Below the pieces are notes generated by a model. That model made no database searches. It saw only the letters and a list, made by a program, of their open reading frames with translations, and was not told the DNA's origin. A DNA stretch of 64,000 nucleotides, taken from positions 13,206-77,205 of the forward strand of contig JACPLR010000011.1 of the NCBI GenBank assembly GCA_016186425.1. Direction: 5' to 3'. The translations under genes were made by a program, and so were the position numbers. This document shows positions 1-64,000 of the stretch, piece after piece (positions within the stretch are counted from its first letter, which is position 1; the number at the start of each line of letters is the position of its first letter). Source of the DNA: Candidatus Pacearchaeota archaeon. Its GTDB lineage: Archaea; Nanobdellota; Nanobdellia; Pacearchaeales; GW2011-AR1.

Positions 1-8
1 ATGATCTG

Positions 9-335
9 ATGCCACAGCAAAGAAAAGATGCGATTATGAAATCAAGAGCAGTTTTAGGAGGGCAATTTTCAGAGCAATTAGCTCCATTCCTGCCTAATTT
101 CAAGTATCTGCCGACTGAAGCGAGGTTTATAGGAAAGCCGATAGATTTCCTAGTTTTTAAGGGAATGGATGAGAAAAAAATAGATGAAGTAGTATTTGTT
201 GAAGTTAAAAGCGGGAATGCAAAGACTTCTCCTGTTGAGAAAAGCCTTAAAGAAACAATTGAGAAGAAAAGAGTCAGGTGGGAAGAATACAGGATACCTG
301 AGGAATTAACTAAAAAGAAGGTGGAAGAGAAATAA
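9..335 (+). CDS. Small PD-(D/E)xK nuclease-fold protein (Hjc/DUF91-like); possibly 5'-truncated at window edge
   Basis: The ORF is open to position 3. The core FLVFKG...IDEVVFVEVKSG resembles the D...(E/D)xK arrangement of Holliday-junction-resolvase-like nucleases, followed by a K/E-rich tail. Weak recognition only. Confidence 0.3.
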   Translation: MPQQRKDAIMKSRAVLGGQFSEQLAPFLPNFKYLPTEARFIGKPIDFLVFKGMDEKKIDEVVFVEVKSGNAKTSPVEKSLKETIEKKRVRWEEYRIPEELTKKKVEEK

Positions 336-1059
336 TAAACTAAAAAACTAAAAGGAGGTAAAAATGACAACAGGATTGGAAAGCTTGGATTTGAATTATA
401 CTTAGAACAATACAATCAATTTCTTATCTAATCAGTTTACTAAATCAATAAATGAGACAATTAAAGTTTTATAATTATAATATATAGAATTATATGTAGA
501 AGTTAAATAATTCCCAAAGGAATTAGTTTTTATTTCAGGAGTTTTTTCTTTTACAAATACAGAAACAGTTATTCTTTCAGAGCTGGAAGCAGAGACCAAG
601 CTAGCTAGCATTAAAATTATGGCTATTAAACATATTATTTTCATAAAAAAAGAGCGAGATTAGGTTATTTAAATCTATTTATTTTCCGATATTGTCAACT
701 TATCGTGGTATAACCTATTTTTTAATAGACCAAAAACATTAATCCAAAATAATCATGGATTGCAGACCATATTAACTTTAAGAATAGTAACTATATATTT
801 ATTTAATTTTGAATTTAACAAACAGCTTAATTTCATATGTTTCAGTCTTTAAAGATAATTTATTATTATATCATATTAACTTGACAGTATCTTATTTTCC
901 TTAATACCCTGTGCTCTTGGCACTGGGATAAAATCATAACATGTAAAAATATACAATAATGAAGAGTAGTTTAGCTATAGATTAAATATTAATAAATGTA
1001 AAATAAGCGGACTGCCCCCCTAAAAGTAGACAAATAAATAATGAAATTAAATATTAGGT

Positions 1060-1662
1060 TTAGGCCACTTGTTTATTACGCTTCTTAATAAGAAAAAATA
1101 TTGATATAATTATGAATATAATAATTAAAACCGAGATAATTGCAATAACTATAGTTATATATGAAATATTTGATTTGTTTGCTTCAGCAGGCGGGATATT
1201 AGCTGTCTTTATTACAGATGATATTTCTGATTGTGACACTATTTCAACTGGGAAATCTACATTATATTCGACATTTAGCTTTACATTTCCTTCTCCTCCA
1301 GCTGGAGTGTACAATACTTTGAATCCTATAGTATAGTTATCCCCTATTTTTGCACTTTCTGGAATTGTTATTTTTATTATTATATTTTTATTATTCTCGC
1401 CAGGGCTTACTGTGTATTTATCTTCGCTTGTTATCGTTGCAATTTCGCTTCCTTTTGTGATAGAAACAGTTGCTTCGGTAGTTGGTTCATTTATACCATT
1501 TGCCAATGGAAATGCCACTTCTCTTGTTTCTCCAGAAGACATTTTTAATGGATTTTCTTGCCAGTATGGAGCGTTTACACCTAGAGCAAATGCTAAGTTT
1601 ATATTAATTATTACTAACACTGCTAATGTTATTATTGCGATTAATTTATTGCTATTACCCAT
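1060..1662 (-). CDS. Surface/membrane protein with N-terminal signal peptide and C-terminal TM anchor plus basic tail
   Basis: From internal Met (MGNSNKLIAIITLAVLVININLAFALG) of the 1060..1821 ORF: a hydrophobic signal is followed by an N-x-S/T-rich ectodomain and a C-terminal hydrophobic stretch plus KKRNK. This topology is typical of archaeal surface proteins. Start chosen to avoid overlap with the upstream gene. Confidence 0.45.
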   Translation of the reverse strand: MGNSNKLIAIITLAVLVIININLAFALGVNAPYWQENPLKMSSGETREVAFPLANGINEPTTEATVSITKGSEIATITSEDKYTVSPGENNKNIIIKITIPESAKIGDNYTIGFKVLYTPAGGEGNVKLNVEYNVDFPVEIVSQSEISSVIKTANIPPAEANKSNISYITIVIAIISVLIIIFIIISIFFLIKKRNKQVA

Positions 1663-2540
1663 GAACTGCCTCCTGTTGCAGAATATGCTTGAGAACTTAT
1701 TTCTGGAACTGATGTTAAACAATATGATAAGGTTTCTGTATTGGCTGCAGCTCCTCTTGGAAGTGTGGAGGTAGTTATTGCAGTTGATGAAGCATGCACT
1801 AGAGAATTTCCTAATCCACATACATCTGGTTGAGATAAGCCGGCTACTTTAAAATTCGCTGCTGGAATATTTTGCGATGCATCTGTTTCTCCAATTAAAT
1901 TATATGCAGTTGCTAAAATTGCCCCTGGAGGGGCTTCGAAATTTCCATTATTTGTAATTAATGTATTATCTGTTGAAAGAATATTAATATCTTCTGGAGC
2001 CACAGATGGGAAATTAATTATTGCCGGGCTAATTGAAATATCTCTTAAAAGGTTGACTGTCAGGGTTGATGAGCTTTGTGCAGTAGCTGCCTTTGTGTCA
2101 GCTACACTTACAGTTGCTGTCCATGCCCCGCTTTTATCATAATAATTCATTGAAACACTGCACTGATATGTTTTTTCCTTCCCTGCTGAAGATTGCATAG
2201 AACATGTTCCTGTTCGTGTTGGTTCTCCTGTATTTGTGAATTGCGCAGAAGCTGTTGCGTCAACAAGGTCATTTGCTCCGTTTGCATCTCTGGCTGTAAA
2301 TGTAACTAAGACAGATGTTGTTGACGGCGATGGATTTAAATTTACATTAGGTATTGCCTGCAGATTAGTAATTGTTGGCTGCGCATTTCCAACATTAATT
2401 TTTACTTGTGTTGGTTGAGATGGGGAAAGTCCAATATTTTGATTGTTTATTGCATACGAGAATGCATAGATTAAAATAACTGCAAGAATAATTATAGCCA
2501 AGATTAGAAACTTATTCAGCTTCTTTTTCCTCTTTTTCAT
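1641..2540 (-). CDS. Secreted/membrane-anchored T/S/N/A-rich protein
   Basis: A K-rich N-terminus is followed by a hydrophobic anchor (MKKRKKKLNKFLILAIIILAVILIYA). The remainder is rich in T/S/N/A, typical of extracellular glycoprotein regions. Adjacent to another surface-protein gene. Confidence 0.5.
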   Translation of the reverse strand: MKKRKKKLNKFLILAIIILAVILIYAFSYAINNQNIGLSPSQPTQVKINVGNAQPTITNLQAIPNVNLNPSPSTTSVLVTFTARDANGANDLVDATASAQFTNTGEPTRTGTCSMQSSAGKEKTYQCSVSMNYYDKSGAWTATVSVADTKAATAQSSSTLTVNLLRDISISPAIINFPSVAPEDINILSTDNTLITNNGNFEAPPGAILATAYNLIGETDASQNIPAANFKVAGLSQPDVCGLGNSLVHASSTAITTSTLPRGAAANTETLSYCLTSVPEISSQAYSATGGSSWVIAIN

Positions 2541-2637
2541 ACAAATACTAGCTTTTTATTGTTTAAAAAGATTTCTTTCATAAGTTTAGGCATAACGGAA
2601 AGGATAATTTTAAAAATATGCTTTTTCTGGAGTTATC

Positions 2638-3912
2638 ATGGAAAGAAGTTATATTGAAGAAGCTTTTAAGAAAAAAGGAAAAGTTTTGCTAAAAGGCTGG
2701 GTTCATGAAGTTAGAGACTTAAGCAAGATTAGGTTTATTATTCTTAGAGATATTACTGGCCAGATTCAGTTAGTTGGAGTGAAATCTGAAACAGGTGAAA
2801 AAGCTTTTGAGTTAATGAAAAGCTTGAACAGAGAAAGTGTTATTTCAGTTATAGGAGAGGTTAAGGATTCTAAACAGGCACCTGGTGGAAAAGAAGTTTT
2901 AATTGAGAAAATTGAGTTAATTGCCAAAGCAGAGCATCCTTTGCCAATTGATGTAAGTGATTTTTCGAAAACAGAACTGCCAAAAAGGCTAGATTACAGA
3001 TTTTTAGATTTGCACAGAAAGCAGACACAGGCTATTTTTAAGGTTCAGTCAACAATTCAACAAGCTTATATGGAATTTATGATTAATGAAGGAGCTGTAA
3101 TGGCTCAATTCCCTTCAATAATTGGAAGCAGCAGCGAGGGTGGAACTGATTTATTTAATGTTCAGTATTTTGAGAAAAAAGCGTGCTTGTCTCAAAGCTG
3201 TCAGTTGTATAAACAAATGCTGGCCTGTTCAATGGAAAAAGTTTTTGCAATATTCACAGTATGGAGAGCTGAAAAGCATAATACTGTAAGGCATTTGAAT
3301 GAATCAAGACAGTTTGATTATGAGCAGGCATTTGCAGATGATAAAGTTGTAATGGAAGTTTTAGGAAGATGTGTTCATTATATTGTTAAAAGAGTTATGG
3401 AATTAAATAAAAAAGAACTAGAGCTTTTAGAAGTTAAATTAAAAATTCCAACTACTAAGTATATTACTTTTGCACAGGTTTCCGAGATAATGAAAAAATA
3501 TAAGATTCATGTTGGAAAAGATGATCTTTCAGGAGAAGCTGAAGAAAAGCTTGGAGAGTTATATCCAGATACTATTGTTTTTGTTCATGACTGGCCTTTA
3601 AGCGGAAAGCCGTTTTATATAATGCCAAAAGGCAAGGATTTAAGTTACGGATTTGATGCAATTTACAAAGGAATGGAAATTTCATCAGGAGGGCAAAGAA
3701 TTCATCTTCCTGATTTATTAATTGAAAGACTTAAAGCCAAAGGACTTGATCCTAAACAATTTAAAGCTTATGTTGACAGTTTCAGATACGGAGCTCCAAT
3801 GCACGCTGGCTGGGGAGTTGGATTGGAAAGAATAACTATGTTAATTCTAGGATTGAAAAATATCAGAGAAGCTGTTTTATTCCCAAGAGACAGAGATAGA
3901 GTAAGCCCTTGA
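2638..3912 (+). CDS. aspS: Aspartyl-tRNA synthetase, archaeal/eukaryal type (class IIb)
   Basis: N-terminal OB anticodon-binding domain (LKGWVHEVRDLSKIRFIILRD). Class II motifs are present, including the flipping loop QSCQLYKQ (AspRS-like LYKQ rather than AsnRS) and motif 3 (GAPMHAGWGVGLERI). Length 424 aa. Confidence 0.85.
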   Translation: MERSYIEEAFKKKGKVLLKGWVHEVRDLSKIRFIILRDITGQIQLVGVKSETGEKAFELMKSLNRESVISVIGEVKDSKQAPGGKEVLIEKIELIAKAEHPLPIDVSDFSKTELPKRLDYRFLDLHRKQTQAIFKVQSTIQQAYMEFMINEGAVMAQFPSIIGSSSEGGTDLFNVQYFEKKACLSQSCQLYKQMLACSMEKVFAIFTVWRAEKHNTVRHLNESRQFDYEQAFADDKVVMEVLGRCVHYIVKRVMELNKKELELLEVKLKIPTTKYITFAQVSEIMKKYKIHVGKDDLSGEAEEKLGELYPDTIVFVHDWPLSGKPFYIMPKGKDLSYGFDAIYKGMEISSGGQRIHLPDLLIERLKAKGLDPKQFKAYVDSFRYGAPMHAGWGVGLERITMLILGLKNIREAVLFPRDRDRVSP

Positions 3913-3931
3913 TTTTAAGAAGAAAGAGTAA

Positions 3932-4561
3932 TTATAAAATTCTTACTTTATATGGTTGTGTTCTTAATTCTTTCCAGCTTTTAAACCACATTGGTTTCTG
4001 AGGGATTTCATCACCCATTTTTATAAAAATTTCTCCTCTTGAAACTTTTTCTACATCTATTCCACGAATAATCATTGCATTTACCCATTCATCATTTACA
4101 GGAGTTAAGTGGTTGAAAGTAACATCTGGACCATAAGTTGTTTTAAGAGTTTCAACAAATTCGCTGTATGAATCCCATTTTGGATGGGGCCATACTCCAT
4201 TTGATAAACCGTAAAGTTCTTGCTTTTGTTTGAATCTTTTTTCAGCTTCGCTAAAATTAATTCCCTCTTCAATTCTAAATTGGTATTTCTCTAAATTTTT
4301 ATCCTGCAATATTTCATCAACTCTTTCTGGAGAGTCTAAAATTCTTATAAGGCATGCTGGATGATCTGTTCCAGCTTCATTTTTCTGCCTCCATTGAACA
4401 GCTCCCTCAAGCTTCATATTTATTGGTCCGCTTAGCCAAGTTCCAATATGCATGTAAGTGGTTGTTGCTTTCCAGGCATCAGTTAACCCTTCTTTGTCCC
4501 GCCTATATAATTTTCTTATATCATCTTTTACATTCTTATGCAGGTCGTAAATTTCTAACAT
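3932..4561 (-). CDS. Hypothetical protein (209 aa), W/H-rich, no family recognised
   Basis: Long clean ORF, compact spacing with neighbours. No motif I can assign. Confidence 0.45.
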   Translation of the reverse strand: MLEIYDLHKNVKDDIRKLYRRDKEGLTDAWKATTTYMHIGTWLSGPINMKLEGAVQWRQKNEAGTDHPACLIRILDSPERVDEILQDKNLEKYQFRIEEGINFSEAEKRFKQKQELYGLSNGVWPHPKWDSYSEFVETLKTTYGPDVTFNHLTPVNDEWVNAMIIRGIDVEKVSRGEIFIKMGDEIPQKPMWFKSWKELRTQPYKVRIL

Positions 4562-4708
4562 TTTAGCATTATACTTTAATAGTGCTGAAAACTCTTTTAT
4601 AAGATTTTATATGCTGTTTTTTCATGATTTTAGTTATTACTAAAAATTAATGAAGCTTGATTAAAGAGGTTTTTAAAAAACAGAAAGACTTAAATACACA
4701 TACATAGT

Positions 4709-4987
4709 ATGAGTATATGTATGGGAAGTGTAAATATTGCTGTAAAAAAAGAAGCTTATGAATTTCTTAAGTCTTTGAAATCAGATAGCAAGAGCTTTTC
4801 CGATGTTATTTTGGAATTTAAAGAAACTAAGGGAAACAAGGAAAATATTATGAAATTTTTTGGGGTCTTAAAAAATAACAAAATATCATTAAGTGAAGTA
4901 GAGAGGAATATGAAAAGATTTAGAAAAGATTTTGAAAAAAGGGTGAGACACACTGCATTAATAATGGAGAAAAATAGATTAAAATGA
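4709..4987 (+). CDS. vapB: VapB-like antitoxin (ribbon-helix-helix/SpoVT-type)
   Basis: The N-terminus (NIAVKKEAYEFLKSLK...SFSDVILEF) matches the archaeal VapB antitoxin pattern (I-V-E-Y--L--LK....SFSDVI). Its stop overlaps the PIN gene start (ATGA). Confidence 0.5.
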   Translation: MSICMGSVNIAVKKEAYEFLKSLKSDSKSFSDVILEFKETKGNKENIMKFFGVLKNNKISLSEVERNMKRFRKDFEKRVRHTALIMEKNRLK

Positions 4988-5376
4988 TTGGATTAGATAC
5001 AACCGCAATTATAGATCTTTTTAATGGTGATAAAAACCTTATATCTGTTTTAGAAAATATTAATGAACCTTTATCAACTACTATAATAAATTACCAAGAA
5101 ATTTTTTTTGGATTAAACATCTTTAATAGAGAGCATTTGGTAGAATATGCAAAATATGATGAATTTTTTAATAATTTGCTTGTTTTTCCTATCACAAAAC
5201 AATCTGCAAAAAAGGCCTCTTTGATTTTGTGGTCATTAAAAAAATTAGGACAAGAAATCGATAGGTTTGATTGTATGATTGCAGGAATATTTTTAGAGCA
5301 AGGGGTTAGTTCTGTTATAACAAGAAACACAAAACATTTTTCAGTTATCAAAGGTTTAAAGGTTGTTTCCTATTGA
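4984..5376 (+). CDS. vapC: PIN-domain ribonuclease toxin VapC
   Basis: Starts MIGLDTTAIIDLF (PIN Asp near N-terminus). A conserved acidic residue lies in DCMIAG and a C-terminal ITRNTKHF motif is present. Translationally coupled to the upstream antitoxin. Confidence 0.65.
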   Translation: MIGLDTTAIIDLFNGDKNLISVLENINEPLSTTIINYQEIFFGLNIFNREHLVEYAKYDEFFNNLLVFPITKQSAKKASLILWSLKKLGQEIDRFDCMIAGIFLEQGVSSVITRNTKHFSVIKGLKVVSY

Positions 5377-5436
5377 TTTTGTATATTTTCAATTATTTTA
5401 GAGAGGTTTTTAAAAGAATATTTCTTAATATATTAC

Positions 5437-6222
5437 ATGAAAATTTTAGCAATTGGTGATCCTCATGGAAGCATTCCTAAAAATTTGCCTAAAGATATAG
5501 ATTTAATTCTTTTAACAGGAGATATAGGAAAAGCAGACTTAGCTAGAAAAATGGCTTTTGAAAATATTGAGAGAAAAAAACAAGGGTTGCCTGAAGTTGA
5601 ATATTCTGCTATTCAAAAAAAAAGGGCTTTTATGGAAGAATATAATTCCTGTCTTTTTGTTGTTAGGTATTTATCTAAAATAGCTCCTGTTTATACTATT
5701 TATGGAAATGTGGAAAAGAATAATTATGAAGTAAGAAGGATAATGAAGGAAATAGGTATTAAATTGCCTTTTTTTACAAATGCTTTAAATTCAATTAGGA
5801 ATACGAGAGTTATTAATAATAAAGTTATAAAATTTAATGGATTAAGGATTGGTGGATTGGAATATTTTATTGATACTAATTGGGTTAGAGATTTTAAACC
5901 ATCTGAATATCGTGAAAGCCTGAAAGATGCTAAAAAAATGACGGAAAAAGCAAAGAGTATACTGGACTGGTTTAAAGAAGTAGATATTTTGGTTTGTCAT
6001 CAGCCACCTTATGGTATTTTAGATAAAGTAACTTTTAAATCTGCTCCAAAACATTGGATGGGAAAACATGCAGGAAGTGAAGCAATTTTAAAATATATTA
6101 AAAAATATCAGCCAGATTATGTGTTTTGCGGTCATATTCATGAAGGTGAAGGAATGAAAAGAATTGGTAAAACACAAGTGTATAATTTGGGTGTTGGCGG
6201 ATATAAAGTTATTAATCTATAA
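5437..6222 (+). CDS. Calcineurin-like metallophosphoesterase
   Basis: Motifs GDPHG (GDxHG), TGDIGK (GDxxD/R-like), YGNVE (GNHE-like) and CGHIHEG (GHxH). Confidence 0.7.
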   Translation: MKILAIGDPHGSIPKNLPKDIDLILLTGDIGKADLARKMAFENIERKKQGLPEVEYSAIQKKRAFMEEYNSCLFVVRYLSKIAPVYTIYGNVEKNNYEVRRIMKEIGIKLPFFTNALNSIRNTRVINNKVIKFNGLRIGGLEYFIDTNWVRDFKPSEYRESLKDAKKMTEKAKSILDWFKEVDILVCHQPPYGILDKVTFKSAPKHWMGKHAGSEAILKYIKKYQPDYVFCGHIHEGEGMKRIGKTQVYNLGVGGYKVINL

Positions 6223-6252
6223 CTTTATTAATTAGAAATAAATTATTCCATA

Positions 6253-6876
6253 ATGAAAATTATTCTTGAAATTGAAAGATTAATAAAGTCAAATGAATAT
6301 GTTATAAAAGATTACAAATTAATAGCTCTTTTTGGGAGTGTCTTAAAAGATAATAAATATGATGATATAGACTTAGTAACTATCGGAAATAATAAAAATC
6401 ATAATGTTTTTCTTAAAATTATAAAAGATTATTTTGAAACTAAAGGATTTAAGGTTATTTTCTTTAAAACAATTAAGAAAAAACCAGATGTAAAAGATAA
6501 AAAAGAGATGTTTATTCATGATTTACATTATCCAAACATTAATTATTTATTAGAAAAGGAATGGAAAAGTCCGATAATTCAAATTAAGTTACAATCAAGA
6601 GTGCTTTATGGATCTAAAAAAGGTATACCTTTGATTAAACTTAAAGAAAGAGATTTATATTACCCGTATTATGTGTGGTGTAAGGAAGTTAATAATAAAA
6701 TTAATTTTGACAGATTTCAAGATAATTTAATTAAGATTGTTCCGTTTTATTATAAAGAGTATTCTTATATAAGATTAAGCAATTTGGGATATACTCTATT
6801 AAAAATATTAAGAGGTCATAGTAACTGGCATGAAAAGAGAGATAGGATTATGAAGGTTTTCTTACAAAATCTATAG
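6253..6876 (+). CDS. Pol-beta superfamily nucleotidyltransferase domain protein
   Basis: ALFGSVLKDNKYDDIDLV gives the hG[GS] motif plus DxD, the signature of minimal nucleotidyltransferases. A C-terminal extension of unknown function follows. Confidence 0.55.
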   Translation: MKIILEIERLIKSNEYVIKDYKLIALFGSVLKDNKYDDIDLVTIGNNKNHNVFLKIIKDYFETKGFKVIFFKTIKKKPDVKDKKEMFIHDLHYPNINYLLEKEWKSPIIQIKLQSRVLYGSKKGIPLIKLKERDLYYPYYVWCKEVNNKINFDRFQDNLIKIVPFYYKEYSYIRLSNLGYTLLKILRGHSNWHEKRDRIMKVFLQNL

Positions 6877-6919
6877 ATTTTTAAACTTCTTCTTTTTTGA
6901 TTTAATATAGGATAATAAA

Positions 6920-7188
6920 ATGGCAAGTGAGTTAATGTGGCGAAGGGTTTCTGAAGCTGAGAAAAAGCAGATTGAAGAGAAAGCAAAGAGAATCATGCTT
7001 GATTTTGGCAAGACACTTGAAAAACTTCCAAAAGTTAAAGAAGCTGTTGTGGAAAGAGATGTTTTTATGAAAATATGAATTCTGATAGTGATAATAATAC
7101 TGATTTTAGAAAAATCATGTTTGATAATGCTCCAAACAAAGAAGGAGACTGCATTGTTGCTGAAAAAGGAAAATGGGTGGAGAAATAG
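6920..7188 (+). pseudogene. gatC: gatC (Asp/Glu-tRNA amidotransferase subunit C) interrupted by a frameshift in an A-run
   Basis: 6920..7078 encodes MASELMWRRVSEAEKKQIEEKAKRIMLDFGKTLEKLPKVKEAVVERDVFMKI*. A second frame, 7075..7188, encodes MNSDSDNNTDFRKIMFDNAPNKEGDCIVAEKGKWVEK*, which carries the GatC C-terminal NAP-x-K-(D/E)G motif. Adding one A in the run aaaa at 7070-7073 fuses both into a ~90-aa GatC. Confidence 0.5.
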
Positions 7189-7469
7189 GGAAAATGGAAA
7201 GAAGATTAACACAAGATGAATTATTGATGAAGTTTCTTGAATTAAGAAAAGATATCCAGATGCATTTATTGGAAAGTTATCTTCATCCAAGTAATTTAGC
7301 TGGAGAATTATATGTTGATGAAATGGATTATTCACAGAGACATAAATATCTTGAAAATAGAGAAAAAGAGTTAATAATAATTTGCGGGAGAAAGGCTGGA
7401 AAAAAGTATGATATAATGATGTTTGATAAGGCTATTAATTATGTTAAATTAGCTTTGAATTTAAAATGA
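7173..7469 (+). CDS. Small hypothetical protein, paralog 1 (shared F-ELR-DIQ--LLESYL-P motif)
   Basis: 98 aa. Shares LELRKDIQMHLLESYLHP with the next ORF. Overlaps the next gene by ATGA. Confidence 0.45.
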   Translation: MGGEIGKMERRLTQDELLMKFLELRKDIQMHLLESYLHPSNLAGELYVDEMDYSQRHKYLENREKELIIICGRKAGKKYDIMMFDKAINYVKLALNLK

Positions 7470-7720
7470 GCAGAAAAGTTATTTATTTGGATGATTTAAG
7501 ATCAAGATTTCAAGAGTTAAGACAGGATATTCAGGCTTATTTGCTGGAAAGTTATCTAGATCCAAAAAGCCTTGAAAGTGAAGAAAGAAAAGAAAAAGAT
7601 TTTCGGGAAAGAATAAAATTTTTTCATGTCCATCAAAACAGATTAACTGATATTTGTAAAAACGATCAAAAATCTTATAGCCAATCTGTAAATTATATTG
7701 CAGAGGTTTTAGGAGTTTAA
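7466..7720 (+). CDS. Small hypothetical protein, paralog 2
   Basis: 84 aa. Carries FQELRQDIQAYLLESYLDP, which is paralogous to 7173..7469. Confidence 0.45.
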   Translation: MSRKVIYLDDLRSRFQELRQDIQAYLLESYLDPKSLESEERKEKDFRERIKFFHVHQNRLTDICKNDQKSYSQSVNYIAEVLGV

Positions 7721-7834
7721 AAATAAGTTTAAAGAAAACAAAACTATAAAAAATTAAAATGATAAAAACAAATAAAATTTTAGAAGATAAGTATGAAAAA
7801 TTAAGTAAAGATATGGTAGAGATTCAAGAACCTT

Positions 7835-9211
7835 TTGAAAAATAAAATGAGCGTTATAGAAAAAATAAAGCAGATAAAAGCAGGGAAGATGACAGCTGAG
7901 CAAAACATAAAAGGATTTCTAAATGCAATTGAAAAAGACAATGGGAATGGCAGAAAAATAAATGCAGTGTTAAGTTTGAATCCTAATGCAGTTTCTGATG
8001 CAAGAAAAATTGATGAGAGAATAAGAAAAGGGCAGAAAGTTGGGAAGCTTGCAGGAGCTGGAATAATTGTTAAGGCAAATATTTGTGTTAAAAACCTTGA
8101 ATGTAATTGTGCCAGTTTAACATTAAAAGACTGGAAATCTCCTTATGATGCTAGTGTTATTCAGAAAATAAAAAAAGAAGATGGAATAATTATTGGAATT
8201 GCTAATATGGATGAGTTTGCTTGCGGAGGTAGTGGAGAAACCAGCGCTTTTGGTGTGACAAAAAACCCCCGCAACTTAACCTTGATTCCTGGAGGAACTT
8301 CAAGTGGAAGTGCAGCAAGTGTTGCAGCTGGTTTTTGTGATTTAGCTTTAGGAAGTGATACAGGGGGAAGTATTAGAAATCCGGCTTCACATTGCGGAGT
8401 TGTTGGATTGAAACCCAGTTATGGTGCTGTTTCCCGTTATGGATTAATTGACATGGCAATGAGTTTTGATCAAATTGGTCCTTTGGCAAGAGATATTGAA
8501 TCAGCTGCTTTATTATTTGATGTAATAAAAGGTTATGATGAGCATGACCCTACAACTTATAATGACGAGGAACATAATAAAGAAATAACTTTAGAGAAAA
8601 TTGGAAAGAAGATTATAATTGGAGTTATAAAACCATTGGCAAACAAGCAAGTTCAGAGTATTATTGATGATAAAATAAGTTTAATGTGTGAGAAGTTAGG
8701 ATGGAATAAAAAACAGATTGAAATAAAGTATATCGATGTTGCAGTTCAGACTTATTATCCAATTGTTTATGTTGAGTTTTTTTCAGGAACTAGAAAATTT
8801 GATGGAAGAAGATTTGGAAAAAAAATTGAAGATGTTGCAGGGCCTGAAGTTCTAAGAAGAATTTTAGGAGGAAGTGAGATTTCAAAGGCAGAGTATGAAG
8901 GAAGGTATTATAAAAAAGCATTAGAAGTCAAGCAGATTATTAAAGAAGAATTTGAAAATGCTTTTAAGAAAGTTGATTGCTTGATTGTTCCTACATGTCC
9001 GGGTTTGCCTTGGAAGATTGGAGAGTCAATGAGGGTTGAAGAAATTTATGCTTATGATGCTTTGACAATTCCTGCTAATTTGGCAGAAATCTGTTCTGTA
9101 ACAATTCCTGCAGGAATTGTTAGTGGAGTTCCTGTGGGCATGCAGGTAATGTGTGCTAAGGCAAATGAGGGAAAGATGCTGAGCATTGCGAGGGAGATTG
9201 AAAAATTATAA
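7835..9211 (+). CDS. gatA: Glutamyl/aspartyl-tRNA amidotransferase subunit A (amidase signature family)
   Basis: Amidase signature region GGTSSGSAASVAAGFCDLALGSDTGGSIRNPASHCGVVGLKPSYG including the Ser-cisSer-Lys triad. Length 458 aa. Lies downstream of the gatC remnant. Confidence 0.85.
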   Translation: MKNKMSVIEKIKQIKAGKMTAEQNIKGFLNAIEKDNGNGRKINAVLSLNPNAVSDARKIDERIRKGQKVGKLAGAGIIVKANICVKNLECNCASLTLKDWKSPYDASVIQKIKKEDGIIIGIANMDEFACGGSGETSAFGVTKNPRNLTLIPGGTSSGSAASVAAGFCDLALGSDTGGSIRNPASHCGVVGLKPSYGAVSRYGLIDMAMSFDQIGPLARDIESAALLFDVIKGYDEHDPTTYNDEEHNKEITLEKIGKKIIIGVIKPLANKQVQSIIDDKISLMCEKLGWNKKQIEIKYIDVAVQTYYPIVYVEFFSGTRKFDGRRFGKKIEDVAGPEVLRRILGGSEISKAEYEGRYYKKALEVKQIIKEEFENAFKKVDCLIVPTCPGLPWKIGESMRVEEIYAYDALTIPANLAEICSVTIPAGIVSGVPVGMQVMCAKANEGKMLSIAREIEKL

Positions 9212-9381
9212 ACTTCTAAAATTTAGTGTCCGTAGTCCAACTAAATTTTTTATATTTAATCTGAAAATGTAAGAAACTTAATCTTAAATAATATCAGGTT
9301 ACTTTAGATAAATTAGGTAGGGATATGGTATATTTTCAAAACATAATTAACTTTTTAAACAACATTTATTTTTCTATTATT

Positions 9382-10065
9382 ATGAAATCAATTCAAGTAA
9401 AAGATGTGAAGATAGAATGGCTTGGGCATTCTGGTTTCTTGATAACAAGCCAAGATGGAAAGAGAATTGCAATTGATCCTTTTAATATTAATTCTGGAAT
9501 TGATCCTGTTGATATGATTTTAATAACACATCCACATTATGATCATTGCAGTATAAAAGATATTCAGCTGCTAGTTAAAGAAGGAACAAGTGTTGTTGTG
9601 CCTATTGGAGCTCAAAGTAAAATAAACAAAATTGAAGGAATAAATATTCAACTTTCTCAGGTTGGCTTAAAGATGAAAGTTCAGGGAATTAATATTTATC
9701 CGTTTCCTGCTTATAATATAGACAAAGAATTTCATCCTAAAGAAGAGGACTGGATGGGTTATATGCTAAAGTTAAATGATGTGATTATTTATCATTCTGG
9801 TGATACTGATAATATTCCTGAAATGAATAATTTAGTTTATATTGCGCAGGAAGGAGAAGAAGTTGTTTTATTGCTTCCAGTTTCTGGAGTGTATGTAATG
9901 AATGCTAAAGAAGCTGTTAGCGTTGCAGAAATTATAAAGCCTGCTTTAGCAATTCCAATGCATTATGGTTCAGTTGCTGGAACAGAAGCTGATGCTAAAA
10001 AATTTGTAGAATTATGCAAGGAGAAAGGCATAAGAGCGGAAATTTTGGAAAAATTAAATGGCTGA
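9382..10065 (+). CDS. Metallo-beta-lactamase-fold metal-dependent hydrolase
   Basis: Starts from internal Met (MKSIQVKD...). Carries the HxHxDH motif (ITHPHYDHCS) and a later HYG motif typical of MBL-fold hydrolases. Confidence 0.7.
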   Translation: MKSIQVKDVKIEWLGHSGFLITSQDGKRIAIDPFNINSGIDPVDMILITHPHYDHCSIKDIQLLVKEGTSVVVPIGAQSKINKIEGINIQLSQVGLKMKVQGINIYPFPAYNIDKEFHPKEEDWMGYMLKLNDVIIYHSGDTDNIPEMNNLVYIAQEGEEVVLLLPVSGVYVMNAKEAVSVAEIIKPALAIPMHYGSVAGTEADAKKFVELCKEKGIRAEILEKLNG

Positions 10066-10393
10066 AAATAGGTTTAGAGAAAATCTTAATGAATATGCGA
10101 TAAATTTTCTTTTTGCGGGCATTTTGTATGCTGCTTTTTTTAGTTTTGTATTTCCAAAAATTATGAATGGCATGATTAATTACGGATATGAAATTTTTCC
10201 TGAAGTAAAAGCTCATAAAATTGCTGAAGATGGGAGAAAAGAAGAGGAGGTCAATAGAAAAAAGGTTAATGAGCTTGAGGATATTCTTACTTCTATGGCT
10301 GAGTTAGATTTGGAAAGGAATTTAGGCATTTTATCAGAGAAATCTAGAGAAGAATATGCAAAATTGCACAAAGAACTTGAATTTTATAAATAA
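10058..10393 (+). CDS. Small membrane protein with C-terminal coiled-coil/charged region
   Basis: An N-terminal hydrophobic segment (INFLFAGILYAAFFSFVF) is followed by a charged tail. Overlaps the upstream gene end by 8 nt. Confidence 0.35.
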   Translation: MAENRFRENLNEYAINFLFAGILYAAFFSFVFPKIMNGMINYGYEIFPEVKAHKIAEDGRKEEEVNRKKVNELEDILTSMAELDLERNLGILSEKSREEYAKLHKELEFYK

Positions 10394-10853
10394 AATTAAT
10401 TAGTATTTATGTTTTATGAGAACAAGAAAATATATAAATAGTACTAGTCAAATAATAAAATGTTAGAAACATATTCAATTAATGAGTTAATTAGACAAAC
10501 ACTTGACCCGGGTTTTTATGCAGTTCATAATGAAGACATCTTTTTTTCTAGTTCCAGGCAAGAGTTGTCCAGTTTTTTAGATAGTATTGGGTGTAAATCT
10601 GAAATAAAACCCAATGATGATGGATATCATCCAACATATCGTGATGATGATATTCTTACTGAAGAGCATATTGGTAAAAGAGTTTGCTAAATTTCGTTAA
10701 TTTTCTGTTAAAATTCTATATTTTCCATAAGAATAAAATGAACCCTTTTAAAAACGGTTCCCAAAACCTATATTTCTTACAAGAATAAAATATATAAACA
10801 AGCAATTTGTTGCTTTTGTTAATATTGATTGAAAGGAGGTTAAATAAAAAGAG

Positions 10854-11930
10854 ATGGTATTAGATTTTGCAAAAGAGGCGATAGAGCATGCTTCTACCCA
10901 TAGCATTAACTTTGATGAATTAAAAGCCGGAAAAGCTAACATCAAGGTTTTTGGAGTGGGTGGGGCTGGATGCAACGCTGTTACATGGCTTTTTAACAAA
11001 GGAGTTTCAGGAGCTACTGTTTATTCTGCAAATACAGATGCCTTGCATTTAAGTATTAGTAAATCTGATGAGAAAATACTTATCGGAAAGGAATTAACAA
11101 GAGGTCTTGGATGTGGCGGATATCCTGCTAAAGGAAGAGAAGCTGCAAAAGAATCTTTGGCTGAAATTAAAAGAGCTGCATCAGGAGCTGATATGGTTTT
11201 TATCATATCTGGAATGGGAGGCGGAACCGGAACTGGAGCTGCACCTGTTTTTGCGCAGATGTCTAAAGAAGCTGGAGCTGTTGTGATAGGAGTTGTTACA
11301 ATGCCTTTTGAGTGTGAGAAATCAAGAATTGACAAAGCAGAGTTTGGATTACAGGAATTAAGAGATACTGTTGATACTTGTATTGTTATCGACAACAACA
11401 GGCTTGTTGATATTGCTGGAAACCTGCCTATTGAGCAAGCATTTGCCGTCGCAAACGAACTTGTTAGTACAATGATAAAAGGAATCGTGGAAACAATTAC
11501 CTTGCCTTCATTGATTAACCTGGACTATGCGGATGTTTCAGCTATTATGAAAAATGGCGATGTTGCTGTTATAGGAATTGGCGAAAGCGACACTCAAAAC
11601 AGGGTTGATGAGGCTGTAAGACAGGCTTTAACTCATCCACTTTTAGATGTGGATTACAGAGGAGCTTCAGGAGCTTTAATACATATAACTTGTGGTCCGG
11701 ATATGAAATTAGAGGAGTTCAGTAATATAGGACAGTTAATTACTGAAAATCTTAATCCAGAGGCGCAAGTTATTATTGGAGCTAGAATTAATAAGGAATT
11801 CCAGGGAAAGATAAGAGTTATAACAATTATGACTGGAGTTAAATCTCCTTATGTGCTTGGAAGGCCTGCATATGAAGCAGCAATTGCTAGACCTCAGATA
11901 TCTGATTTAGGCATTCAGACATTCCGTTAA
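10854..11930 (+). CDS. ftsZ: Cell division GTPase FtsZ
   Basis: Tubulin signature GGGTGTG (ISGMGGGTGTGAAPV) and GVGGAGCNAV, T7 loop region and archaeal FtsZ C-terminus. Length 358 aa. Confidence 0.9.
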   Translation: MVLDFAKEAIEHASTHSINFDELKAGKANIKVFGVGGAGCNAVTWLFNKGVSGATVYSANTDALHLSISKSDEKILIGKELTRGLGCGGYPAKGREAAKESLAEIKRAASGADMVFIISGMGGGTGTGAAPVFAQMSKEAGAVVIGVVTMPFECEKSRIDKAEFGLQELRDTVDTCIVIDNNRLVDIAGNLPIEQAFAVANELVSTMIKGIVETITLPSLINLDYADVSAIMKNGDVAVIGIGESDTQNRVDEAVRQALTHPLLDVDYRGASGALIHITCGPDMKLEEFSNIGQLITENLNPEAQVIIGARINKEFQGKIRVITIMTGVKSPYVLGRPAYEAAIARPQISDLGIQTFR

Positions 11931-12107
11931 TAAAAACCACCTCCGGGTTTTTATGAATCCTGGAGCCACGTTGTAATAAGGCAAATATTTTATTTTTTAT
12001 TTTCTTTGCCTTTTTTATTTCTTAGAATATATTTTAATTAATAGTATATAATCTATAGAATTATTATGGTATTAAGCGGTTAATTAATAAAGTATCTGTA
12101 GCTTTCA

Positions 12108-12218
12108 CATTCAAATCAGGCAAAAATATGGGGTGTTTAGCTAAACTTTTTTCTGAAAATATTGCAATAAACAAATTTAAAGGAAAGTTTGATAAAGAAA
12201 ACCATGGGTTGTCTTTAT
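12108..12218 (+). repeat. A-type leader variant (aaatcaggcaaaaatat...) fused to B-type module (ggaaagtttgataaagaaaaccatgggttgtctttat)
   Basis: Shares aaatcaggcaaaaatat and gaaaatattgcaat with the copy at 55401. The B module is identical to the copy at 58228. Confidence 0.7.
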
Positions 12219-12280
12219 TTTTTAAGCTTGAAATGTTAATCTTTATCGTTTAGGTGGTTTTTAACTTGTAGAGATCATTA

Positions 12281-12372
12281 ACTTACTCATTTAAATTAGG
12301 AAAGGATGTTATGTAATTCAAGAACTTTTTGAAAACATACAATATCAAATTTTTCTATGTGAAAAATTTAAC
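12281..12372 (+). repeat. A-type intergenic repeat copy (leader + hairpin 1 TTCAAGAA..TTTTGAA + hairpin 2 AAATTTTTC-tatgtg-GAAAAATTT-AAC)
   Basis: cttactcatttaaattaggaaaggatgttatgtaattcaagaactttttgaaaacatacaatatcaaatttttctatgtgaaaaatttaac. Confidence 0.8.
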
Positions 12373-12483
12373 TTGATTTTATAGCTGTTTAATTTAATTA
12401 GTGTATGTGCATAATAGATTAGATATAACATACTTCTTTTTTACTTCCATAGAACTTAAAAATCCTCAATACTTAAGCATTTT

Positions 12484-13059
12484 ATGGAAAATCTTACAAA
12501 AGAGACTCTAGATGAACTGGATAATGCCAGGGATTTAGAAAACATGAAAAAAGTTGAAGCAGCGCTTTTTGTGTCTGGCAAGTTTCTTACAACACAAGAG
12601 CTAGTAGCTTTAACTGATTTAAATCCCATTCTTTTAAACCAGGTTTTAACTAAGCTCATGGATAAGTATGATGATGGCTCTGCGATTGAAATAGTTAATA
12701 AAGGAGATTTATGGAAAATGGATATTAAAGGGAATTATACCAGTATTGTAAATAAATTAGCTACAGGAAACGAAGAGTTTACAAGAGCTGAACAAGAGAC
12801 ATTAGCTGTTATTGCGCATAAGCAACCGATGAAACAGTCAATGGTTATTCAGATGAGGGGAAATAAAGCTTATGACCATATTAAAAGATTTACAGAACTC
12901 GGATTAATAAAGAGCAAGAGATTTGGAAGAACAAGAGAATTAAGCTTGAGCGATGATTTTTATGATTATTTCAGTGTTGGAAAGAAAGCCAATGAAATAA
13001 AAGAGAAAGAATCGGATAAAAAAGATTTATCGGAAGGGGATAAGGGAAAAGGAGAGTAA
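12484..13059 (+). CDS. scpB: Segregation and condensation protein B (ScpB)-like winged-helix protein
   Basis: VEAALFVSGKFLTTQEL matches the ScpB N-terminal wHTH, and a second wHTH-like repeat is present. Acidic/K-rich tail. Confidence 0.6.
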   Translation: MENLTKETLDELDNARDLENMKKVEAALFVSGKFLTTQELVALTDLNPILLNQVLTKLMDKYDDGSAIEIVNKGDLWKMDIKGNYTSIVNKLATGNEEFTRAEQETLAVIAHKQPMKQSMVIQMRGNKAYDHIKRFTELGLIKSKRFGRTRELSLSDDFYDYFSVGKKANEIKEKESDKKDLSEGDKGKGE

Positions 13060-13061
13060 TC

Positions 13062-14315
13062 ATGGAATTTTATCATGTTTTAATATACATTTTAGCATAT
13101 ATAGGGTTTTTTGCGATTGCATATTATGTAATAAGTCTTTTCACTTACTATAAAAATAAAGAAATAGATGGCGAAAGTACGGATAAGAAAGTAAGTATTT
13201 TAATTCCCGCTTATAATGAGGAAGAAGGCATAGCTAGAACAATTGAATCGGCTTTATCTCTTGACTACCCAAGAGATAAATTAGAAATTATAGTTGTTGA
13301 TGATGGCAGTCACGATGATACTTATAAAATTGCAAAAACATTTATTTCAAGTAAAAATTCTATAGTAAAAGTTTTTACCAAGAAAAATAATGGAAAAGCA
13401 TCTGCATTAAATTTTGGCATAGAAAAATCTAAAGGCGAGATAATTGTTTCTATGGATGCTGATAGTTTTGTTAATCCAGATGCATTAAAAAAAATGGTTT
13501 ATTTCTTTAAGAATAAAGAAGTTATGTCAGTATCTCCCTCTATGGGCGTTTATAAGCCAAAAAATATATTAGAGAGAATTCAGCATATAGAATATTACAT
13601 GGGAGTTTTTTTAAGAAAATCTTTCGCAACAGTTAATGCAATTCATATAACTCCTGGAGCCTTTTCAGCTTATAGAAAGGAATTTTTTTTAAAGCACGGA
13701 GGGTATGATGAAAAAAATATTACTGAAGATTTGGAAGTTGCCTTGAGAATTCAAAGATATGGTTATATTATAGAAAATGCTCCCAAGGCAGTCGCTTATA
13801 CTATTGTTCCAAAGACTTTTAGACCTTTAATGATTCAGAGAAGAAGATGGTATGTTGGACTTATAAATAATTTATGGGAATATAAAGATTTAATCAGCCC
13901 TAAAAAAGGGCCTCTTGGATTAGTTGTTCTGCCAGTTGCAATAATTACAGTCATCCTCTCTTTGATATTGACTGTTTATTCAATAATAAGGTCTTTAATT
14001 CAGGTTAGAAACGAGCTAATATCATTAAGCGCAATTAATTTTCGGTTTAACGATGCCTTTGAAATAAATCAGTTCGTTTTTAGCCAATTCTTTTATCAAT
14101 TATTTAGTTCACCAATATTTTTAATAAGTTTTATATTTGCAATTATAATGGCATTTTACTTGCGCTTTTCGAGGCATCAAATGAGATATAGCGAAAATAT
14201 CAGATTAAATTTATTCTTATTTTTATTCTTTTACAGTTTCCTTTTTTCTTTTTGGTGGATTATTTCATTTCTTTATGCTATATTAAATAAGAAAGTTATT
14301 TGGAGGAAAGAGTAA
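13062..14315 (+). CDS. Family-2 glycosyltransferase, processive beta-glycan synthase-like (PgaC/IcaA/NodC/cellulose-synthase-like), integral membrane
   Basis: Catalytic motifs appear in order: DDGSHDDT (D,D), SMDADS (DxD), TEDLEVALR (TED) and QRRRW (QxxRW). An N-terminal TM segment and several C-terminal TM segments are present. Confidence 0.75.
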   Translation: MEFYHVLIYILAYIGFFAIAYYVISLFTYYKNKEIDGESTDKKVSILIPAYNEEEGIARTIESALSLDYPRDKLEIIVVDDGSHDDTYKIAKTFISSKNSIVKVFTKKNNGKASALNFGIEKSKGEIIVSMDADSFVNPDALKKMVYFFKNKEVMSVSPSMGVYKPKNILERIQHIEYYMGVFLRKSFATVNAIHITPGAFSAYRKEFFLKHGGYDEKNITEDLEVALRIQRYGYIIENAPKAVAYTIVPKTFRPLMIQRRRWYVGLINNLWEYKDLISPKKGPLGLVVLPVAIITVILSLILTVYSIIRSLIQVRNELISLSAINFRFNDAFEINQFVFSQFFYQLFSSPIFLISFIFAIIMAFYLRFSRHQMRYSENIRLNLFLFLFFYSFLFSFWWIISFLYAILNKKVIWRKE

Positions 14316-14316
14316 G

Positions 14317-14955
14317 ATGAAAGAAATTAATCGCAAACATCCTATTAAGCATTATTTAATGGCTTTTATTGCTTCAACAATTATTTTTATTTTAATATCT
14401 TTAATTTCTTATTCAATATCTTACTTAAATTACCGCGATATTTCTTCTAGGAATAATGTAATTAATGACTACATAAATGATCTTTCCGGGTATATTTCTG
14501 AATTAAATTGCAGTAATCAACTCCTATTTGATTCATCGGAAAGATTAGATGAGGTTGGATTTAAAATGAGTATACTTGAAAATAGATTTGGTAAAGATGA
14601 CGTTAGAGTGATCTCCCAAAAAAAGCTTTATACTCAATTAGAGTTGAACCATTTTAATATCGTTCGTGAATTTAATAATAAATGCAACACATCTTTTAAT
14701 ACAATTATATTTTTTTACTCAAATAAGAAGGAAGTTAAGGATGAAAATGAGCGAGTAGGGTTTGTATTAAGTACACTAAAAAATAAATGGCCTGAAGATG
14801 TTATGATATATTCTTTTGATTATAACTTAGATTCTTATTTAATTTATGATTTAAAGAGTAAATATAAGGTTATTGACACACCATTTGTTTTAGTAAATGA
14901 GAGAGATAAAGTAGAAGTAAAAAATATAAAGGATATTGAGCGATTGATTAAGTAA
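14317..14955 (+). CDS. Membrane protein (single N-terminal TM), translationally coupled to GT2 synthase
   Basis: Its start lies 1 nt after the GT2 stop (TAAGATG). It has an N-terminal hydrophobic anchor (LMAFIASTIIFILISLISY) and a soluble remainder. No family recognised. Confidence 0.5.
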   Translation: MKEINRKHPIKHYLMAFIASTIIFILISLISYSISYLNYRDISSRNNVINDYINDLSGYISELNCSNQLLFDSSERLDEVGFKMSILENRFGKDDVRVISQKKLYTQLELNHFNIVREFNNKCNTSFNTIIFFYSNKKEVKDENERVGFVLSTLKNKWPEDVMIYSFDYNLDSYLIYDLKSKYKVIDTPFVLVNERDKVEVKNIKDIERLIK

Positions 14956-15034
14956 TTCTTACCATTTTCTTATGATTTTTTACCATTCTTTAGACTATAC
15001 AAAAGAATAAAAATAGCAGTTTTATATATTTTTC

Positions 15035-15763
15035 ATGGAAATTCAGTTAAACGATGAAAAATGCATGCTTTGCGGCAGCAATTCTGGAGAATCTGGATTA
15101 ATTGATGCAATTGACGGGCGTGAAATCATAAAGCTATGCGAGAATTGCGCTTCTAAAAATAATTTCCCTTTAATAAGAAAACCAACCCAAGAGCAGATAA
15201 ACAGGGCTAATAGGTTTTATGGAGTGAGAGATAGGTTAATGGTTAACAGGCCTGATTTAAAGCAGATAGCTGTGAGGAAAGAGACCCCTGAAGATAAAGA
15301 GCTAAAGAGGGTTATTTCTGAAAATGCAAAACTGCAGAAATACGAAGACTTAGTTGATAATTTTCATTGGCATATTCAGCAGGGAAGAAGAATGAGAAAA
15401 TTAAGCCAGAAACAGCTTGCTGAAATGATTGCAGAGCCTGAAGTTGTGATAAGCATGGCTGAACAAGGAAAGTTACCTGAAGATTATAATAGAGTTATAA
15501 GTAAACTTGAGCAGTTTTTAAAAGTCAAGCTGAAAAAACAAGAGGACAAGCCTGTTTCTGAAACAGAACAAAACCAAGAACAAAGTGAAGAAGAAGGATT
15601 TGACATTAAGAAAGCAAATTTCTTCAAGGTGACTACTGGCTATTTAAAATCCCTGAAAGAAAAAATGATTGGAAAGCAGGAAGCAAAAGAGGAAAAAAAG
15701 GAAGAGCAGGAGAAAACCCTTGATGAGGAGAAATTAGCTGAGGGTGGCGATGTTAAGAAATAA
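15035..15763 (+). CDS. Zinc-ribbon plus HTH (XRE-type) protein, MBF1-like, with acidic/K-E-rich C-terminal tail
   Basis: A C4 zinc ribbon (CMLCGS...CENC) is followed by an HTH_3-like segment (LSQKQLAEMIAEPEVVISMAEQGK). This architecture matches archaeal multiprotein bridging factor 1. Confidence 0.5.
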   Translation: MEIQLNDEKCMLCGSNSGESGLIDAIDGREIIKLCENCASKNNFPLIRKPTQEQINRANRFYGVRDRLMVNRPDLKQIAVRKETPEDKELKRVISENAKLQKYEDLVDNFHWHIQQGRRMRKLSQKQLAEMIAEPEVVISMAEQGKLPEDYNRVISKLEQFLKVKLKKQEDKPVSETEQNQEQSEEEGFDIKKANFFKVTTGYLKSLKEKMIGKQEAKEEKKEEQEKTLDEEKLAEGGDVKK

Positions 15764-15822
15764 GGTTTTGAAATTTAATTCTGAAAATGTAAAAAAATAT
15801 TAGTAACTTAAGATGTAAAAAT

Positions 15823-15880
15823 AAGGGAAGGATATAGTATTATTTCAAGAACAATTTTGAAAATATCACAACATCTTTAC
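15823..15880 (+). repeat. A-type repeat, partial (leader + hairpin 1 only)
   Basis: ataagggaaggatatagtattatttcaagaacaattttgaaaatatcacaacat. Confidence 0.7.
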
Positions 15881-16023
15881 ATGGTTTTTAAGCCGGATTA
15901 AGTATGTTAAAATTACAATTTTCAGTGGCTTATCCTAATAAATTATGGAAAGATATTACATATTTTCAGAACTCAGAAAGATTTATAAGCCATCTTTTTG
16001 ATTCTATTTATAATTAAATCAAA

Positions 16024-16059
16024 GGAAGCTTCATAAAAGAAACCTTTGTGTTATTTATA
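16024..16059 (+). promoter_or_regulatory. B-type X unit directly upstream of rpoL start (tttataATG context shared with rpl39e)
   Basis: ggaagcttcataaaagaaacctttgtgttatttataATG. Confidence 0.4.
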
Positions 16060-16320
16060 ATGAGAACTGAAATAATTAAAGATGAGAAGAATGAAATGGA
16101 AATATCAATAGATTCTCTGACTGTTGCAGAAGCTATTAGGGTTTATCTTCAGAAAGATGATGCTGTCAGCTTTGCTGCATGGAGACAGGAACATCCTAGC
16201 AAGCCAGTGCTTTTAAGGATTGAAACAAAAGGCAAATCTCCAAGAAAGGCAATTGAAGATGCTATTGAACATATTCAAAAAGACGCTGATAAGCTGGTTG
16301 CGGAAGTGAAGAAGGCTTAA
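16060..16320 (+). CDS. rpoL: DNA-directed RNA polymerase subunit L (Rpo11)
   Basis: The pattern MRTEIIKDE...ISIDSLTVAEAIRVYL...VSFAAWRQEHP...LRIETKG matches Rpb11/RpoL. Start chosen at the Met directly following the B-type promoter-like repeat (tttataATG); the ORF track's upstream Met at 16048 is less likely. Confidence 0.7.
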   Translation: MRTEIIKDEKNEMEISIDSLTVAEAIRVYLQKDDAVSFAAWRQEHPSKPVLLRIETKGKSPRKAIEDAIEHIQKDADKLVAEVKKA

Positions 16321-16460
16321 ATATCTACTTCGCAGAGATTATATAATTTCTGAAAAATAAAAGATAAATTATTAATAAAATTTATAAGTTTTTAATTTAA
16401 ATATTGGTAGTTCAAGTTTAATGAATCATGGAAAGTTATTGCAATATTTTCAAAATAATT

Positions 16461-16757
16461 TTAATTTTTAAATACTATTGAAGATTTTTCTACTGTTATG
16501 CATCTGCTGGCCTCTTCACCATGCCCGTATACGCCAAAAAAATTTCCGTGTGGGACAGCAAGTAATATAAGCCCTTTTTCTATATCTTCATCCAATACTT
16601 GAACTTCTAGCAAGGAATTATCAGAATTTTCATTAGTATGGCATTGGTCAAAATATATCTCAAACATTTTTCCTTCATAATCTCTAACCTTGCCAATTCT
16701 ATGACTGCTGAATAATCCTGGTTGGATATCATTAATTGGAATATAAGTCTTTCCCAT
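16461..16757 (-). CDS. Hypothetical protein (98 aa) with conserved-looking H/C residues
   Basis: Clean ORF. Contains CHTNE and VPHG...YGHGEE...C. No confident family assignment. Confidence 0.4.
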   Translation of the reverse strand: MGKTYIPINDIQPGLFSSHRIGKVRDYEGKMFEIYFDQCHTNENSDNSLLEVQVLDEDIEKGLILLAVPHGNFFGVYGHGEEASRCITVEKSSIVFKN

Positions 16758-16823
16758 TTTTTATTGTTAATTTATTATTTATGTTATTTTTAAATATTTG
16801 GATAATTCAGTAGATTTAAAACT

Positions 16824-16918
16824 CAGTAATTCTAGCGAAAAAGGCAGGGAAAGTTATGATGTGATTTCAAAATATTCTTGAAAATACACAATATAAAATT
16901 TTTCTATGTGAAAAATTT
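16824..16918 (+). repeat. A-type repeat copy (with upstream agta.ttctagcgaaaaa extension)
   Basis: tcagtaattctagcgaaaaaggcagggaaagttatgatgtgatttcaaaatattcttgaaaatacacaatataaaatttttctatgtgaaaaattttgcc. Confidence 0.8.
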
Positions 16919-16947
16919 TGCCTTATTTAGGCTAGGTTGTAGAATAT

Positions 16948-17136
16948 TTATAGCTTTTTTTCAAGCCCTTTATCTTCTTTTTTTCTTTCTATATTTCTAA
17001 TATCATACCATAATTTTATAGAATGGCCAAGAAAAAATAGTCCTCCAACTACCATTACTCCTGATGCTACATTTAGAAAGTTTGAATTAGTGATATAATC
17101 TGAAATTGTTTGGTAAGTTTGTCTAATTTCTTCCAT
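16948..17136 (-). CDS. Small membrane protein (62 aa)
   Basis: Single hydrophobic helix (VASGVMVVGGLFFLGHSI) and K/E tail. Small, so low confidence. Confidence 0.3.
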   Translation of the reverse strand: MEEIRQTYQTISDYITNSNFLNVASGVMVVGGLFFLGHSIKLWYDIRNIERKKEDKGLEKKL

Positions 17137-17220
17137 AGTTTTTGTTACTATGATATAGTTTATAAAGCTTTTGATTTCAAGTTATTTTTTAATTGATAAT
17201 TAGATGAGTAGTTTTTTTAA

Positions 17221-17817
17221 TTAAATCCCCCTCCTATCTAATTCGTTATTAACAATTGTTACAACTTGGCTGGCAAAATAAGTTTTGTTTCCTACTGAAA
17301 CAGGAGTTGCTATAGACTTGAGCTTTTTCAGCTCTTTCTTGTTAAACCCTTCATTATCCCCCAATAGAAAAACCGGGCTGTTAGCAATTTTTATTTTTCT
17401 TATGTCTTTTCCTTTGTCATCTAAAACATAAATTTCTTTCCCCTCTTTTTGCATTTCTTCTATTAATTTAAATAATGATTTCTTTTCAATCTCAAAACCT
17501 TCTTCTACAATTGTATTCTGACCTGATTTATATTTATACAGCATTTTTTTAATTAGGTTTGCAATATCTTTTTTGCTTATTGATATTTTGCCAACTGTTT
17601 TCTTGCCCTTTGGGTTTAAAAGAATATGTTTTGGTGGATCAGGAGGGCCGTTAAATACTAGATGCACTCTGACATCATCTCTCATATTGTGGGATATAAA
17701 GAAAGCATGAATTATAGAATGAATTGCAATATCCATTCTTCCGGCATCCATAAGATTCTCTGTTGGAAAATTGCCTGTTGTTCTTGCCCGGTTTGAGAAG
17801 TAAATGAATTCTCTCAT
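17221..17817 (-). CDS. trmY: SPOUT methyltransferase, TrmY-like (tRNA pseudouridine54 N1-methyltransferase family, DUF358)
   Basis: N-terminus MREFIYFSNRARTTGNF...DAGRMDIAIHSIIHAFFISH resembles the TrmY family (MR-F-----A-T-G-F...GRMD). Length ~200 aa. Confidence 0.55.
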   Translation of the reverse strand: MREFIYFSNRARTTGNFPTENLMDAGRMDIAIHSIIHAFFISHNMRDDVRVHLVFNGPPDPPKHILLNPKGKKTVGKISISKKDIANLIKKMLYKYKSGQNTIVEEGFEIEKKSLFKLIEEMQKEGKEIYVLDDKGKDIRKIKIANSPVFLLGDNEGFNKKELKKLKSIATPVSVGNKTYFASQVVTIVNNELDRRGI

Positions 17818-17927
17818 GATTATTTGAAGGAAGTAGTGTTATTAAGGTTAACTTTTTGCATCTAACTTATAGAGAATTCTAATTTCTAGAAGATAATTAA
17901 TAAAAATCAGAAACTTACTTATATAAA

Positions 17928-18005
17928 TAAGGTAAAGATGTGGCATGATTTCAGAACAATTTTGAATCTATACAATCCAAAATTTTTCTATGTGAAAAAT
18001 TTAAC
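17928..18005 (+). repeat. A-type repeat copy
   Basis: aaggtaaagatgtggcatgatttcagaacaattttgaatctatacaatccaaaatttttctatgtgaaaaatttaac. Confidence 0.8.
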
Positions 18006-18064
18006 ATGAGCTATTAGATATTTAAATTAATTGTAATAGCAACAATAGTTATGCCCTAATGGCG

Positions 18065-18688
18065 TTAACTTTTTGTATGTCTGCGAAAAATTTTTTTAGG
18101 AATTATTTTAATTCTTGCTGTTCCTTTTGCGGATATGTTTCCATTTGAATTTACATAGTCTGTTCTAATTTCATAATCTCTTTTTGAACCATCTATTTTT
18201 TTAAGTGTTCCAATATCAAGTAATGGATTTTGCAAAGGAATTCCATTAAATTCAAGTGTTTGGCTTAAATAAACTGGAAAGTTATCTTCCCCTATTAATT
18301 CTAGCCCTTGGCTGCTCCTTTGCAGGTCTCCTGCTATTAAATAAAGTAAATTAAATTTTTCATTATTCTCTCCACTATGGGTTCCATAACTAAATCTTCC
18401 CATGCATAATTCTTTTTCTTCTTTATCATGAAACATAAATTCTAAAGCATCTTCTTTCCTAGTTAAATTAAGCCATAAATTTAAAGGATAAAATGCTTGA
18501 TTTGTAAAACTAACCTCTAAACGTGAGACTGGCTTGCATAAATGACTTTCAACAAGTCTTGTATAATACATGCCTGGCATTACTTTTTGCCCTATATGAA
18601 GATTTATGTTTGGATCTTTTATTTCTTCAAGAAAGTTCTCAATTTTCTTATCTGATGTATTTTCTTCTGTTATTTTTATAGTTATCAT
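18065..18688 (-). CDS. Hypothetical protein (207 aa)
   Basis: Clean ORF between trmY and cbf5. No family recognised. Confidence 0.45.
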   Translation of the reverse strand: MITIKITEENTSDKKIENFLEEIKDPNINLHIGQKVMPGMYYTRLVESHLCKPVSRLEVSFTNQAFYPLNLWLNLTRKEDALEFMFHDKEEKELCMGRFSYGTHSGENNEKFNLLYLIAGDLQRSSQGLELIGEDNFPVYLSQTLEFNGIPLQNPLLDIGTLKKIDGSKRDYEIRTDYVNSNGNISAKGTARIKIIPKKIFRRHTKS

Positions 18689-18744
18689 ATAGTGAGTTCT
18701 AATTTATAATTTAAAAACCTGTTGTTTTTCAGTTTTTAATTGAA

Positions 18745-19638
18745 TCATTTTATCGGCTGAAGCACAAATTCTGGAGTTGCCAGAATTCTTTCACTTTTTA
18801 TTATCCTGAAAGTTCCTATAAATTTATCTTCATTAAAAACAGCGATTTTTTCATCTATCTTTAGTTCCTTTGCCTTTTCTAGATTACCTATGTATTCTTT
18901 AAATAATGGAGAGCCATGGTATAATTTATTTATGTATTGCTTTTTTACCTGCAAAACCGGGAGAACTTCAGATATAATCTCTCCTGGAATAAGCATTTCT
19001 CTTAATTGATTTTCACATTCTTTATTTCCTTTTTTATATTCTCCTACAGCTTCTAAAAATTCATAAATTGTATAGCTTTTATTTTCTTGGAAAATACTTG
19101 CTTGTATTCTTCTTAATTCAAGCATGTGAGCACCTTGGATTTTCTCGCCTAAATCAGATATTAATTTTCTAATATATGTTCCTGCTTCAACTTCTGCGAG
19201 AAATAAAATATCTTTTTTATTTTCACTAACTTCAAGGATTTCAAACCTGTAAACTTCTCTTTGCCTTTCCTCACGCTTGACACGGGATTTTACAGGAGGC
19301 AATTGAGTTATTGTTCCAATGAAGTTTTTTATTTCTTCCCTTAGCTTTTTTTCACTTATTTCTTCATGAATTCGCATTATTCCAATATATGTTTTGGTTT
19401 TTCCAATAAAATAAGGCATTAGCCTGCATGCTCGGCTTAATGCAACTGGCAATACTCCTGTAACCATGGGATCTAGAGTTCCAAAATGGCTTGTTTTCTT
19501 TAAATTCAGAGCATTTTTAATAATTAAATCAACTGAAAAGCTTGTAGGTCCTGAAGGCTTGTCAATGTTTATTATGCTAAACTCTAAAAGTTCTTTCAGA
19601 GTTTTCTTGGATTTAATGGTTTCTAGATCAATATTCAT
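18745..19638 (-). CDS. cbf5: H/ACA RNP pseudouridine synthase Cbf5 (TruB family with C-terminal PUA domain)
   Basis: TruB catalytic region INIDKPSGPTSFSVDLI...HFGTLDPMVTGVLPV with the catalytic Asp in GTLDP. A C-terminal PUA-like segment is present. Confidence 0.85.
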   Translation of the reverse strand: MNIDLETIKSKKTLKELLEFSIINIDKPSGPTSFSVDLIIKNALNLKKTSHFGTLDPMVTGVLPVALSRACRLMPYFIGKTKTYIGIMRIHEEISEKKLREEIKNFIGTITQLPPVKSRVKREERQREVYRFEILEVSENKKDILFLAEVEAGTYIRKLISDLGEKIQGAHMLELRRIQASIFQENKSYTIYEFLEAVGEYKKGNKECENQLREMLIPGEIISEVLPVLQVKKQYINKLYHGSPLFKEYIGNLEKAKELKIDEKIAVFNEDKFIGTFRIIKSERILATPEFVLQPIK

Positions 19639-19717
19639 GTTTAGATAATTACTTGTTTATTTTTAAATGTTTTTTGTTACAATAATGTTTATTAATCCTA
19701 GTTGAGTAATTAGTTTT

Positions 19718-20164
19718 ATGACAGGTGTGAGTTATTTTGAGGGTAAAGATGTCGGTTATAAAAGGTCTCATGAAATTATGATGGATTTACTTTTACCACA
19801 TTTTAAAACTAGAGAAGAAGTTCTTAATCATATTAAAAAACAGCTTTCTAAAGATGTACGTTTATGTGTTGGGGGATTAGATCATATTTTAGAATATTCT
19901 GGATTGTTTTTAAGTGAACATAATTTATCTAGATATAATATAAGGCAACAGTTAAATGGCAGCAATACTCCTTTAACTTATGAAGTGTTTGAACATTTAG
20001 TTGGCAGATTAGGAATTCTTCATGAAAGATTTTTTCCGTATGATGAGACTATTTCAGAATCAAAATATGAAGAATTATTTAAAAAGTTATGCAAGGGTAA
20101 TTGGGATCCAGTAGATTCTGTCAGAACTCTTTTAGAATTAAGATTTTTTCATGAACCAGAATAA
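19718..20164 (+). CDS. Hypothetical protein (148 aa)
   Basis: Clean ORF. No family recognised. Confidence 0.4.
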   Translation: MTGVSYFEGKDVGYKRSHEIMMDLLLPHFKTREEVLNHIKKQLSKDVRLCVGGLDHILEYSGLFLSEHNLSRYNIRQQLNGSNTPLTYEVFEHLVGRLGILHERFFPYDETISESKYEELFKKLCKGNWDPVDSVRTLLELRFFHEPE

Positions 20165-20167
20165 TTA

Positions 20168-21232
20168 TTATAATTTATATCTCCTCATTGTTTTCCATTC
20201 AATTAATGTTTTTAACAGGCCTGGTAATAAACCGGTTATAATGAACTTATTCTTGTATTGAAAAATTCCGTTAAATCTTCCTAAGCTTATTACAATAATT
20301 CTTTTTTCAGGACTATAGGACTTTGGTTCTTTATTATTTTCAATAAGATTTATGTTTTTAACAATTAATTTTGCGTGTTTTTCTGCATTTTGGGCAAGTT
20401 TTTCCTCTTTTATTGATGTTATATCTCCTGCTGCGAAAATGTTTTTAAGTGGCTTGTTACTTTTATTATCTAAAACCTGAAAATATTCATTGATATTTAC
20501 TTGTTTCTCGCTATTAAGCAATTTTTTTGGAATAAACTCTGAATTAGGGGTAATTCCTGTGCAGAGAAAAACAAGGTCTGCCTTAATTTTCCTGTTTTTA
20601 TCTGTTTTAACTAAATTATTTTCATAATTTAATGCTGTTTCGTTATAGAGTATGTTAACATTATGCTTTTTTAAAAATTTATCTGCATAATCTATTGTTT
20701 TTTCATGGTTTCTTTCCATTAGTTTATCATGTTTGTGAATAACTATTATCTCTTTTTCGTTTTTTCCTTTATAGAAATCAATAATTTCTCCAGCTAATTC
20801 CGTTCCAACAATTCCTCCGCCAATAATAATTATCTTTTTAGCAACATCTAATTTGTGATAATAATCTCTTATATGCCGTGTTCTTGTTAGATTAACAATA
20901 TTTTTTTCTTTAAACGGAGCATTGTAACTTGAGCCAGAGCAGATAAAGAGATAATCAAATTTTAATTTATGTTTATTAGCAGTAATTATTTCTTTTTCTG
21001 TCATTTTTTTGACACAATCAACAACAACTTTTGCTTTTTTCAGATAATGTGTATGCAAAACCTGAATTTTCTTGGCATGTTTAGGAGAAACTAGAGTTCT
21101 TAATATTCCCGGAGTGAATTCGTAATAATTCTTGCTGTCTATCAAAATAACATTGAAATCTTTATTTTTTTCAAGTTTCTTGGCTATGTAAGCTCCTGCA
21201 AAACCCCCACCAATAATAACTATGTTTTTCAT
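20168..21232 (-). CDS. FAD-dependent pyridine nucleotide-disulfide oxidoreductase (NDH-2/sulfide:quinone oxidoreductase-like)
   Basis: N-terminal Rossmann IVIIGGGFAGAYIAKKL, a second dinucleotide site IIIIGGGIVGTELAGE and FAAGDIT near the C-terminus. Confidence 0.7.
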   Translation of the reverse strand: MKNIVIIGGGFAGAYIAKKLEKNKDFNVILIDSKNYYEFTPGILRTLVSPKHAKKIQVLHTHYLKKAKVVVDCVKKMTEKEIITANKHKLKFDYLFICSGSSYNAPFKEKNIVNLTRTRHIRDYYHKLDVAKKIIIIGGGIVGTELAGEIIDFYKGKNEKEIIVIHKHDKLMERNHEKTIDYADKFLKKHNVNILYNETALNYENNLVKTDKNRKIKADLVFLCTGITPNSEFIPKKLLNSEKQVNINEYFQVLDNKSNKPLKNIFAAGDITSIKEEKLAQNAEKHAKLIVKNINLIENNKEPKSYSPEKRIIVISLGRFNGIFQYKNKFIITGLLPGLLKTLIEWKTMRRYKL

Positions 21233-21349
21233 AAAAACATAATGTTAAATGTGTTTAAAAAGATTAAGAAAGACAATTAGTAAAAAGAAAAAATATATAA
21301 AAAATAAAATGAAAGAAAAAACAAAAGAAAATAAATTAAAAATAAGAAG

Positions 21350-21733
21350 TTATTCCTTGCTAACTGCAAGTTTCCCAGGGCCTGTTAATGCCAGACTTAT
21401 AAGAGATGCAGCAGCAACCATATGGAAAATAAAGCTAGTTGATGATTGAGTGCTTATTCCAACAACTCCAAATGCTGCTACTAACATTATTATTACTAAA
21501 GGCCACGCGGTGTATTTTACTTTCCAGCCTACTAGTACACATACTCCAAATATTATTTCAGAAAGCAAGACAACCCATCCTAAAAACATTGGCAATGGAA
21601 ATCCTTGACTTGTCAGCAAGCCGATTATTCCGTCAGGATTTATCAGCTTTCCTATTCCTGCGTTTAGGAATAAAGCTGCAATTGCCAACCTGACTAATGA
21701 TGGCCCGTATCCTGCATATTCTTTTATGTTCAC
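21350..21733 (-). CDS. DoxX-family membrane protein
   Basis: Four predicted TM helices. The pattern VRLAIAALFLNAGIGKL is typical of the DoxX family. Adjacent to the oxidoreductase. Confidence 0.55.
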   Translation of the reverse strand: MNIKEYAGYGPSLVRLAIAALFLNAGIGKLINPDGIIGLLTSQGFPLPMFLGWVVLLSEIIFGVCVLVGWKVKYTAWPLVIIMLVAAFGVVGISTQSSTSFIFHMVAAASLISLALTGPGKLAVSKE

Positions 21734-21810
21734 TTTGATTTAACCCCCTTTCAGTTAATTATCATAGAATTTAATTATGTAAAATAAATATTCAATCTTT
21801 AAATACTTAA

Positions 21811-22431
21811 CTATTGTTTATTCCCTTTGTTTAACCCTTCATTTATTATTGTTTGGTAATATCCTTTAAGAGATTGGATTAAATCATTAGGAAATTCAAT
21901 GTTGAATTTATCCGGGTTTCCATCGCTATCCATGTCTACCATATAACATACTGCTTTTGGAACAGGATAATTATCTAATTTTAAAGTATTTGATGTTTCC
22001 CATACAATTCCTGGAATGTCTTGTTTTTTTGGTTTTCTTAATTCCTGATATTTTGTGTTTAGAATTTTTTTGGATTCATTTAACATTATTATTTTAGCAA
22101 ATTCCGCAATTCCATCTCCATTTTCATCCTTGATATAAGCTTGAAATCCTTTAGACGGCATATCTTCAATTGTAATAGACCTTTCTTCAGCATTCCAGTA
22201 GCATGTTAATACAGGATTGCTTAATTGCGGTGGGGGCTGAATGGGTTGCCCGGTATTTTTCAGAGAACTTTCCGGGTTATTTAGATAATTATATATTATA
22301 TCGCTTTTTGGAATTTGATATTGTATTTGCACTCTTTGCGCAAGATTTTGGGAGTTAACTATTGGGATATTTCCTAGAAATGGCATAGATATAACTGCTA
22401 TAAGACTTGTTTTTAAAAATCTGTTTATCAT
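21811..22431 (-). CDS. Secreted hypothetical protein with N-terminal signal peptide
   Basis: Signal-like N-terminus (MINRFLKTSLIAVISMPFLGNIPIVNS). No family recognised. Confidence 0.45.
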   Translation of the reverse strand: MINRFLKTSLIAVISMPFLGNIPIVNSQNLAQRVQIQYQIPKSDIIYNYLNNPESSLKNTGQPIQPPPQLSNPVLTCYWNAEERSITIEDMPSKGFQAYIKDENGDGIAEFAKIIMLNESKKILNTKYQELRKPKKQDIPGIVWETSNTLKLDNYPVPKAVCYMVDMDSDGNPDKFNIEFPNDLIQSLKGYYQTIINEGLNKGNKQ

Positions 22432-22487
22432 GCAAGAAATCTATTCTTTCTGATTTTATAAAGATTATTATGACGCATTATCTTGGC

Positions 22488-23183
22488 TTATTTTTTGCTT
22501 AGATATTTTTTTCTTTCTATTTCAGAAAGTTTTTCAATTGCGTATCTTAGCATAGTCCTTGGCATTGTTTTGCTGTATTGTTTTAGGAATTGCCTTAAGA
22601 CAGATTCATTCCTCTTGCCTACTTCTCTTAACATCCATCCGACTGCTTTTTGAATAAGGTCATGATTGTCTTTTAGCAGAATTTTGGATATGGCAATTGT
22701 ATGTTTAAATTGATTATTTTTAATGAAATAATAAGTTGAGACGATTGAAGTTCTTTTTTCCCATAAGTTATTAGATTTTGCAAGAGAATACAGCTCTGTT
22801 ATCTTGCTTTTATTATTAAAATAATATTTTCCAATTATTTTATCCGCGCTTAAATCAACCAAGTCCCAGTTGTTTATTTTTTGATTATGCTCTTTGTAAA
22901 AATTGACAATATTGTTATCGTTTGTTTCTTGGTATTTTTGGACAAGAATTAACACTCCAAGAAGCCTTTCTTCATGAATTTTACTTTCTAATAGAAGCTT
23001 TACTTCTTGTAAATTAATGTCTTTATATTTAATTGCTAGTTTTCTTGTTTCAGGAACAGTAACTCCAAGAAAAATATCTCCTTCTCCATAGCTTCCTGGC
23101 TGGGTTTTAAAGAATCTCTGCAAGATTTTTGCTTTTTCAGAGTTTGCTTTTGATTTCAGCTCTTTTTTTATTTGTGATATCAT
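22488..23183 (-). CDS. DNA alkylation repair protein (AlkD/AlkC-like HEAT-repeat glycosylase family)
   Basis: N-terminus ELKSKANSEKAKILQRFFKT...GDIFLGVTVPETRKLA matches the Pfam DNA_alkylation family pattern. Length ~230 aa. Confidence 0.6.
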   Translation of the reverse strand: MISQIKKELKSKANSEKAKILQRFFKTQPGSYGEGDIFLGVTVPETRKLAIKYKDINLQEVKLLLESKIHEERLLGVLILVQKYQETNDNNIVNFYKEHNQKINNWDLVDLSADKIIGKYYFNNKSKITELYSLAKSNNLWEKRTSIVSTYYFIKNNQFKHTIAISKILLKDNHDLIQKAVGWMLREVGKRNESVLRQFLKQYSKTMPRTMLRYAIEKLSEIERKKYLSKK

Positions 23184-23340
23184 GTTATTATTTTTAGTTT
23201 TTTAATATATAAAAATGTTTCATATTTTATTATCTATATATTAATTATAAAATATTTAACTATTAATTGATAAATAATAAAAGACACCAAAGTTTCTTTT
23301 ATGAAGCTTACTTTTAATTGCAAAGGGTTTTCTTTATGAA

Positions 23341-23400
23341 ACTTACTCATTAAAATTAGGCAAAGATATGATATGATTCAAGAACATTTTGAACTCATGC
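23341..23400 (+). repeat. A-type repeat, partial (leader + hairpin 1)
   Basis: acttactcattaaaattaggcaaagatatgatatgattcaagaacattttgaac. Preceded at 23281..23340 by two B-type modules in reverse orientation. Confidence 0.7.
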
Positions 23401-23510
23401 CATATTTCTGCCTTATCTTAAGCTAAATCAACTATTGCCAATTAAATTAAATAATTTTTAATATTCTAGCCAATCATAACCTTTAAAAGTCTATTTCTAT
23501 ATGCTATTTT

Positions 23511-24101
23511 ATGGCATTAAAAAAATCAAATAAAGAAAAATTAACTCAAGAAAGCTATGAAAAATATAGATGGTTCTACACTTCCAATAAGCATCTGGTT
23601 GTAGGAGGAAAAAGCGCAGAGCAAAATGAAGAAGTTATTAATAAGTATAAAGAGAAGGGGAAATATATTGTAATGCACACTAACTCTCCCGGAAGCCCGT
23701 TCTCAGTAATTCTTACAGATAATCCATCTCCAAAAGACTTGGAGGAAACCGCTATTTTCACAGCTTGTTTTTCAAGAGCATGGAGAGAAGGAAAGAAAAA
23801 AGAAATTGTAGATATTTTCTTGATGGAACAGATAATTAAAAATAAAAGTATGAAATCTGGTACATTTGCAGTAATAGGGCTTGTAGACAAAAAAACAGTT
23901 GAATTAAGATTATATTCAGAAATGCAGAAAAACAAGCTAAGATTCATTCCTTTCAAACCAAAAAATGAGGAAAGCATTTGTATCATATCTGGAAAAATTA
24001 ATAAAGAGCAATTTGCTGAGCAAATTGCCATAAAACTTGAAATTCCAAAGGAACAAGTTTTAAACGCGCTTCCCACGGGAGGTTTTAGAATAGTAAAATG
24101 A
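23511..24101 (+). CDS. NFACT-R/DUF814 domain protein (ribosome quality control RqcH C-terminal-like)
   Basis: YRWFYTSNKHLVVGGKSAEQNEEVINKY...YIVMHTNSPGSPFSVIL matches the DUF814 motif (W---S-G--I-vGr-a--Nd-L ... H----GS-V-l). Confidence 0.5.
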   Translation: MALKKSNKEKLTQESYEKYRWFYTSNKHLVVGGKSAEQNEEVINKYKEKGKYIVMHTNSPGSPFSVILTDNPSPKDLEETAIFTACFSRAWREGKKKEIVDIFLMEQIIKNKSMKSGTFAVIGLVDKKTVELRLYSEMQKNKLRFIPFKPKNEESICIISGKINKEQFAEQIAIKLEIPKEQVLNALPTGGFRIVK

Positions 24102-24156
24102 AATCTACAATAAATATGGATGCTGGATTCATAAAAACCCGCAGGAGGTTTTTATA

Positions 24157-24402
24157 ATGCAGCTTATATCAGCAGTTCAAATCGGAAAATCGGGAATATC
24201 AGAAAACCTAATTGAAACAATAAAAAGTCATTTTAAGCATCATCAGAATGTAAAAGTTGTATGCTTAAAAAACTCAAAAAGAGACAGAAATAGCATAAAG
24301 GCGATGGCGGAGAAAATTATTTCTCATCTAGGAAATAATTATACTTACAGAGTTATTGGCTTTACAATAATAATCAAGAAGTGGAGAAAACCGAAGAGAT
24401 AA
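24157..24402 (+). CDS. CRM-domain (YhbY/CRS1-like) RNA-binding protein
   Basis: MQLISAVQIGKSGISENLIETIKSHFKHHQNVKVVCL fits the YhbY GxxG pattern (GK-G------I---L--h-LvKV). Length 81 aa. Confidence 0.55.
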   Translation: MQLISAVQIGKSGISENLIETIKSHFKHHQNVKVVCLKNSKRDRNSIKAMAEKIISHLGNNYTYRVIGFTIIIKKWRKPKR

Positions 24403-24462
24403 CTTTATCATATATAATCCGCAACATAAATAATTAAAAAATCTATTTCTTATTAAAAAGCA

Positions 24463-24855
24463 ATGGAGACTCAAAGAGGAGTGTTATATGAAGATGATAG
24501 GTTAAAAGTAACCTACTTACATAGCCCTGAACCTGGTGAGCAAGCTAAAATAATAAGTGCAGAAGATCATGAATTATGGATAAAATTAGATGGAAACGAA
24601 TGGGGCAATTATATAATTCCAAGAGGAATTTTAGATGAGATAGCTACAACAAAAGGTTTAAAGAAAATTGAAAGAATTTTTAATACTTTTAATCCAGATT
24701 TAATGCATCATTTAAGAAATCAGAGATTAACAACTGCTGATGTAGCTTTAGCAATGGCTCAAGCAAAAATAAGTGAATTAGAATATAAAGTTGATTATTT
24801 TATTGACGAAGCAAGAAGAGCAAGAGAAGAAAGATTAGATAGGGAAGAAGAATAA
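24463..24855 (+). CDS. Hypothetical protein (130 aa) with acidic/Arg-rich C-terminal helix
   Basis: Clean ORF upstream of the r-protein cluster. No family recognised. Confidence 0.4.
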   Translation: METQRGVLYEDDRLKVTYLHSPEPGEQAKIISAEDHELWIKLDGNEWGNYIIPRGILDEIATTKGLKKIERIFNTFNPDLMHHLRNQRLTTADVALAMAQAKISELEYKVDYFIDEARRAREERLDREEE

Positions 24856-24971
24856 ACCAACAGCTTTATAAATCCCATTTCTCCCATATATTCAGACTTG
24901 ACCATTTTATGGTTCTATTGCCGAAAGGCAAGGTCTAATAAACATAAACTAAATAGAAAAATAAAATTACT

Positions 24972-25379
24972 ATGAGTGGCATTTATGAATTAAACCATAG
25001 AGAATTTAATAATAAGCTAGCAGAAGCTTTGAAGAAAGTTCCAGAACTTAAAGCTCCTGAATGGATAAATTTTGTAAAAACAAGTGTTGCAAAAGAAAGG
25101 CCAACTCAAGAGCCTGATTTCTGGCATAAAAGAGCTGCAAGCATTTTAAGGCAGATTTACATCAGAAAAACAGTTGGAGTAAACAGGCTAAAAATAAGAT
25201 ATGGCGGCAAGAAAAACAGGGGAGTTGCACCCCCAAGATTCAGGGAAGGCGGAGGAAAAATAATAAGAACAATACTTCAGCAATGCGAAAAAGCAGGCTT
25301 GCTGGAAAAAGCACCTGAAAAAAAAGCAGGAAGAAAATTAACCGATAAAGGAAAAAAATTACTGGAGAGCATAAAATGA
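24972..25379 (+). CDS. rps19e: 30S ribosomal protein S19e
   Basis: APEWINFVKTSVAKERPTQEPDFWHKRAASILRQIY and GGKKNRGVAPPRF are characteristic of S19e. Confidence 0.85.
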   Translation: MSGIYELNHREFNNKLAEALKKVPELKAPEWINFVKTSVAKERPTQEPDFWHKRAASILRQIYIRKTVGVNRLKIRYGGKKNRGVAPPRFREGGGKIIRTILQQCEKAGLLEKAPEKKAGRKLTDKGKKLLESIK

Positions 25380-25567
25380 AAACTAGGGTAAATGATGTTG
25401 TAGGATTAACAACAGATGGGAAATTAATTAGAGCAACAAAAGACATAGTTGGTTTGCCCACCGGATTTAATGAAGATGATAATTTATTTGATGAAACGAT
25501 ATATTTAAAAGATTTTTACGAAGATAGTATTGATTCAGAGAAAAGAATAACATATAATCTAATTTAA
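25376..25567 (+). CDS. Small hypothetical protein (63 aa) in r-protein cluster
   Basis: Overlaps the rps19e stop by 4 nt (ATGA), suggesting co-transcription. No family recognised. Confidence 0.35.
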   Translation: MKTRVNDVVGLTTDGKLIRATKDIVGLPTGFNEDDNLFDETIYLKDFYEDSIDSEKRITYNLI

Positions 25568-25599
25568 ATAAAAATATAAAAATGAAATACAAAATAAAA

Positions 25600-25672
25600 G
25601 GGAAGCTTCATAAAAGAAACCGTAGGCATGTAAGAGGAAAGTTTGATAAAGAAAACCAGGGGTTGTCTTTAT
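25600..25672 (+). promoter_or_regulatory. B-type repeat (X unit ggaagcttcataaaagaaacc + Y unit ggaaagtttgataaagaaaacc + hairpin) ending 2 nt before rpl39e ATG; BRE/TATA-like
   Basis: gggaagcttcataaaagaaaccgtaggcatgtaagaggaaagtttgataaagaaaaccaggggttgtctttataATG. A purine block followed by TTGATAAAG ~30-40 nt upstream of the start codon resembles archaeal BRE+TATA (inference). Confidence 0.45.
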
Positions 25673-25673
25673 A

Positions 25674-25883
25674 ATGACAGTTCCAAAACGCCAAAGACAA
25701 AAGAAAATAAAGCTAGCAAAAGCTGGAAGTCAGACAAAATGGGCTCCATTCTGGGTTGTTGTAAAGAAATACGGGGCTGGAAAAAGAATTCATCCTTCAC
25801 GAACAACAAGAATAAAAAGAAACTGGAGAATAAGAAAGCTTAAGATCAAGCCAAGAATAATCAGAAAGAGGCATCTAGGTTAA
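25674..25883 (+). CDS. rpl39e: 50S ribosomal protein L39e
   Basis: Basic 69-aa protein. KRQRQKKIKLAKA...NWRIRKLK matches L39e (KK-rLaKa-kqnr-vP-Wv----). Confidence 0.85.
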   Translation: MTVPKRQRQKKIKLAKAGSQTKWAPFWVVVKKYGAGKRIHPSRTTRIKRNWRIRKLKIKPRIIRKRHLG

Positions 25884-26213
25884 TTGACAAAAAATAAAAT
25901 GACAAAAAATAATATTGAAGTTATTGGGCTTTCGAAGCAAGATAAGGAAGAAATATATCTCTCTCTAAGAGATCCTGATATTAGATCTCATTTCGAATTT
26001 GTAGAAGTAGAGAAATTTCTAGTATCATCGCGTTATAATAATTATGTTTATCATGCAGAAACAGATAAAGGGGAAGTTACTGTTTTATTAATTAATTATA
26101 ATGAAACTCTCACGATTAAAACAGCTGGAAAAAAAGAAGCGAGAGAAATAGTTAAATCTAGACTTGAAGAAATTGCCAGGAAAGCAAAACAAACAATTTC
26201 CACATCAACTTAA
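25884..26213 (+). CDS. Hypothetical protein (109 aa) inserted between rpl39e and rpl31e
   Basis: Starts 1 nt after the rpl39e stop. Its start context ataaaATGACAAAAAATAA is shared with rpl31e. No family recognised. Confidence 0.4.
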   Translation: MTKNKMTKNNIEVIGLSKQDKEEIYLSLRDPDIRSHFEFVEVEKFLVSSRYNNYVYHAETDKGEVTVLLINYNETLTIKTAGKKEAREIVKSRLEEIARKAKQTISTST

Positions 26214-26386
26214 AATGACGTTAGAAACAAATCTTCCAAAATACCTAGAATATAAGGAATACATAAACAATTATGAAACGATAATTGCATTAACAACAAG
26301 AGCGACAAATCTTATGCTATTAAAACCTCAAGATGAAAATAATACTGCAGAAAATGGAGTGTTTTTAGTAATAGGAGAATAATAAA

Positions 26387-26962
26387 ATGACAAAAAATAA
26401 AGCAATCCCTGCTGAAAGAGAATATATTATTAATCTAAGAAGAGAAATAATGAAAGTTCCTAGATATAGGCGAACCCCTAAAGCAATAAAAGCAATAAAG
26501 CAGTTTATTGCAAAGCATATGCGGGTTCCAGATAGAGATTTGAATAAAGTAAAAATTGACAAATGGCTCAATCAAGAAATGTGGTTTAGGGGAATTCAAA
26601 ATCCATTGGCAAAAATAAAAGTTAAAGCAAAAAAAGATGGTGAAAATATAATAGTTTCTTTAGTTGATATTCCTGAAAAAATAAAATTCCAGATGGTGAG
26701 AGAGGAAAAATCAAAGAAAGCTTCTGAAAAGGTAAAAGAAAAGAAAAAGCAGGAAAAGACAGAAGTTGAGAAACAAATTGAGGAAAAGCCTAAAAGCCCT
26801 GAAGAAATTGAGAAAGAGAAACAGGAAGAAAAGGAAAAGGAAGAGGCTGTTAAAGAAGCTGAAATCAAGCAGGCTGATTTAAGGGCAAAAGAGCAAAAAC
26901 ATGTTCAAAAAATAAAGCCTGCAAAAACAGAAAGAATTCAAAGAAAAGCCTTGCAAAAATAA
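26387..26962 (+). CDS. rpl31e: 50S ribosomal protein L31e with long K/E-rich C-terminal extension
   Basis: IPAEREYIINLRRE...VPRYRRTPKAIKAIKQFIAKHM...VKIDKWLNQEMW matches the L31e core (~90 aa). It is followed by ~100 aa of low-complexity KEKEE repeats. Confidence 0.8.
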   Translation: MTKNKAIPAEREYIINLRREIMKVPRYRRTPKAIKAIKQFIAKHMRVPDRDLNKVKIDKWLNQEMWFRGIQNPLAKIKVKAKKDGENIIVSLVDIPEKIKFQMVREEKSKKASEKVKEKKKQEKTEVEKQIEEKPKSPEEIEKEKQEEKEKEEAVKEAEIKQADLRAKEQKHVQKIKPAKTERIQRKALQK

Positions 26963-26984
26963 TTGTTCTTGAATCATTACAATA

Positions 26985-27075
26985 ATAAAGACAACCAAGG
27001 TTTTCTTTATCAAACTTTCCTTTTAAGTACCAAAGGTTTTTTATCAAACTTTCCTTTTAAAAGGAAAATTTATCC
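26985..27075 (-). repeat. Two tandem reverse-orientation B-type Y units downstream of rpl31e
   Basis: aataaagacaaccaaggttttctttatcaaactttcc....aaaggttttttatcaaactttcc. Confidence 0.65.
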
Positions 27076-27194
27076 TGATTTATTAGTTGTTTAAATTAAT
27101 TTTAGATTAATGATATGTTTAATAACTTGATATTTATTTAATAAAAAATAGTAGCTCCTGCGTAAAAATCAGATAGAGATATTGCTATATTGAT

Positions 27195-27250
27195 AAAAGA
27201 CACCAAGGTTTCTTTTATGAAACTTCCTTTTATTAGGAAAAATTTATGCT
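27195..27250 (-). repeat. Reverse B-type X unit + hairpin-2-like end
   Basis: aaagacaccaaggtttcttttatgaaacttccttttattaggaaaaatttatgc. Confidence 0.65.
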
Positions 27251-27254
27251 TTAT

Positions 27255-27785
27255 TTAAAGGTTATAATTGGCTAGAATATTAAAACGACTATGTAATGGG
27301 CTGGGCAATCTTGTTGCTCGACTAGCTGGATATTCAACCCTGTAACCTTTAAATTCCTCTGGAAGATTATGTTCTTTAGGTATGATTATTTTTCCAAGAG
27401 GGGATTTTAAATGAGCTTTTATTACTTGTTCGAAAACAGGTTTTTGATTGAAAAATCCTTTCCATTCAGGAATTCTTACCAGTGTTTCAACAGAAGTTAC
27501 TCCATAATCCGAAATGTTTAAGTTCATATCTTTATTGTAATGTATGATTCTTCCTTGGAAACCATCTAATAATATTTTTGATAATCCTTTTGTTAATTTA
27601 GTTACAAAATCTAAACTTTTTTGTATTCCTTCATTACTTGTTGCACTATACCACTTTAACTGTTCTTCTTGCCTAGCTTTTTCATGAGTCATATATTTAT
27701 CTACAAATATATCAAAAGCTTCGTTGAAAACTGGGTCTCTTAATTTTTCTTGTAAAGATTCTGCTTTAATTGTTTTTTTTAACAT
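27255..27785 (-). CDS. Hypothetical protein (176 aa)
   Basis: Clean ORF next to rbcL. No family recognised. Confidence 0.45.
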   Translation of the reverse strand: MLKKTIKAESLQEKLRDPVFNEAFDIFVDKYMTHEKARQEEQLKWYSATSNEGIQKSLDFVTKLTKGLSKILLDGFQGRIIHYNKDMNLNISDYGVTSVETLVRIPEWKGFFNQKPVFEQVIKAHLKSPLGKIIIPKEHNLPEEFKGYRVEYPASRATRLPSPLHSRFNILANYNL

Positions 27786-27841
27786 CTTAGAATTATTTAG
27801 CCCCTATTTATAAATATTTATATTGTTAATAAAATTATTTG

Positions 27842-29182
27842 CTAGTAAATAATCTTCGGGCCATAGCCCCAAAGCCTGACAGCTGCAGCTAATTCTGAGT
27901 TAGGATTTTGAGAGACAAATTTCCTTAAAGGAATTTTTTTTGCGTGAATATCTCGCGCTTGCTCAATTGCTTTTACACCTGCCTCAATTCCCCGAGGATG
28001 GCCAAGCAAACCGCCACCAAACTGAAGAATTACATCTTCTCCAAGTTCATCTAAGACATTTTCAATATCTCCAGGATGCAAACCTCCTGAAGCAACCATC
28101 CAAACCGGTTTTATATGATGCCAGTTTTGTCCAAGGGAAGGAATTTGCAAATTTGGTTTTGTTATTTTTTCCTGAAGAATATCTCTAATATATTTTGCTT
28201 CCCCATAATCTTCCATTTTTGCTAAAGGAGAACCTCCATGCATATTATCCACGCCTAGCAACCGATATAATTTTGCAAGAGCTATCATTGAAATTGAAAA
28301 TCCGTAAAGTTTTCCTTTTCCATGCACTCCAGGACTATTATCTCTTGTCATAAAACCGTGCATTGCTCTGTGGGCATGAATTGCCAAGCCTGTATTCATT
28401 CTTCTAAAAGTATCGATTGCTGCAAATCCTGTTGTTACAACATCAATCATGCAATAAACTCCTTTATTCTTCTTTATTACTTCAGCATGTTTTTTCATTA
28501 TCTCCATATTTGAATGAGTTATATTTGCCAAATAGAATTTTTTCCTTCCGGTAAGCTTTTCAGCTTCTCTTGCTTCTTTTAAAACAAGGGAAACTCGCTT
28601 ATCAAAATGATTGAAAGATAAATTTGTTAGGTTTTCATCATCTTTAATTCCATCATAAGTTCCATTCCCGGAAGTGAATAATATTCTTGCCAGTTTTGCC
28701 TGTTCAATGTCTGTTCTGCCTATTTTTGGTTTTGGAACAGTTGCAACTAGCGGACCACGAGGTTTTTTTAATATTTTTCTAATTCCTTCAACCCCAAAAG
28801 CAGGGCCTGGAAATTTTGCAATCATTGCTTTTGGGAATTTAATATCATAAATTCTTAAACCAGAAAGCATTTTCATCCCAGCTATATTTCCAGCAATTCC
28901 AGCTAATAATCCGGAAATATTATCTAACTCAAATAACTCAATTGGATAAGCAATTTTAAACATAAAATTCTCAGAATCTAGATCGTAAGCCAGCGCTTTT
29001 TTTCTAAGCGCTAGAGGAATTCCAGAATCCTTTCCATCGTAGACTTTTGTCCATGTTCCTGTTGATGATTCAGCTGCAATAGTTCCTGCAGCTTCTTCGA
29101 AAAGCTGTTTAGAATTTTTACCTGCTTTTTTTGCTTCAGTTATTGCAGACTCGCTTAATTCTGCTTTTAAGAGAGTTATCAC
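27842..29182 (-). CDS. rbcL: Ribulose-1,5-bisphosphate carboxylase large-subunit homolog (form III / II-III archaeal type)
   Basis: RuBisCO landmarks include KPKIG (KPKLG), GIKDDEN (carbamyl-Lys region, cf. FTKDDEN), HAHRAMHG (HIHRAMH) and GGGLLGHPRG (GGGTLGHPWG). The MHGG...LAK region aligns to HAGT...GK. Length 446 aa. Confidence 0.8.
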   Translation of the reverse strand: MITLLKAELSESAITEAKKAGKNSKQLFEEAAGTIAAESSTGTWTKVYDGKDSGIPLALRKKALAYDLDSENFMFKIAYPIELFELDNISGLLAGIAGNIAGMKMLSGLRIYDIKFPKAMIAKFPGPAFGVEGIRKILKKPRGPLVATVPKPKIGRTDIEQAKLARILFTSGNGTYDGIKDDENLTNLSFNHFDKRVSLVLKEAREAEKLTGRKKFYLANITHSNMEIMKKHAEVIKKNKGVYCMIDVVTTGFAAIDTFRRMNTGLAIHAHRAMHGFMTRDNSPGVHGKGKLYGFSISMIALAKLYRLLGVDNMHGGSPLAKMEDYGEAKYIRDILQEKITKPNLQIPSLGQNWHHIKPVWMVASGGLHPGDIENVLDELGEDVILQFGGGLLGHPRGIEAGVKAIEQARDIHAKKIPLRKFVSQNPNSELAAAVRLWGYGPKIIY

Positions 29183-29343
29183 ATAATTATCTTCATTTGC
29201 TGGTTTCCAGCCTTTTTTTGCTACGTAATTAAATTGAACTGCTATATAAAAAGAACCTACGGTTCTTCTTATGACCTCTCCCTTTTTTGAGATGGTTAAG
29301 AATTGCGTAAGATCACCTCTTTGAATATTACGTTTATTATATA

Positions 29344-29676
29344 TTAATAATTATGCTCTTTAAAATCTTTTGCTAAACATTTAAACTGATGAGATAGATT
29401 GTTATGATCAGAACGAAGCTTTGCTAATTGAACTGAAGTTGTAAATACAATACCAATTAAAGTTAATAAAAGCGTTACTATAATATCTTCTGTTGCCCAT
29501 GAACCTCCCATAATTTTTCTAATTATCTGATATAATATAAATAATCCAAATACAATTAATATTGTCATCAAAATTATTTGTGATATATCTATAAAATCAT
29601 ATTTAGTTTTCATTTTACTATTAGCCATATTACAAGAGCAGTTGCTATCATAAGCATAACTATCCATAGAATCCAT
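29344..29676 (-). CDS. Small membrane protein (110 aa, 2 TM)
   Basis: Two hydrophobic helices (IILMTILIVFGLFILY, IIVTLLLTLIGIVFT). Confidence 0.4.
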   Translation of the reverse strand: MDSMDSYAYDSNCSCNMANSKMKTKYDFIDISQIILMTILIVFGLFILYQIIRKIMGGSWATEDIIVTLLLTLIGIVFTTSVQLAKLRSDHNNLSHQFKCLAKDFKEHNY

Positions 29677-29830
29677 TGCAGTATGTCATTTATTTTTGTG
29701 GGCATTTTTTCTCTTTTTATTTATAATACTTAATAACTTTAAGTTTATAATGTTTACTAAAACTAAATAATTATCTAAAAATATATCTTTATTATATAAA
29801 TAATTTTAAAGCCTTATTTTATGTATTTTT

Positions 29831-31354
29831 ATGGTAAATAATTTTGACCCAAATTTATCTGCACTTGCATCTTTTTTTAGGGCCTGCCCATTAATTTTAT
29901 CTTTAGAAGACAGAGAGTGGCATGAAAGGTATCTGCCTTTAGAAGGCCGTGTTTTTGTTGCCGATTTCTCTATAGACAATCCAACAGATGAACAGATAGT
30001 AAAAAAAGGATTGTGGTATTTAGCATCCCAAAGAAATTTTTGTGATATTGGAATTAACGATGCGATTGTTGATGAAGATCAAAAATCTAAAGGCCAAGTA
30101 TCTTCAAGAGATAGACCTTATCCATTTTCACGATATTCTAAGAAAAATGGTTTTATGTGGCCAATTAAGATAACTCCTACTAATCCTATATTCTTAAAAT
30201 CATATAAACCTATTTCAATTAAAGGAAATCGTATACTTAGAAAAGATCATAGAGTAAGACAAGAATATGATCTTTCAGCTGTAGATTTGTTTTCAAGGTG
30301 GATGAATGGAGAAGTTCCAGAGGATTTTAGAGATCTTTTTGAAGATGACAATCAAAATCTTGCAAGGATATATGCGATCATTGGCGCAAAAACTTATAAA
30401 ATCTCTGAAAATGAAAGAGTTTCACCCGAAATAAAAAAGATTGTTGAATCTGTAAAAGACAAAAATAGAAAAAATTTAGAAAAAGGAATTCCTATAGCAA
30501 TTCTTGAAGAAGCTATAAAAATAGTAGCATGTTCCTCAGGTTTTAAACGTTTTAAAGCTAACTTTAAACCTGAAGAAATACCTTTTAGAGAGAGTTTTGA
30601 GGTTTTCGAAGAAAGAGAAAGAATTCGTAACAGAACCTATAGAATACTTGCAGAAACAGCTTATGATATGCGCTCTCATTATCCAAGATATGGTTGGGAA
30701 GTTAAAGACGGACTCGTTCATAGACAGGCGTATCGCAAATTAGAAAGATTGGCTTGTGAAAAAGGAGCTAATCCTTTAATTGTGGCAGATATACTCCAGG
30801 CACATATTCGTCGTTCAAAATTACATTTTCCTTATTATGTGGTTACTGAAGAACCTGAAGAGGAGAAAATAACTGAAGATGAAAGATTAAGGAGAATACT
30901 CTATGGTAGATCATATTATAAAGAGGAAAGATATGATGAGTTACGTTATAGGTCTGTGTATGGTGGGTTTAAAGAAGCTTTTGCAATGATTGGTGCATTT
31001 AATATATTAAAGCCAAAGATGGTAGTGCCTGAAAAGACCAATGAAGAAATAGGAAGACTTAGAGTAAGGCAATTTTTAGAAGGAAGTAAACCTTATTCTG
31101 CAGAATTTAATAGTATGGTTAAGATTATGGAAAATTATATGAGCAAGCGAAGATTCAGAAGTGTGGTAAAAAAATGGATAGAAAAGCATTTAGATCATAA
31201 TTTAGACTGGGATGTAATTGATAAAGCTATTCCTCCAAATAAGAAGAGACTTAGGGGAGTAAATAGAGGAGTAAATTCATGGCATCCCTATTTTCCCAAT
31301 TTTTGTATGAATGAACAACTGAATAGGTGTTTGGACGGCGTGTATCTGGAGTAA
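29831..31354 (+). CDS. Large hypothetical protein (507 aa), R/Y/W/E-rich, no recognisable domain
   Basis: Long uninterrupted ORF with visibly higher G+C than neighbours. Composition is atypical for this genome (many R, Y, W). No motif recognised. Confidence 0.55.
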   Translation: MVNNFDPNLSALASFFRACPLILSLEDREWHERYLPLEGRVFVADFSIDNPTDEQIVKKGLWYLASQRNFCDIGINDAIVDEDQKSKGQVSSRDRPYPFSRYSKKNGFMWPIKITPTNPIFLKSYKPISIKGNRILRKDHRVRQEYDLSAVDLFSRWMNGEVPEDFRDLFEDDNQNLARIYAIIGAKTYKISENERVSPEIKKIVESVKDKNRKNLEKGIPIAILEEAIKIVACSSGFKRFKANFKPEEIPFRESFEVFEERERIRNRTYRILAETAYDMRSHYPRYGWEVKDGLVHRQAYRKLERLACEKGANPLIVADILQAHIRRSKLHFPYYVVTEEPEEEKITEDERLRRILYGRSYYKEERYDELRYRSVYGGFKEAFAMIGAFNILKPKMVVPEKTNEEIGRLRVRQFLEGSKPYSAEFNSMVKIMENYMSKRRFRSVVKKWIEKHLDHNLDWDVIDKAIPPNKKRLRGVNRGVNSWHPYFPNFCMNEQLNRCLDGVYLE

Positions 31355-31420
31355 GGGGAAATGATAAATTTAGTAGGAAATTACAATAATATTATATTGC
31401 AGATTTTGGGAAAAGATTAA

Positions 31421-32767
31421 TTATTGATGTTTTATCACAGGACCTTGATCAGTATCACTAATAAAATATCCTTGTTTATTAATCTTATCTCTTAATTCAT
31501 CAGCCAGCTTCCAGTTTTTAGATTTTCTGGCTTGCTCTCTATCCTTAACTAGTTTTTTTATCTCATCGGGAATGTTAATCTTTGGTTTGTCTAGCAAATC
31601 TAAACTGAAAATACTATCCATTATTTTTATTGTTTGGTATTTTCCCTTTGCTTTAGGATCTCTTAATAAATTCCAAAGCACTTGAAGCGCTTTTGGCATG
31701 TCTAAATCATCTTCAATAACTTTTTCAAATTCAGCCAGATAACTTTTATTTACATTTTTATCATCTTTAAGTTCTTGACAGATATTTTTCAGCCTTTCAT
31801 ACGAATTTTTTGCAGCATTTAGATTTTCTAATGAGAATATTAAAGGCGATCTATAGTGAGTTGTCAAACACATATATCGATAATCTAATGGAGAAAAACC
31901 CTGAGAGATAATATTTTCCAGATAAATTACATTCCCTAATGACTTAGACATTTTTCCTTCTTTTACAGTAAGAAAACCAGCATGAAGCCAGTAATTAACA
32001 AATTTCTTTCCAGTTGCTGCCTCACTTTGAGCTATTTCATTTGTGTGATGGGGAAAAATTAAATCAACAGCTCCTGTATGAATATCCAATCTATTTCCAA
32101 GAGACTTCATTGACATTGCAGAACATTCTATATGCCAGCCAGGCCTTCCCTTTCCTATTTCAGTATTCCAGAAGTTGTCCCCATCTTCTTTTGTATAAAA
32201 TTTCCAGAGTGCGAAATCGCGCATATTTTCCTTATCATACTCGTCATTCTTCACTCTTTCTTTATTCTTATCCTGCTTTCTTTTTTCTAATTGAGCAAGT
32301 TTTCCATAATCCTTGGATTTATTTATTGAAAAATAAATTCCATCAGAGGTTTTGTAAGCATACCCCTTATCCATAAGACTTTTTATAATTTTAACCATTT
32401 CATTTATTGATTCAGTTGCTCTTAATACATAATCGGGTTTCTTTATATTAAGAGAATCTATGTCCTGGAAAAATATTTTTTCATACTCTCTTGTAAATTC
32501 TTTTAAAGTTTTGTCATTTTTCTGGCTGGCCATTATTGTTTTATCATCCACATCTGTAATATTCATTACATGAATTACTTTATATCCAAGAAACTGAAGA
32601 GATTTTTTTAATAAGTCATTGAAAATATATGTTCTTAAATTTCCGATATGCGCATAATTATATACAGTTGGCCCGCAAGAATACATGCTTACACTTCCCT
32701 TTTTAATTGGAATAAATGCTTCTTTTTTCCTTGTTAGTGTATTATAAAGTTTTAGTTTTGAGGGCAT
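31421..32767 (-). CDS. cysS: Cysteinyl-tRNA synthetase
   Basis: Class I HIGH motif (CGPTVYNYAHIGNLRT) and KMSKS motif (GKMSKSLGN). Zinc-binding Cys and W in GRPGWHIECSAM. Length 448 aa. Confidence 0.9.
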   Translation of the reverse strand: MPSKLKLYNTLTRKKEAFIPIKKGSVSMYSCGPTVYNYAHIGNLRTYIFNDLLKKSLQFLGYKVIHVMNITDVDDKTIMASQKNDKTLKEFTREYEKIFFQDIDSLNIKKPDYVLRATESINEMVKIIKSLMDKGYAYKTSDGIYFSINKSKDYGKLAQLEKRKQDKNKERVKNDEYDKENMRDFALWKFYTKEDGDNFWNTEIGKGRPGWHIECSAMSMKSLGNRLDIHTGAVDLIFPHHTNEIAQSEAATGKKFVNYWLHAGFLTVKEGKMSKSLGNVIYLENIISQGFSPLDYRYMCLTTHYRSPLIFSLENLNAAKNSYERLKNICQELKDDKNVNKSYLAEFEKVIEDDLDMPKALQVLWNLLRDPKAKGKYQTIKIMDSIFSLDLLDKPKINIPDEIKKLVKDREQARKSKNWKLADELRDKINKQGYFISDTDQGPVIKHQ

Positions 32768-32809
32768 GAAACTTAGAAGAATAAGTATTTTATTAAGTTA
32801 TCGAATCAG

Positions 32810-33094
32810 TTATTTTCTTACATATCCAGTTCCTTTTGCTATGCAATTCCATCTATTATAGTCTGGATGATCTTCTCCTTCAAAAGTGTATTCAACACCA
32901 AAAACATACATACATTTTTGTCCTTCAGCTTCTGATTTTAATGCTTCATTTACTCTCCGCATTGCATTAATTTTTCCTTCTCCACGATTTATTCCTGCTA
33001 TAATTATACCTGCCATTTCTAACATCGGGAATGTTTCAAGTCCGCCTGCATCTCTAAAACTTTGAGTTGTTAATTTTACTTCTAAGTTAGTCAT
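32810..33094 (-). CDS. Hypothetical protein (94 aa)
   Basis: Clean ORF with GIIIAGINRGEG and a C-terminal DHPDYNRW. No confident family. Confidence 0.4.
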   Translation of the reverse strand: MTNLEVKLTTQSFRDAGGLETFPMLEMAGIIIAGINRGEGKINAMRRVNEALKSEAEGQKCMYVFGVEYTFEGEDHPDYNRWNCIAKGTGYVRK

Positions 33095-33151
33095 TTTAAT
33101 TTCATATAATAAAGGTATATAAAGATTTTGTTAAAAAATAATATATATTAA

Positions 33152-34060
33152 TTATTCTGTCACAACTTCAACTTTGCCTTGATGAATTATAAGAGTGTGT
33201 TCAGATTGAGCAACAACTGACTTTGATTTTTCAATCAGCTGCGAGAACTGATGCAGAATACCTGCTTTTTCTAAATGGGAAAGAGAGATTAATGCTCGTG
33301 TGCCAAATTTTTTGACTAACCAACGAGAACAAAAAGGCAGCGTATTGTATGTTTCTGTAATATAATTCAATAATTCTCTTGCATTACTATCTCTTACGTT
33401 TCCAGGCCTAACTAACTCATAAATTCCAGATGGTTTTCCGTCATAAACCATTCCAGTGGCAGTATTTGGAATAATAAAAGGTTCAATTGCATAAATTCCA
33501 TCATCTAATTTAGTTGTTTTACCATTATTATAGTTAGGTATTGTTATGCCTGCGTGCAAATTATTATTTTCTATGCTATGTCCTGAAAGATTTTTTATTG
33601 TTGTAAAATTAGCTTTTTCAGCTGTTTCATTTATTGAGCTTCCAATTTCTCCAAGACTTTTATTTTGTTTTGCAGCTTCAATTCCATTTTTGAGAGCTTC
33701 TTCACTTGTTTTAATCAGTTTTTTATTAGTTTCATTATTTTCTAAGTCAAATGATAAAGCATTGTCTGCTGTGAAGCCATTAATTGCAACTCCAAAATCT
33801 ACTTTTATTAGCCCGGAAGCAAGAGTTTCATCATTATAGCTCGGAGTGTAGTGAGCAGCATATTCATTTATTCCTAGATTAACTGGAAAAGCTGGCTTTC
33901 CTCCTTGTTTTATTATTTCAGCTTCTATTTTTTCAGCAATTTCTAATAAAGGAACATCTTTTTTCACTATTTTCCTAGCGTATTCTCTGAGATTAGCAAC
34001 TATTTTTCCTGCTTTTCTGATTGATTCAAGTTCTTTTTGTATAATCTCTTGGCCCTCCAT
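33152..34060 (-). CDS. map: Methionine aminopeptidase, type 2 (archaeal)
   Basis: Pita-bread fold motifs including AHYTP, metal ligands in DFGV...NGF..D and HSIE...H. The type-2 insertion is present. Length 302 aa. Confidence 0.85.
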   Translation of the reverse strand: MEGQEIIQKELESIRKAGKIVANLREYARKIVKKDVPLLEIAEKIEAEIIKQGGKPAFPVNLGINEYAAHYTPSYNDETLASGLIKVDFGVAINGFTADNALSFDLENNETNKKLIKTSEEALKNGIEAAKQNKSLGEIGSSINETAEKANFTTIKNLSGHSIENNNLHAGITIPNYNNGKTTKLDDGIYAIEPFIIPNTATGMVYDGKPSGIYELVRPGNVRDSNARELLNYITETYNTLPFCSRWLVKKFGTRALISLSHLEKAGILHQFSQLIEKSKSVVAQSEHTLIIHQGKVEVVTE

Positions 34061-34673
34061 TTAATTTTGGTTTAAGTGTTATTATAAATTCTTTTTCTAC
34101 CCTATTTAAATCTGATTCTGGTACAGGTAAATAAAACACTCTATCATAAAGTTTATCTTGTCTATGTGACGCTAATCTTGATGGAAGTTCTATCGTCTGT
34201 CCAACATAAATTACCTCATCATTTTTAACAAGAAAATAAATACATGAAGGAAAAACAATCTCTTCAAATTCCATTAGATTATTAATCCCTCTTAATGTTT
34301 TTGGAATAGGAGAATGGTAATCCCTATCTTTGTTGCTATATAAGGTTATATGAAATGGCAAGTTTCTACCATCTGATCTTCGATATACATTTTTCTCAGC
34401 CAATCTCAGAAATTCTCCTTTTTTAAAGAGGGGTTCTCCATCAGTACTTATAATACAAGGAGCATAACCTGTAAATGCCCATTCTCTAATCTTTTTTGGG
34501 TCTAACCCTAAGTGTTTAGCAATATCTTCAACATTATATTTATATCCGTTAATTCCTTGAAAAGATGGAGTTGGTTTTGATAATTTTACTTCAAGTTTTC
34601 CTACTTTCTGTTTTATTTCAGCTAAACTTTCTCCTTCAAGTATTTTCATTAATTCTTCTTCATCAAGTGTCAT
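34026..34673 (-). CDS. GIY-YIG nuclease-domain protein with N-terminal unknown/DNA-binding-like region
   Basis: The C-terminal half carries CIYFLVKNDEVIYVGQT (GIY...YIG motif) plus a downstream R and E (LASHRQ, ESDLNRVEKEFI). Its stop overlaps the map start by ~35 nt. Confidence 0.5.
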   Translation of the reverse strand: MTLDEEELMKILEGESLAEIKQKVGKLEVKLSKPTPSFQGINGYKYNVEDIAKHLGLDPKKIREWAFTGYAPCIISTDGEPLFKKGEFLRLAEKNVYRRSDGRNLPFHITLYSNKDRDYHSPIPKTLRGINNLMEFEEIVFPSCIYFLVKNDEVIYVGQTIELPSRLASHRQDKLYDRVFYLPVPESDLNRVEKEFIITLKPKLNGGPRDYTKRT

Positions 34674-34675
34674 TT

Positions 34676-35167
34676 TTACCTCAATCTTCTCTCTTTAGGA
34701 ACGTAGTTCTTTAAAAAACCTTGGTTTCTGGCAATGCCAAAAAAGTCATTGTTATGCTTTATTATAATAAATCTTGAGTTTAGATCTTTATTATTTTGTT
34801 TTATATCTAAATCTAGATTATCTCCCTTTAACCATGAGTTTAATTGTTCATCAGTTATCTCAATAAAATTTTTAGTTATTTGCGATTTTATTTCAGGCAT
34901 GTTTAATATGTCAAAACTCAATCTTATCCCATCTTTTTCTCCATCAAAAGTCTCTAAAGTTAATAGCTTAATTCCTATAGAATCAACATGAATTGTTTTT
35001 GCTAAATTGTTTAATTCATCTTTTGACAAGCTTCCTGAGAAAATTCTTATTTTGTCCTTTCCCGATTTGATAAATAAGTGCGGAAGCTGCGAAATTCCGT
35101 ATTCTTTATCTAATAAACTAAGTATTTTTTTCTTTTTTGTCTTGTCTAGTAAGTCTATATGTGTCAT
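34676..35167 (-). CDS. PUA-domain-like small protein (Nip7-like?) upstream of NOL1/NOP2/Sun methyltransferase
   Basis: The C-terminal FIIIKHNNDFFGIARNQG resembles the end of PUA domains. Position next to the Sun-family methyltransferase is typical for archaeal Nip7. Weak. Confidence 0.35.
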   Translation of the reverse strand: MTHIDLLDKTKKKKILSLLDKEYGISQLPHLFIKSGKDKIRIFSGSLSKDELNNLAKTIHVDSIGIKLLTLETFDGEKDGIRLSFDILNMPEIKSQITKNFIEITDEQLNSWLKGDNLDLDIKQNNKDLNSRFIIIKHNNDFFGIARNQGFLKNYVPKERRLR

Positions 35168-35176
35168 TTTTTCTGT

Positions 35177-36178
35177 TTAATTTATTTCTCCAACTTTTTT
35201 AAGTTTGGCAATGAAAAAACCCTCTGTGTCATTATCCTGAGGGTAAATTCTTGCACATTTTTTAACATCTTTATGAAATTTAGTATTTTTCCATTCAGTT
35301 ATTCCCTGCCTTGTTTTGAAACTTTTGGGAAGTTTAATATCTTCTAACTTTATGGATTCATGGTATGTTTCTAAAACATGAGAGATAATTGCTTCGTTTT
35401 CTTCAGGCGAGTGAGTGCAGGTGCTGTAAACTAACTCTCCATTTATTTTTAATACTTGCAGTGATTTAGTAAGAAGGGATTTTTGTATTCCTCCAAGTGA
35501 TTTAATAATATTTTCAGAGAAATTTAAAGCTGTTCTTGGAGAACTTCTTATTGTTCCCTCTCCACTGCATGGGGCGTCAACAAGAATTTTATCAAAACTA
35601 AATTTAGGATTAAGGTTATTTAATTTCTTGCATAATTCTCTTCCATCCATTTGAGTTATAATTGTGTTTGTAACGCCACATCTCTGCAGATTAGTTGAGA
35701 GAGAAACAATTCTGCTTAGCTGTAAATCATTTGCAATTATTGTTCCTTTATTATTCATTCTTGCAGCTGCCTGTGTTGTCTTGCTGCCTGGCGCTGCTGC
35801 AATATCAAGAAAAATATCATTTTCATCTGGATTTAGAGCAAGAATAGGCATCATACTTGAGATTTCCTGTATGTAATAATAACCCAAGACATGTTCCTCT
35901 GCTTTTCCAAGTTCTCCTGGCAGTAAACTACTTTCAACAATCATTATTTCAGGATATTCTTCCTTGAATGGTTGCAAGATTTTCCATTTTTTTTCCAACC
36001 TAGTTTTCAATTCTTTAACACTCATCTTTAAAGTATTGCATCTAATAGAGTTAATAGTTGGCTTATTGCAGTATTCACAGAACAATTCATAATCTTTCTC
36101 ATTATTTAAAAGATCTTTCATCCTAGCAATAAACTCTGGATGTGCTTTTGACATTGGATTTTCAATTCTTTGAGGCAT
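35177..36178 (-). CDS. NOL1/NOP2/Sun-family RNA (cytosine-C5)-methyltransferase
   Basis: SAM-binding LDIAAAPGSKT. Motif IV VDAPCSGEGTIR with catalytic Cys and motif VI YSTCTHSPEENE (TC Cys). Confidence 0.8.
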   Translation of the reverse strand: MPQRIENPMSKAHPEFIARMKDLLNNEKDYELFCEYCNKPTINSIRCNTLKMSVKELKTRLEKKWKILQPFKEEYPEIMIVESSLLPGELGKAEEHVLGYYYIQEISSMMPILALNPDENDIFLDIAAAPGSKTTQAAARMNNKGTIIANDLQLSRIVSLSTNLQRCGVTNTIITQMDGRELCKKLNNLNPKFSFDKILVDAPCSGEGTIRSSPRTALNFSENIIKSLGGIQKSLLTKSLQVLKINGELVYSTCTHSPEENEAIISHVLETYHESIKLEDIKLPKSFKTRQGITEWKNTKFHKDVKKCARIYPQDNDTEGFFIAKLKKVGEIN

Positions 36179-36240
36179 GAAAAATAAAGAAAAAGAGCGT
36201 ATTTAATTGTTGGCATATTGTTATGAGAATAATCTAGATT

Positions 36241-36340
36241 AAGTAGTTCCAGCGAATAAATGAAGGAAAATTATAGTGAAGATTCAAAAATATTCTTGAA
36301 TTACTACAATAAAAAATTTCTCGTTTAAGAGAAATTTAAC
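36241..36340 (+). repeat. A-type repeat copy (loop variant tcgttta)
   Basis: aagtagttccagcgaataaatgaaggaaaattatagtgaagattcaaaaatattcttgaattactacaataaaaaatttctcgtttaagagaaatttaac. Confidence 0.75.
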
Positions 36341-36412
36341 TTTATTTATTGTTTATTATCTCAATTTGAATTAATATTCTTTTAGGTGATTAGTTTCTAT
36401 TATTATATTTTA

Positions 36413-37291
36413 TTATAATATTTTCAAAGGCAGTTTTACTTTAGCATAGAATAAAGGAGAATCTTGCTCTTTGTTGTGTTCATATTCTTTACTATAAACT
36501 GCTTTTTCATAATCTTCTTCTGTTTTTGGGTTTATTCTTTTTTTAGAATCGCTCCTTATTTTTAAATCTCCAAAAAATCCCTGCCTTACTGCTTTATTTA
36601 CAAAATATAATCCAAGGCCCTCGTTTCTTACATACTCCTCTTTTTTTACCCCTTCTTTTCTATAACCTCTTTTCAATAAATCATTTAATTCATTAGCATC
36701 AATAGGAGAAGATATTTGATTTTCTATTTCAAATGTTAATCCTTGGTCTAGTGTAAGTTTTGCATGAATGTTTGAATATTTATTTGCGTATTGTATTGAA
36801 TTTCCTAACAGATTTGAGAATATTGTTGAAAATGCCCCCGGATTTGTTATTGTTTTTTTATCTTTGTCGTCATTTCTATACTCAAGGCTCAATCCTTTTC
36901 CCCTTCTTACAGCATCATGAGTCCATACTTTAAAGACTTCGTCAATTTTGTAAGCTGGATAAAATTCTTCTGATTCTTGGGCTACTTCTTCAGGGGTAAG
37001 GTTGCTTAGATCTAGAATTTTTGTCATATCTGCAACTCGCCTGCCAGCACTCATCATTTGTTTTAAACTGCCCTTAAATCTGAACATCCTTTCTTTTAAT
37101 TCTTCAGGGATTAAACTACCATAATCTTTCTCTAGTTCATCTAAGGTCTTTTTTATTTCATGAATATAAAGATCAAGAGTTGAAGCTGGGCTTCTTAAGT
37201 CATGTGCCAGAAGCTGCTTTATTTCTCCATGAAACTCTAATTCTCTTGCAAATTCTCTTTCTAATCTTGTTACTGGAGTGTTTCTGTCCAT
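36413..37291 (-). CDS. Sensor histidine kinase core (HisKA + HATPase_c), no obvious TM sensor
   Basis: H-box LLAHDLRSPAS, N-box NLLGNSIQYA and G-boxes GLGLYFV. Confidence 0.65.
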   Translation of the reverse strand: MDRNTPVTRLEREFARELEFHGEIKQLLAHDLRSPASTLDLYIHEIKKTLDELEKDYGSLIPEELKERMFRFKGSLKQMMSAGRRVADMTKILDLSNLTPEEVAQESEEFYPAYKIDEVFKVWTHDAVRRGKGLSLEYRNDDKDKKTITNPGAFSTIFSNLLGNSIQYANKYSNIHAKLTLDQGLTFEIENQISSPIDANELNDLLKRGYRKEGVKKEEYVRNEGLGLYFVNKAVRQGFFGDLKIRSDSKKRINPKTEEDYEKAVYSKEYEHNKEQDSPLFYAKVKLPLKIL

Positions 37292-37415
37292 TTTGATTTT
37301 TAAAATTAATTTTTATTACAATTGAGCTTATAAATCTTATGATTTTCAAGTGTTACTGGGGAGTTAAGGATATTAATTTAGCAATGTTTATAACCTTTAA
37401 TTATTTTATTTTGTT

Positions 37416-37685
37416 GTGGTAAACATATGGAATCCCGATTATGCAGGAAATCCTGATAATGCTTTTTATGTTCATTCCTCTAGACTTGTTGGTATGGATT
37501 GGAAGGAATTCAGGAAAATGTATGGAGGATTAAATGAAGAAGTTAGAAAGGAGTTTGACAGTTATTTATTGCAGGTTGAACATATGAAAACTTGGGAATA
37601 TTTGAGGATGTTAGATCAGCATGAAAAAAGCCGAGGTAAAAGAATATTTATTAAATTTGGCTGTTTAGAGGGTTGTGTTGCTTAA
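37416..37685 (+). CDS. Hypothetical protein (89 aa)
   Basis: Clean short ORF. No family recognised. Confidence 0.3.
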   Translation: MVNIWNPDYAGNPDNAFYVHSSRLVGMDWKEFRKMYGGLNEEVRKEFDSYLLQVEHMKTWEYLRMLDQHEKSRGKRIFIKFGCLEGCVA

Positions 37686-37697
37686 AACTCGAAACTT

Positions 37698-38147
37698 TTA
37701 CAATTCAACAAATTCTGTTTTTACCTGCTTTAACGATGTTATTGAAATTATTTTTGAGAAATTATATTTCTTAATTGCATGTTTTGTCCATTCATAATAT
37801 TCGTCAATATCTTTTGTTCTTAGTTTTATCAACAATTCATAATCTCCAGTACATATATCAATACTTTCAACTTTTGGATCTTTTGCTATATCTTTGCAAA
37901 TAGATTCTGGATTTCCATAATTTTCTTCTGTGAGATTTACAAGTATGTATGTGCAGTGGCCTTCATTTATTTTTTTATAGTCAAATACTGCTTTATATGA
38001 CTTGATTGCCCCCTCTTTTTCCAATCTTTTTATGTTGTAATGAATTGTTGTTGCCGGTTCTTTGATCTTTTTGGCTATTCTTGCTATTTGCGGAGTGCAG
38101 TATCCTTGCTTGAACAATCCAATTATTCTTGGTTCTATGTTTTTCAT
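37698..38147 (-). CDS. Lrp/AsnC-family transcriptional regulator
   Basis: N-terminal HTH (TPQIARIAKKIKEPATTIHYNIKRLEKEGAI) followed by a RAM domain pattern. Confidence 0.75.
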   Translation of the reverse strand: MKNIEPRIIGLFKQGYCTPQIARIAKKIKEPATTIHYNIKRLEKEGAIKSYKAVFDYKKINEGHCTYILVNLTEENYGNPESICKDIAKDPKVESIDICTGDYELLIKLRTKDIDEYYEWTKHAIKKYNFSKIISITSLKQVKTEFVEL

Positions 38148-38257
38148 TTTTTGATATTTTATTAAAATTGAATAATATTCAACTATTTATATATTTTTCG
38201 GTTAATATTTGAATAATCTACAATTAAGTATATTAAGGTAAGGTTTCATTAAGTTAT

Positions 38258-38521
38258 ATGAAAAATCAAGAATTAATACAAATGAGAAATGAAATAGATT
38301 TAATAGATGGAACTTTAATGCCCCTGTTAAATAGAAGAGCAGACATAGCTAAAGCTATTGTTGAGATAAAAATTAAAGAAGGTATGCCTGTTTTTAATAG
38401 GGAAAGAGAAAATGAAATTCTTTCAAAAACTAATAAATTTGGTAACTTTAAGTTTGTAAAGTCTGTTTTTCTAAAAATACTCGAAGAATCAAAGCAAATT
38501 CAGGAGGAAAAATGGAAATAG
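38258..38521 (+). CDS. Chorismate mutase (AroQ class)
   Basis: LIQMRNEIDLIDGTLMPLLNRRADIAKAIVEIK matches the AroQ helix 1 pattern (R--ID-ID--l--Ll-eR---a--i---K). Confidence 0.7.
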   Translation: MKNQELIQMRNEIDLIDGTLMPLLNRRADIAKAIVEIKIKEGMPVFNRERENEILSKTNKFGNFKFVKSVFLKILEESKQIQEEKWK

Positions 38522-39237
38522 GAATAATTGGGTTTGGAAGTTTTGGAAGATTAATGGCAAAACATCTTAAATCTAAGGCAAAAGTGTTTGTTTTTGACAA
38601 TGTAAATAAAGAAAAAGAAGCAAATGAAATGGGAGTTAGTTTTATACCAATAGAAAAGGTTGCTTCTAAGCAAATTGTTATACTTGCAGTTCCTATGGAA
38701 AATATTGAAGAAGTTCTTGTTAAAATTAAAGATAGTTTGCAGAAAAATGCTCTGGTTTTTGATGTATGCTCTTTGAAAATATTTTCTTGTGAACTTATGA
38801 AGAAAATTCTTCCTGAAAGTGTGGAGATTATTGGAACACATCCTTTATTTGGACCACAGTCGGCTCCAAATTCAATTGAGGGAATGAAAATTGCGCTCTG
38901 TAATGTTCGTGTAGATAATGAAACATTTGATTTAGTTAAAGAATTTTGCAAATCTCTAGGGCTTAATGTATTTGTGACAACTCCTGAAGAACATGACCGA
39001 CAAATGGCTTTATCACAAGCATTAACTCATTTTATTGGGCAGGCTATGAAGAATGCGGATATAAAAAGAATTGAATTAAGTACAAAAACCTTTGATAAGT
39101 TAATGGATGTTGCAGAGATAATTGGGAATGATACTCCCGCATTATTTAATAATATGCAAACAATGAATCCCTTTGCTGGAGAAGTAAGGCAAAGGTTAAT
39201 GAATGAATTAAATAAAATTGATGTGGAGTTAAAATGA
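38512..39237 (+). CDS. tyrA: Prephenate dehydrogenase
   Basis: N-terminal Rossmann IGIIGFGSFGRLMAKHL and a conserved THPLFGP catalytic-His region. Overlaps the chorismate mutase stop. Confidence 0.75.
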   Translation: MEIGIIGFGSFGRLMAKHLKSKAKVFVFDNVNKEKEANEMGVSFIPIEKVASKQIVILAVPMENIEEVLVKIKDSLQKNALVFDVCSLKIFSCELMKKILPESVEIIGTHPLFGPQSAPNSIEGMKIALCNVRVDNETFDLVKEFCKSLGLNVFVTTPEEHDRQMALSQALTHFIGQAMKNADIKRIELSTKTFDKLMDVAEIIGNDTPALFNNMQTMNPFAGEVRQRLMNELNKIDVELK

Positions 39238-39491
39238 GTTCGTTTTTATTTGAAGCCCATGTTTCAGCAATAACTGATGCTTTAATTAAGGCCTTGCCTA
39301 GATTACGAAAAGAGTTTGGAGAGTCTTTGAGTCTTGAAGAAGTTACGGATACTATTGGCACTGGGATTTTAATGCATAGTTCTTTTGAAAATAGTTTAGG
39401 TGGAGGGTTAGGTATTTTAACATTATATAAACAAGCATTGGAAGAAAATAAAAATCCTCTAAATCCTCCATATTTTGGAGAGGGGATATAA
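39234..39491 (+). CDS. Hypothetical protein (85 aa), overlaps tyrA stop (ATGA)
   Basis: Translationally coupled small ORF. No family recognised. Confidence 0.35.
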   Translation: MSSFLFEAHVSAITDALIKALPRLRKEFGESLSLEEVTDTIGTGILMHSSFENSLGGGLGILTLYKQALEENKNPLNPPYFGEGI

Positions 39492-39504
39492 ATTTAGAAA
39501 ATAG

Positions 39505-42015
39505 TTAAAACTCTGCCAAACTCTTTTGATTTTTGGCTTGTTTTTCAATTAAATCATTAACATTAATATTAAAAACCTGGAAAATATTTTCAACAGCTGG
39601 AAGAACCTGATTTTTTAAATAATAATCTATATCATAAGGTTTTGTTTCATCTGGCAGAAATGCCCGATCTCGCTTAAGTGCTTTTTTATTGTCACTTTCA
39701 GCAATATAATATTCAATTAACATGCCCTGATTGACAGGCATGCCTTCTGCAAGCATTTTTCTTGCAATTGTTACATGAGGTGTTACTGCTTTGTATTCTG
39801 AAAGAGGCTTTTTCAGCTGAGTCCTGATTATTATCTTATTTTTTTCAATTTTTCTTTCTTTTATCTGCTTAATTAATTGTTTTGTAAGCTCTAAAGCTGC
39901 TTTTTCATTTCCATCTTTAAGAATTTTTTCAAGAACTTTATTCTGAAGTTCTCTGGCGAGGTTGCACCAGTCTCGCCTTACTGTTTCAAATCCTCTAATT
40001 TTTAATTTTCCTTCATGGTTTATTAAAGCATATTTCTTTTTTGCCCCAAATTCTCCTTTTCGTGTTGTAACCCAGATTCCTCTTTTGTAAAAATCCTCTA
40101 ATTCCAGTTCCATTATTCCGGGAAGCTTGGAATTTATTTTTTTAAGAAATTCAAGTGCTTGAGAATTGGTTTTTTTACCTATTTCTAAAGAAAGTGAATC
40201 TGTATCGGAATAAATCGCTTTAAAGCCCGATTTTTCAGCTTTTTCAATAACTTCTTTCATAAATTTTCTTGATATTGCTGTTGCCGATGCAGAAGCTTCT
40301 GGGCAGTAATACCTTGCTCCAAAAAAACCCTGATATCCATAAGAAGCATTTGCAATAAGCTTGAAGGCGTTGCTTCTTGCTTTTAATATTGGCGAAGGAT
40401 GCGATTTATATTCGACCTTATACTGCTTTCTTAATTTAATCACTTCTTCAAGCATCTGCGGGAAAAATCCCTTTTCTTTTGTGAAGAAATATTTATTCTT
40501 GCCTGTATCTACTTCCAAAGCATTTTTACCTTTATCTTTTATTAGCTTATCTGACTTTTCACCTAGAAAAGTTGATCTTGATAAATTAAATGTTGAAATA
40601 ATACTCGGCCAGTAACTTGTAAAGTCAAACATTACAATATTCTCATAGAGTTTTGGTATTGGCTGTAAAACAAATGCTCCCTCATATTTTTCCCTTGATC
40701 TTCGTTGAGAAATTTCATCGTGCAACGGCTTTCTTTCAGCTATTTCATTATATTTATATAAATTATGAATAATGTAATGCTCAACATTTGCTGACATGCC
40801 GTCTCTTGAAATATTAAATAAAGGTTCTTGCATTAACTTTGAGAATTCTACCATATCTGGCCAGGATTTCATAAATAACTTATATGTAAGAACAGCATCC
40901 TGAAGGTTATATTCAAAAAAATTCCTCCATTCTTCCTCTTTCATTTTCTCACTTCTCTTGAATTCATGAACGACTTTTTTCTCTCCAAGAAGTTCGTTTG
41001 CAACATCTCCTAAACCCAGGGTTTCTGATTGTAAATATTGAGAATAGGCTGTTTCAATAAATTGGTATAAGTCAATATGAGTAATTCCAGATATTCTTCC
41101 TTTTGGATTTACTCCTCCTGAGAATTTTGGAATTGAATTATCAATTCCAAGGCTTAATTTGATTTTTAGCTTTTCACAGCGGGATTTTAAATAAGGAAGA
41201 TCAAAACCGTCTGAAAAATACCCCGTTAAAACATCTGGATTTACTTTCTTGAAATATTTTATAAAATCTTCAATCATGTCAGTTTCATTGCTATAACACT
41301 CAACATAATCTGGCATTGAAGGTATTTTCTTGCATGTTAAAACTTTTTTAAATCCTTCACTAACAAGAGAAATCATCAAGATTTTTCCTTTGCCAATTTC
41401 GAAATCATCTGTTTCAAGGTCAAATGCCAGGATTTTTGGAATAAATAATTTTTCATTTGTTTTTTCACTTTCAAGTTTTGTTATTTTTTCAGCTTTAATA
41501 ATAATATCAGCATCTAAGCCACTACCTATACTTCCAAACTCACCAGAATTGCTTATTTCCTCACCTTCTAATTTATACCAGTAGCTTGGAATAAGCTGTT
41601 TTTCCATAATATACCTAGTTATATAATTAATATCTAGTTCTCTTATTTTTTCTATTTCCTTATCATATTCTTTGGATATTTTTTCAGATAACTTTCCGGC
41701 ATCTTTATGGTTTGAAATAAATATTTTTATTACCTTGATTTCTTTGCCTAGAAATTTTTTGCTTTTTATTTCTGTTTTAATAACTTTCGCTGGGCGAGAA
41801 TCATCTTTTATAGTTATTTCAAGCAATTCTTTCGCTACTTCCTCTGCTTTTTTATCACTTATTTTTTCCTTTAAAATTGCCCAGAAATAAACATCGCATT
41901 TGTCAATTACTACAGCTCTTTTCTCTTGTGATGTCTTGCCAGTTACCTTTATATAATTCCTGCCTTCAAAGTCAAATGAGTCGTAATCTATGGGCATGAA
42001 GTCTATTACTACCAT
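39505..42015 (-). CDS. polB: DNA polymerase, family B
   Basis: Exonuclease motifs FDLET (Exo I) and YFSDGFDLPY (Exo II region). Polymerase motifs FDFTSYWPSII (motif A, DxxSLYPS) and YSDTDSL (motif C, YGDTDS). KKKY motif is present. Confidence 0.9.
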   Translation of the reverse strand: MVVIDFMPIDYDSFDFEGRNYIKVTGKTSQEKRAVVIDKCDVYFWAILKEKISDKKAEEVAKELLEITIKDDSRPAKVIKTEIKSKKFLGKEIKVIKIFISNHKDAGKLSEKISKEYDKEIEKIRELDINYITRYIMEKQLIPSYWYKLEGEEISNSGEFGSIGSGLDADIIIKAEKITKLESEKTNEKLFIPKILAFDLETDDFEIGKGKILMISLVSEGFKKVLTCKKIPSMPDYVECYSNETDMIEDFIKYFKKVNPDVLTGYFSDGFDLPYLKSRCEKLKIKLSLGIDNSIPKFSGGVNPKGRISGITHIDLYQFIETAYSQYLQSETLGLGDVANELLGEKKVVHEFKRSEKMKEEEWRNFFEYNLQDAVLTYKLFMKSWPDMVEFSKLMQEPLFNISRDGMSANVEHYIIHNLYKYNEIAERKPLHDEISQRRSREKYEGAFVLQPIPKLYENIVMFDFTSYWPSIISTFNLSRSTFLGEKSDKLIKDKGKNALEVDTGKNKYFFTKEKGFFPQMLEEVIKLRKQYKVEYKSHPSPILKARSNAFKLIANASYGYQGFFGARYYCPEASASATAISRKFMKEVIEKAEKSGFKAIYSDTDSLSLEIGKKTNSQALEFLKKINSKLPGIMELELEDFYKRGIWVTTRKGEFGAKKKYALINHEGKLKIRGFETVRRDWCNLARELQNKVLEKILKDGNEKAALELTKQLIKQIKERKIEKNKIIIRTQLKKPLSEYKAVTPHVTIARKMLAEGMPVNQGMLIEYYIAESDNKKALKRDRAFLPDETKPYDIDYYLKNQVLPAVENIFQVFNINVNDLIEKQAKNQKSLAEF

Positions 42016-42056
42016 GATAATAAGAAAGAAATAAGAATATTAAAAGGTTCTGATGT

Positions 42057-42455
42057 TTATACTTTTCCTTCTAATCTTTGCTTAGCTCTTGAAACATATT
42101 GTTCAATTGCACTTACATTTGTTCTTTTTCTTTCATCAATACCTGATTTAGAACAAACATAATCTGATATATCTGGAAAATACCCTTTTTCTGTTTTTAA
42201 TTCAGCCTCTCTAAATTCTGGAAATGTATCCATTAACCTAAAATAAGTTTTAATTAACTCGTATGTATTACAAAACCCCTCTCTCCATTCTCTTTGGTTA
42301 GGATTGTCAGAAGCCATGCCTCTAAAACCATTTAATCCTACAATTAAATTTGCAGCAATATCTCTAAACTTGCTAGAACCTGTAGCTTCTTTTTCTACTT
42401 CTTCCCATTTCTTTATATATTTTTGATATACTTTTTGGTATAAGTCCGTTATCAT
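42057..42455 (-). CDS. Hypothetical protein (132 aa)
   Basis: Clean ORF divergent from the next gene. Composition (R/E/Y/Q) is atypical of the locus. Confidence 0.4.
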   Translation of the reverse strand: MITDLYQKVYQKYIKKWEEVEKEATGSSKFRDIAANLIVGLNGFRGMASDNPNQREWREGFCNTYELIKTYFRLMDTFPEFREAELKTEKGYFPDISDYVCSKSGIDERKRTNVSAIEQYVSRAKQRLEGKV

Positions 42456-42556
42456 TTAGATAAATTATAGTAGAGGTTTTTAAACCTTTCTCCATTAGTT
42501 ATTATATAGTAGTTACATATAGAAAGGTTTAAAAATGGGAAAATACTTGAGAGAAT

Positions 42557-43192
42557 ATGGTATCCAGACAGCAAAAAAAGGAAATGCAGGAATATATTGC
42601 TTCAGCATTAGAAGGTTCTAGTTCTTATATAGAACCAAGAAATAGAATTATTTCAGGAATTAATTCGAATTATATTTTAATTGGTGAAGGTGCAACTAAA
42701 GGTTTAGTAGTTATGGTTGATCAACCTTATCCTAATCAAGCTTTAGAGGAGTTTTATAATAAAGCATTGAACCAGAGGTTGAATCCTGCTTTTGTTTTTT
42801 TTAAAGACGGAAAAACATTTTTCAGAAGTGCTATGGCCGGCAAGGATGCAACAGGGATAAAGTCTAAAAGACGTAAACAAAAAGATGAATTAGGCTTAAA
42901 AGAATATTCTAATGAAGAATTAAGAAGGATGATTTCATTCAGGCCTGAAGAAGAATTTGCCAAGTCTGTTCAACCTTTTGTTCAATATTATCAGCCTGAA
43001 TCTGATAGGCTTGAACAAGGCATTGTTTCTTATAAATTTGAACCAGTTGTTTTTGATTACAGCCATATCCCTCCTAAAGAAAGGTGGTATACATCAGAAC
43101 AAGATGAATCAACAAAATTAAGAATTTGGACAGATAGAAATTTTAATTCAGGAAAATTAAAATTAGAAGAGGGATTATTGGTTTCTGCTTAA
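42557..43192 (+). CDS. Hypothetical protein (211 aa)
   Basis: Clean ORF. No family recognised. Confidence 0.45.
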   Translation: MVSRQQKKEMQEYIASALEGSSSYIEPRNRIISGINSNYILIGEGATKGLVVMVDQPYPNQALEEFYNKALNQRLNPAFVFFKDGKTFFRSAMAGKDATGIKSKRRKQKDELGLKEYSNEELRRMISFRPEEEFAKSVQPFVQYYQPESDRLEQGIVSYKFEPVVFDYSHIPPKERWYTSEQDESTKLRIWTDRNFNSGKLKLEEGLLVSA

Positions 43193-43350
43193 TTATTTTT
43201 TAAAATATATAATATAAAATTTTTCTTTTAGGAAAAATTTTGCATGATTTATTAGATATTTAATTTAGGTTTAATAATTGTAACTTTTATTTTTCCAGTT
43301 AATTATTTATACTATTCTTTACTTAAACTTCTATATAAAATTATAGAAAA

Positions 43351-44355
43351 ATGGGACTAAACATACGAGATATCGTGCCGAGAAGGCAACTTGAACACGG
43401 AGAATTAAAAGGAAAAGTAGTAGCTGTTGATGCATTTAATGCTCTTTACCAATTTTTAAGTTCTATAAGGCAGTATGATGGAACTCCTTTGCAGGATTCA
43501 AAAGGGAGAATAACAAGCCATCTTTCTGGATTGTTTTACAGAAATGTTGCTTTATTGTCTGAAGGAATAAGATTAGTATATGTTTTTGATGGAAAGCCTC
43601 CTGAAATGAAAGCTGGAACAAACCAAGGAAGAATTGAGAGAAAAGATATTGCAAATGAAAAATATAAAGAAGCAAAAGAGAAAGAAGATTACGAGGCAAT
43701 GAAGAAATACAGCCAGCAAAATATAAGACTTAGTACAGAAATGATTGAAGAAAGCAAAGAATTGCTGATGGCAATGGGAATTGCTGTTGTTCAGTCGCCT
43801 AGCGAGGGTGAAGCACAAGCGTCTTATTTCGTAAAGAATAAAGAGGTTTATGCTGTTGCTTCGCAGGATTATGATTGCTTGTTATTTGGAGCGCCAAGAT
43901 TAATCCAAAATTTGACGCTGTCAAGAAAAAGAAAAACAGTTTCCGGATATGTTGAGATTTTTCCAGAGATTATTGAATTAGAAAAAGTTCTTAATAGCTT
44001 GCAAGTAAATCATGATCAGCTGATTTCTCTTGGCATTTTAGTTGGAACTGATTATAATCCTGGAGGTATTCACGGAATTGGCCAGAAAAAAGCCCTTCAG
44101 CTGGTGCAGAAATTCAAACAGCCCGCCTTGATTTTCAAGCAGTATGAGGAACTTGATTCGGAATGGAAGAAGATTTTTGAGATGTTTAAGAAACCTAGCG
44201 TTGATAAAAATGCAGAAATTAATTTTCCAAAGATAAATGAAGAGAAAATAAAAGAGATTCTTTTAGAGCACGAATTTTCAGAAGAGAGAATTAGCAACAG
44301 TCTTGAGAAATTGAAAGAGGCTAAGGAAAAAGGAAGCCAGAAGACGCTTTTCTGA
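43351..44355 (+). CDS. fen: Flap endonuclease 1 (FEN-1)
   Basis: XPG-N (MGLNIRDIVPRR..., DAFNALYQFL) and XPG-I regions (SPSEGEAQASY, ASQDYDCLLFGAP). H3TH region GIGQKKA. Confidence 0.9.
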   Translation: MGLNIRDIVPRRQLEHGELKGKVVAVDAFNALYQFLSSIRQYDGTPLQDSKGRITSHLSGLFYRNVALLSEGIRLVYVFDGKPPEMKAGTNQGRIERKDIANEKYKEAKEKEDYEAMKKYSQQNIRLSTEMIEESKELLMAMGIAVVQSPSEGEAQASYFVKNKEVYAVASQDYDCLLFGAPRLIQNLTLSRKRKTVSGYVEIFPEIIELEKVLNSLQVNHDQLISLGILVGTDYNPGGIHGIGQKKALQLVQKFKQPALIFKQYEELDSEWKKIFEMFKKPSVDKNAEINFPKINEEKIKEILLEHEFSEERISNSLEKLKEAKEKGSQKTLF

Positions 44356-44423
44356 AAATATTACAATAATTTTACCCGATTTTTAAGTTAAATTAGATAT
44401 GTTAAAATTACAAGTCTCTATAG

Positions 44424-44517
44424 CTTACTCATTTAAATAATGGAGGGAGATGGGATGATTTCAGATAAGGTTTTGAAAATAAGTAATCTAAAATTTTTCT
44501 ATGTAAAAAATTTATGC
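44424..44517 (+). repeat. A-type repeat copy
   Basis: cttactcatttaaataatggagggagatgggatgatttcagataaggttttgaaaataagtaatctaaaatttttctatgtaaaaaatttatgc. Confidence 0.8.
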
Positions 44518-44607
44518 CTAATTTAGAGCTTAAGTTATTATTGATCTCTATTCTGTTATGTATATTACTTACGATTTAATTCTTTATAATTAACTAAACT
44601 TTATATA

Positions 44608-45408
44608 TTGGTTTTTACTATTTATTTTATGATTCCAAAAAGCTTTGATGTGCTAGGAAATATTGCAATTCTTAAGTTTCCTGAAGAAACTAGAAAAAGT
44701 GAAAAATTAAAATCTGCAAAGCAGATATTAAAAGTGCATAAAAGCATTACCACTGTTTTGGAAAAATCTGATAAAATTAAAGGAAGATTAAGGACATTTA
44801 AGACAACTTATCTTGCTGGGATTAAAACAAAAATAGCTTCTTATGTTGAGAATGGATGCAGATTCAGGTTTGATGTTGAAAAAACATATTTTTCTCCGAG
44901 GTTAAGCAATGAGAGAAATCAGCTGGCAAAGAAAATAAAGAAAAATGAAAAAGTCTTGGTTTTGTTTGCAGGTGTTGCACCATTTGCTATAGTTATTGCA
45001 AAACTGGCAAAGCCGGAAATAGTTTATAGTGTTGAAATTAATAAAAATGCCAGTAAATGTGCTGAAGAAAATGTCAAACTGAATAAGTTGCAGAATATTA
45101 GGGTTATTCAGGGAGATTCTAAGAAAGTTATTCCAAAGTTGGTTAAGCAAGGAATTAAATTTGACAGAATAGTCATGCCAAGAGCTCAATTAAAAGAAAC
45201 TTTTTTGACTTTTGCCTTGAAAGTTATTAAAAAAAATGGAATAATTAATTATTACGGGTTTGGAAAGCAAGAAAGCGAGATATTAGATGAAATTGAGAGA
45301 GATGTTAAGAAGGCTGGGAAGAAAATTAAAATAATAAATATTAAAAAAGCCGGGAATATTGCTCCTTATAAGTATCGCTGGAGAGTGGATTTTAAGGTTT
45401 TGAATTAA
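44608..45408 (+). CDS. trm5: tRNA (guanine37-N1)-methyltransferase Trm5/Taw2-like class I SAM methyltransferase
   Basis: N-terminal SFDVLGNIAIL (Trm5 FDvIGdIaIv pattern), SAM motif VLVLFAGVAPFAI and NLPK-like region. Confidence 0.7.
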   Translation: MVFTIYFMIPKSFDVLGNIAILKFPEETRKSEKLKSAKQILKVHKSITTVLEKSDKIKGRLRTFKTTYLAGIKTKIASYVENGCRFRFDVEKTYFSPRLSNERNQLAKKIKKNEKVLVLFAGVAPFAIVIAKLAKPEIVYSVEINKNASKCAEENVKLNKLQNIRVIQGDSKKVIPKLVKQGIKFDRIVMPRAQLKETFLTFALKVIKKNGIINYYGFGKQESEILDEIERDVKKAGKKIKIINIKKAGNIAPYKYRWRVDFKVLN

Positions 45409-45432
45409 AATTCAGTCAATAAAAAGAAATAA

Positions 45433-45531
45433 AGTAGTTCTAGCGAAAAAATAAGTTAAAGGTATTAATGTATTTCAAAAAGTTTTTGAATCAATATAAG
45501 ACTAAATTTCTCTTTTGGGAGAAATTTAAAC
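45433..45531 (+). repeat. A-type repeat copy (loop variant ttttggga)
   Basis: agtagttctagcgaaaaaataagttaaaggtattaatgtatttcaaaaagtttttgaatcaatataagactaaatttctcttttgggagaaatttaaac. Confidence 0.75.
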
Positions 45532-45664
45532 TTAGTTATTGGCTGGTTAAGCTAAGCAGTTTTATTAATCTTATAATCTATTATCAACTACTTTTTCTAA
45601 TGATTTTACAACAAATATATTTAAAAACATCTTTAATTTTCTGCTATTCTACTGAATTATTAAA

Positions 45665-47698
45665 ATGCAATTTGAAGATATTAAAAAAGAAAGTGATAAA
45701 ACTGAAAAGAGCCAGCTGAAATTTAATGCTGACGGAAGCATTGATTTGCCGGATAGTGTTAAGGAAGATTTGGAAAAACAGAAAAAAGAGATGAAGGAAC
45801 TGGATATCTGGGATGACTTAGATGAAAATACTGGAGATGAGGAAAAAGAATATAATTTAAACGATAATGTCTCCGGATTTAATCTTTATTCACAAAATTC
45901 AAGGCTTAATCCTTTGATGTTTTCAAACAATAAAACACAGGAAGATGTTGTTAGTGAAGTTATGGATCTTATTCAAAAGGGGAAGAGAGTCATTTTTATT
46001 AAAGGTGTGTGTGGTACGGGCAAGTCAGCTATTGCGTTGAATCTTGCAAAAAAATTAGGAAGGGCAAGCATTATTGTTCCTGGCAAGGCTTTGCAGAAGC
46101 AATATATGGAGGATTATTCAAAGCAAAAATATGTTTTGAAAGATGACCATAAAAAACTAAAAATAAAAGTGATTACAGGAAGGAATAATCATCCTTGCTT
46201 GTATAAAAAGGGAGTTAGCGCTGATGATTCTGAACTGCCGTGTAAAATTGAAATAAACGAGAAAAATCTGGAAAAATTAAAAGAATATTTAAAAGAGAAT
46301 CCGAGAATAAAAAAAGATTTGGCGTTGAAAAATATAAGAAGAATATCTATTGCTCCTGTTTGCCCGTATTGGTCTCCAATTATTCCTTATGAGATGGATT
46401 ATCCTTTGGAAGCTGAGAAAAGGGAATATAGGGGATTGAGAGGAAGAAGATTTAGAATTTATAACAGAGAAAATGGATGCAGATATTATAATCAGTTTAA
46501 TTCTTACCTGGATTCAGAGGTAATTGTTTTTAATTCCATGAAATACAAGCTAGAAATGCTTATGAACCGCAAGCCGGCTACGGATGTTGAAATAATTGAC
46601 GAATGTGACGAATTTCTTGATAGTTTTGCAAATATAAACAGAATTAACCTCACAAGACTTTTAAATACTCTAATAAAACTTTATATTGATGATGACAGGG
46701 CTGAATTTGTAATTAAAAAATTGCTGGATTCTGTGAATAAAATTTTAAACGATGATTATACTGGAGAACTTATACTCAGAAATGATATAACTGAAATTAA
46801 AAAGACAGAAATTTATAATATCCTAAAGATTTTTTCAGATTATAAAGATATTTTCGAATTAGTTGATGAAGAAAATTACTGCTTAACTGTTTTGGAGACT
46901 GCCCTGGAATTTGAAGATCTGATTGATGAGGCATTTGTAAAGCTTTATCATAGTGAGAGAGGTTTGATTGCTGAAGTAGCTGCAACAAACCTTGCAAAAA
47001 AGTTTTTTGAAATGCTGGATAAAAATAAAATACTAATTTTAATGTCCGGGACAATCCACTCTCCGAGTGTTTTAAGAGACATTTTCGGAATTAAAGATTT
47101 TGAAGTAGTGGATGCTGAAGTTTTAACTCAGGGGAAAATTGAAGTTAAGAATACAGGCTTTGAAATAGATTGCAGGTATGAAAATTTTAAAAACGGCAAA
47201 GCAACCAGAGAAAATTATTTAATTGCATTAAATAAAGCTGTTGAACAGGCTGTAAAGCCTATTCTTGTTCATGTAAATTCTTTTAACGATCTTCCTTCTT
47301 ATGAAGAGAAATTTAAATATGGTTTAATCGAATTAATCACGGGACAGCAGCTTAAAGATACTCAATGGGAAGATAAGGAAAATAAGGAGGTAGAGAAATT
47401 TAAAAGCGGAAAAATCAGTGTTTTATTCACAACTAAATGCAATCGTGGAGCTGATTTTCCCGGAGATCAGTGCAGAAGCGTGATTTTCACAAAATATCCT
47501 AACCCTGATGTAGATTCAATATTCTGGAAAATTCTTAATAAAACACACAAGCATTATTACTGGGAGTTTTACAAGGACAAAGCAAAAAGAGAATTCTTGC
47601 AGAGAGTTTATCGTGGAGTTAGAAGCAAAGATGACTGGGTTTATGTTTTATCTCCCGATAAAAGAGTTTTGGATGCTGTTAAGACAATGAATGTTTAA
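45665..47698 (+). CDS. Rad3/XPD-like superfamily-2 DNA helicase with 4-Cys (Fe-S-like) insertion
   Basis: Walker A GVCGTGKSAIAL, four Cys between motif Ia and II (HPC...LPC...VCPYW...GCRYY), DExD-like IIDECDEF and motif VI-like QRVYRGVRS. The acidic N-terminal ~100 aa is atypical. Confidence 0.55.
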   Translation: MQFEDIKKESDKTEKSQLKFNADGSIDLPDSVKEDLEKQKKEMKELDIWDDLDENTGDEEKEYNLNDNVSGFNLYSQNSRLNPLMFSNNKTQEDVVSEVMDLIQKGKRVIFIKGVCGTGKSAIALNLAKKLGRASIIVPGKALQKQYMEDYSKQKYVLKDDHKKLKIKVITGRNNHPCLYKKGVSADDSELPCKIEINEKNLEKLKEYLKENPRIKKDLALKNIRRISIAPVCPYWSPIIPYEMDYPLEAEKREYRGLRGRRFRIYNRENGCRYYNQFNSYLDSEVIVFNSMKYKLEMLMNRKPATDVEIIDECDEFLDSFANINRINLTRLLNTLIKLYIDDDRAEFVIKKLLDSVNKILNDDYTGELILRNDITEIKKTEIYNILKIFSDYKDIFELVDEENYCLTVLETALEFEDLIDEAFVKLYHSERGLIAEVAATNLAKKFFEMLDKNKILILMSGTIHSPSVLRDIFGIKDFEVVDAEVLTQGKIEVKNTGFEIDCRYENFKNGKATRENYLIALNKAVEQAVKPILVHVNSFNDLPSYEEKFKYGLIELITGQQLKDTQWEDKENKEVEKFKSGKISVLFTTKCNRGADFPGDQCRSVIFTKYPNPDVDSIFWKILNKTHKHYYWEFYKDKAKREFLQRVYRGVRSKDDWVYVLSPDKRVLDAVKTMNV

Positions 47699-47825
47699 TA
47701 AAAAATTTAAAATTTTATAAATACCCCGGTATATTTTATACCTCTTTTTGGTATAAAACTTACCATAAATAATTTATAGTATATAATCTATAAAAAAATA
47801 TTAAAGCTTAATATATCTAGTGTGA

Positions 47826-47945
47826 AAATCGGGGAAGAATATGGTTATATTTCAAAATTATTCTTGAATCAACACTATACTAAATAATAAAGACAATCAA
47901 TGGTTTTCTTTATCAAACTTTCCTTTTATTAGGAGAAATTTAACA
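47826..47945 (+). repeat. Composite repeat: A-type leader + hairpin 1, reverse B-type module, then hairpin-2-like end (ttttattaggagaaatttaac)
   Basis: aaatcggggaagaatatggttatatttcaaaattattcttgaatcaacactatactaaataataaagacaatcaatggttttctttatcaaactttccttttattaggagaaatttaac. Confidence 0.8.
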
Positions 47946-48125
47946 TAATTTCAAGTAGTCACTAGTTTCTTAAGGTAAATGAGGTGTTTTGATAACTTAT
48001 AGTTTTTATATATTTTTGTAAAAAGAGATTTCATAAAGAGAATTATAAATTCTTTTTATTTTATATATCATAATATTTATATACTATACTGCCAATATTT
48101 GAATATAAAAAGAGAATAAAAGAGG

Positions 48126-51100
48126 ATGAGAATTAGCAAATTTGCTCTTAGTTTAATAGTTGTATTTATCTTTACTTTAGGATTATCTGTAGCTGTTTAC
48201 GCAGTTGACGACTTGATGGCTTTGCAGGGAAATGTGCAACAAAGCGGGGTTAATCTGGCTTCTGGAAACCTGACTGTTTATATTTTTGATGCTTATAGCA
48301 GTGGAAATGTTGTTTATAATTCAACCACTGATTTTTTTAATTCTATTTCAAGCGGAAAATATGATGTAATGCTTGGAAATGGCTCGCAAACATTAAGCCT
48401 TGAATACGGAAGAACATATTTTCTTGAAATGTATGTTAATAATGAGAAGCTAAGCTTTAATGGCTCAACAAGGCAGGTATTCCAGAGTTCTGCAGGCCAG
48501 ATTAATGGCAGTTTTATTAATCCAAACCAGATAAATACAACCCATATTTCTGGAAACATTTCTTTCACACAATTATCTGGATACGAAAATATTGTTTTAA
48601 CAAATAAATCCTCAACATTATCTGATGGCTACAACATTACAACTGGCGCTGGGGGATGGTTTAAAGGGCTGTTTAATTGGATTATAAACTCAACATCATC
48701 CCTTTATTTAAGCTTTAATGGAACAACTTTAAGTTTTAATGAAGCGCAATTAAATTCAACTATTGACTCTAGAGTTAGCTGGGGAGGATATATAATTTCA
48801 TCAGTAAGCAATAACACATTCTCTCAAATAACAAACAATACATTCTCTTTAATAACAAATAACACATTCTCTCAAATAACAAACAATACATTCTCTTTAA
48901 TAACAAATAATACACTCTCTCAAATAACAAATAATACACTCTCTCAAATAACAAATAATACTTTCTCTTTAATAACAAATACAACATTCTCAACTATTGG
49001 TAATAACACAATTTCAACCATAGGAAATTCCACCTTTTCTTTAATTACAAACACAACTATTTCAACAATTGGGAATAATACTTATTTAAAAATTACAGAC
49101 AATAATCTTTATCTTAATTTCACGCCTTCTGGTACAGTTGACTTTAATAGGGGATGGCAGTCTGGAGGGCTGACAATAAGCAACGGAAATATTTTTGCTC
49201 AAACAGGTTATTTTTATAATATAACTTCACTAGCCGTAAATAATCTTAATGTAAATGCGAGCATAATTCCTGGGACTGGATTTGATTCAACATTTGATAT
49301 TGGAAACGTGACTTCTAGATGGAGAGATGCCTTTTTTACAGGTGTTGTTAATGCCTCAACATTCTCGGCAAAATATCTGAATGCAACAACAGAAGCTTAC
49401 ATTAATGGCGCTGCTGTTAGCACTTGGCTTTATAACCAAACAACGCCCGCATCAATAATCGGCAACTCATCTGTAAGTAATCTGATTAACAATACTTTTT
49501 CTCCAATATCTAACAGCACATTTTCATTAATTACTAATACTACCTTTTCAGAAAGAATTAATGCAACTTATCCATTTATTTCAAATTTTTCAATATCAAA
49601 AACAATTAATGAAACTTTATCTGAAAGAGGAAATGCAACTTATGTAAAGTTAGGTTATAATCCATTCAACCAAGACCTTAACACATCAGATTCTGTTATC
49701 TTCCAAAATATAACTTTAACAGGGAATTTGACTCTTAAAAGTTCTTTTATGAATAATACACAAGTAATTTTCATTAACAGTCCTACTAACGGTGAATTAG
49801 TAGATGGATTATATTTAACAAAAACAGCCGATGCAAGCAGGAACTGGATAACTTGGAATCAAGGCGCATCTGGTTTAGCAGATTGGAGAATTGGCATGAC
49901 TAGAAATTCTATAGGAGGTTATTCTTTATCTTTTTATAATGCTAATGGCTCTACGTCAAATGCAACAAATCCTGGATTAGAAGTTTTAAGATTAACTGGT
50001 TATACTCAAGCTGGAAATGTTATTATTCCAAATGGGAGAGTAGGAATAAATATAACCTCTCCAGCAGCTGCTTTAGATGTAAATGGGGGAATTATTGGAG
50101 CAAACATAACTTCAACAGGAAATTTAACTATAAGCGGGAATGCAACATTTTTAGATAGGGTTGGAATAGGAACAGCAAGTCCTGCAGCAACTTTAGATGT
50201 TAATGGAGGAGATATAAGAGTTAATGGAGAAATTGTTACTAATAATTATAGCAGAATAGTTTTAACAAGACCAGACCAATTAGCAAGCGGAAATGTTTTA
50301 AATATAATTAATTATGGGGCAAATCAAAGCGACCAAACAAATTTAGGGATATCAACAACTAATACTACAATGATTTTTACAAATATTGGAAGTCCTGAAC
50401 AGGTTGCTTTTGCAATAGGAACAAGAGGTTCTTCTCCTTTAGTATTTTCTACAAATAATGCAGAAAGAATGAGGATACTTTCTGGAGGGAATGTGGGGAT
50501 AGGAACAACAACTCCTGCAAAAACATTAGAAGTTGCAGGACAAGCTCAAATTAGGTCTACATCTCCTGAATTATATTTTAATGATACAAGTGCAACAGGG
50601 CAAAATTATAGATTATCAATGTTTAATGATGATTTTTTGCTTCAAGATTGGAATGGTGCAAATACAATATTCCAAATGAATAATACCAGAATAGTTTTTA
50701 ATAAAAATGTTGGAATTGGGACAACAACTCCGAAAGCAACTTTAGATGTTAATGGAAATTTAACTATCACTGGGAATTTAACAATTACAAACGGAACAAC
50801 TGATAATGTTATATTCTATGCTAATCCTGTAAATTCAAGAGTTGGAATAGGAACAGTAAGCCCTGCAAATAATTTGAATATTCTTGCGGGGGCTGTTTCA
50901 AATATAGTTAATATATCTTCAAACGGGGCAAATAGAGAAGGAGATATAATATTAGGAAGAACAACAGGATATTTTGTATCATCAACTCCAGGAGGTTTTA
51001 TTTCTACTGCGGATACTTTGTCAATTGTCTCTGCAAACCATATTTCTTTCGGCAATTCAAGTTCTCTTGTTGAATATGCAAGAATTACGGGAGATGGAAA

Positions 51101-51884
51101 ATTCATTGTTTCAGGAACTGTAAATATCACTTCAAATTTAACAATAAGGAATAGTTTTTTTGTTAATGGCTCTAATTTACGATTAGGAATGGTTAATGCG
51201 CCAGATAATAGTGTTGTCCATATAAATGGAAGTGCTATTGGAAATGGAAATGCAATTACCTTAGGAAAGGCAGGACCAGGAAATTGGGGTTTAGATAGCA
51301 CTGGGGCTTTGATAGTTATAATTGGAGGAGATGATGCTGTAGCTCGTGATGCAGGAATTGCATTTAGAGATGAAAGAAGCAATAACATATGGAGCATAAG
51401 AAATGATGTTTCCGAGGGGAGAAAATTAAAAATAGGTTATGGGGGTACTGTAACCGATTTGCTTATTTTAGTTAATACGACAAATCTTGTTGGAATTAAT
51501 GTTCCAGACCCTGCAGCAACCTTAGATGTAAATTCAACTTCAGGATTAGGGGCATTTTTAGTAAGAAATAATTCAAATAATTTATTCTTTATTAATGCCA
51601 CTACAGGTTTTTTGGGAATTGGAACAGCAAATCCAACATCAACATTATATGTTAATTCTTCTTATGGAAACGGAGCATTTCTTGTTCAAAATGATTCAAA
51701 TCCAAATTTATTGTTTGTAAATGGCTCAAGTGGATTTGTTGGGATAGGAACTGTTTCGCCAAGACAGAAGCTTGAAGTAGCCGGCAACGTTAATGTCAGC
51801 AATCATGGAAGCAATATTACATTAGGAAAAGGCCAGATGTACTGGGATAATCCAAACAACAGGCTTGTTATTAGGGTGAGCTAA
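48126..51884 (+). CDS. Giant cell-surface (S-layer/adhesin-like) glycoprotein, 1252 aa, with internal repeats
   Basis: An N-terminal signal/anchor (ISKFALSLIVVFIFTLGLSVAVYA) is followed by dozens of N-x-S/T sequons. There are 14 tandem heptads NNTFSQIT/NNTFSLIT and 8 copies of the motif (R/N)VGIGTxxPxxxL(D/E)V(N/A)G. Confidence 0.8.
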   Translation: MRISKFALSLIVVFIFTLGLSVAVYAVDDLMALQGNVQQSGVNLASGNLTVYIFDAYSSGNVVYNSTTDFFNSISSGKYDVMLGNGSQTLSLEYGRTYFLEMYVNNEKLSFNGSTRQVFQSSAGQINGSFINPNQINTTHISGNISFTQLSGYENIVLTNKSSTLSDGYNITTGAGGWFKGLFNWIINSTSSLYLSFNGTTLSFNEAQLNSTIDSRVSWGGYIISSVSNNTFSQITNNTFSLITNNTFSQITNNTFSLITNNTLSQITNNTLSQITNNTFSLITNTTFSTIGNNTISTIGNSTFSLITNTTISTIGNNTYLKITDNNLYLNFTPSGTVDFNRGWQSGGLTISNGNIFAQTGYFYNITSLAVNNLNVNASIIPGTGFDSTFDIGNVTSRWRDAFFTGVVNASTFSAKYLNATTEAYINGAAVSTWLYNQTTPASIIGNSSVSNLINNTFSPISNSTFSLITNTTFSERINATYPFISNFSISKTINETLSERGNATYVKLGYNPFNQDLNTSDSVIFQNITLTGNLTLKSSFMNNTQVIFINSPTNGELVDGLYLTKTADASRNWITWNQGASGLADWRIGMTRNSIGGYSLSFYNANGSTSNATNPGLEVLRLTGYTQAGNVIIPNGRVGINITSPAAALDVNGGIIGANITSTGNLTISGNATFLDRVGIGTASPAATLDVNGGDIRVNGEIVTNNYSRIVLTRPDQLASGNVLNIINYGANQSDQTNLGISTTNTTMIFTNIGSPEQVAFAIGTRGSSPLVFSTNNAERMRILSGGNVGIGTTTPAKTLEVAGQAQIRSTSPELYFNDTSATGQNYRLSMFNDDFLLQDWNGANTIFQMNNTRIVFNKNVGIGTTTPKATLDVNGNLTITGNLTITNGTTDNVIFYANPVNSRVGIGTVSPANNLNILAGAVSNIVNISSNGANREGDIILGRTTGYFVSSTPGGFISTADTLSIVSANHISFGNSSSLVEYARITGDGKFIVSGTVNITSNLTIRNSFFVNGSNLRLGMVNAPDNSVVHINGSAIGNGNAITLGKAGPGNWGLDSTGALIVIIGGDDAVARDAGIAFRDERSNNIWSIRNDVSEGRKLKIGYGGTVTDLLILVNTTNLVGINVPDPAATLDVNSTSGLGAFLVRNNSNNLFFINATTGFLGIGTANPTSTLYVNSSYGNGAFLVQNDSNPNLLFVNGSSGFVGIGTVSPRQKLEVAGNVNVSNHGSNITLGKGQMYWDNPNNRLVIRVS
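48805..49100 (+). repeat. Tandem 21-bp repeat (~14 copies) within the giant surface protein gene, encoding heptads (I)TNNTFS(Q/L)
   Basis: The unit ATAACAAA(T/C)AA(T/C)ACATTCTCT(C/T)(A/T)A repeats head-to-tail. Diverged copies follow (TNTTFSTIGNNTISTIGNSTFSLI...). Confidence 0.8.
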
Positions 51885-52163
51885 TGATTATTTACAAAAT
51901 AAAAAGGAATTAAAATGTTTTATAAATTAGAACATTTGTTCAAGAAATTAGAACAAGAGAAAGAAAAGATGAAGAAAAATAAAATAATATCAGTTAATAA
52001 GTATAATAAATTAGGCAAAAGTATTTCATGGTTTCAAGATATTATGAATCATTACCATACTAAATTTCTCATTAGAGAGAAATTTAACCTTATTTATTTG
52101 GCTAGTTAAGTTTATTAAATTTATAAAATGGGCGTGAAAAATGGAAAATAAATATGAGAATAT

Positions 52164-52529
52164 TTATTTAATTCGGAATCCAAATAAAGAAAGGATAAAT
52201 AATTTGCCAGAAAATTCTATCGGGCTAATTTCATTAAATAACTTTGAGAGTGATGAAAATATGACCTCAATCCTTGGTGGATGTAGGTCTATAAAAATAA
52301 TTCCTGGATGCTCTTTTGGAGGAAACAGGTTTTTATCTATGAAGTGCTTATCAAAAGTTAATATAACTCTCGATTCGGCTTTTGCTAGGTTCGAAAGAAT
52401 TTTGTCAGTTGCACCTATAGGTATTTTTTTAATGTCAAAACCCTCTTTGATCAACAATTCAGTCAGTCCAACAGGTATATTTTCATCAGAAATAAGCTTT
52501 GGTTTATTGGAAGAGGACATATTTCTCAT
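52164..52529 (-). CDS. DUF5615 (PIN-like) putative toxin, cassette 1
   Basis: KLISDENIPVGLTELLIKEGFDI...ILTFDKHF matches the DUF5615 pattern (M-fLlDENl......L...GhDv...ilT-D-DF). Overlaps the end of the DUF433 gene. Exact start is uncertain (Met at 52550, 52529 or 52520). Confidence 0.6.
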   Translation of the reverse strand: MRNMSSSNKPKLISDENIPVGLTELLIKEGFDIKKIPIGATDKILSNLAKAESRVILTFDKHFIDKNLFPPKEHPGIIFIDLHPPRIEVIFSSLSKLFNEISPIEFSGKLFILSLFGFRIK

Positions 52530-52740
52530 CTTCCACAAGCTTAGAAGCATAGTTCAAGACAGAGAAAATAGCTTCTTTATTGAGTTGCGGGAAATAATTT
52601 TTTATAATCTCCTCAATAGTTATTCCGCTTCCAAGAAGCTCCAATACCTGCCATACCATAATTCTAGTATTCTTGAATACAGGCTTTCCGTGGCATATTT
52701 CACTATCTACAATAATATAATCATTTATTTCAATTCTCAT
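52504..52740 (-). CDS. DUF433 putative antitoxin, cassette 1
   Basis: MRIEINDYIIVDSEICHGKPVFKNTRIMVWQVLELLGSGITIEEIIKNYFPQL closely matches the DUF433 consensus (I--dP-i--GkP-i-GTRI-V--vl--l--G-s-eEI---YP-Lt-e-I-aAL-yA). Confidence 0.75.
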   Translation of the reverse strand: MRIEINDYIIVDSEICHGKPVFKNTRIMVWQVLELLGSGITIEEIIKNYFPQLNKEAIFSVLNYASKLVEDEKYVLFQ

Positions 52741-52900
52741 AAAGCAATTAAGTCAGAAGAAGTATTTAAACTTTCTGAATCTTTACCATATTTTAAGCAT
52801 GATATTAATAATCATCAGCTTTTATATAATGATTTAAAGCATATAAATTATAGAAAATGAAACTTAAAAATAGAATAACTTCAATAGATAAGTATGGCAA
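52741..52900. repeat. Direct repeat copy 1 (~145 bp) immediately upstream of the cassette 1 DUF433 start
   Basis: Nearly identical to 53596..53745 (tcagaagaagtatttaaactttctgaatctttaccatattttaagcatgatattaataatcatcagcttttatataatgatttaaagcatataaattatagaaaatgaaacttaaaaatagaataacttcaatagataagtat). Confidence 0.85.
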
Positions 52901-53018
52901 AAGCATTATAGGATTTCATAATATTTATTTGACTAGTTAAATTAGTGTTTGTTGACTTTATAAAATGAGCGTGAAAAATGGAAAATAAAATTAATGAAAG
53001 AATTAAAACAGAGCAAGA

Positions 53019-53360
53019 TTATAGTATTTTAAACTCTTTATCCGAGATTAAAAGAATAACTCTTCCTTTTAATTCATACTCTGAAAATTTTTTTAATAGG
53101 TTTAATATCGCATTTTTTTGTAGATCAACCTTATTTGGAGGGATTCTTAATAATATTATCCCAAAATGGTGTTCTAAAGAAGAATATGGAGGCTTTGAAA
53201 AATCAGTATCTTGTGAAATAATTATTCTTTCTTTAGTTATTGCTAATTTAAAGACTTCACCATTTTTAATTCCTTTAGGGCAGAATATAACATCATGCCC
53301 TAATTTCTTTAGAAAAGAAAGTAAATTATTATGTGCATTTTCGTCCAATAAAAATCTCAT
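53019..53360 (-). CDS. DUF5615 (PIN-like) putative toxin, cassette 2
   Basis: MRFLLDENAHNNLLSFLKKLGHDVIF...IIISQDTDF...GIILLR matches DUF5615. Its start is 1 nt after the DUF433 stop. Confidence 0.7.
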   Translation of the reverse strand: MRFLLDENAHNNLLSFLKKLGHDVIFCPKGIKNGEVFKLAITKERIIISQDTDFSKPPYSSLEHHFGIILLRIPPNKVDLQKNAILNLLKKFSEYELKGRVILLISDKEFKIL

Positions 53361-53361
53361 T

Positions 53362-53595
53362 TTATACAGCTATAGTGTCAAAACTTCTTTTAGTAAGCTT
53401 GGTAGCAAGATCAAGTGCTGCTTTAATGTGCTCTTTTGTAAGAGAGGGATAGGCCTCAAAGATATCATTTATACTAGCTCCTTCTTCAAGCATTTCAAGA
53501 ACGAGATATACCATTATCCTAGTCCCTTTAAATACAGGTTTTCCATGGCATATTTCACTATCTACAATGATATAGTCATTTATGTCAATTCTCAT
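53362..53595 (-). CDS. DUF433 putative antitoxin, cassette 2
   Basis: MRIDINDYIIVDSEICHGKPVFKGTRIMVYLVLEMLEEGASINDIFEAYPSLTKEHIKAALDLA is canonical DUF433. The first ~30 aa are near-identical to the cassette 1 antitoxin. Confidence 0.8.
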   Translation of the reverse strand: MRIDINDYIIVDSEICHGKPVFKGTRIMVYLVLEMLEEGASINDIFEAYPSLTKEHIKAALDLATKLTKRSFDTIAV

Positions 53596-53750
53596 AAGCT
53601 AATTAAGTTAGAAGAAGTATTTAAACTTTCTGAATCTTTACCATATTTTAAGCATGATATTAATAATCATCAGCTTTTATATAATGATTTAAAGCATATA
53701 AATTATAGAAAATGAAACTTAAAAATAGAATAACTTCAATAGATAAGTAT
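53596..53750. repeat. Direct repeat copy 2 upstream of the cassette 2 DUF433 start
   Basis: See copy 1. This is the shared promoter/5' region of the two TA-like operons. Confidence 0.85.
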
Positions 53751-53763
53751 TTGGCTATGGGCC

Positions 53764-55281
53764 ATGATAACTAATAAGGTGAAATTAAAAATGGAAAATA
53801 AAAAATTTGGATATTTTGAGTATATAAAAAGCAAAAAAATGGTTTTTCTGTATTTAGCAATTATTTTATTAGCCTCTATACTAATTTTTAGGTTATTTGA
53901 CCCAAATAATCCTCTTACAGGAAACTCTGTTAAGATTACAGGAGAGGCAATTAGGCAGGAACAAATTAGTGCTGAAAAAGATAAATTAATTAAAGCGCCA
54001 ATTGAGGTAAAAGAAAAGAGAGATTATACTTCTCAAACTTATAAAAATCCTGATGGCACCTACACAGCAGTAATTGGGGCTAGGCCCCAGTTTTTTTTCA
54101 ATGGAAGCGAGTTTACAGAAATTGAAAAAATTTCTCAGCCAAGAATTGAAAAAAAAGAAATTGTTTTAAATAAAAAACCAACAAATAATATTTTTGATTT
54201 TGGAACTTATAATCTTGCCGAAGGCATTAATGCCAGCATAGACCTTGAAACTCAAGAATTAATTTTAAGGGATGTAAATAATAATATCATGCAGGTTTTG
54301 CCAAGGCCTTTCAGCATTGACAAAAATAATAATACTTTATTTAATAATTATAAAATATCACAAAAAAAGCAAAAGCTGACGATAAGTGTTAATGTTGACA
54401 AAATATGGCTAGATAATGCTGAATATCCGGTTGTAATTGATCCGACAACAATAACAATTTTAACAAATACTTATATGGGAAATGTTTATCCGGTAGGAGG
54501 CATAGGAGGGGGGTATTATAAAAGAAGTTCTAATGGCTCTACTATTGGAGCAGACTGCACTTTTGGAGAGCCAAATACCTGTGAAACCTACAGAACTTTT
54601 ATTGAATTTGATACAACAGCAATACCTGATTCAGCAGATATAAATGACACAATACTTAATATAAGTGTTAGTTCAAGAACATTTTGCTCTGGCGAATCAG
54701 AAATTCATACAAATATAACAAGATTTAATAACTCGCGAATTTCAGACCCAACGAACTATTCCGGAACTAATGCGGGAAATCTGTCTTTATTCAACAATAT
54801 TTCAACAGGATATAAATACCTTGGAAGCTATGCCAGTGATTTAAATTACACCGAAGTTGGCAAAGAATTTACACGAGACCTAGGAACAAAGGCTGATGAA
54901 GATTTAAAATCACAATTAGGAAATAATTTTTTTGCATTAGGAGTTTATACAAACCAAGAAACTTCAACATTAGACTGTATACATACAGTTACTTTTAATG
55001 ACTCTGCAAAAGCTTCTGGATATCCAAAACTTATGGTAAATTACACCTCTGCTGCATGTGTTATACCGCCTAATGGTGATTGGAATTGCAATGCCAGCTG
55101 TATTTTTACAAATGAAAACCTTAAAATTACTGGGGGCGATTTAGTTATTCGTGACCAGTGTAACCTAACCTTGAACGCATCAACTAACCTAACCTTGGCT
55201 TCGCCAGGAAGATATATTTTGGTATATAGTGGGGGGCAAATTTTTATCCATAATGGCTCTGGAATTAACAGGAGAAATTAA
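53764..55281 (+). CDS. Secreted/anchored surface protein (505 aa), N-terminal TM/signal anchor
   Basis: An N-terminal hydrophobic segment (MVFLYLAIILLASILIF) is followed by an N-x-S/T-rich, Cys-containing ectodomain. No family recognised. Confidence 0.55.
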   Translation: MITNKVKLKMENKKFGYFEYIKSKKMVFLYLAIILLASILIFRLFDPNNPLTGNSVKITGEAIRQEQISAEKDKLIKAPIEVKEKRDYTSQTYKNPDGTYTAVIGARPQFFFNGSEFTEIEKISQPRIEKKEIVLNKKPTNNIFDFGTYNLAEGINASIDLETQELILRDVNNNIMQVLPRPFSIDKNNNTLFNNYKISQKKQKLTISVNVDKIWLDNAEYPVVIDPTTITILTNTYMGNVYPVGGIGGGYYKRSSNGSTIGADCTFGEPNTCETYRTFIEFDTTAIPDSADINDTILNISVSSRTFCSGESEIHTNITRFNNSRISDPTNYSGTNAGNLSLFNNISTGYKYLGSYASDLNYTEVGKEFTRDLGTKADEDLKSQLGNNFFALGVYTNQETSTLDCIHTVTFNDSAKASGYPKLMVNYTSAACVIPPNGDWNCNASCIFTNENLKITGGDLVIRDQCNLTLNASTNLTLASPGRYILVYSGGQIFIHNGSGINRRN

Positions 55282-55400
55282 TATATTTTATGAACTTTGC
55301 AAATACAAAATTATAAGTAAAAATAAAAGATAATTGATATTATCCTATAAATATTAGAGAAATTAAAAGAGGTAATTTAAAATTAGCAGTTAAGTATAAA

Positions 55401-55482
55401 AAATCAGGCAAAAATATTGCAATATTATCTAAGATTTTTGAAAATATACAATAAATAAATTTTTCTCCAAGAAAAATTTAAC
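55401..55482 (+). repeat. A-type repeat copy (leader variant; loop variant tccaag)
   Basis: aaatcaggcaaaaatattgcaatattatctaagatttttgaaaatatacaataaataaatttttctccaagaaaaatttaac. Confidence 0.75.
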
Positions 55483-55825
55483 ATTATTTGATACTATTAA
55501 TTAAGTTACAGCTAAATTTATAATATATAATTTATAGCATCTTAGAGTATAAGGTATTAATCTTTATAATTTATGTATTTTGATCAGTAATTGGCATAAT
55601 TTATGCATTATTTAGATAAATACTTATCACTTAATCTGTTATTATATTAATTTATCTAATCTTTAATTGTCCTTTATTATATTCATTGCCCTAATTTGAT
55701 TAATATGCTATAAAAAACATCTCTTGCAATTACTACTTTTTAATTGCCATTATTCTTGCTTAATTGTTATTACTAAAAACTAAGGCTTAGGAAAAATTTA
55801 TAAATCTTAGTCTTTTAAGAATTAT

Positions 55826-57337
55826 ATGCAATCAGCAAGGTCTGAAGATAATAGTAGTAAGTATGCTCAAGATAGCAATAATGTAAATAATAGTGAAAGT
55901 GATAGAGGCCTCTATGGGTTTTATTCTGGCTTAAAAGATTTTGGAAAAAGCCTGGGGAAAAAAGCACTTAGAACAGGGCTTGTTTCTTTAGTAGGATTAA
56001 CAGCTTATTTTTCTGGGATTTTACCAATGGGAAAAGCATACGCTCTTCCAAGTCCTCCAGCCGGGCTTACAACAATTAATGCCCAGTTAATGGATAAAGC
56101 AACTTTTGATAGTAAATACCCAAATCCAAATGATGCTCCAGCTTATACTTATTTTGATGATCCTGCTAATCCTTATCGTGATGCACAGGGCAATCTTATA
56201 AATACTCCTTTAGATACTGCTTTAGAGGATTTTAAAGCACTTACACAAGCAAATCCTGATACATATTTAATTGATTTTCATATTTCAGATAACAGAAGAT
56301 ATTTTTCTCATAGGGACTTGCATGATCTAAATTATGACATGGAAATTTATGGAGATGGAAAAGATTATACCATAATTGAGGTATCATTGCAGGCTCTTAA
56401 GTTTCTAGGAATTAGGGATATAAGCGGAGGAACAGGCACTACTGGTATTGGTTTTGTTGTATATCCTCTGGATTCAAGCGGATATATGGTAAATAGCCAT
56501 AGTGAAGAAACAATTAACATTGATCAGTCAGCTAATATTGAAATTATTAACAATATACTTACAAACCGCAGCACTGATGCAACAATAATCGTATCAGGTC
56601 CTCTTGCAAAATCAGGAATAGTTAATTCTATTCTTAATTATAATGATATATCGGCAACTTTAGGATTTCAGTTGCAAAGGGCTGCTGTTGTTGATATGGG
56701 AACAAGTGGAAAATTTGGTAACAATAATGTTAACTGCACTACTGCAATATATGGTTCTCCAACATTTAACGGAGAGGTTATTGCAGTTGGTGATGCTTGG
56801 GTTGGAACAGTTGCAAAATCTATAAAGGGCTCTACAAGAATGGAAAAAACGCAAGGTTACTTGACGAATGTTAATGATATTTTTGCTCAAAAAGTTGACA
56901 ATGACGGGGGCGGAACAATAACTATTTCAAGCCCTTTAGGTTATAATCCTGTAGTAGTTGATACTGACAATGAAGGATTAACAGATGGTTTTGAAGCAAC
57001 AATTGGCACAAATCCTACTCTGGCTGACACAGACGGAGACCATATCAGCGATTATGCAGAACATACTCTTGGAAGCAATCCTCTTAACCCTGCAGATGTT
57101 CCGTTAATATCTCCTGATGTCTGGGTTGATTTTGCTTATCCTTATACAGATGGCATTGGCACAAGCAATAATCCATTTCCAACAGCCCTTGAGGGAATTA
57201 TTAGCGTTTTCCCATTTGGAACAGTTAAAATAAAGGGAAATACTGGAGATAATTCAACTGCAGAAGCTTTACGCATTACAAAACCAATGAGAATTGAGGC
57301 AGTTAATGGTGGTGTAAGAATTGGGGCAAACAATTAA
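55826..57337 (+). CDS. Secreted surface protein (503 aa) with thrombospondin-type-3-like Ca-binding repeats
   Basis: The hydrophobic segment LVSLVGLTAYFSGILPMGKAYA acts as signal/anchor. A later DTDNEGLTDGFEATIGTNPTLADTDGDHISDYAEHTLGSNPLNPAD region has the DxDxDG-x-x-D/E pattern of TSP3-like calcium-binding repeats. Confidence 0.55.
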   Translation: MQSARSEDNSSKYAQDSNNVNNSESDRGLYGFYSGLKDFGKSLGKKALRTGLVSLVGLTAYFSGILPMGKAYALPSPPAGLTTINAQLMDKATFDSKYPNPNDAPAYTYFDDPANPYRDAQGNLINTPLDTALEDFKALTQANPDTYLIDFHISDNRRYFSHRDLHDLNYDMEIYGDGKDYTIIEVSLQALKFLGIRDISGGTGTTGIGFVVYPLDSSGYMVNSHSEETINIDQSANIEIINNILTNRSTDATIIVSGPLAKSGIVNSILNYNDISATLGFQLQRAAVVDMGTSGKFGNNNVNCTTAIYGSPTFNGEVIAVGDAWVGTVAKSIKGSTRMEKTQGYLTNVNDIFAQKVDNDGGGTITISSPLGYNPVVVDTDNEGLTDGFEATIGTNPTLADTDGDHISDYAEHTLGSNPLNPADVPLISPDVWVDFAYPYTDGIGTSNNPFPTALEGIISVFPFGTVKIKGNTGDNSTAEALRITKPMRIEAVNGGVRIGANN

Positions 57338-57490
57338 GTTGATACTAGAATTATTTCTTAAATAAGCAGTTAAATATTGTTTTTTTTAAAAACAGAGAGG
57401 TTTAAATATTGTTTTTTCTTAAAAAAATTATGGATATTGAAAAGGTATTTGAAGAATGGAATGCTTATGCAGAAAAGAGGGAACTTATAG

Positions 57491-57560
57491 AGAGAAATTT
57501 AAAATGATTTATAGTTGTTTAAATTAAATTCTTTAACATTAATGAAGTGATTTTAACTCG
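57491..57560 (+). repeat. C-type repeat (~70 bp), second copy at 63768..63838
   Basis: agagaaatttaaaatgatttatagttgtttaaattaaattctttaacattaatgaagtgattttaact versus agaagagatttaaaatgatttatagctgtttaaattaaactctttaacattaataaagcgattctaact. Confidence 0.7.
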
Positions 57561-57587
57561 ATATATTTTAATTATTTTGGTTAAGCC

Positions 57588-57626
57588 ATGATTCAGGACA
57601 AAATAAGAAAAACTATTCACTGAAAT
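57588..57626 (+). pseudogene. Duplicated 5' fragment of the DUF357 gene (ATGATTCAGGACAAAATAAGAAAAAC... then stop)
   Basis: atgattcaggacaaaataagaaaaactattcactga mirrors the real start at 57858 (atgattcaagacaaaataacaaaagaaaaac) ~270 bp downstream. Confidence 0.4.
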
Positions 57627-57851
57627 ATTTATAAAGTGTCTAATAGTAACTTACATATTTATATAAATATTGTAAGATTGAAACAGACAAAATTATTTAT
57701 AAAAGAAAGCTTTTGAATGAGTTTATTAGGCGGATTGAAGCTTAAAAAGCTGTCTGGCAGTTTAGGATTAAAAGAATGTTATGTAATTTCAAAAGAGTTT
57801 ATTAACGAAAAAGGATTTATAACTTCAACTGACCTCTAAAATGCTTAAAAA

Positions 57852-58148
57852 TTGACTATGATTCAAGACAAAATAACAAAAGAAAAACTTAATAAATATT
57901 TTAACTTAAGCTCTAAAGCCTTGGAAATTGTTAAAAATAAGAAAAATATCGCTAAAGGCAAGGAAAAGGAAGCAAAAGAAATAATAAGCATGGTTGAAAA
58001 TTATTTAAGCGATGCTAAATTCTTCGAGAAAAAACAGGATTATGTAAATGCTTTTGCAGCCCTGAATTACGCTCACGGATGGATAGATTCTGGCGTGAGG
58101 TTAGGAATATTTAATGTTAATGATAATAAGCTGTTCACGGTTAGATAA
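57852..58148 (+). CDS. DUF357 family archaeal protein
   Basis: C-terminal NYAHGWIDSGVRLG is the conserved DUF357 motif. Length 98 aa. Confidence 0.55.
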   Translation: MTMIQDKITKEKLNKYFNLSSKALEIVKNKKNIAKGKEKEAKEIISMVENYLSDAKFFEKKQDYVNAFAALNYAHGWIDSGVRLGIFNVNDNKLFTVR

Positions 58149-58227
58149 AAAATATCAATATATCAATATTATAATTATAGATAAAATGATGCTAATAATG
58201 TTAGATTAAGCATAAATTTTCTTTTTA

Positions 58228-58268
58228 AAAGGAAAGTTTGATAAAGAAAACCATTGGTTGTCTTTATT
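58228..58268 (+). repeat. B-type Y unit + hairpin (forward)
   Basis: aaaggaaagtttgataaagaaaaccattggttgtctttat. A 10-bp stem aaagaaaacc/ggttgtcttt is predicted. Confidence 0.65.
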
Positions 58269-58408
58269 ATTTATTGTAGCAATTCATAAACATTTTGAAG
58301 CCACACCATAACTTTCCATGCTTTATTAGTTTAATTTACTAGTTTTGTTATTAAGCACAATATATATTCATAAATTTAATCTATTTTTATCTTTTATATG
58401 CTATTTTA

Positions 58409-60061
58409 CTAACTCAATTCTCTTAAAACATCTTCAATATCAATTTCTAATAATGCCACGGGCATTTTTATCTTGAAATTATTAAGTATCTTTGGATGAA
58501 TTTCTCCGATATGCCCTATTGATTTATTATTAAATGTTATTTCAGCAGCTCGGCCGTCAATAAAATAACCCGGAATTTTGCTTGAATTAACAATATTAAA
58601 TTTTATATTTAACATTTTAGATAAATAATCAATAATCTGTTTTGCTTTTGTAAAATTTCCTGGAGCAAGAGCAATAGATAGATGCTCTTTTTCTTTTATT
58701 ATGTTGCTCTCTTGATGGAATATTTTTCCCAATTGGAAAATTTCCTGCGGATATTCAACATCAACATTTTCTGAAAGTATTTTTAACATGTAATGAGCTA
58801 AATCATTGCGTAAAATATTATACTCTGTTTTTGAATCCATAACTTCAACAGCATTAGTTTCTTTTAATTCTGTTTTTTTAATCTGGTCATCAATTGTTGT
58901 AAGGTGGTAACTTGATGTTTCCAATAATCCTAAACCGGTTAAAATTTCAGCTATTTTCTTTTTAATTACCTCTTTCTTATCCTGCTCGCCAATTGTTGAA
59001 ATTTGCGGTATTTTTGGCATAAAATTCTCATAACCATAGGCAATTGCAATATCCTCAATTAAATCAACTTCATGCAAGATATCAGTTCTATAAGCAGGAA
59101 TTAAAACACTTTTATTTTTGTATTCATAACCCATTTTTTCAAGACATTTTTTAATATCATTTTCCTTTAGGTTTAGGCCAAGTAATTTATTGACATTATC
59201 TAAACTTATTTTCATTGATTCTGGGGTTAAATCAGGGGTTGCAATATTTTTATTTCCGTATTTTAAATTCATACTATAAACCTTTCCACCAATTTCTGCA
59301 AGAGAAAAAATAATTATATTAAGAAGTTTTTTTAAAATATTTAGGTCAAAACCACTACATTCAACAAAAACCTCTTTAGTTTCTCTTGTAATCTTGCCTG
59401 TTTTATGCGAATTAATAATCGGAGGCATGCTTAACACTTCATTACTTGCATCAATAAAAACAGGATACATATCATAATTTTCAAGTAAAAAACCGTATTC
59501 TCTTCCAGCAGGATGCTGGGATAAAATCTGCCTTCCGGTTATCTCTCTTGGGAATTCTAATGGCTGAAATTTTATCCTGTCAGGATCAATGGCTTTGTAG
59601 CAGATTGGCAGTTTAATTTCTTCTAGAGGATAAATTCCAATAGCTGCTTTTTTTCTCTTTCTTCCAAGTGTTGCATGAAGTTTTTCCTGAATATCAATTA
59701 TTTCCTTAATTTTATTATCATCAAACTTTAAATTCTTAACAATAGCACAAGCTGTATAGGGCCTTACTTTCTCAACACTTTTATCAATAATAACTTCATA
59801 ATTTTTTTTAGGATTGTAAGGCTCAATTTTTATTTTCCTCAAGCCAGTTTTTCCGCTTTTTCCTAAAAAAGCCAAAAAAGAATTCTTGAAATTGCCATAA
59901 CTTAGCAAATCAGGCCGATTTGGAAAAATTTCAACATCAATATTCTCATTTGTTATTGCTTCTATTGGCGTTCCGAACATGGCTACTTTATTCTCCATTT
60001 TCTCGTCTAACTTTCCAATGTCTTTTTCAAATTGCTTTCTTGAAATGCTTAATATTGCCAT
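58409..60061 (-). CDS. pheT: Phenylalanyl-tRNA synthetase beta subunit (archaeal)
   Basis: 550 aa. B3/4 and B5 domain patterns (LLEIDIEDVLREL, IEPYNPKKNYEVIIDKSVEKVRPY). Sits beside pheS with archaeal-type organisation. Confidence 0.85.
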   Translation of the reverse strand: MAILSISRKQFEKDIGKLDEKMENKVAMFGTPIEAITNENIDVEIFPNRPDLLSYGNFKNSFLAFLGKSGKTGLRKIKIEPYNPKKNYEVIIDKSVEKVRPYTACAIVKNLKFDDNKIKEIIDIQEKLHATLGRKRKKAAIGIYPLEEIKLPICYKAIDPDRIKFQPLEFPREITGRQILSQHPAGREYGFLLENYDMYPVFIDASNEVLSMPPIINSHKTGKITRETKEVFVECSGFDLNILKKLLNIIIFSLAEIGGKVYSMNLKYGNKNIATPDLTPESMKISLDNVNKLLGLNLKENDIKKCLEKMGYEYKNKSVLIPAYRTDILHEVDLIEDIAIAYGYENFMPKIPQISTIGEQDKKEVIKKKIAEILTGLGLLETSSYHLTTIDDQIKKTELKETNAVEVMDSKTEYNILRNDLAHYMLKILSENVDVEYPQEIFQLGKIFHQESNIIKEKEHLSIALAPGNFTKAKQIIDYLSKMLNIKFNIVNSSKIPGYFIDGRAAEITFNNKSIGHIGEIHPKILNNFKIKMPVALLEIDIEDVLRELS

Positions 60062-60064
60062 TTT

Positions 60065-60427
60065 TTATTTATATGCTTTATTTTTAATAATTAAATTTTC
60101 AATCCTGCTCATTTTCTCATCAACATTATCAAATCTATTATTCACCCCTAAAAATCTAATATCTATATCTTTTCTTAATTTAATAAAACTAACTGCAGTA
60201 TTTTTATCCATGGACATGATTTTTCTCCATATTAATAATTCAGATGTTGCGACAAATATAGTAATGGTTATTAAAGCATTTTCTTCCGGTGGAGAGCCAG
60301 AAAGAAGCCAAAAAGCTATTGCTATCATTGCAATTATCAATAACCAAAACACTATATCTTCTAATTTTATTTTCATTTGAATAAAGCATAAATACCAATT
60401 ATTATCAATATTAAAATTACAATCCAA
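60065..60427 (-). CDS. Small membrane protein (120 aa)
   Basis: Two hydrophobic helices (IVFWLLIIAMIAIAFWLL, ITITIFVATSELLIW). Lies between pheT and the MazG-like gene. Confidence 0.4.
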   Translation of the reverse strand: MDCNFNIDNNWYLCFIQMKIKLEDIVFWLLIIAMIAIAFWLLSGSPPEENALITITIFVATSELLIWRKIMSMDKNTAVSFIKLRKDIDIRFLGVNNRFDNVDEKMSRIENLIIKNKAYK

Positions 60428-60452
60428 AATAAAATATCTTTTATTTTCATTT

Positions 60453-60809
60453 TTATTTATTATCCCAGCCTCCCGCTAATTTATTTCCGTGCTTGAATTG
60501 TAATATTTTATCAACAGGCATTCTTTTTTCATATTCTTTCAAAACTTTCAAAGTCTCTTTTTCAGAATCAACATCGCAAATAAATGCAATTTTCAGCAAC
60601 AGATACTGCATATCTCCTATAAAATTTCCAACTTCTTCTTTATGCTTTTCAATAAGTTCTCTTTGTTTTTCAGCATCAACCCATTTAATTATATGCCAAA
60701 TTTCTCCAATTTCCTCATTCATATTTAATAAAAGGTCTTTTACTTCCGAAACCTTGCCCCATTCTCTTTCTTCATTAAATTTTTTCACTTTTTCTTGAAT
60801 AGTTTTCAT
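60453..60809 (-). CDS. MazG-like nucleotide pyrophosphohydrolase (all-alpha NTP-PPase)
   Basis: EExxE-type metal-binding helix (LNMNEEIGEIWH) and a second acidic motif (GDMQYLLLKIAFICDVD) resemble MazG/HisE-fold NTP pyrophosphatases. Confidence 0.6.
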   Translation of the reverse strand: MKTIQEKVKKFNEEREWGKVSEVKDLLLNMNEEIGEIWHIIKWVDAEKQRELIEKHKEEVGNFIGDMQYLLLKIAFICDVDSEKETLKVLKEYEKRMPVDKILQFKHGNKLAGGWDNK

Positions 60810-60810
60810 T

Positions 60811-62340
60811 TTATCCCTTTATCCAAAGCTTCATCTGCCTTAGCTGTTTAATATCATTCTTATACATATCTCTTAGATCTTTTATTTCATAATAATCCAT
60901 TAACATTCTGTCAAAACCCGGCCCCCAAGCCAAAACAGGAATTGCTTTTCCTAATAGAGGTGTTGTAACTTCTGGCCTGAATATTCCAGCTCCTCCTAAT
61001 TCTAGCCATATTTTTTTCTCAGGATGATAGACATCTATTTCAACACTTGGCTCTGTGTAAGGGAAGTAACTGGGCCTGAACCTAATTTTTTCAAAACCCA
61101 TTTTCTTGAAAAATTCCTGCAGATAGCCTAATAAATGAGCGAAGTTTGCATTTTCATCTATAACAATTCCTTCTGTCTGGTTAAATTCAAATCCGTGTTT
61201 CCAATCTAGAGTTTCGTTTCTGAAGCATTTTCCAACTGCAAAATATTTTTGCGGCAGTTTATTTTTATCTGCTTTGGATAATGTTCGCGCTGACAAGCAA
61301 GTGGTGTGTGTTCTTAAAACTAGTTTTTCAGCAGTTTTTTCATCCCATTTATACTGCCATCCTTTGCTTCCCACAATTCCTTTTTCGTGAGCTTGTTTGA
61401 CATTATTAATTACTTTTACATCAATATCTTTATTTAGATTAATATTTTTATTCAGAAAAAAAGTATCTTGCATTTCCCTAACAGGATGATCTTGTGCTGT
61501 GAAAAGTGCATCAAAATTCCAGAAACTGCTCATAATCAGCTCTCCAGACATTTCCTTAAAGCCCATTTCTGTCCAGACTTTTCTTGCATAATCTGTTGCT
61601 TGTGAAACGAAATGGCGTTTCCCTCCGTAAATTCTAGGAACTTGAGAAATAACATCATATCGCCTGAATTTTTTTCCTTTCCAGCTTCCTATTTTTATCA
61701 TTTCTGGCGTTAGCTCTTCTATAAGGCTTTCTGCAGAAGACAAATCTTCTTTAATTATTTGCTTTCCCAATTCTGTTACTTCATATTTGATGATTTGCTC
61801 CTCTCTTATCTCTATAATTTCTTTTCTTTCTCTTAGGTTATTTAAAGCAAATAATTGTTCGGGTTTTAACTGATTATAATCTAATGGCAATTCATCAATA
61901 AAAGTTTCTTCCAGTGTTTTCTTAGCAATCTCGTTTTTAGGGGAATTTAGCATTATTTTTCCGTTTTTCAGCTCGATCATTGCTTTTTTCTTCAATGCCC
62001 CAAGAGCTGCCCTAAATTCATTTTGGGAGAGCTTGCTTTCTTTTTGTGCTTCTTCTAAACTGCAAGATTTTTTTTCAATTAAATGAAGTAGCTGCCTTTC
62101 AGGCAGGCCTTTTTTCTTGTAAAAAATGCCGTTTGTTCCTAAATCAACTATTTTTTTCTTGCTTATATGCAAATTAATAATTCCCTTGCTATTAAGAAAT
62201 TCCAAAGCTCTTAAAGCAGTCACTCTATCTTCTCCTGAATGTTTAATAACTAAGTCAAAATTCTGCTCTTTTAAATAAGGCATTATTTTTCTTTCGATTG
62301 GAGATAAAGATTCTATTATTTCTTTGTTGTTTTGTGTCAT
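60811..62340 (-). CDS. pheS: Phenylalanyl-tRNA synthetase alpha subunit (archaeal, with N-terminal wHTH extension)
   Basis: Class II motifs including motif 2 (FRNETLDWKHGFEFNQTEG), motif 3 (GAGIFRPEV...GPGFDRM) and FPYTEPS. Length 509 aa. Confidence 0.85.
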   Translation of the reverse strand: MTQNNKEIIESLSPIERKIMPYLKEQNFDLVIKHSGEDRVTALRALEFLNSKGIINLHISKKKIVDLGTNGIFYKKKGLPERQLLHLIEKKSCSLEEAQKESKLSQNEFRAALGALKKKAMIELKNGKIMLNSPKNEIAKKTLEETFIDELPLDYNQLKPEQLFALNNLRERKEIIEIREEQIIKYEVTELGKQIIKEDLSSAESLIEELTPEMIKIGSWKGKKFRRYDVISQVPRIYGGKRHFVSQATDYARKVWTEMGFKEMSGELIMSSFWNFDALFTAQDHPVREMQDTFFLNKNINLNKDIDVKVINNVKQAHEKGIVGSKGWQYKWDEKTAEKLVLRTHTTCLSARTLSKADKNKLPQKYFAVGKCFRNETLDWKHGFEFNQTEGIVIDENANFAHLLGYLQEFFKKMGFEKIRFRPSYFPYTEPSVEIDVYHPEKKIWLELGGAGIFRPEVTTPLLGKAIPVLAWGPGFDRMLMDYYEIKDLRDMYKNDIKQLRQMKLWIKG

Positions 62341-62364
62341 GAGGGTTTATTGTTAATTCTATTA

Positions 62365-62841
62365 TTAAAATTTGCGGTTAAAATTGAGGGTTTCTTTTGC
62401 CATATTGGTTGGCATGCCTAAGCTGATTAACAAGGAAAATAAATCATATTTGTTCTTGTTTTCAGCATTAAACAGGATAATTTTAACTTTGTATTTATTA
62501 CATAATTTAATATTTTGAATCATTTTTTCGGCACACAAAGAAAGTTCTTTTTCATTTTTTTCATAGAAAATATTGAAATCAATTCCAATTAAAATATTAT
62601 TCTCTTTAGCTAATTTACATAAAACTTGGTTTAGGCCAGAATCTCTTTGTTTTAGCTTGTCTTTTCTGGATTTAAAATCCCTAAATAGCAAAATATCAAT
62701 TTTTTTAATCTCAAGAACTTTTCTATTAAATTCATCATTTTTAGCAGTTACAACTATGCTTTGGCTAAGGTTAGAATATTTATTTATTAGATTTTTTGCT
62801 TCGTTTATATTGTCTGTATTAATTAACTGATAATTTTTCAT
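62365..62841 (-). CDS. rnp3: RNase P protein component 3 (Rpp30/Rnp3), shortened
   Basis: By recollection of the Pyrococcus Rpp30 C-terminal half (GIDHVLAKL...ALGF...YKVRRFLTSSAQ...DLISLG), the segment GLNQVLCKLAKENNILIGIDFNIFY...YKVKIILFNAENKNKYDLFSLLISLGM appears to match it. No alignment or profile search was possible. Confidence 0.5.
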   Translation of the reverse strand: MKNYQLINTDNINEAKNLINKYSNLSQSIVVTAKNDEFNRKVLEIKKIDILLFRDFKSRKDKLKQRDSGLNQVLCKLAKENNILIGIDFNIFYEKNEKELSLCAEKMIQNIKLCNKYKVKIILFNAENKNKYDLFSLLISLGMPTNMAKETLNFNRKF

Positions 62842-62891
62842 ATATTAACAAGAAATAATAACTTTATAAATAATAATGTTTTAACTATAAC

Positions 62892-63584
62892 ATGGAAAAG
62901 AGGATATTTGTATTAAGCATTGGCGGAAGCCAGATATTTAAAGATAATAAAATAAATGTTAGTTTTCTTAATAAATTTAAAAAAATTATTTTATCCAATA
63001 TAAAAAACAAGAAATTTATAATAGTATGTGGTGGGGGAAGTGTTGCAAGAATGTACATTCAAGGATTGAAAAATGTAAATGCTAGCGAGAAACTTCAAAG
63101 CTTTGCGGGAATTTCTGTCACAAGGACAAATGCGAGATTTTTGAGTTATTTCTTTGGATTTGATGCTGAAGATGGGATAGCACATACAATGCAGGATATT
63201 GAAAAAATCATTAAAAAACAAGATGTTGTATTTTGCGGAGCACTGGAATACCATCCCCATCAAACAAGCGATTCGACAGCCGCCCAAATTGCAGAGCATT
63301 TTAATTGTGATTTTATAAACCTAACAAATGTTGCGGGTTTATACACTTCTAATCCACTAACAAACAAAAATGCCAAGTTTATACCTTATATTACTTGGAA
63401 AAAATTTCATGAAATAGCTCTAAAAATCCCATTCAAGCCAGGCCAGCATTTTGTCCTGGACCAAAAAGCATCTAAAATAATTCTAGAAAAGAAGATAAAA
63501 ACATATATTCTTGGTTCAAATTTAAAAAATCTTGAGAATTTATTTATGGGAAAAAAATTTAATGGAACAATTATATTTGGATAA
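62892..63584 (+). CDS. pyrH: Uridylate (UMP) kinase, archaeal type
   Basis: Amino-acid-kinase fold motifs SIGGSQIF (GGS), VCGGGSVAR, GISVTRTNARF, QTSDSTAAQIAEHFNCDFINLTNVAGLYTSNP and C-terminal NGTII. Confidence 0.8.
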   Translation: MEKRIFVLSIGGSQIFKDNKINVSFLNKFKKIILSNIKNKKFIIVCGGGSVARMYIQGLKNVNASEKLQSFAGISVTRTNARFLSYFFGFDAEDGIAHTMQDIEKIIKKQDVVFCGALEYHPHQTSDSTAAQIAEHFNCDFINLTNVAGLYTSNPLTNKNAKFIPYITWKKFHEIALKIPFKPGQHFVLDQKASKIILEKKIKTYILGSNLKNLENLFMGKKFNGTIIFG

Positions 63585-63646
63585 TTTATTGTTATGCCTT
63601 ATTACCCATAACTTATACTATATAACTTATAATGGATTAAGTAAAA

Positions 63647-63790
63647 CTACTTGTTCTAGCTGATAAACTGAGGGAAAGTATTATAGTATTTTCAAAATTT
63701 TGAATCATTACAATACTAAATAATAAAAAGAACCAAGGTTCTTCTTATGACATCTCCTTTTAATAGAAGAGATTTAAAATGATTTATAGC
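63647..63790 (+). repeat. Composite repeat, close relative of 47826..47945 (A leader + hairpin 1 + reverse B-like + hairpin-2-like end)
   Basis: gagggaaagtattatagtattttcaaaattttgaatcattacaatactaaataataaaaagaaccaaggttcttcttatgacatctccttttaatagaagagatttaaaatg. Confidence 0.75.
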
Positions 63791-63871
63791 TGTTTAAATT
63801 AAACTCTTTAACATTAATAAAGCGATTCTAACTTATAAAATGAATTAAGCTCAGCAACTTAAATATATAAA

Positions 63872-63950
63872 TTATGGAGAGAGATTATATTATTTCATAA
63901 TATTTTTTGAAAATACACTATAGCAACTTTTCATAATGAAAATTTATGCT
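63872..63950 (+). repeat. A-type repeat, degenerate copy
   Basis: ggagagagattatattatttcataatattttttgaaaatacactatagcaacttttcataatgaaaatttatgc. Confidence 0.55.
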
Positions 63951-64000
63951 TAATTTGGAGTAGATTAATAAAGCATTCATAGTTCATTTCAATAATTTTG

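Follow-up and report, generated by a model that had tools for sequence, protein, structure and literature searches.

Gene Organization of the aspS–gatC–gatA Neighbourhood

The window, by which we mean the whole 64-kb stretch of DNA that was analysed, carries on its plus strand the genes aspS, gatC, and gatA in a conserved order, with the AspRS gene as the upstream member (Table 1). Its AspRS shows 94% identity to that of a related locus (L001), where the gene takes the same position relative to gatC. In the window, gatC appears as two fragments in different frames, followed by two small genes, here named X1 and X2, and by a 28-codon ORF. The gatC fragments, X1, and X2 were all found where the sequence-only reading had placed them.

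Table 1. Features of the aspS–gatC–gatA neighbourhood, in window coordinates.
Feature	Position	Strand	Description
aspS (AspRS)	2638–3912	+	424 aa; Pfam tRNA-synt_2 (E 3e-66) and OB anticodon-binding domain
gatC 5′ fragment	6920–7078	+	52 aa: 50 native codons, 2 out-of-frame codons, stop
Deletion junction	7069–7070	+	19 nt (AGAGAAGAAAGTGAAGTAA, or the equivalent shifted by one A) missing relative to siblings; the window reads TTTATG to the left and AAAATATG to the right of the junction
gatC 3′ fragment	7075–7188	+	37 codons in a shifted frame; C-terminal NAP...IVAEKGKW motif
X1	7173–7469	+	98 aa from the first ATG; family HMM E 6e-30
X1, likely start	7194–7469	+	91 aa from ATG 7194
X2	7466–7720	+	84 aa, second tandem copy; family HMM E 2e-26; NCBI HYW74_02440
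28-codon ORF	7759–7845	+	Candidate remnant of the N-terminal part of a third, decayed X copy
gatA	7847–9211	+	454 aa, intact; Pfam Amidase (E 4e-111); TIGR00132 (E 6.5e-144)

Both gatA and the AspRS gene are intact, as had been read from the sequence. GatA scored 480.2 bits with TIGR00132, the cut-off of which is 481.1, and the NCBI record gives an identical 454-aa product named GatA; a TTG at 7835 is merely the first possible start of the gene, which was taken from 7847. No second class IIb synthetase or AsnRS paralog was found within the 64-kb window. The window also holds no counterpart of the gatB, gatD, and gatE genes of L001, and no Rfam element. Overlapping minus-strand ORFs at 1060–2540 were considered as a second frameshift, which was rejected, and are read as two adjacent genes. 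A 154-codon antisense ORF at 6871–7335 was treated as a by-product of purine-rich plus-strand coding.

Identity of the gatC Pieces

The 52- and 37-codon ORFs had been proposed to form together a GatC-like protein, with one extra A in the run at 7070–7073 restoring a frame of around 90 aa. The addition of this base does give a continuous frame, of 89 aa, and the resulting fusion aligned end to end with the archaeal short-form GatC models NF000681 (E 6e-9, profile positions 5–77 of 78) and TIGR01827 (E 2e-8, positions 2–72 of 73); the 37-aa piece alone matched the C-terminal part of both (E 4e-6 and 3e-5, respectively). The fusion scored 35.8 and 34.2 bits with these models, the intact protein of a sibling assembly 35.2 and 32.3 bits, and the GatC proteins of relatives up to 51.3 and 51.1 bits, all of them below the curated cut-offs of 64 and 52.1 bits. 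The GatC-like proteins covered the whole profile, with E values from 1e-8 to 1e-14, and a search with the GatC profiles recovered around 50 DPANN loci in which, as in the window, a GatC-like gene precedes gatA in the same orientation.

Searches beyond these two models were negative or marginal. The Pfam GatC model (PF02686) did not match the fused, split, or intact protein, and neither phmmer with the intact protein nor a 12-sequence profile found a GatC chain among PDB sequences, where the best matches were coiled-coil nucleoporins. An hhalign comparison of the profile with S. aureus GatC reached E 0.096 over 25 helical columns only. Set against the extended, belt-like fold with which GatC wraps around the interface of GatA and GatB, the AF2 monomer of the GatC-like protein (pLDDT 64) has a helix at the N-terminus that is predicted with confidence and is disordered beyond it; this low-confidence model had no Foldseek match in the PDB.

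To judge by the profile alignments, the two pieces rebuild a divergent archaeal GatC-like protein. It resembles the archaeal short form in size (85–95 aa), in its full-length profile alignment, in the C-terminal NAP...I-[VI]-AEKGKW motif, in the location of the gene, which immediately precedes gatA in the same orientation, and, as far as the low-confidence AF2 model shows, in an N-terminal helix that leads into an extended stretch with little order. It departs from that form in its scores, 35 bits in this lineage and at most 51 in relatives against cut-offs of 52.1 and 64, and in about 15 additional residues at the N-terminus (MASELLWRRLSE...); in the window, moreover, a deletion of 19 nt breaks the gene and takes away the invariant R-E-E. 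As for bacterial GatC (e.g., S. aureus, PDB 3IP4), this is also a non-catalytic peptide encoded with gatA (PMC4027206) and also carries an invariant Arg-x-acidic motif after its helical part, although solved GatC chains gave no significant direct sequence match. The bacterial residues R64 and D66 contact GatB (PMC4027206). R51 and E53, both deleted in the window copy, do not vary among 12 intact GatC-like sequences; lying behind the helical part as the bacterial pair does, they are probably its equivalent.

A 19-nt Deletion Relative to Sibling Assemblies

The window was compared, through alignments and BLAST, with four independent single-run assemblies (Logan contigs) of the same strain. The contig L007 (6297 nt, SRR12113430) matched window positions 4192–10469 with no mismatches and one 19-nt gap. 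The same single gap separated the window from L003 (SRR12113383), with no mismatches, from L008 (SRR12113422), with one mismatch, and from L009 (SRR12113424), with four, three of them clustered in X1. In these siblings the gatC product has 95 aa. The missing segment corresponds to codons 51–56 (R-E-E-S-E-V) plus one base, so that the frame shifts and six codons are lost, among them those for Arg51 and Glu53, which do not vary within the family. The native codons of the 5′ fragment are identical to residues 1–50 of the intact L007 protein, and the 3′ fragment is identical to residues 59–95.

In NCBI, the 5′ fragment is recorded as the hypothetical protein HYW74_02430 (MBI2628913.1). An exact look-up recorded the 52-aa and 37-aa products on no other contig, the former being known only from the NCBI record. 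In all relatives gatC is a single continuous gene of 85–95 codons, and this holds also for the farther ones (60–93% identity), with products of 88–94 aa. To go by their accession series and organism name, the MAG and the four SRA runs may come from the groundwater project described in PMC7906910.

Cause of the gatC Interruption

Our results show that gatC is one gene, into which a single deletion of 19 bp, peculiar to this deposited assembly, has introduced the break. With the invariant Arg51-Glu-Glu53 motif gone and the frame shifted, the allele, read from its coding sequence, is null as written.

The sequence-only reading had been right that the gene is split; its account of the lesion as one missing base was not borne out. 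A homopolymer error, in which one A was lost at 7070–7073 and the true gene is the 89-codon fusion, would explain why an added A restores the frame and why the product matches GatC profiles across the junction. However, the four siblings, otherwise identical or one to four bases off, differ from the window by one indel of 19 nt and not of 1, so an error in homopolymer length fails to explain the split. The fusion would also be a GatC devoid of R51 and E53, invariant in 12 of 12 relatives, and the error would require an 18-nt in-frame deletion and an independent 1-nt error at the same spot; we regard this explanation as very improbable. Even less credit, indeed next to none, can be given to a programmed ribosomal frameshift or other recoding that would join both ORFs in translation. 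The ORFs do overlap next to an A-rich stretch (U UUU AUG AAA AUA UGA), but no relative at any distance has a frameshift there, and a single continuous ORF in all of them, the same strain included, excludes it; in addition, the shifted product would still have no R-x-E motif, and the window has no Rfam element.

A genuine loss deserves more weight, although we consider it somewhat less probable than its negation. The organism, or the sub-population that was assembled, would then bear a dead gatC, either as a minority allele or as a loss tolerated thanks to another route to Asn-tRNA. The deposited record is itself an observation of the deletion allele, and replication or repair could plausibly give rise to a loss of 19 nt at a 1-nt microhomology, which is untypical of k-mer or de Bruijn graph errors; strain-level variation is also present in the population, as seen in L008 (one base) and L009 (four bases). 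Against this, gatC is intact in four of the four other same-strain assemblies and neither fragment is recorded on any other contig, which weakens the earlier suggestion of a pseudogene at the level of the organism and leaves the minority allele as the form of it that we retain. Also speaking against loss, GatC is required for the stability of GatA in the systems studied (PMC4027206), the downstream gatA is fully intact, with no signs of decay, and no AsnRS was found, within the scope of the window. Between a local assembly or scaffolding error and a minority deletion allele, the choice is roughly even, slightly in favour of the artefact.

The break has practical consequences, as the deposited genome would score as one without GatC, its fragment being named only as a hypothetical protein, and it might wrongly be inferred that a DPANN archaeon is unable to make Asn-tRNA by transamidation. 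As the four other assemblies of this strain carry an intact gatC, the reads should be checked before any metabolic reconstruction counts the gene as lost.

X1 and X2 Belong to a Rare Family of Small Proteins

X1 and X2 are tandem duplicates of a rare, unannotated, all-helical small-protein family, with members of around 85–110 aa, which we call X. Their paralogy, claimed from the sequence, was confirmed by BLASTP (E 5e-14, 36% identity over 83 residues), and the likeness extends to the DNA, where 58 nt are 76% identical (7233–7290 versus 7508–7565). The start of X2 overlaps the stop of X1 (ATGA). The first ATG of X1 (7173) lies inside gatC, and the likely start is that at 7194, as Met8 of the longer product corresponds to the N-terminus of the family in alignments. 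The AF2 model of X1 is all-helical, with a pLDDT of 86.

When 1.84 billion representatives were scanned in full with HMMER, 14 matched X at E ≤ 1e-3, and 12 of these are small proteins of 81–111 aa. The family shows conserved motifs in the alignment, which form surface motifs on the confident helical model, and its pI ranges from 4.6 to 9.6. A word-indexed homolog search returned almost only self matches, and two metagenome scans detected X at no locus and at one locus, respectively. The view that these genes are without annotation was borne out, with no match in Pfam, NCBIfam, PDB sequences or profiles, or in Foldseek searches of the PDB and BFVD. Profile–profile comparison revealed no similarity to the GatC-like proteins, nor did X show sequence or fold similarity to any amidotransferase-related domain.

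The 28-codon ORF upstream of gatA could possibly be what decay has left of the N-terminal part of a third X copy, on signals that are faint: a 16-nt repeat shared with X1 at 94% identity (7240–7255 and 7799–7814), a 10-mer, TAAAATGAGC, found at the X1/X2 junction and again at the junction between the ORF and gatA, and a score of 5.2 bits against positions 7–22 of the X HMM, which 8 of 1000 shuffles also reached.

The gatC–gatA Spacer Is a Recurrent Cargo Slot

The search for the X family and its synteny, which the sequence-only reading had called for, located X in the gatC–gatA interval of each of the ten lineages whose gene context was visible, and directly behind gatC in nine of them. The simplest arrangement, gatC-X-gatA, was found at loci L010, L011, L015, L020, and L048, and at L083 the contig ends after gatC-X. 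The others present additional genes, in the order gatC-X-77aa-56aa-gatA in L012/L013, gatC-X-CM_2-gatA in L014, and gatC-81aa-NUDIX-X-82aa-gatA in L004, whereas the lineage of the window has gatC-X-X-gatA. No X was detected outside the spacer among 8968 ORFs of 83 loci and the window. The bearers reach down to 55–57% identity to the GatA of the window and are scattered over at least two GatA clades. In contrast, X is absent from L001 and L002 (GatA 89% identical), the former of which (AspRS 94% identical) is the closest relative with a long contig and carries a GNAT gene instead. It is also missing from 55 of 57 DPANN loci in the GTDB scan, and from 65 of 67 loci overall.

The insertion of a tandem-duplicated small gene into the gatCA unit had been considered unusual. 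An occupied spacer as such is common in this group, being present in around three quarters of the examined loci of Pacearchaeota, Woesearchaeota, and Nanoarchaeota. Elsewhere its cargo includes genes for NUDIX, GNAT, UMPH-1 (5′-nucleotidase), HIT, CM_2 (chorismate mutase), and Amidohydro_2 proteins, the starts of which overlap the end of gatC as that of X does, at or within the last gatC codons and typically as an ATGA stop/start. The spacer is thus a recurrent variable cargo slot in these three groups. For the same genome pairs, dN/dS was 0.51–0.68 in X and 0.13–0.23 in GatC; X evolves faster than GatC.

Possible Roles of X

The small genes had been read either as an accessory factor of the amidotransferase or as an unrelated insertion, and both options are kept: the location of X between gatC and gatA in every case seen argues for more than an accidental insertion, and the family is missing from a close relative. 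To X as a dispensable, weakly constrained, non-catalytic passenger of the slot, co-expressed with its neighbours, we assign just about an even chance, which makes it the most likely role. X would have been long inherited inside the gatC–gatA spacer of Pacearchaeota-type archaea, and the spacer would serve as a permissive expression slot with different cargo in different lineages; from the starts at or in the last gatC codons, such cargo probably shares a transcript with gatC and is translated alongside it. The diversity of the cargo, the lack of X in L001, its scattered distribution, and its raised dN/dS all support the passenger role. The joint account, an assembly-private deletion in gatC together with X as a family of slot passengers, is in our opinion probable.

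Alternatively, X could be a lineage-specific, non-essential accessory or scaffolding subunit of GatCAB or of an AspRS–GatCAB transamidosome, which we hold to be unlikely, though with points to its credit. The invariable location, mostly directly behind gatC with overlapping stop and start, is kept down to 55–57% GatA identity despite frequent turnover of the slot, and no member was seen elsewhere, which together make the pattern expected of a functional partner; dN/dS below 1 shows that the protein is maintained, and the confident helical model with its conserved surface motifs would fit a binding module. There is also a precedent by analogy, an extra element bracing GatA that is attached to GatC (PMC4027206). 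On the other hand, X is missing from L001 and from most GatC-bearing DPANN genomes, and does not co-occur with the enzyme throughout the lineage but is scattered in the GatA tree, unrelated enzymes occupy the same slot with the same overlap, its dN/dS is higher than that of GatC by a factor of two to four, the pI varies from 4.6 to 9.6, and no similarity links it to amidotransferase-related domains.

The precedent mentioned is fungal mitochondrial GatF, which consists of a GatC-like part and an N-terminal domain that scaffolds GatA (PMC4027206), a case of an additional small non-catalytic element tied to GatC function and the sole known analogue of X, should X be an accessory factor. A version in which X is made in step with GatC as a free-standing counterpart of this extension, bracing GatA, is likewise doubtful. 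In GatF both parts belong to a single polypeptide, but X is encoded by a gene of its own and has no detected similarity to the GatC-like proteins; GatF is also of functional importance in yeast, while close relatives lack X. Equally tentative is the proposal that some Pacearchaeota add to the archaeal Asp-tRNA(Asn) amidotransferase machinery a fourth, hitherto unrecognised component, X, a small helical protein that would brace GatA or, as a transamidosome adaptor, bridge GatCAB and the neighbouring AspRS; X would then be coupled to GatC in translation, and would have been duplicated in the lineage of the window and lost where other solutions evolved. Binding to the amidotransferase, if it does occur, would make X the first additional subunit of an archaeal GatCAB and would offer a testable instance of reduced genomes patching an unstable enzyme; otherwise, X would illustrate neatly how an orphan gene can persist by travelling with a housekeeping operon. 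In both cases, X keeps its place directly behind gatC over a long divergence, within a slot whose content recurrently changes.

Finally, as a passenger X can be compared with the lineage-specific cargo of variable operon slots. Like such cargo, it has a fixed place between two conserved housekeeping genes, in a spacer with lineage-dependent content (NUDIX, GNAT, HIT, UMPH-1, CM_2, X), remnants, tandem duplicates, and weak purifying selection. It differs from typical slot cargo in being old, as indicated by the 55–57% GatA identity that it spans, in staying first in the slot, and in being more stable.

The Split of gatC

In the sequence-only reading, two short ORFs in different frames upstream of gatA were taken as the halves of one GatC-like protein, and our analysis bore out this observation as a whole. 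Both ORFs were found at the claimed coordinates (Table), with an open stretch shared by the two frames only at about 7039–7078. The in silico addition of one A to the run at 7070–7073 gave an 89-aa fused product that aligned over its full length with two NCBIfam models of the short archaeal GatC, NF000681 (E 6e-9, profile positions 5–77 of 78) and TIGR01827 (E 2e-8), and the 37-aa piece by itself matched the C-terminal part of both. Since these scores lie below the curated cut-offs and the Pfam search of the product gave no match, it is a divergent GatC-like protein. The NCBI annotation of the MAG, in which this contig measures 83 kb, lists the 52-aa piece as the hypothetical protein HYW74_02430. 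The gatA gene was likewise confirmed to be intact.

Features of the window (positions in the window)
Feature	Position	Strand	Remarks
gatC, 5' piece	6920–7078		52-aa ORF
gatC, 3' piece	7075–7188		37-aa ORF, frame differs from 5' piece
X1	7173–7469		likely start ATG 7194
X2	7466–7720		
Possible X stump	7759–7845		28-codon ORF ending right at the gatA start
gatA	7847–9211		intact; Amidase E 4e-111; TIGR00132 480.2 bits (cut-off 481.1)
RuBisCO large-subunit gene	27842–29182	minus	

With the fused protein as query, intact homologs of 88–94 aa (60–93% identity) were retrieved, none of them with a frameshift. Through these homologs and the neighbouring small gene, sibling contigs were reached in four independent single-run Logan assemblies, essentially of the same strain as the window. 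Each alignment showed one 19-nt gap, with no mismatches in L007 (SRR12113430; 6297 nt compared, window 4192–10469) and L003 (SRR12113383; 1001 nt), one in L008 (SRR12113422; 1015 nt), and four in L009 (SRR12113424; 4821 nt). The block absent from the window, AGAGAAGAAAGTGAAGTAA, directly follows the ATG at 7067–7069 in the siblings, where gatC is continuous over 95 codons; its absence costs the window six codons (R-E-E-S-E-V) plus one base. As all the more distant relatives have the deleted segment, the intact gene is ancestral, and the split comes from a 19-nt deletion that only this assembly shows. Arg51 and Glu53 proved invariant when 12 GatC-like proteins of different lineages were aligned. 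From its position after the helical part, this motif may be equated with the invariant Arg-x-Asp of bacterial GatC (R64/D66 in S. aureus), which touches GatB; GatC is also required for the stability of GatA (PMC4027206).

This comparison with siblings and intact relatives excludes two of the causes proposed in the sequence-only reading. A one-base homopolymer error would demand a further loss of 18 nt at that very site, and a programmed frameshift, expected to be conserved, was found in no relative and would moreover yield a product without the invariant residues. This leaves either an error in local assembly or scaffolding, or a genuine minority deletion allele in the assembled sample. No other contig of a large contig collection has the 52-aa or the 37-aa product on record, and the downstream gatA shows no decay; on the other side, k-mer graph errors do not typically take the form of 19 lost nt with one base of microhomology. 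We rate the artefact slightly ahead. Under either cause, the strain has a functional-looking gatC, and the break is of little interest beyond a caution for annotation.

A Small Protein Family behind gatC

The two small genes between gatC and gatA, X1 and X2, represent a rare protein family, here called X. They are true paralogs, as had been claimed (BLASTP E 5e-14, 36% identity; 58-nt DNA core at 76% identity). Word-indexed searches with X returned almost nothing but self matches, whereas HMMER, run exhaustively over 1.84 billion cluster representatives, gave 14 matches at E ≤ 1e-3; small proteins of 81–111 aa made up 12 of these, both query copies counted. Their common motifs are F-x-x-L-R-x-D-[IV]-x-x-Y-L-x-E, H-x-H-K-x-x-L-x-x-I-C-G, and Y-D-x-x-M-F-D-K-A-x-x-Y-L. 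No match was obtained in Pfam, NCBIfam, or PDB sequences, nor with Foldseek against PDB and BFVD for the AF2 model, which is all-helical and confident (pLDDT 86). A relationship to GatC was rejected, as both were unrelated in profile comparison.

All X members with readable surroundings lie between a GatC-like gene and gatA. The order is gatC-X-gatA in L010, L011, L015, L020, and L048, gatC-X-chorismate mutase-gatA in L014, and gatC-X1-X2-gatA in the window lineage, while L083 reads Metallophos-gatC-X up to the end of the contig. In L012/L013 (gatC-X-77aa-56aa-gatA), the ORF of 77 aa probably represents another, divergent copy of X, and the one of 56 aa is what is left of a NUDIX gene; L004 has gatC-81aa-NUDIX-X(divergent)-82aa-gatA. 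The start of X falls at or inside the last gatC codons in 9 of 10 lineages, typically with an ATGA stop/start overlap, and X was found nowhere else among 8968 ORFs (83 loci plus the 64-kb window).

The 28-codon ORF before gatA shares a 16-nt repeat with X1 (94% identity), and the 10-mer TAAAATGAGC occurs both at the X1/X2 junction and at the ORF/gatA junction. Its similarity to the N-terminal X motif is weak (HMM 5.2 bits, equalled by 8 of 1000 shuffles), and the ORF may be what remains of a third tandem copy. Together with the tandem copies of the window and the probable second copy of L012, this possible stump indicates repeated local duplication and decay of X at the locus. In addition, three of the four differences of L009 lie within 18 nt of X1 (7405, 7413, and 7422) and replace K by R, I by V, and F by L in the conserved Y-D-x-x-M-F-D-K motif, a cluster suggestive of relaxed constraint or of a small conversion tract in that copy.

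The gatC-gatA Spacer as a Cargo Slot

A GatC-like profile searched against GTDB species representatives gave 67 loci, mostly from Pacearchaeota, Woesearchaeota, or Nanoarchaeota MAGs and 10 from Methanobacteriaceae-type methanogens. In DPANN, gatA lay downstream at roughly 50 loci; the two genes were adjacent in about 15 of them, separated by 215–480 nt in about 20, and by 0.7–2.3 kb in about 15. The spacers surveyed (L016–L072, with gatC at about 4001–4270 in most loci, plus L001 and L004) held recurrent NUDIX hydrolases (L004, L017, L018, L019, L038, L041, L055, L063), GNAT acetyltransferases (L001, L016), a UMPH-1-type 5'-nucleotidase (L026; similar genes in L032 and L039), a HIT protein (L031), chorismate mutases (L014, L051), an amidohydrolase (L030), and various unannotated ORFs; several of these are nucleotide house-cleaning enzymes. 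The junction is thus a recurrent cargo slot in MAGs of these three groups. Since spacers vary and most cargo genes begin inside the last gatC codons as X does, a filled spacer is normal there and coupling to gatC is not peculiar to X. The tandem pair, described in the sequence-only reading as an unusual insertion, is indeed unannotated, but is better seen as part of a new small family tied to a variable slot. Two further spacer ORFs, L004 1630–1875 (81 aa) and L070 4180–4458 (92 aa), have E-E-P-L-S-K-x-W near the N-terminus, as judged by eye, and may represent another small family that resides in the slot.

Most likely, with close to an even chance, X is an old, dispensable, weakly constrained, non-catalytic protein that survives as a co-expressed passenger of the slot. 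A less likely but serious alternative is that it serves as an accessory subunit of the amidotransferase. In favour of this, its strict first place in the slot is held across lineages whose GatA is only 55–57% identical to that of the window, it was seen at no other location, and a precedent exists in fungal GatF, whose N-terminal domain braces GatA as an extra element (PMC4027206). Against such a subunit, a GNAT gene takes the place of X in L001, which among the relatives with a long contig is the closest (89% identity in GatA, 94% in AspRS), and the lineages that carry X are scattered between X-less ones in at least two clades of GatA. In addition, pI ranges from 4.6 to 9.6, and dN/dS, a rough estimate on AT-rich, partly saturated sequence, came to 0.51–0.68 for X and 0.13–0.23 for GatC when both were estimated on the same pairs of genomes. 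Family and slot are a modest comparative-genomics finding, whose interest hinges on proof of an interaction with GatCAB.

Other Genes of the Window and Its Relatives

The window is archaeal, with genes for AspRS, FtsZ, family B DNA polymerase, RuBisCO large subunit, and archaeal-type PheRS. As no Rfam family reached its gathering threshold across the whole 64 kb (1–64000), it contains no tRNA, rRNA, or other known RNA genes. Relative to the order AspRS-Metallophos-gatC of L001, extra genes of the window lineage occupy 4709–5376 and 6253–6876: a VapB/VapC (PIN) toxin-antitoxin pair sits between AspRS and the metallophosphoesterase, and a 207-aa ORF, which matches Polbeta nucleotidyltransferase only faintly (E 0.006), lies between the latter and gatC. 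The contig L034 (DATJPO010000050.1), labelled 'Candidatus Omnitrophota bacterium', shows a Pacearchaeota-type gatC-gatA with GatA 56.5% identical to that of the window, and may be mis-binned.

The distant X-bearing contig L010 (1–4524) encodes two GatB_N-domain proteins, of 479 aa with YqeY and 482 aa without it; the second, adjoining GatD, may be a shortened GatE-like subunit. Likewise, L001 (1508–6707; Pacearchaeota MAG GCA_041643095.1) pairs GatD with a 486-aa GatB_N protein, directly followed by a cyclodipeptide synthase (Pfam CDPS). As these synthases use aminoacyl-tRNAs as substrates, their clustering with tRNA-dependent amidotransferase genes is curious.

Follow-up and report, generated by a model that had tools for sequence, protein, structure and literature searches.

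Short repeats occupy the intergenic gaps of this archaeal DNA and run in a nearly common direction along the chromosome, a behaviour that ordinary miniature transposons do not show. The locus raises the question of what kind of element these repeats represent and how their direction arose.

Copies and modular structure of the repeat family

The window, which is the whole 64-kb stretch of DNA analysed here, contains ~19 copies or fragments of the family, as detected over its full length with nhmmer profiles and a covariance model. All 12 copies listed in the first-pass annotation (12.3, 15.8, 16.9, 18.0, 23.4, 36.3, 44.5, 45.5, 47.9, 55.4, 63.7 and 63.9 kb) were recovered, each on the + strand. 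Beyond these, the + strand carries copies at 12.10 (partial), 26.96, 27.15, 43.16, 52.00 and 57.49 kb (a fragment), and the minus strand carries a full copy (58182–58340) and two fragments (12172–12230 and 25624–25684). The palindrome AAATTTTTC-N(5-8)-GAAAAATTT reported earlier has five exact matches, versus 0.01 expected by chance.

The element spans ~130–160 bp rather than the ~90 bp originally assigned, with conserved left and right arms flanking the three parts first recognized. Its modules are arranged in the order left arm, purine block, hairpin 1, ACAATA block, optional B hairpin, hairpin 2 and right arm. The left arm is A/T-rich and exists in three variants. Hairpin 1 is the palindrome TTTCAA..TTGAAA, hairpin 2 is AAATTTYTC..GARAAATTT, and each copy contains 0–2 extra B hairpins. 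The supposed SD-like leader is a loose purine block with the consensus AGGnAAAGaTATgg; GGGAAGGATATGG was found in only 2 true copies when 2 mismatches were allowed, and the pattern alone is not above chance. The mini-ORFs thought to follow its ATG are conserved among copies in neither length nor sequence. No terminal inverted repeats were found, and the arms pair no better with their cognate partners than with non-cognate ones.

Full A copies are observed on the + strand at 12279–12408 (12.3 kb), 51996–52125, 55385–55520 and 63852–63985 (nhmmer and covariance model), the last in tandem with an A copy that has a B-variant hairpin (63653–63810, +; nhmmer and covariance model). The same two methods located an A copy with a degenerate hairpin 1 (43158–43276, +), with ORF 42557–43192 ending inside its left part, and an A copy in which a B hairpin separates the mid block from hairpin 2 (47815–47975, +). 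The partial A copy at 12097–12177 (+; nhmmer E=1.5e-5) consists of the left arm, purine block, degenerate hairpin 1 and mid block; by sequence reading, an inverted B unit comes next, which is the 12172–12230 fragment (ATAAAGACAACC..GGTTTTCTTTAT plus CAAACTTTCCTTT; minus strand, nhmmer E=1e-16). Among the nhmmer matches, a 5′-truncated A copy with B units (26961–27104, +) begins at the 3′ arm of hairpin 1 immediately after the L31e stop codon, and a diverged A copy with a B-variant hairpin follows at 27150–27263 (+). The + strand fragment at 57487–57558 comprises the hairpin-2 3′ arm and right arm and is 90% identical to 63763–63833.

Among the copies listed earlier, those at 15.8 and 23.4 kb lack hairpin 2. 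Both are head-to-head chimeras built from a left half, hairpin 1 and the reverse complement of the left half. The first (15807–15900, +) was recognized from profile matches on both strands and from its sequence; the second (23338–23437, +; nhmmer and covariance model) forms a long hairpin centred on hairpin 1, with B-like hairpins directly upstream at 23273–23346. Truncated, chimeric, nested and tandem copies are all present in the window. No near-identical full copies were found within the family, which gives no sign of present mobility.

Orientation and gene context

The claim that all copies share one orientation stands as an extreme bias of ~16–18 to 1 (two-sided binomial p ~1e-4 from these counts), but strict uniformity is broken by the minus copy at 58.2 kb. 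Because this full copy and two minus fragments were found, the family is strongly biased rather than uniform. The minus copy (nhmmer E=5.7e-15, with a covariance-model match) carries a B insert and lies downstream of PheRS-beta, co-directional with it. Orientation is more mixed in the B-hairpin subfamily, at roughly 5 to 3. Four + copies were confirmed to be located between minus-strand genes, including the full A copies at 16824–16945 (nhmmer and covariance model) and 17909–18040, each between two such genes, and at 36242–36372 (nhmmer and covariance model). Orientation therefore tracks the chromosome and not the adjacent genes, as first proposed, which rules out simple promoter or 5′-UTR elements. 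Third codon positions show an excess of G and T on the + strand, whatever the gene direction, with a replication component of ~+0.06. This weak compositional signal, from one 64-kb stretch, suggests that the + strand carries leading-strand sequence.

Most intergenic gaps of at least 150 bp are occupied by repeat copies, which fill the free DNA from a stop codon to the next leaderless promoter. The promoters are located outside the elements and are conserved in relatives without the elements. Their location between stop codons and promoters would suit cis-regulatory modules for the flanking genes, namely bidirectional terminators, insulators or operators of one transcription factor, as would a T5 run on both strands of hairpin 2 in most copies and two palindromes that could serve as dimer binding sites. 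We regard such modules as very unlikely: gene direction has no bearing on orientation, at 23.4 kb the adjoining genes diverge from the site and no gene 3′ end is near, the T5 run is lost in the C:G variants of hairpin 2, close relatives have the same promoters at the orthologous genes even where the element is missing, and the flanking genes have no function in common. A dimeric transcription-factor operator in particular, as suggested earlier, fits poorly with a half-site spacing of anything from 5 to 8 nt and with covarying stems, and is unlikely.

Between 43 and 52 kb, directly oriented repeats separate single genes, in the manner of attC-like recombination sites of an integron-type cassette array. 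The ATTTAAC that ends hairpin 2 fits the RYYYAAC inverse core, GTTAAGY is present in some right arms, and toxin-antitoxin genes adjoin elements in relatives. An attC array is nevertheless extremely improbable, being effectively refuted by gene content and conserved synteny. The family is not an integron because the genes between copies are archaeal housekeeping genes (FtsZ, ScpB, GatA, PolB, FEN1, Trm5, PheRS, CysRS and ribosomal proteins), which are essential and syntenic and have their own promoters; moreover, no integrase was found, no single long imperfect hairpin links the ends, and only a few copies have a GTTRRRY site.

Hairpins and the RNA interpretation

As first noted, the loops of hairpin 2 differ in length and sequence over a conserved stem, which is 93% paired. 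A double change from U:A to C:G was observed in 5 of 16 copies, and these compensatory changes, together with the variable loops, support the maintenance of hairpin 2 as a hairpin. A test of cognate versus non-cognate pairs detected no long-range pairing or covariation, so that only local hairpins are supported. Mean folding z-scores are ~-1.5 on the + strand versus ~-1.9 on the minus strand, the minus strand folding equally well or better. The covariation in hairpin 2 and the equal folding stability of both strands fit DNA palindromes.

The structured small RNA proposed for the family gained no specific support, given the lack of Rfam matches at E values as high as 10, of long-range covariation and of a strand preference in folding. 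In its fullest form, this reading makes the copies a multi-copy set of genes for small structured non-coding RNAs; transcription would be from the + strand, the genes would be kept in the direction of replication, and the conserved single-stranded purine block and ACAAUA would act as seeds between two hairpins. It would account for the compensatory changes and variable loops of hairpin 2, which are also seen between orthologous copies, for an orientation independent of adjacent genes and for the constant placement, in every left-arm variant, of a TATA-like A/T box immediately 5′ of the purine block. Wobble-compatible mismatches also lean towards it (10 on the + strand versus 4 on the minus strand), although not significantly. 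However, the purine block is not transcribable from the TATA-like box because the spacing between them is shorter than the 22–24 nt of local promoters, and hairpin 2 itself contains a T5 run, an archaeal termination signal. RNA genes are further disfavoured by the near-neutral divergence of the copies, with orthologues no closer than paralogues, by the many truncated or chimeric copies and by the lack of the family in slightly more distant relatives, and we consider them unlikely.

Relatives and probable origin of the family

The family is present in the window and in the relatives L146 (5–6 copies in 21 kb), L150/L156 (7 in 28 kb) and L018, with 0 significant matches in 226 kb of more distant relatives (FEN1 identity 49–74%). 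It is confined to a narrow Pacearchaeota clade. Orthologous copies exist for 45433–45570 (+, a full A copy after Trm5; L146 11948–12066), 51996–52125 (L146 19863–19983) and the right part of 12279–12408 (L156 18079–18160). Among the orthologous sites compared, those at 36.3, 43.2, 44.4 and 17.9 kb are occupied only in the window. The 36242–36372 copy sits in ~211 bp missing from L146, the 43.2 kb site is empty in L146 and L150, the full A copy between FEN1 and Trm5 (44421–44550, +) is missing from both, and the 17909–18040 site is empty in L156. Conversely, a site upstream of an M24 peptidase gene is occupied only in L146 and L150. Some empty sites could be explained by deletion of a copy. Comparison of the filled sites with relatives revealed neither a target-site duplication nor a sharp insertion boundary; the filled sites contain 20–60 extra, poorly conserved bases on either side of the element.

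Pairwise identity among all copies is 62–80% and star-like. Identity at FEN1 4-fold sites between the same genomes is 63–66%, matching the repeat divergence. These comparisons show that the copies diverge at a near-neutral rate with the hairpin stems kept. Copies also coincide with rearrangements: the break points of an NFACT-L31e block inversion and a helicase inversion are in or beside copies, with the 23338–23437 chimera at one break point of the former. The reversed pieces are those inside inverted segments, among them a B unit with a second B-like half (25624–25684, minus; nhmmer), and the L156 copy orthologous to 16824–16945 is inverted.

These comparisons bear on whether the copies are polar chromosomal sites for a host machine (replication, segregation or condensation, fork-direction sensing, or Orc1-type binding) with orientation selected relative to the replichore. 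The extreme bias extends to three genomes and to non-orthologous copies, elements beside the inverted gene block are + in both genomes despite the flipped genes, and a left-arm variant (GTTCCAGCGAA ... GG) may faintly resemble archaeal origin-recognition boxes (ORBs). However, a core chromosomal function should not be limited to so narrow a clade. The gain and loss of sites between close relatives, the near-neutral drift, the tolerance of reversed copies and the copy-free stretches (the first 12 kb, 28–36 kb and 37–43 kb of the window) also make such sites improbable, and recognition as a duplex site is hard to reconcile with variable loop lengths and covarying stems.

The family multiplied in the ancestor of the narrow Pacearchaeota clade, and its copies have since drifted at a roughly neutral rate with stems retained and palindromes coinciding with break points of gene-block inversions. 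In our judgement, the chances are about even that this was an old burst of non-autonomous mosaic repeats, interspersed and restricted to the clade, which would be an archaeal counterpart of the bacterial REP/BIME, BOX or MITE types rather than genes or operators. The near-uniform orientation would have been fixed at insertion by a strand-specific, replication-coupled mechanism acting on hairpins in single-stranded DNA at the replication fork, as IS200/IS605 and presumably REP/RAYT do; the + strand here would probably be the lagging-strand template, and the few reversed copies may be later flips by local inversions. IS200/IS605 elements have similar hairpins at their two ends, whereas hairpins 1 and 2 are unlike each other, which counts against an IS200/IS605-type reading.

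Mobile elements had been dismissed in the first-pass annotation since MITEs should show mixed orientation. The comparative evidence instead favours mobile or selfish DNA, comprising the narrow clade, filled and empty sites, truncated and chimeric copies, near-neutral divergence and inversion break points. Strand-specific transposition is a known source of such an orientation bias (PMC5027513, PMC3971601): IS200/IS605 elements are documented to insert strand-specifically into the lagging-strand template (PMC5027513), and IS elements to show family-specific orientation bias (PMC3971601).

REP/BIME elements of proteobacteria are likewise short extragenic palindromes joined with linker motifs into mosaic elements, without terminal inverted repeats or target duplications. 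They are intergenic only, reach hundreds of copies, are old and diverged, and act as rearrangement hot spots. Their mobilization depends on RAYT, an IS200/IS605-type Y1 transposase, whereas ~125 kb from three genomes showed no transposase, RAYT or TnpB gene. Furthermore, the hairpins here are A/T-rich and of three unrelated kinds, in contrast to the one kind in alternating orientation of REPs, the host is a DPANN archaeon, and the orientation bias is, to our knowledge, far stronger than any in REPs. Prokaryotic MITEs are similarly small, A/T-rich, multi-copy and intergenic, vary in presence among strains and contain no coding gene, but the terminal inverted repeats (tested) and target-site duplications of MITEs are lacking here, and MITE orientation is normally near random.

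Non-autonomous elements derived from IS200/IS605 (haloarchaeal PATEs and Deinococcus SREs) share the hairpins and the lack of inverted repeats or duplications, and lagging-strand-template insertion ties their orientation bias to replication (PMC5027513). Here, by contrast, the two hairpins are mutually unrelated, the flanks yielded no conserved tetranucleotide, neither tnpA nor tnpB was seen and the ends are not sharp. The BOX elements of Streptococcus pneumoniae (boxA-boxB(n)-boxC) are also modular, with a varying number of internal hairpins (boxB there, B here), and are intergenic, ~70–600 bp in length and able to form stable structures (PMC3049150). BOX has terminal inverted repeats and target duplications, whereas no inverted repeats are present here. 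The orientation bias of the pneumococcal BOX, RUP and SPRITE repeats is only ~61%, the proportion of BOX on the leading strand (PMC3049150), versus ~95% in one orientation here.

Modular architecture and census of the repeats

The window carries an archaeal, strongly polarised mosaic interspersed repeat, copies of which (A copies) lie exclusively in intergenic DNA. An A copy consists, from left to right, of a left arm, a purine block, hairpin 1, an ACAATA-containing block, hairpin 2 and a right arm. The left arm is A/T-rich and occurs in three unrelated variants (AACTTACTCATTTAAATTA, GTTCTAGCGAAAAA.. and AGTTAAGTATAAAAAATCA), and the purine block is loose (AGGnAAAGaTATgg). Hairpin 1 (TTTCAA..TTGAAA) and hairpin 2 (AAATTTTTC/GAAAAATTT) differ in sequence, and the latter is followed by a right arm of the form AAC.TGATTTATTAGCTGTTTAAATTAA. 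The unit had been put at ~90 bp in the first-pass annotation. Its actual length is ~130 bp once the conserved left and right arms are counted, and weak similarity reaches ~20 bp beyond the left end.

Exact matches to the palindrome AAATTTTTC-N(5-8)-GAAAAATTT number five in the window, where chance predicts 0.01. A profile made from five copies recovered 13 plus-strand copies in the window, and a broader profile combined with a covariance model containing both hairpins yielded ~19 copies or fragments. Plus-strand A copies start at positions 12097, 12279, 15807, 16824, 17909, 23338, 26961, 27150, 36242, 43158, 44421, 45433, 47815, 51996, 55385, 63653 and 63852. A plus-strand fragment starts at 57487, and the sole full minus-strand copy in the window occupies 58182-58340. 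All twelve copies listed in the first-pass annotation were recovered by the profile and covariance-model searches, although that list overlooked the copies at 43.2 and 52.0 kb, the minus-strand copy and the diverged copies at 12.1, 27.0 and 27.2 kb. The G+C content of the window is ~30%, and no tRNA was found in it. If the density in the window held genome-wide, the repeats would make up an estimated ~4% of the sequence (~19 x ~135 bp / 64 kb).

The number and order of modules vary between copies, and left-arm variants, head-to-head chimeras and tandem copies are all observed. Hairpin 2 is missing from two copies, at 15.8 and 23.4 kb, in which the left half is followed by hairpin 1 and then by the reverse complement of that left half. 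Two A copies are truncated at hairpin 1, one at 26961 in the window and one at 18079-18160 in the related locus L156. A solo motif, TTTTCTGAAAATATTACAATAATTT, overlies the FEN1 stop codon in the window (44350-44378) and is conserved in relatives (L146, ~11000-11030; L150, ~11000-11060). It looks like the 3' arm of hairpin 1 plus the ACAATA block, with the remaining element absent.

Self-comparison of the window revealed a second unit, B, a 45-nt near-perfect hairpin (ATAAAGACAACC..GGTTTTCTTTAT) followed by the tail CAAACTTTCCTTTTA, which resembles the left arm and purine block of A. B copies are 91-94% identical to one another, far closer than the A copies are among themselves. An A copy contains zero to two B units, which occur in both orientations and are also found outside A copies. 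The units lie on the plus strand at 26979-27066, 27196-27239, 47877-47935 and 63715-63766, with variants at 23273-23346, and on the minus strand at 12172-12230, 25624-25684 and 58221-58278. In the copies at 27.0, 47.9, 58.2 and 63.7 kb, B is placed between the ACAATA block and hairpin 2. At 12.1-12.2 kb it is inverted within a partial copy, and at 25.6 kb it stands apart from any A copy.

Local hairpins of the A copies

Hairpin 2 is maintained as a structure, one of two options that the first-pass annotation had raised. It is paired to 93% across 16 copies. At one pair, 11 copies have U:A and five have C:G, and intermediates without pairing do not occur. None of 500 shuffles reached the covariation score. 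The same compensatory change also distinguishes orthologous copies of different genomes. Hairpin 1 is uninformative on pairing either way because it is almost invariant.

Pairing beyond the two hairpins is not supported. RNAalifold recovered hairpin 2 alone and no long-range pairing, and the duplex energy of a copy's own arms (-6.67 kcal/mol) is matched when the arms come from different copies (-6.61 kcal/mol). Pairing of the left arm with the right arm and of the purine block with the middle block, which had been seen by eye, was negative in both tests and was rejected as a low-complexity artefact. The fold z-scores are modest (mean ~-1.5 on the plus strand and ~-1.9 on the minus strand), and wobble-compatible mismatches favor the plus strand by 10 to 4 in the G:T versus A:C comparison. 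Neither the mismatch asymmetry nor the strand-specific z-scores identify a functional strand. At the gathering score, no family in Rfam 15 matched the window; at E values up to 10, two 2.4-2.6-kb stretches with three copies each gave chance-level matches only. Readings as a C/D-box sRNA or a micro-peptide gene were rejected, given that the copies contain no conserved boxes or ORFs. Combined, the structure tests support local palindromes or hairpins and lend no support to any defined RNA fold or to transcription of one particular strand.

Orientation, turnover and rearrangement

The orientation bias of A copies in the window is ~16-18 to 1 (two-sided binomial p ~1e-4, computed from these counts). 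The strand bias reported in the first-pass annotation is thus strong, although the full minus-strand copy at 58182-58340 shows that it falls short of uniformity. Four plus-strand copies sit between minus-strand genes and one between divergent genes, and orientation therefore follows the chromosome and not the genes. In the frame of the window, the relatives' loci exhibit the same bias. L146 contains five or six full copies, all on the plus strand, and a reversed partial piece (B-B'-hairpin 2-right arm) upstream of an inverted helicase promoter. L150/L156 contain six plus-strand copies and one reversed copy. The reversed copy (L156, 13622-13719) occupies the orthologous site of the window copy at 16824-16945, and the opposite orientations suggest an in-place inversion or a second insertion. 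The hairpin-2 loop and right arm are common to both copies, which suggests the in-place inversion.

Third-codon-position skew, analyzed by gene strand, reveals a small plus-strand excess of G (~+0.06) and T (~+0.07) that is independent of gene direction. Such an excess is the usual signature of a leading strand. The skew, a weak signal from the composition of the window only, suggests that the plus strand carries leading-strand sequence. The orientation data cover sequence that includes neither an origin nor a terminus. The archaeal origin recognition box (ORB) is a dyad, TCCAnnnGGA, with a G-string, clustered at an A/T-rich unwinding element beside orc1/cdc6. One left-arm variant (GTTCCAGCGAA) may resemble this box, and no orc1 gene is found in the window.

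The family is present in L146-149 and L150/L156, two lineages that share 88-89% FEN1 identity with the window, and in L018, another Pacearchaeota assembly. L018 is the only true copy among the matches listed in a permissive palindrome-pattern scan of genome contigs, the others being chance matches. Relatives with FEN1 identities of 49-74% gave no significant match (20 loci, 226 kb). The family was likewise absent from 18 metagenome loci found through FEN1 (49-67% identity), and a pattern scan of viral contigs returned chance hairpins only. The permissive pattern also matched many contigs of the "Bacillota bacterium OH_*" MAG set (including L005, L011, L029 and L046), which suggests that a comparable A/T palindrome occurs in these MAGs as part of some unrelated repeat or terminator family.

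Comparison of orthologous sites reveals turnover. The sites at 17.9, 36.3, 43.2 and 44.4 kb are occupied only in the window, and L146 and L150 alone carry a copy upstream of the M24 peptidase gene. Both genomes compared have a copy following Trm5, one ahead of gene 52141 and one between FtsZ and ScpB. At filled sites, the extra DNA exceeds the recognizable element by 20-60 bp per side. No target-site duplication is visible at 17.9, 36.3 or 44.4 kb in comparison with L146/L156, at sites with diverged flanks and fuzzy boundaries. Identity among the copies is 62-80%, both inside one genome and across genomes; the pattern is star-like, and orthologues resemble each other no more than paralogues do. 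Because this identity matches that of the four-fold degenerate sites of FEN1 between the same genomes (63-66%), the elements drift at a roughly neutral rate and date from about the time when the lineages split. Three alternatives, namely that the repeats are a family of plus-strand sRNA genes, a polar DNA site read by the host, or terminator or operator modules, are all made less likely by the limited distribution, the turnover of sites and the neutral drift.

The repeats occupy most of the longer gene gaps in the window and coincide with inversion break points. The NFACT-CRS1-S19e-L31e block (23.5-27.0 kb) is inverted relative to the gene orders of L156 (6046-8406) and the related contig L151 (109-1728), and at both of its junctions in the window lie A elements interrupted at hairpin 1. 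B units inside the inverted block are on the minus strand, and their counterpart in L156 is oriented in the usual way. The XPD-like helicase gene (45665-47698) is inverted in L146 (12100-15480), and a partial element moved there along with the inverted promoter. These inversions could plausibly have arisen by recombination at the palindromes, which predicts the head-to-head chimera at 23.4 kb. An inversion model with two simple breaks accounts for this chimera but only incompletely for the junction on the right at 27.0 kb and for those of the helicase. The L146 helicase contains an intein with a LAGLIDADG domain (1126 residues versus 677 in the window). Toxin-antitoxin modules (PIN/VapB and DUF433/DUF5615) adjoin elements in L146 (1147-1751 and 19435-20599) and L150 (2469-3129); these modules are variable islands bordered by repeats, and the same positions in the window hold other genes.

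Relation to known repeats and to host genes

Among described repeats, the nearest counterparts are REP/BIME and BOX-type mosaics, whose modular, variable and intergenic build is matched here. A classical MITE differs in its terminal inverted repeats, which are absent from the A copies (arm energies of -6.67 versus -6.61 kcal/mol; three left-arm variants). Elements of the IS200/IS605 type (PATE, REP/RAYT) lack terminal inverted repeats and target duplication; the A copies have no terminal inverted repeats, and no target duplication is visible at the compared sites with their diverged flanks. The end hairpins of the IS200/IS605 type are alike, whereas hairpins 1 and 2 are unlike. No transposase, including a Y1 HUH TnpA/RAYT or an autonomous partner element, was found in ~125 kb from three genomes. 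No description of such elements in Pacearchaeota was found in the part of the literature covered.

The evidence points to a non-autonomous interspersed repeat that spread in an old burst, because the family combines a narrow clade, a high copy number, filled and empty orthologous sites and near-neutral drift with truncated, nested, tandem and chimeric copies, a location in dispensable DNA between stop codon and promoter, and an association with inversions. The first-pass annotation had disfavored mobile DNA; the filled and empty sites, narrow clade, broken copies and near-neutral drift argue for a mobile repeat instead. To our knowledge, near-complete strand polarity is rare among small interspersed repeats. 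Only ~61% of the pneumococcal BOX, RUP and SPRITE repeats lie on the leading strand (PMC3049150). Given the extreme polarity, the strand-specific insertion of IS200/IS605 into the lagging-strand template (PMC5027513) and the family-specific orientation bias of several IS families relative to replication (PMC3971601), we infer that a hairpin-bearing single strand may have inserted strand-specifically in a replication-coupled manner, the few reversed copies deriving from later local inversions. The two hairpins of the family are unlike, its ends are not sharply defined, and the direction of replication is suggested by composition only. A more far-reaching and rather improbable reading is that the elements are the footprint of an undescribed DPANN mobility system that is replication-coupled, single-stranded and hairpin-guided, either a REP/RAYT-like "REPtron" or a new enzyme, with a polarity set by the fork or co-opted by the host as a replichore-polar signal and with palindromes that drive the gene-block inversions common among close relatives.

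DPANN archaea have tiny, streamlined genomes that are usually considered poor in repetitive DNA. The interest of the repeats lies mainly in their polarity and in their role in rearranging a minimal genome. At the density of the window, they would rank as a major, previously undescribed force in the genome architecture of this clade, and their polarity offers a handle on the insertion mode and the direction of replication in an uncultured archaeon.

The genes among the repeats encode GatA, FtsZ, ScpB, RpoL, Cbf5/TruB, S19e, L31e, form III RuBisCO, CysRS, RsmB, PolB, FEN1, Trm5, the XPD-like helicase, PheRS alpha and beta and RNase P p30. The FEN1 encoded in the window is identical to an NCBI protein assigned to "Candidatus Pacearchaeota archaeon" and encoded on an 83-kb contig. 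Because these genes are housekeeping genes whose order around the repeats is conserved in relatives, an integron-like cassette array is ruled out; the genes also have their own promoters, and the elements lack the end-to-end pairing of attC sites. The promoters contain a TTTATATA-like box that precedes the ATG by 22-24 nt, as observed upstream of 43351, 44629, 12484, 52141 and 36178 (minus strand). This spacing implies that the mRNAs are probably mostly leaderless. No other intergenic sequence is as well conserved between relatives as these boxes, which sit outside the elements and persist where a genome lacks the element, and a promoter reading of the repeats was accordingly rejected. Directly after FtsZ, a conserved G+C-containing hairpin, GGCAAATATTTTATTTTTATTTTCTTTGCC, is followed by a T run (window, 11990-12040; L156, ~18160-18200) and may be a terminator-like signal. 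Two tandem paralogues with no assigned function (52141-52860 and 52978-53715) share 67% nucleotide identity over ~860 nt, the small adjacent ORFs at 7215-7290 and 7490-7565 form another paralogous pair, and a 1252-residue uncharacterized protein contains an internal repeat (48790-49108).

Follow-up and report, generated by a model that had tools for sequence, protein, structure and literature searches.

Small intergenic repeats with promoter activity are exemplified by the Correia elements of Neisseria, which can also act as terminators or processing hairpins; they are 100-150 bp long and carry clear terminal inverted repeats and TA target duplications. For Nanoarchaeum equitans, Randau et al. 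(2008) reportedly described tRNA promoters that yield leaderless tRNAs. In N. equitans, tRNA transcription starts 26 nt downstream of box A, and terminators are described as polypyrimidine or T stretches (PMC3491384). Here we analysed an intergenic repeat, designated the B unit, in a 64,000-nt stretch of the small genome of a Candidatus Pacearchaeota member of the DPANN archaea (the window; contig JACPLR010000011.1, positions 13,206 to 77,205). Our best explanation, to which we give a probability of roughly 75%, is that the unit would be a complete archaeal core promoter of unusual length and conservation, with copies facing genes head-on that would end or insulate oncoming transcripts. The unit would then possibly be a two-way punctuation cassette.

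The B repeat is real. The core pattern GGAARYTTSATAAARRAAACC, with up to three mismatches, matched the window at 10 positions (12183+, 16024+, 23291-, 23326-, 25601+, 25637+, 26999-, 27207-, 47902- and 58232+), compared to 0.23 expected from dinucleotide shuffles, and 0 of 100 shuffles reached 10 matches. The unit is about 40 bases long and consists of GGAA(A)G-TTSATAAA and an inverted repeat of about 12 bp ending in CTTTAT. A profile made from full B units recovered the pattern copies and two more, a truncated tandem unit and a diverged copy (27029-27059(-) and 63723-63760(-)). All copies reported in the initial annotation were present, at the same positions or a few bases away. Four further copies, at 11930-11968(-), 24117-24155(+), 29246-29286(-) and 48024-48060(+), were absent from its list, and the first two of these belong to one further variant, GCTGGATTCATAAAAACC-N7-GGTTTTTAT. 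With variants included, the window holds about 16 units. Tandem duplication of the cassette was common, with a period of 35-36 nt, and upstream copies lacked the 3' arm.

Three copies of the putative promoter class ended 1 nt before a start codon. These were the full unit 16020-16058(+) upstream of rpoL (RNA polymerase subunit L; ATG at 16060), the variant GCTGGATTCATAAAAACC-CGCAGGA-GGTTTTTAT at 24117-24155(+) upstream of a CRS1/YhbY-domain gene (ATG at 24157), and the tandem pair 25595-25672(+) upstream of rpl39e (ATG at 25674), in which the upstream unit (25595-25626) was without its 3' arm and the downstream unit (25632-25672) was full. The context (c)tttataATG that had been noticed at rpoL and rpl39e was thus correct. 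A tandem at 23277-23346(-), made up of a full unit (23277-23316) and an upstream partial one (23323-23346), lay in a divergent spacer 93 nt upstream of a DNA-alkylation-repair gene that also has its own TTTTTATAT box. The variant GGAGAGGTCATAAGAAGAACC-GTA-GGTTCTTTTTAT at 29246-29286(-) lay 63 nt before gene 27842-29182, which starts with GTG, and a degenerate unit (AGAGATTTCATAAAGAGAATT-ATA-AATTCTTTTTAT; 48024-48060(+)) was 65 nt upstream of a gene of 1252 aa. The full unit GGAAAGTTTGATAAAGAAAACC-ATG-GGTTGTCTTTAT at 12177-12218(+), inside a composite element (12108-12410), had neither a gene nor a tRNA at its end, and scpB began 265 nt downstream. The stop of gene 27255-27785 lies 22 nt before another full unit on the same strand (GGAAGTTTCATAAAAGAAACC-TTG-GTGTCTTTTAT; 27193-27232(-)), and beyond that unit come about 50 nt of non-coding DNA that close with T6.

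A positional census was performed on 65 full B units from the window and from assemblies of relatives. In 30 to 32 of them, an ATG or the 5' end of a mature tRNA followed within 0-3 nt. For ATG codons, counted in ORFs of at least 40 aa, the figure was 17-18 of 65, compared to 1.5% at random positions (binomial p = 6e-17), and a tRNA 5' end predicted by ARAGORN lay at -1 to +3 nt of the unit end in 10 of 65. One unit (locus L013) ended 1-2 nt before an intron-containing tRNA, and another (L068), located at a contig end, directly adjoined an ATG. The genes behind the units are of the typical housekeeping kind with high expression, encoding S3Ae, S24e, S27a, L11, L37ae, L39e, Spt4, RpoL, an RpoP-like protein, prefoldin and YhbY.

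Measured from the inferred start, the unit has its purine block at about -37 and its TATA-like box at about -27. An AAAGG-TTTAAAA box stands about 25-33 nt upstream of the ATG in most first genes of the window, in agreement with the near-leaderless starts proposed in the initial annotation, and tRNAs that lack a B unit show AAAGCTTTTTATAT some 24 nt upstream of the 5' end. At several divergent gene pairs, the B unit was just 43-73 nt away from the ATG of the other gene, leaving little room for another promoter. Because the geometry of the unit is that of ordinary promoters in the same genome, we read it as a probable complete core promoter for leaderless transcripts. The proposal that forward copies contain a BRE and a TATA box gains support across genomes, with units flush with an ATG or with tRNA +1 at dozens of loci and no longer at two only. 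Against the promoter reading, the TATA-like box is TTGATAAA or TTCATAAA and not the canonical TTTAWATA, and about half of the full units had neither a gene nor a known RNA at their end.

With the base that follows the unit as the reference point, positions of about -42 to -32 hold an A-rich run and the purine block GGAA(A)G and would be BRE-like, TT(G/C)ATAAA at about -31 to -23 would be TATA-like, and GGT(T)GTCTTT(T)AT at -12 to -1 would form a proximal element whose final T stands just before a purine start. From this layout, RNA polymerase would be expected to start at the ATG, one base before it, or, for tRNAs, on the first nucleotide of the mature molecule. Geometry and comparative position suggest that the products would be leaderless mRNAs and leaderless tRNAs. 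One cassette is reused at many translation, transcription and tRNA genes. Placed head-on at 3' ends, the same cassette would terminate or insulate the oncoming transcript and may fire antisense RNA.

Most units outside the ATG and tRNA class faced the 3' end of a gene head-on. An oncoming stop codon lay at -4 to +2 of the unit end in 11 (ATG-defined ORFs) to 14 (stop-to-stop ORFs) of 65 units, compared to 0.6% at random (p = 3e-18); this placement may be due in part to the reversed unit starting with ATAAAG, which offers a TAA. One B unit adjoined the 3' end of an oncoming tRNA, and by a hand count of units without a flush gene, about 24 had a convergent gene next to them and about 6 a co-directional one. 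In the window, a variant unit facing ftsZ (GCTCCAGGATTCATAAAAACC-N7-GGTTTTTAT; 11930-11968(-)) has as its final base the last A of the TAA that stops ftsZ (11928-11930). A tandem at 26985-27059(-), with a full unit (26985-27025) and a truncated upstream one (27029-27059), lies 22 nt from the rpl31e stop codon (26960-26962) and runs on into the tail of an A-type module (27043-27101), the other repeat type in this DNA. Also head-on are the full unit 47887-47927(-), inside a composite (47820-47950), to the XPD-like helicase gene (45665-47698, stop 47698); the full unit 58226-58267(+), followed by a reversed A-left module (58269-58340), to the PheRS beta gene (stop 58409); and the diverged unit GGAGATGTCATAAGAAGAACC-TT-GGTTCTTTTTAT at 63723-63760(-), inside a composite (63647-63800), to an amino-acid-kinase gene (stop 63584). 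Reverse copies had been said to point into the 3' ends of rpl31e and the helicase gene, as we observed. Alignment likewise upheld the mixed A/B composites at about 12108-12218, 47826-47945 and 63647-63790.

Read in reverse, the B unit presents a short hairpin and then a pyrimidine- and T-rich tract (GGTTTTCTTTATCAAACTTTCCTTTT), an arrangement that resembles a terminator. The earlier idea that reverse copies are terminators gains from their position at stop codons, but they are not classical G+C-rich hairpins, and a scan for bacterial-type terminators did not pick up the B hairpin. Head-on copies probably end or insulate the oncoming transcript, a role of which we are less confident than of the promoter role, and they may act as antisense promoters.

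The initial annotation described a 10-bp hairpin; a hairpin is present, but its arms form an inverted repeat of 12 positions, one of which is a conserved A.G mismatch. The arms covary over about seven sequence variants. In the arm alignment 92% of cells were paired, with changes on both sides in 8 of 12 pairs, in a set partly collected through a filter that demanded pairing; 0 of 500 shuffles matched this pairing, and slid controls gave 42-64%. When units were picked by the 5' arm alone, arm types agreed in 49 of 50, which represents a handful of variant lineages and not 50 independent events. The hairpin is weak and AT-rich (-4 to -8 kcal/mol, z-scores -1 to -3), and wobble pairs occur solely as G.T on the forward strand. 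We know of no requirement for a hairpin in archaeal termination, so the arm pairing stays unexplained by it, and promoter function alone also leaves the covariation unaccounted for. That complementarity between the TATA-side and start-side arms is kept through the variants speaks for a role that depends on pairing or for a copying mechanism.

Such pairing would suit a processing signal, in which the unit is a transcribed 5' leader whose RNA hairpin signals for endonuclease cleavage at its 3' edge, freeing leaderless mRNAs and, independently of RNase P, mature tRNA 5' ends. The covarying arms, the strand-specific wobbles and a hairpin that exactly adjoins the ATG or tRNA +1 favour this; in tandem arrays, transcription from an upstream copy would include the downstream one as a leader of 37 nt, and co-transcription is possible for units located 20-30 nt past a co-directional gene. 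We nevertheless consider it unlikely, since the unit has BRE-like and TATA-like boxes of its own at the distances of ordinary promoters in the same genomes, divergent pairs leave little upstream space for a different promoter, and head-on copies at stop codons are unaccounted for; we know of no nuclease of the required kind. Archaeal repressors usually sit between the TATA box and the start, and the palindrome (12+12 bp, 2-4 nt spacer) spans -28 to -1. It could therefore be an operator bound by a dimeric regulator and covering the TATA-to-start region of a promoter, co-regulating tRNA and translation-machinery genes as one regulon, and the genes served do form a coherent translation and transcription set. 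This is less likely still, because compensatory changes in both arms are unlike a fixed protein half-site and both the head-on copies at stop codons and tandem copies without a 3' arm fit poorly; a candidate regulator was not identified.

The distribution of the unit bears on a further alternative, that B units are selfish MITE- or REP-like palindromes spreading between genes, with a promoter look that stems from AT-rich composition. Near-identical units occur in multiple copies at unrelated loci, and assemblies break inside them. In 25 loci of relatives with the same ribosomal-protein cluster there were almost no B units, so the cassette is dispensable for these genes in general; units were missing at orthologous sites, which indicates that they turn over, and at one syntenic site (L009) a unit of another type stood in the opposite orientation. 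Mosaic composites with A-type modules, whose ends in alignment look like inverted copies of the B purine block, would also fit, as would the conserved stem mismatch, a feature of transposase-recognised hairpins. A selfish origin, however, predicts neither that about half of the copies end 0-3 nt before an ATG or tRNA +1 nor the enrichment at translation genes. The unit, arms included, was nearly unchanged in at least 31 Woese-, Pace- and Nanoarchaeota assemblies (MAGs), and coding-DNA identity between the window and the nearest unit-bearing assemblies was only about 67-69%. No transposase was found in a scan of ten proteins encoded in the window, a subset of its genes, and a non-exhaustive search identified neither target-site duplications nor true terminal inverted repeats. 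Bacterial and viral matches to the unit were without the 3' arm, and viral contigs had no match to the unit with its arms. We therefore regard purely selfish spread as improbable, about as much so as RNA processing, and favour the core promoter. The term mobile promoter cassette used in the initial annotation receives indirect support from the absence of units at orthologous sites of relatives.

Of known systems, REP/BIME elements are likewise short, imperfect, extragenic and multi-copy palindromes that form mosaics with other motifs and are frequent at 3' ends or between convergent genes, so the BIME comparison made earlier holds for form. They are bacterial, whereas the B unit is archaeal and, with about half of its copies placed as promoters, as REPs are not, primarily a putative promoter; no RAYT-type (REP-type) transposase or other defining BIME feature was seen. 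Like Correia elements and bacterial mobile promoters, B units differ in presence between related genomes, but their promoter type is archaeal and ends of the Correia kind were not identified in our non-exhaustive search. N. equitans shares with the putative B-unit promoter a conserved position at a fixed distance, leading to a start at the mature tRNA 5' end, and a polypyrimidine or T-stretch terminator resembling the reversed unit. The B-unit hosts are mesophilic Woese- and Pacearchaeota, another lineage, with TTGATAAA in place of TTTAAA, an added hairpin, and protein genes served by the same cassette.

No earlier description was found in open-access literature text, in line with the remark that such a system was not described for this lineage. 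The initial annotation is thus partly supported as a whole, and the B unit is consistent with an archaeal promoter variant without earlier description in that literature for this lineage. Like the canonical BRE/TATA promoter, it has an A/T-rich box of 8 bp, centred some 27 nt upstream of the putative start and immediately preceded by a purine-rich element, and a putative pyrimidine/purine start flush with the ATG, and its spacing is that of the window's ordinary AAAGG-TTTAAAA promoters. It differs from the canonical promoter in that about 40 bp, beyond the BRE and TATA box, are kept almost base for base across species, that its TATA box has G/C at position 3, that the TATA side is complementary to and covaries with the -12 to -1 element, and that units also occur in tandem and reversed at gene ends.

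The repeat family proposed in the initial annotation is real: its core pattern matched 10 times in the window versus 0.23 expected, and a profile search recovered every copy listed there. Four variant copies had been overlooked, at 11930-11968 (- strand), 24117-24155 (+), 29246-29286 (-) and 48024-48060 (+). The unit, designated the B unit, consists of a purine block, GGAA(A)G, a TATA-like box, TT(G/C)ATAAA, and an inverted repeat, with the TATA-like box inside its 5' arm and ..CTTTAT closing its 3' arm. A scan with the 5' half of the unit alone, using one genome per species, returned at least 106 loci. Among the matches listed, those from bacteria were singletons that lacked the 3' arm, and the whole unit was present, near-unchanged, in 31 assemblies of Woesearchaeota, Pacearchaeota and Nanoarchaeota. 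A scan of viral contigs gave six matches, and a link to viruses was ruled out because the 3' arm was found in 0/6. One DPANN-type unit precedes a tRNA-Leu gene on a 4.4-kb contig that is assigned to a Heimdallarchaeota MAG (L100, JACZSS010000337.1); this contig is probably mis-binned. At Woesearchaeota loci, another conserved motif, ATCAGGCATGACCCTAA(C/T)T(C/T)AA and its variants, often lies upstream of the unit (related loci L013, L024, L053, L081, L092, L100 and L106), and looks like the tail end of longer tandem repeats with a period of approximately 54-58 nt.

The placement of the unit was assessed in the window and in 50 loci from the 31-assembly set, which together contain 65 full units. 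Seventeen to 18 of the 65 end 0-3 nt 5' of the ATG of an ORF, compared to 1.5% of random positions (p ~6e-17). The ends of 10/65 lie -1 to +3 nt from the 5' end of a tRNA, one further full unit ends 1-2 nt 5' of an intron-bearing tRNA, and one abuts an ATG at the end of a contig. The first base after the unit is the ATG (or 1 nt 5' of it) or the +1 of a tRNA in 30-32/65, and about half of the full units lie upstream of, and are oriented toward, a gene or RNA gene, far more than chance would give. The genes behind units encode ribosomal proteins S3Ae, S24e, S27a, L11, L37ae and L39e, as well as Spt4, RpoL, an RpoP-like zinc ribbon, prefoldin and a YhbY-domain protein; an SRP54-like protein and SMC were recognized by eye from translations.

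If the start is placed at the first base 3' of the unit, the purine block falls at about -37 to -32 and the TATA-like TT(G/C)ATAAA at about -31 to -23, and the final T of the unit is followed by a purine start. In all units the BRE-like GGAA(A)G, with TAAAA before it, directly adjoins the TATA-like box. Archaeal core promoters in general have an A/T-rich TATA box centered ~26-27 nt 5' of the transcription start and a purine-rich BRE next to it on the upstream side. This spacing is that of ordinary promoters here, as judged from the AAAGG-TTTAAAA found ~25-33 nt 5' of the ATG in most first genes of the window, from the canonical box (e.g. AAAGCTTTTTATAT) that tRNA genes lacking a B unit carry instead, ~24 nt 5' of the mature end (L009, L020, L042, L046, L081, L086, L102 and L106), and from the 26 nt between box A and the start of tRNA transcription in N. 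equitans (PMC3491384). Several units lie between divergent genes, with only 43-73 nt from the unit to the ATG of the other gene, leaving little space for another promoter. Judged by sequence and position, the unit is a putative complete core promoter from which mRNAs and tRNAs would be transcribed without leaders.

A scan with bacterial models for sigma-70 promoters and G+C-hairpin terminators gave counts equal to the shuffled expectation and flagged 0 units, a result that is uninformative for an archaeal host. To our knowledge, nothing is known by experiment of the transcription signals of uncultivated Woese-/Pacearchaeota, and a full-text literature search found the motif in no paper and no description of promoters for these groups. 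The unit offers a precise, testable promoter consensus for Woese-/Pacearchaeota with a predicted start site, which could improve the annotation of gene starts and small RNAs in their MAGs and could be used as a genetic part.

The positional evidence for leaderless tRNAs comes from 11 tRNAs behind units, with 5' ends -1 to +3 nt from the unit end. That tRNAs without a unit also have a box at ~24 nt suggests that leaderless tRNA transcription may be general in these DPANN lineages. The tRNAs behind units would extend the fixed-distance arrangement of N. equitans to mesophilic DPANN lineages, which raises the question of their need for RNase P. No Rfam match to RNase P RNA was found in the window or in 18 related loci, all of them genome fragments and not whole genomes, and the literature on DPANN and RNase P yielded general statements only.

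About half of the full units have no gene or Rfam family behind them. Rfam searches of the window (at gathering and permissive E-values) and of 18 related loci (at gathering thresholds) identified no known RNA at or after these orphan units, and small ORFs behind them were dismissed as the reading frame was not conserved. The next gene is convergent for ~24 orphan units and co-directional for ~6, indicating that their placement is non-random. The stop codon of an oncoming gene falls between -4 and +2 relative to the unit end in 11/65 (ATG-defined ORFs) to 14/65 (stop-to-stop ORFs), compared to 0.6% of random positions (p ~3e-18). The flush stop codon is usually the TAA inside ATAAAG, and part of the excess may be due to a TAA supplied by the reversed unit itself. 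One unit adjoins the 3' end of an oncoming tRNA. In the window, the ftsZ stop codon and the variant unit at 11930-11968(-) have the last base of the unit in common, the rpl31e stop is 22 nt away from the unit pair at 26985-27059(-), and three further units are directed at the helicase, PheRS beta and amino-acid-kinase genes from ~140-190 nt away. Read in reverse, the unit is ATAAAGACAACC-N3-GGTTTTCTTTATCAAACTTTCCTTTT, a short hairpin followed by the pyrimidine/T-rich tract GGTTTTCTTTATCAAACTTTCCTTTT, and a conserved A.G mismatch in the stem means that the T4 run is present only on the oncoming-side strand. Our reading is that these head-on copies would help to end or insulate the oncoming transcript; they could also be antisense promoters.

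The arms of the inverted repeat remain complementary as they vary. At least seven arm variants retain complementarity, including the pairs ATAAAGAAAACC/GGTTGTCTTTAT, ATAAAAGAAACC/GGTGTCTTTTAT, ATAAGAAGAACC/GGTTCTTTTTAT and ATAGAAGAAACC/GGTGTCTTCTAT, and these variants represent a few lineages, not many independent events. Across 28 distinct units, a set gathered partly with a pairing filter, 92% of cells were paired and both sides had changed in 8/12 pairs; 0/500 shuffles equaled the observed pairing, and slid controls reached 42-64%. The arm types agreed in 49/50 units selected by the 5' arm only. The hairpin is weak (-4 to -8 kcal/mol). Arm pairing is left unexplained by promoter function.

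We tentatively propose, with a probability of about 0.3, that in some Woese-/Pacearchaeota the unit is a two-way 'punctuation' cassette able to propagate itself, a leaderless promoter in one direction and a terminator-insulator in the other, in which pairing is needed for action or for copying. In the forward direction the unit would be a strong promoter firing leaderless mRNAs and leaderless tRNAs, and RNase P would then be dispensable in part, as in N. equitans. Oncoming transcription would be terminated or insulated by the unit in the reverse direction. The arms would stay complementary because pairing, as RNA or as melted DNA, would be part of the working of the unit or of its copying to new sites. 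Independently of this proposal, a single 40-bp sequence with covarying arms appears to act as a promoter one way and lies at stop codons the other way, an unusual design that suggests how very compact genomes pack signals. What appears new here is an unusually long conserved candidate archaeal promoter cassette whose arms covary, which is repeated in tandem and which also occurs head-on at the ends of genes.

The history of the unit was traced at the ribosomal-protein cluster. In 25 metagenome loci with relatives of L31e (43-67% identity) there are almost no units, and in most of them rpl39e immediately follows the rps19e stop codon. In 12/25 of these loci, rpl31e has a DNA-alkylation-repair gene downstream of it on its own strand; in the window this gene is upstream of rpl31e on the other strand (22488-23183). 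The near-absence of units and the gene order in these relatives suggest that the units at this cluster are lineage-specific and located at rearrangement junctions, and, judging from the position of the alkylation-repair gene in the 12 relatives, the 3.8-kb NFACT-R-to-rpl31e segment appears inverted in the window. A 32-nt inverted repeat (97% complementary) at 23456-23487 and 27254-27285 flanks this segment, and both of its junctions have B units. In locus L009, the syntenic PheRS spacer contains units of another type in opposite orientation. Plain insertion of the tandem pair before rpl39e was considered and is not clean, as in L120, the closest relative with rpl39e, the upstream gene is a different one and a B-like stretch is embedded in the 3' end of its coding sequence. 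At 2506-2551 of L120, the last 45 nt of this coding region are B-unit-like (GTTGAATTAAAAGAAAACCAAAGAGTTGCAGTTTAAA-ATG) and may be an internal promoter within coding sequence. The window proteins scanned, which represent part of its genes, included no transposase. At locus L047, an Rfam RT-16 RNA match (1601-1831, 87.7 bits) lies close to two B units with tiny lysine-rich ORFs (MAKKKSSKK...) behind them.

The other repeat family of the window, the A-type, lies on the + strand in 14/15 copies (12298-12399, 15824-15866, 16845-16946, 17930-18033, 23358-23404, 27043-27101, 36263-36366, 43198-43265, 44442-44539, 45472-45554, 47832-47954, 52013-52113, 55406-55492 and 63876-63966; - strand, 58269-58318), with neighboring genes on both strands. 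This bias suggests a link to replication direction or strand-specific copying. The A-type center, reversed, is GAAAAATTTTATAT and resembles a canonical BRE/TATA box. A C/D-box sRNA reading of the A-left/B-downstream segment was dismissed, as C and D boxes did not recur consistently on inspection by eye. In the composite elements, an A-type scaffold has its central hairpin swapped for, or lengthened by, B units, and the ends of these elements are alike in inverted orientation (GGAAAGTT.TGAT / ATCA.AACTTTCC). Short ORFs at 45468-45719 and 51915-52109 are mostly A-type repeat sequence and are probably not genes.

The window has a G+C content of 30.4% and encodes the archaeal markers RpoL, ribosomal protein L31e, FtsZ and ScpB, with L39e as a weak match; ARAGORN found zero tRNA genes in it. 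Among the loci compared, the closest relative belongs to a Pacearchaeota MAG, and the coding regions of the two are ~67-69% identical at the nucleotide level. Proteins identical to those of the window were found only in short Logan contigs from runs SRR12113420/22/30, which break within repeat units; the repeats account for the fragmentation of assemblies of such genomes at intergenic positions. A 1252-aa gene contains at least 10 tandem 24-nt repeats (48742-49077) and, further downstream, a 48-nt repeat family. The intergenic stretch at 892-1007 matches L040 and L095, from another Pacearchaeota species, at 83-89%, well above coding identity; it holds a CCCTGTGC..GCACTGGG stem, has no match in Rfam, and may be a small RNA of no known family or a further repeat family.

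The B units were compared with known systems. REP/BIME elements are imperfect palindromic extragenic repeats in mosaic clusters, a feature present in B units, and the likeness to BIMEs suggested in the initial annotation holds for form (palindromes and mosaics); no further hallmark of BIMEs or MITEs was observed. BIMEs are associated with a REP-specific tyrosine transposase (RAYT) in the genome, and MITEs have terminal inverted repeats and target-site duplications. Oligo-T terminators place a T-rich tract just 3' of the stop on the sense strand, as do reversed units, including the one at ftsZ. There are also parallels with N. equitans, whose terminator has been described as a pyrimidine/T-rich tract (PMC3491384) that GGTTTTCTTTATCAAACTTTCCTTTT of the reversed unit resembles, and whose leaderless tRNAs, at a fixed promoter distance and with the start at tRNA +1, are matched in position by the 11 tRNAs behind B units.
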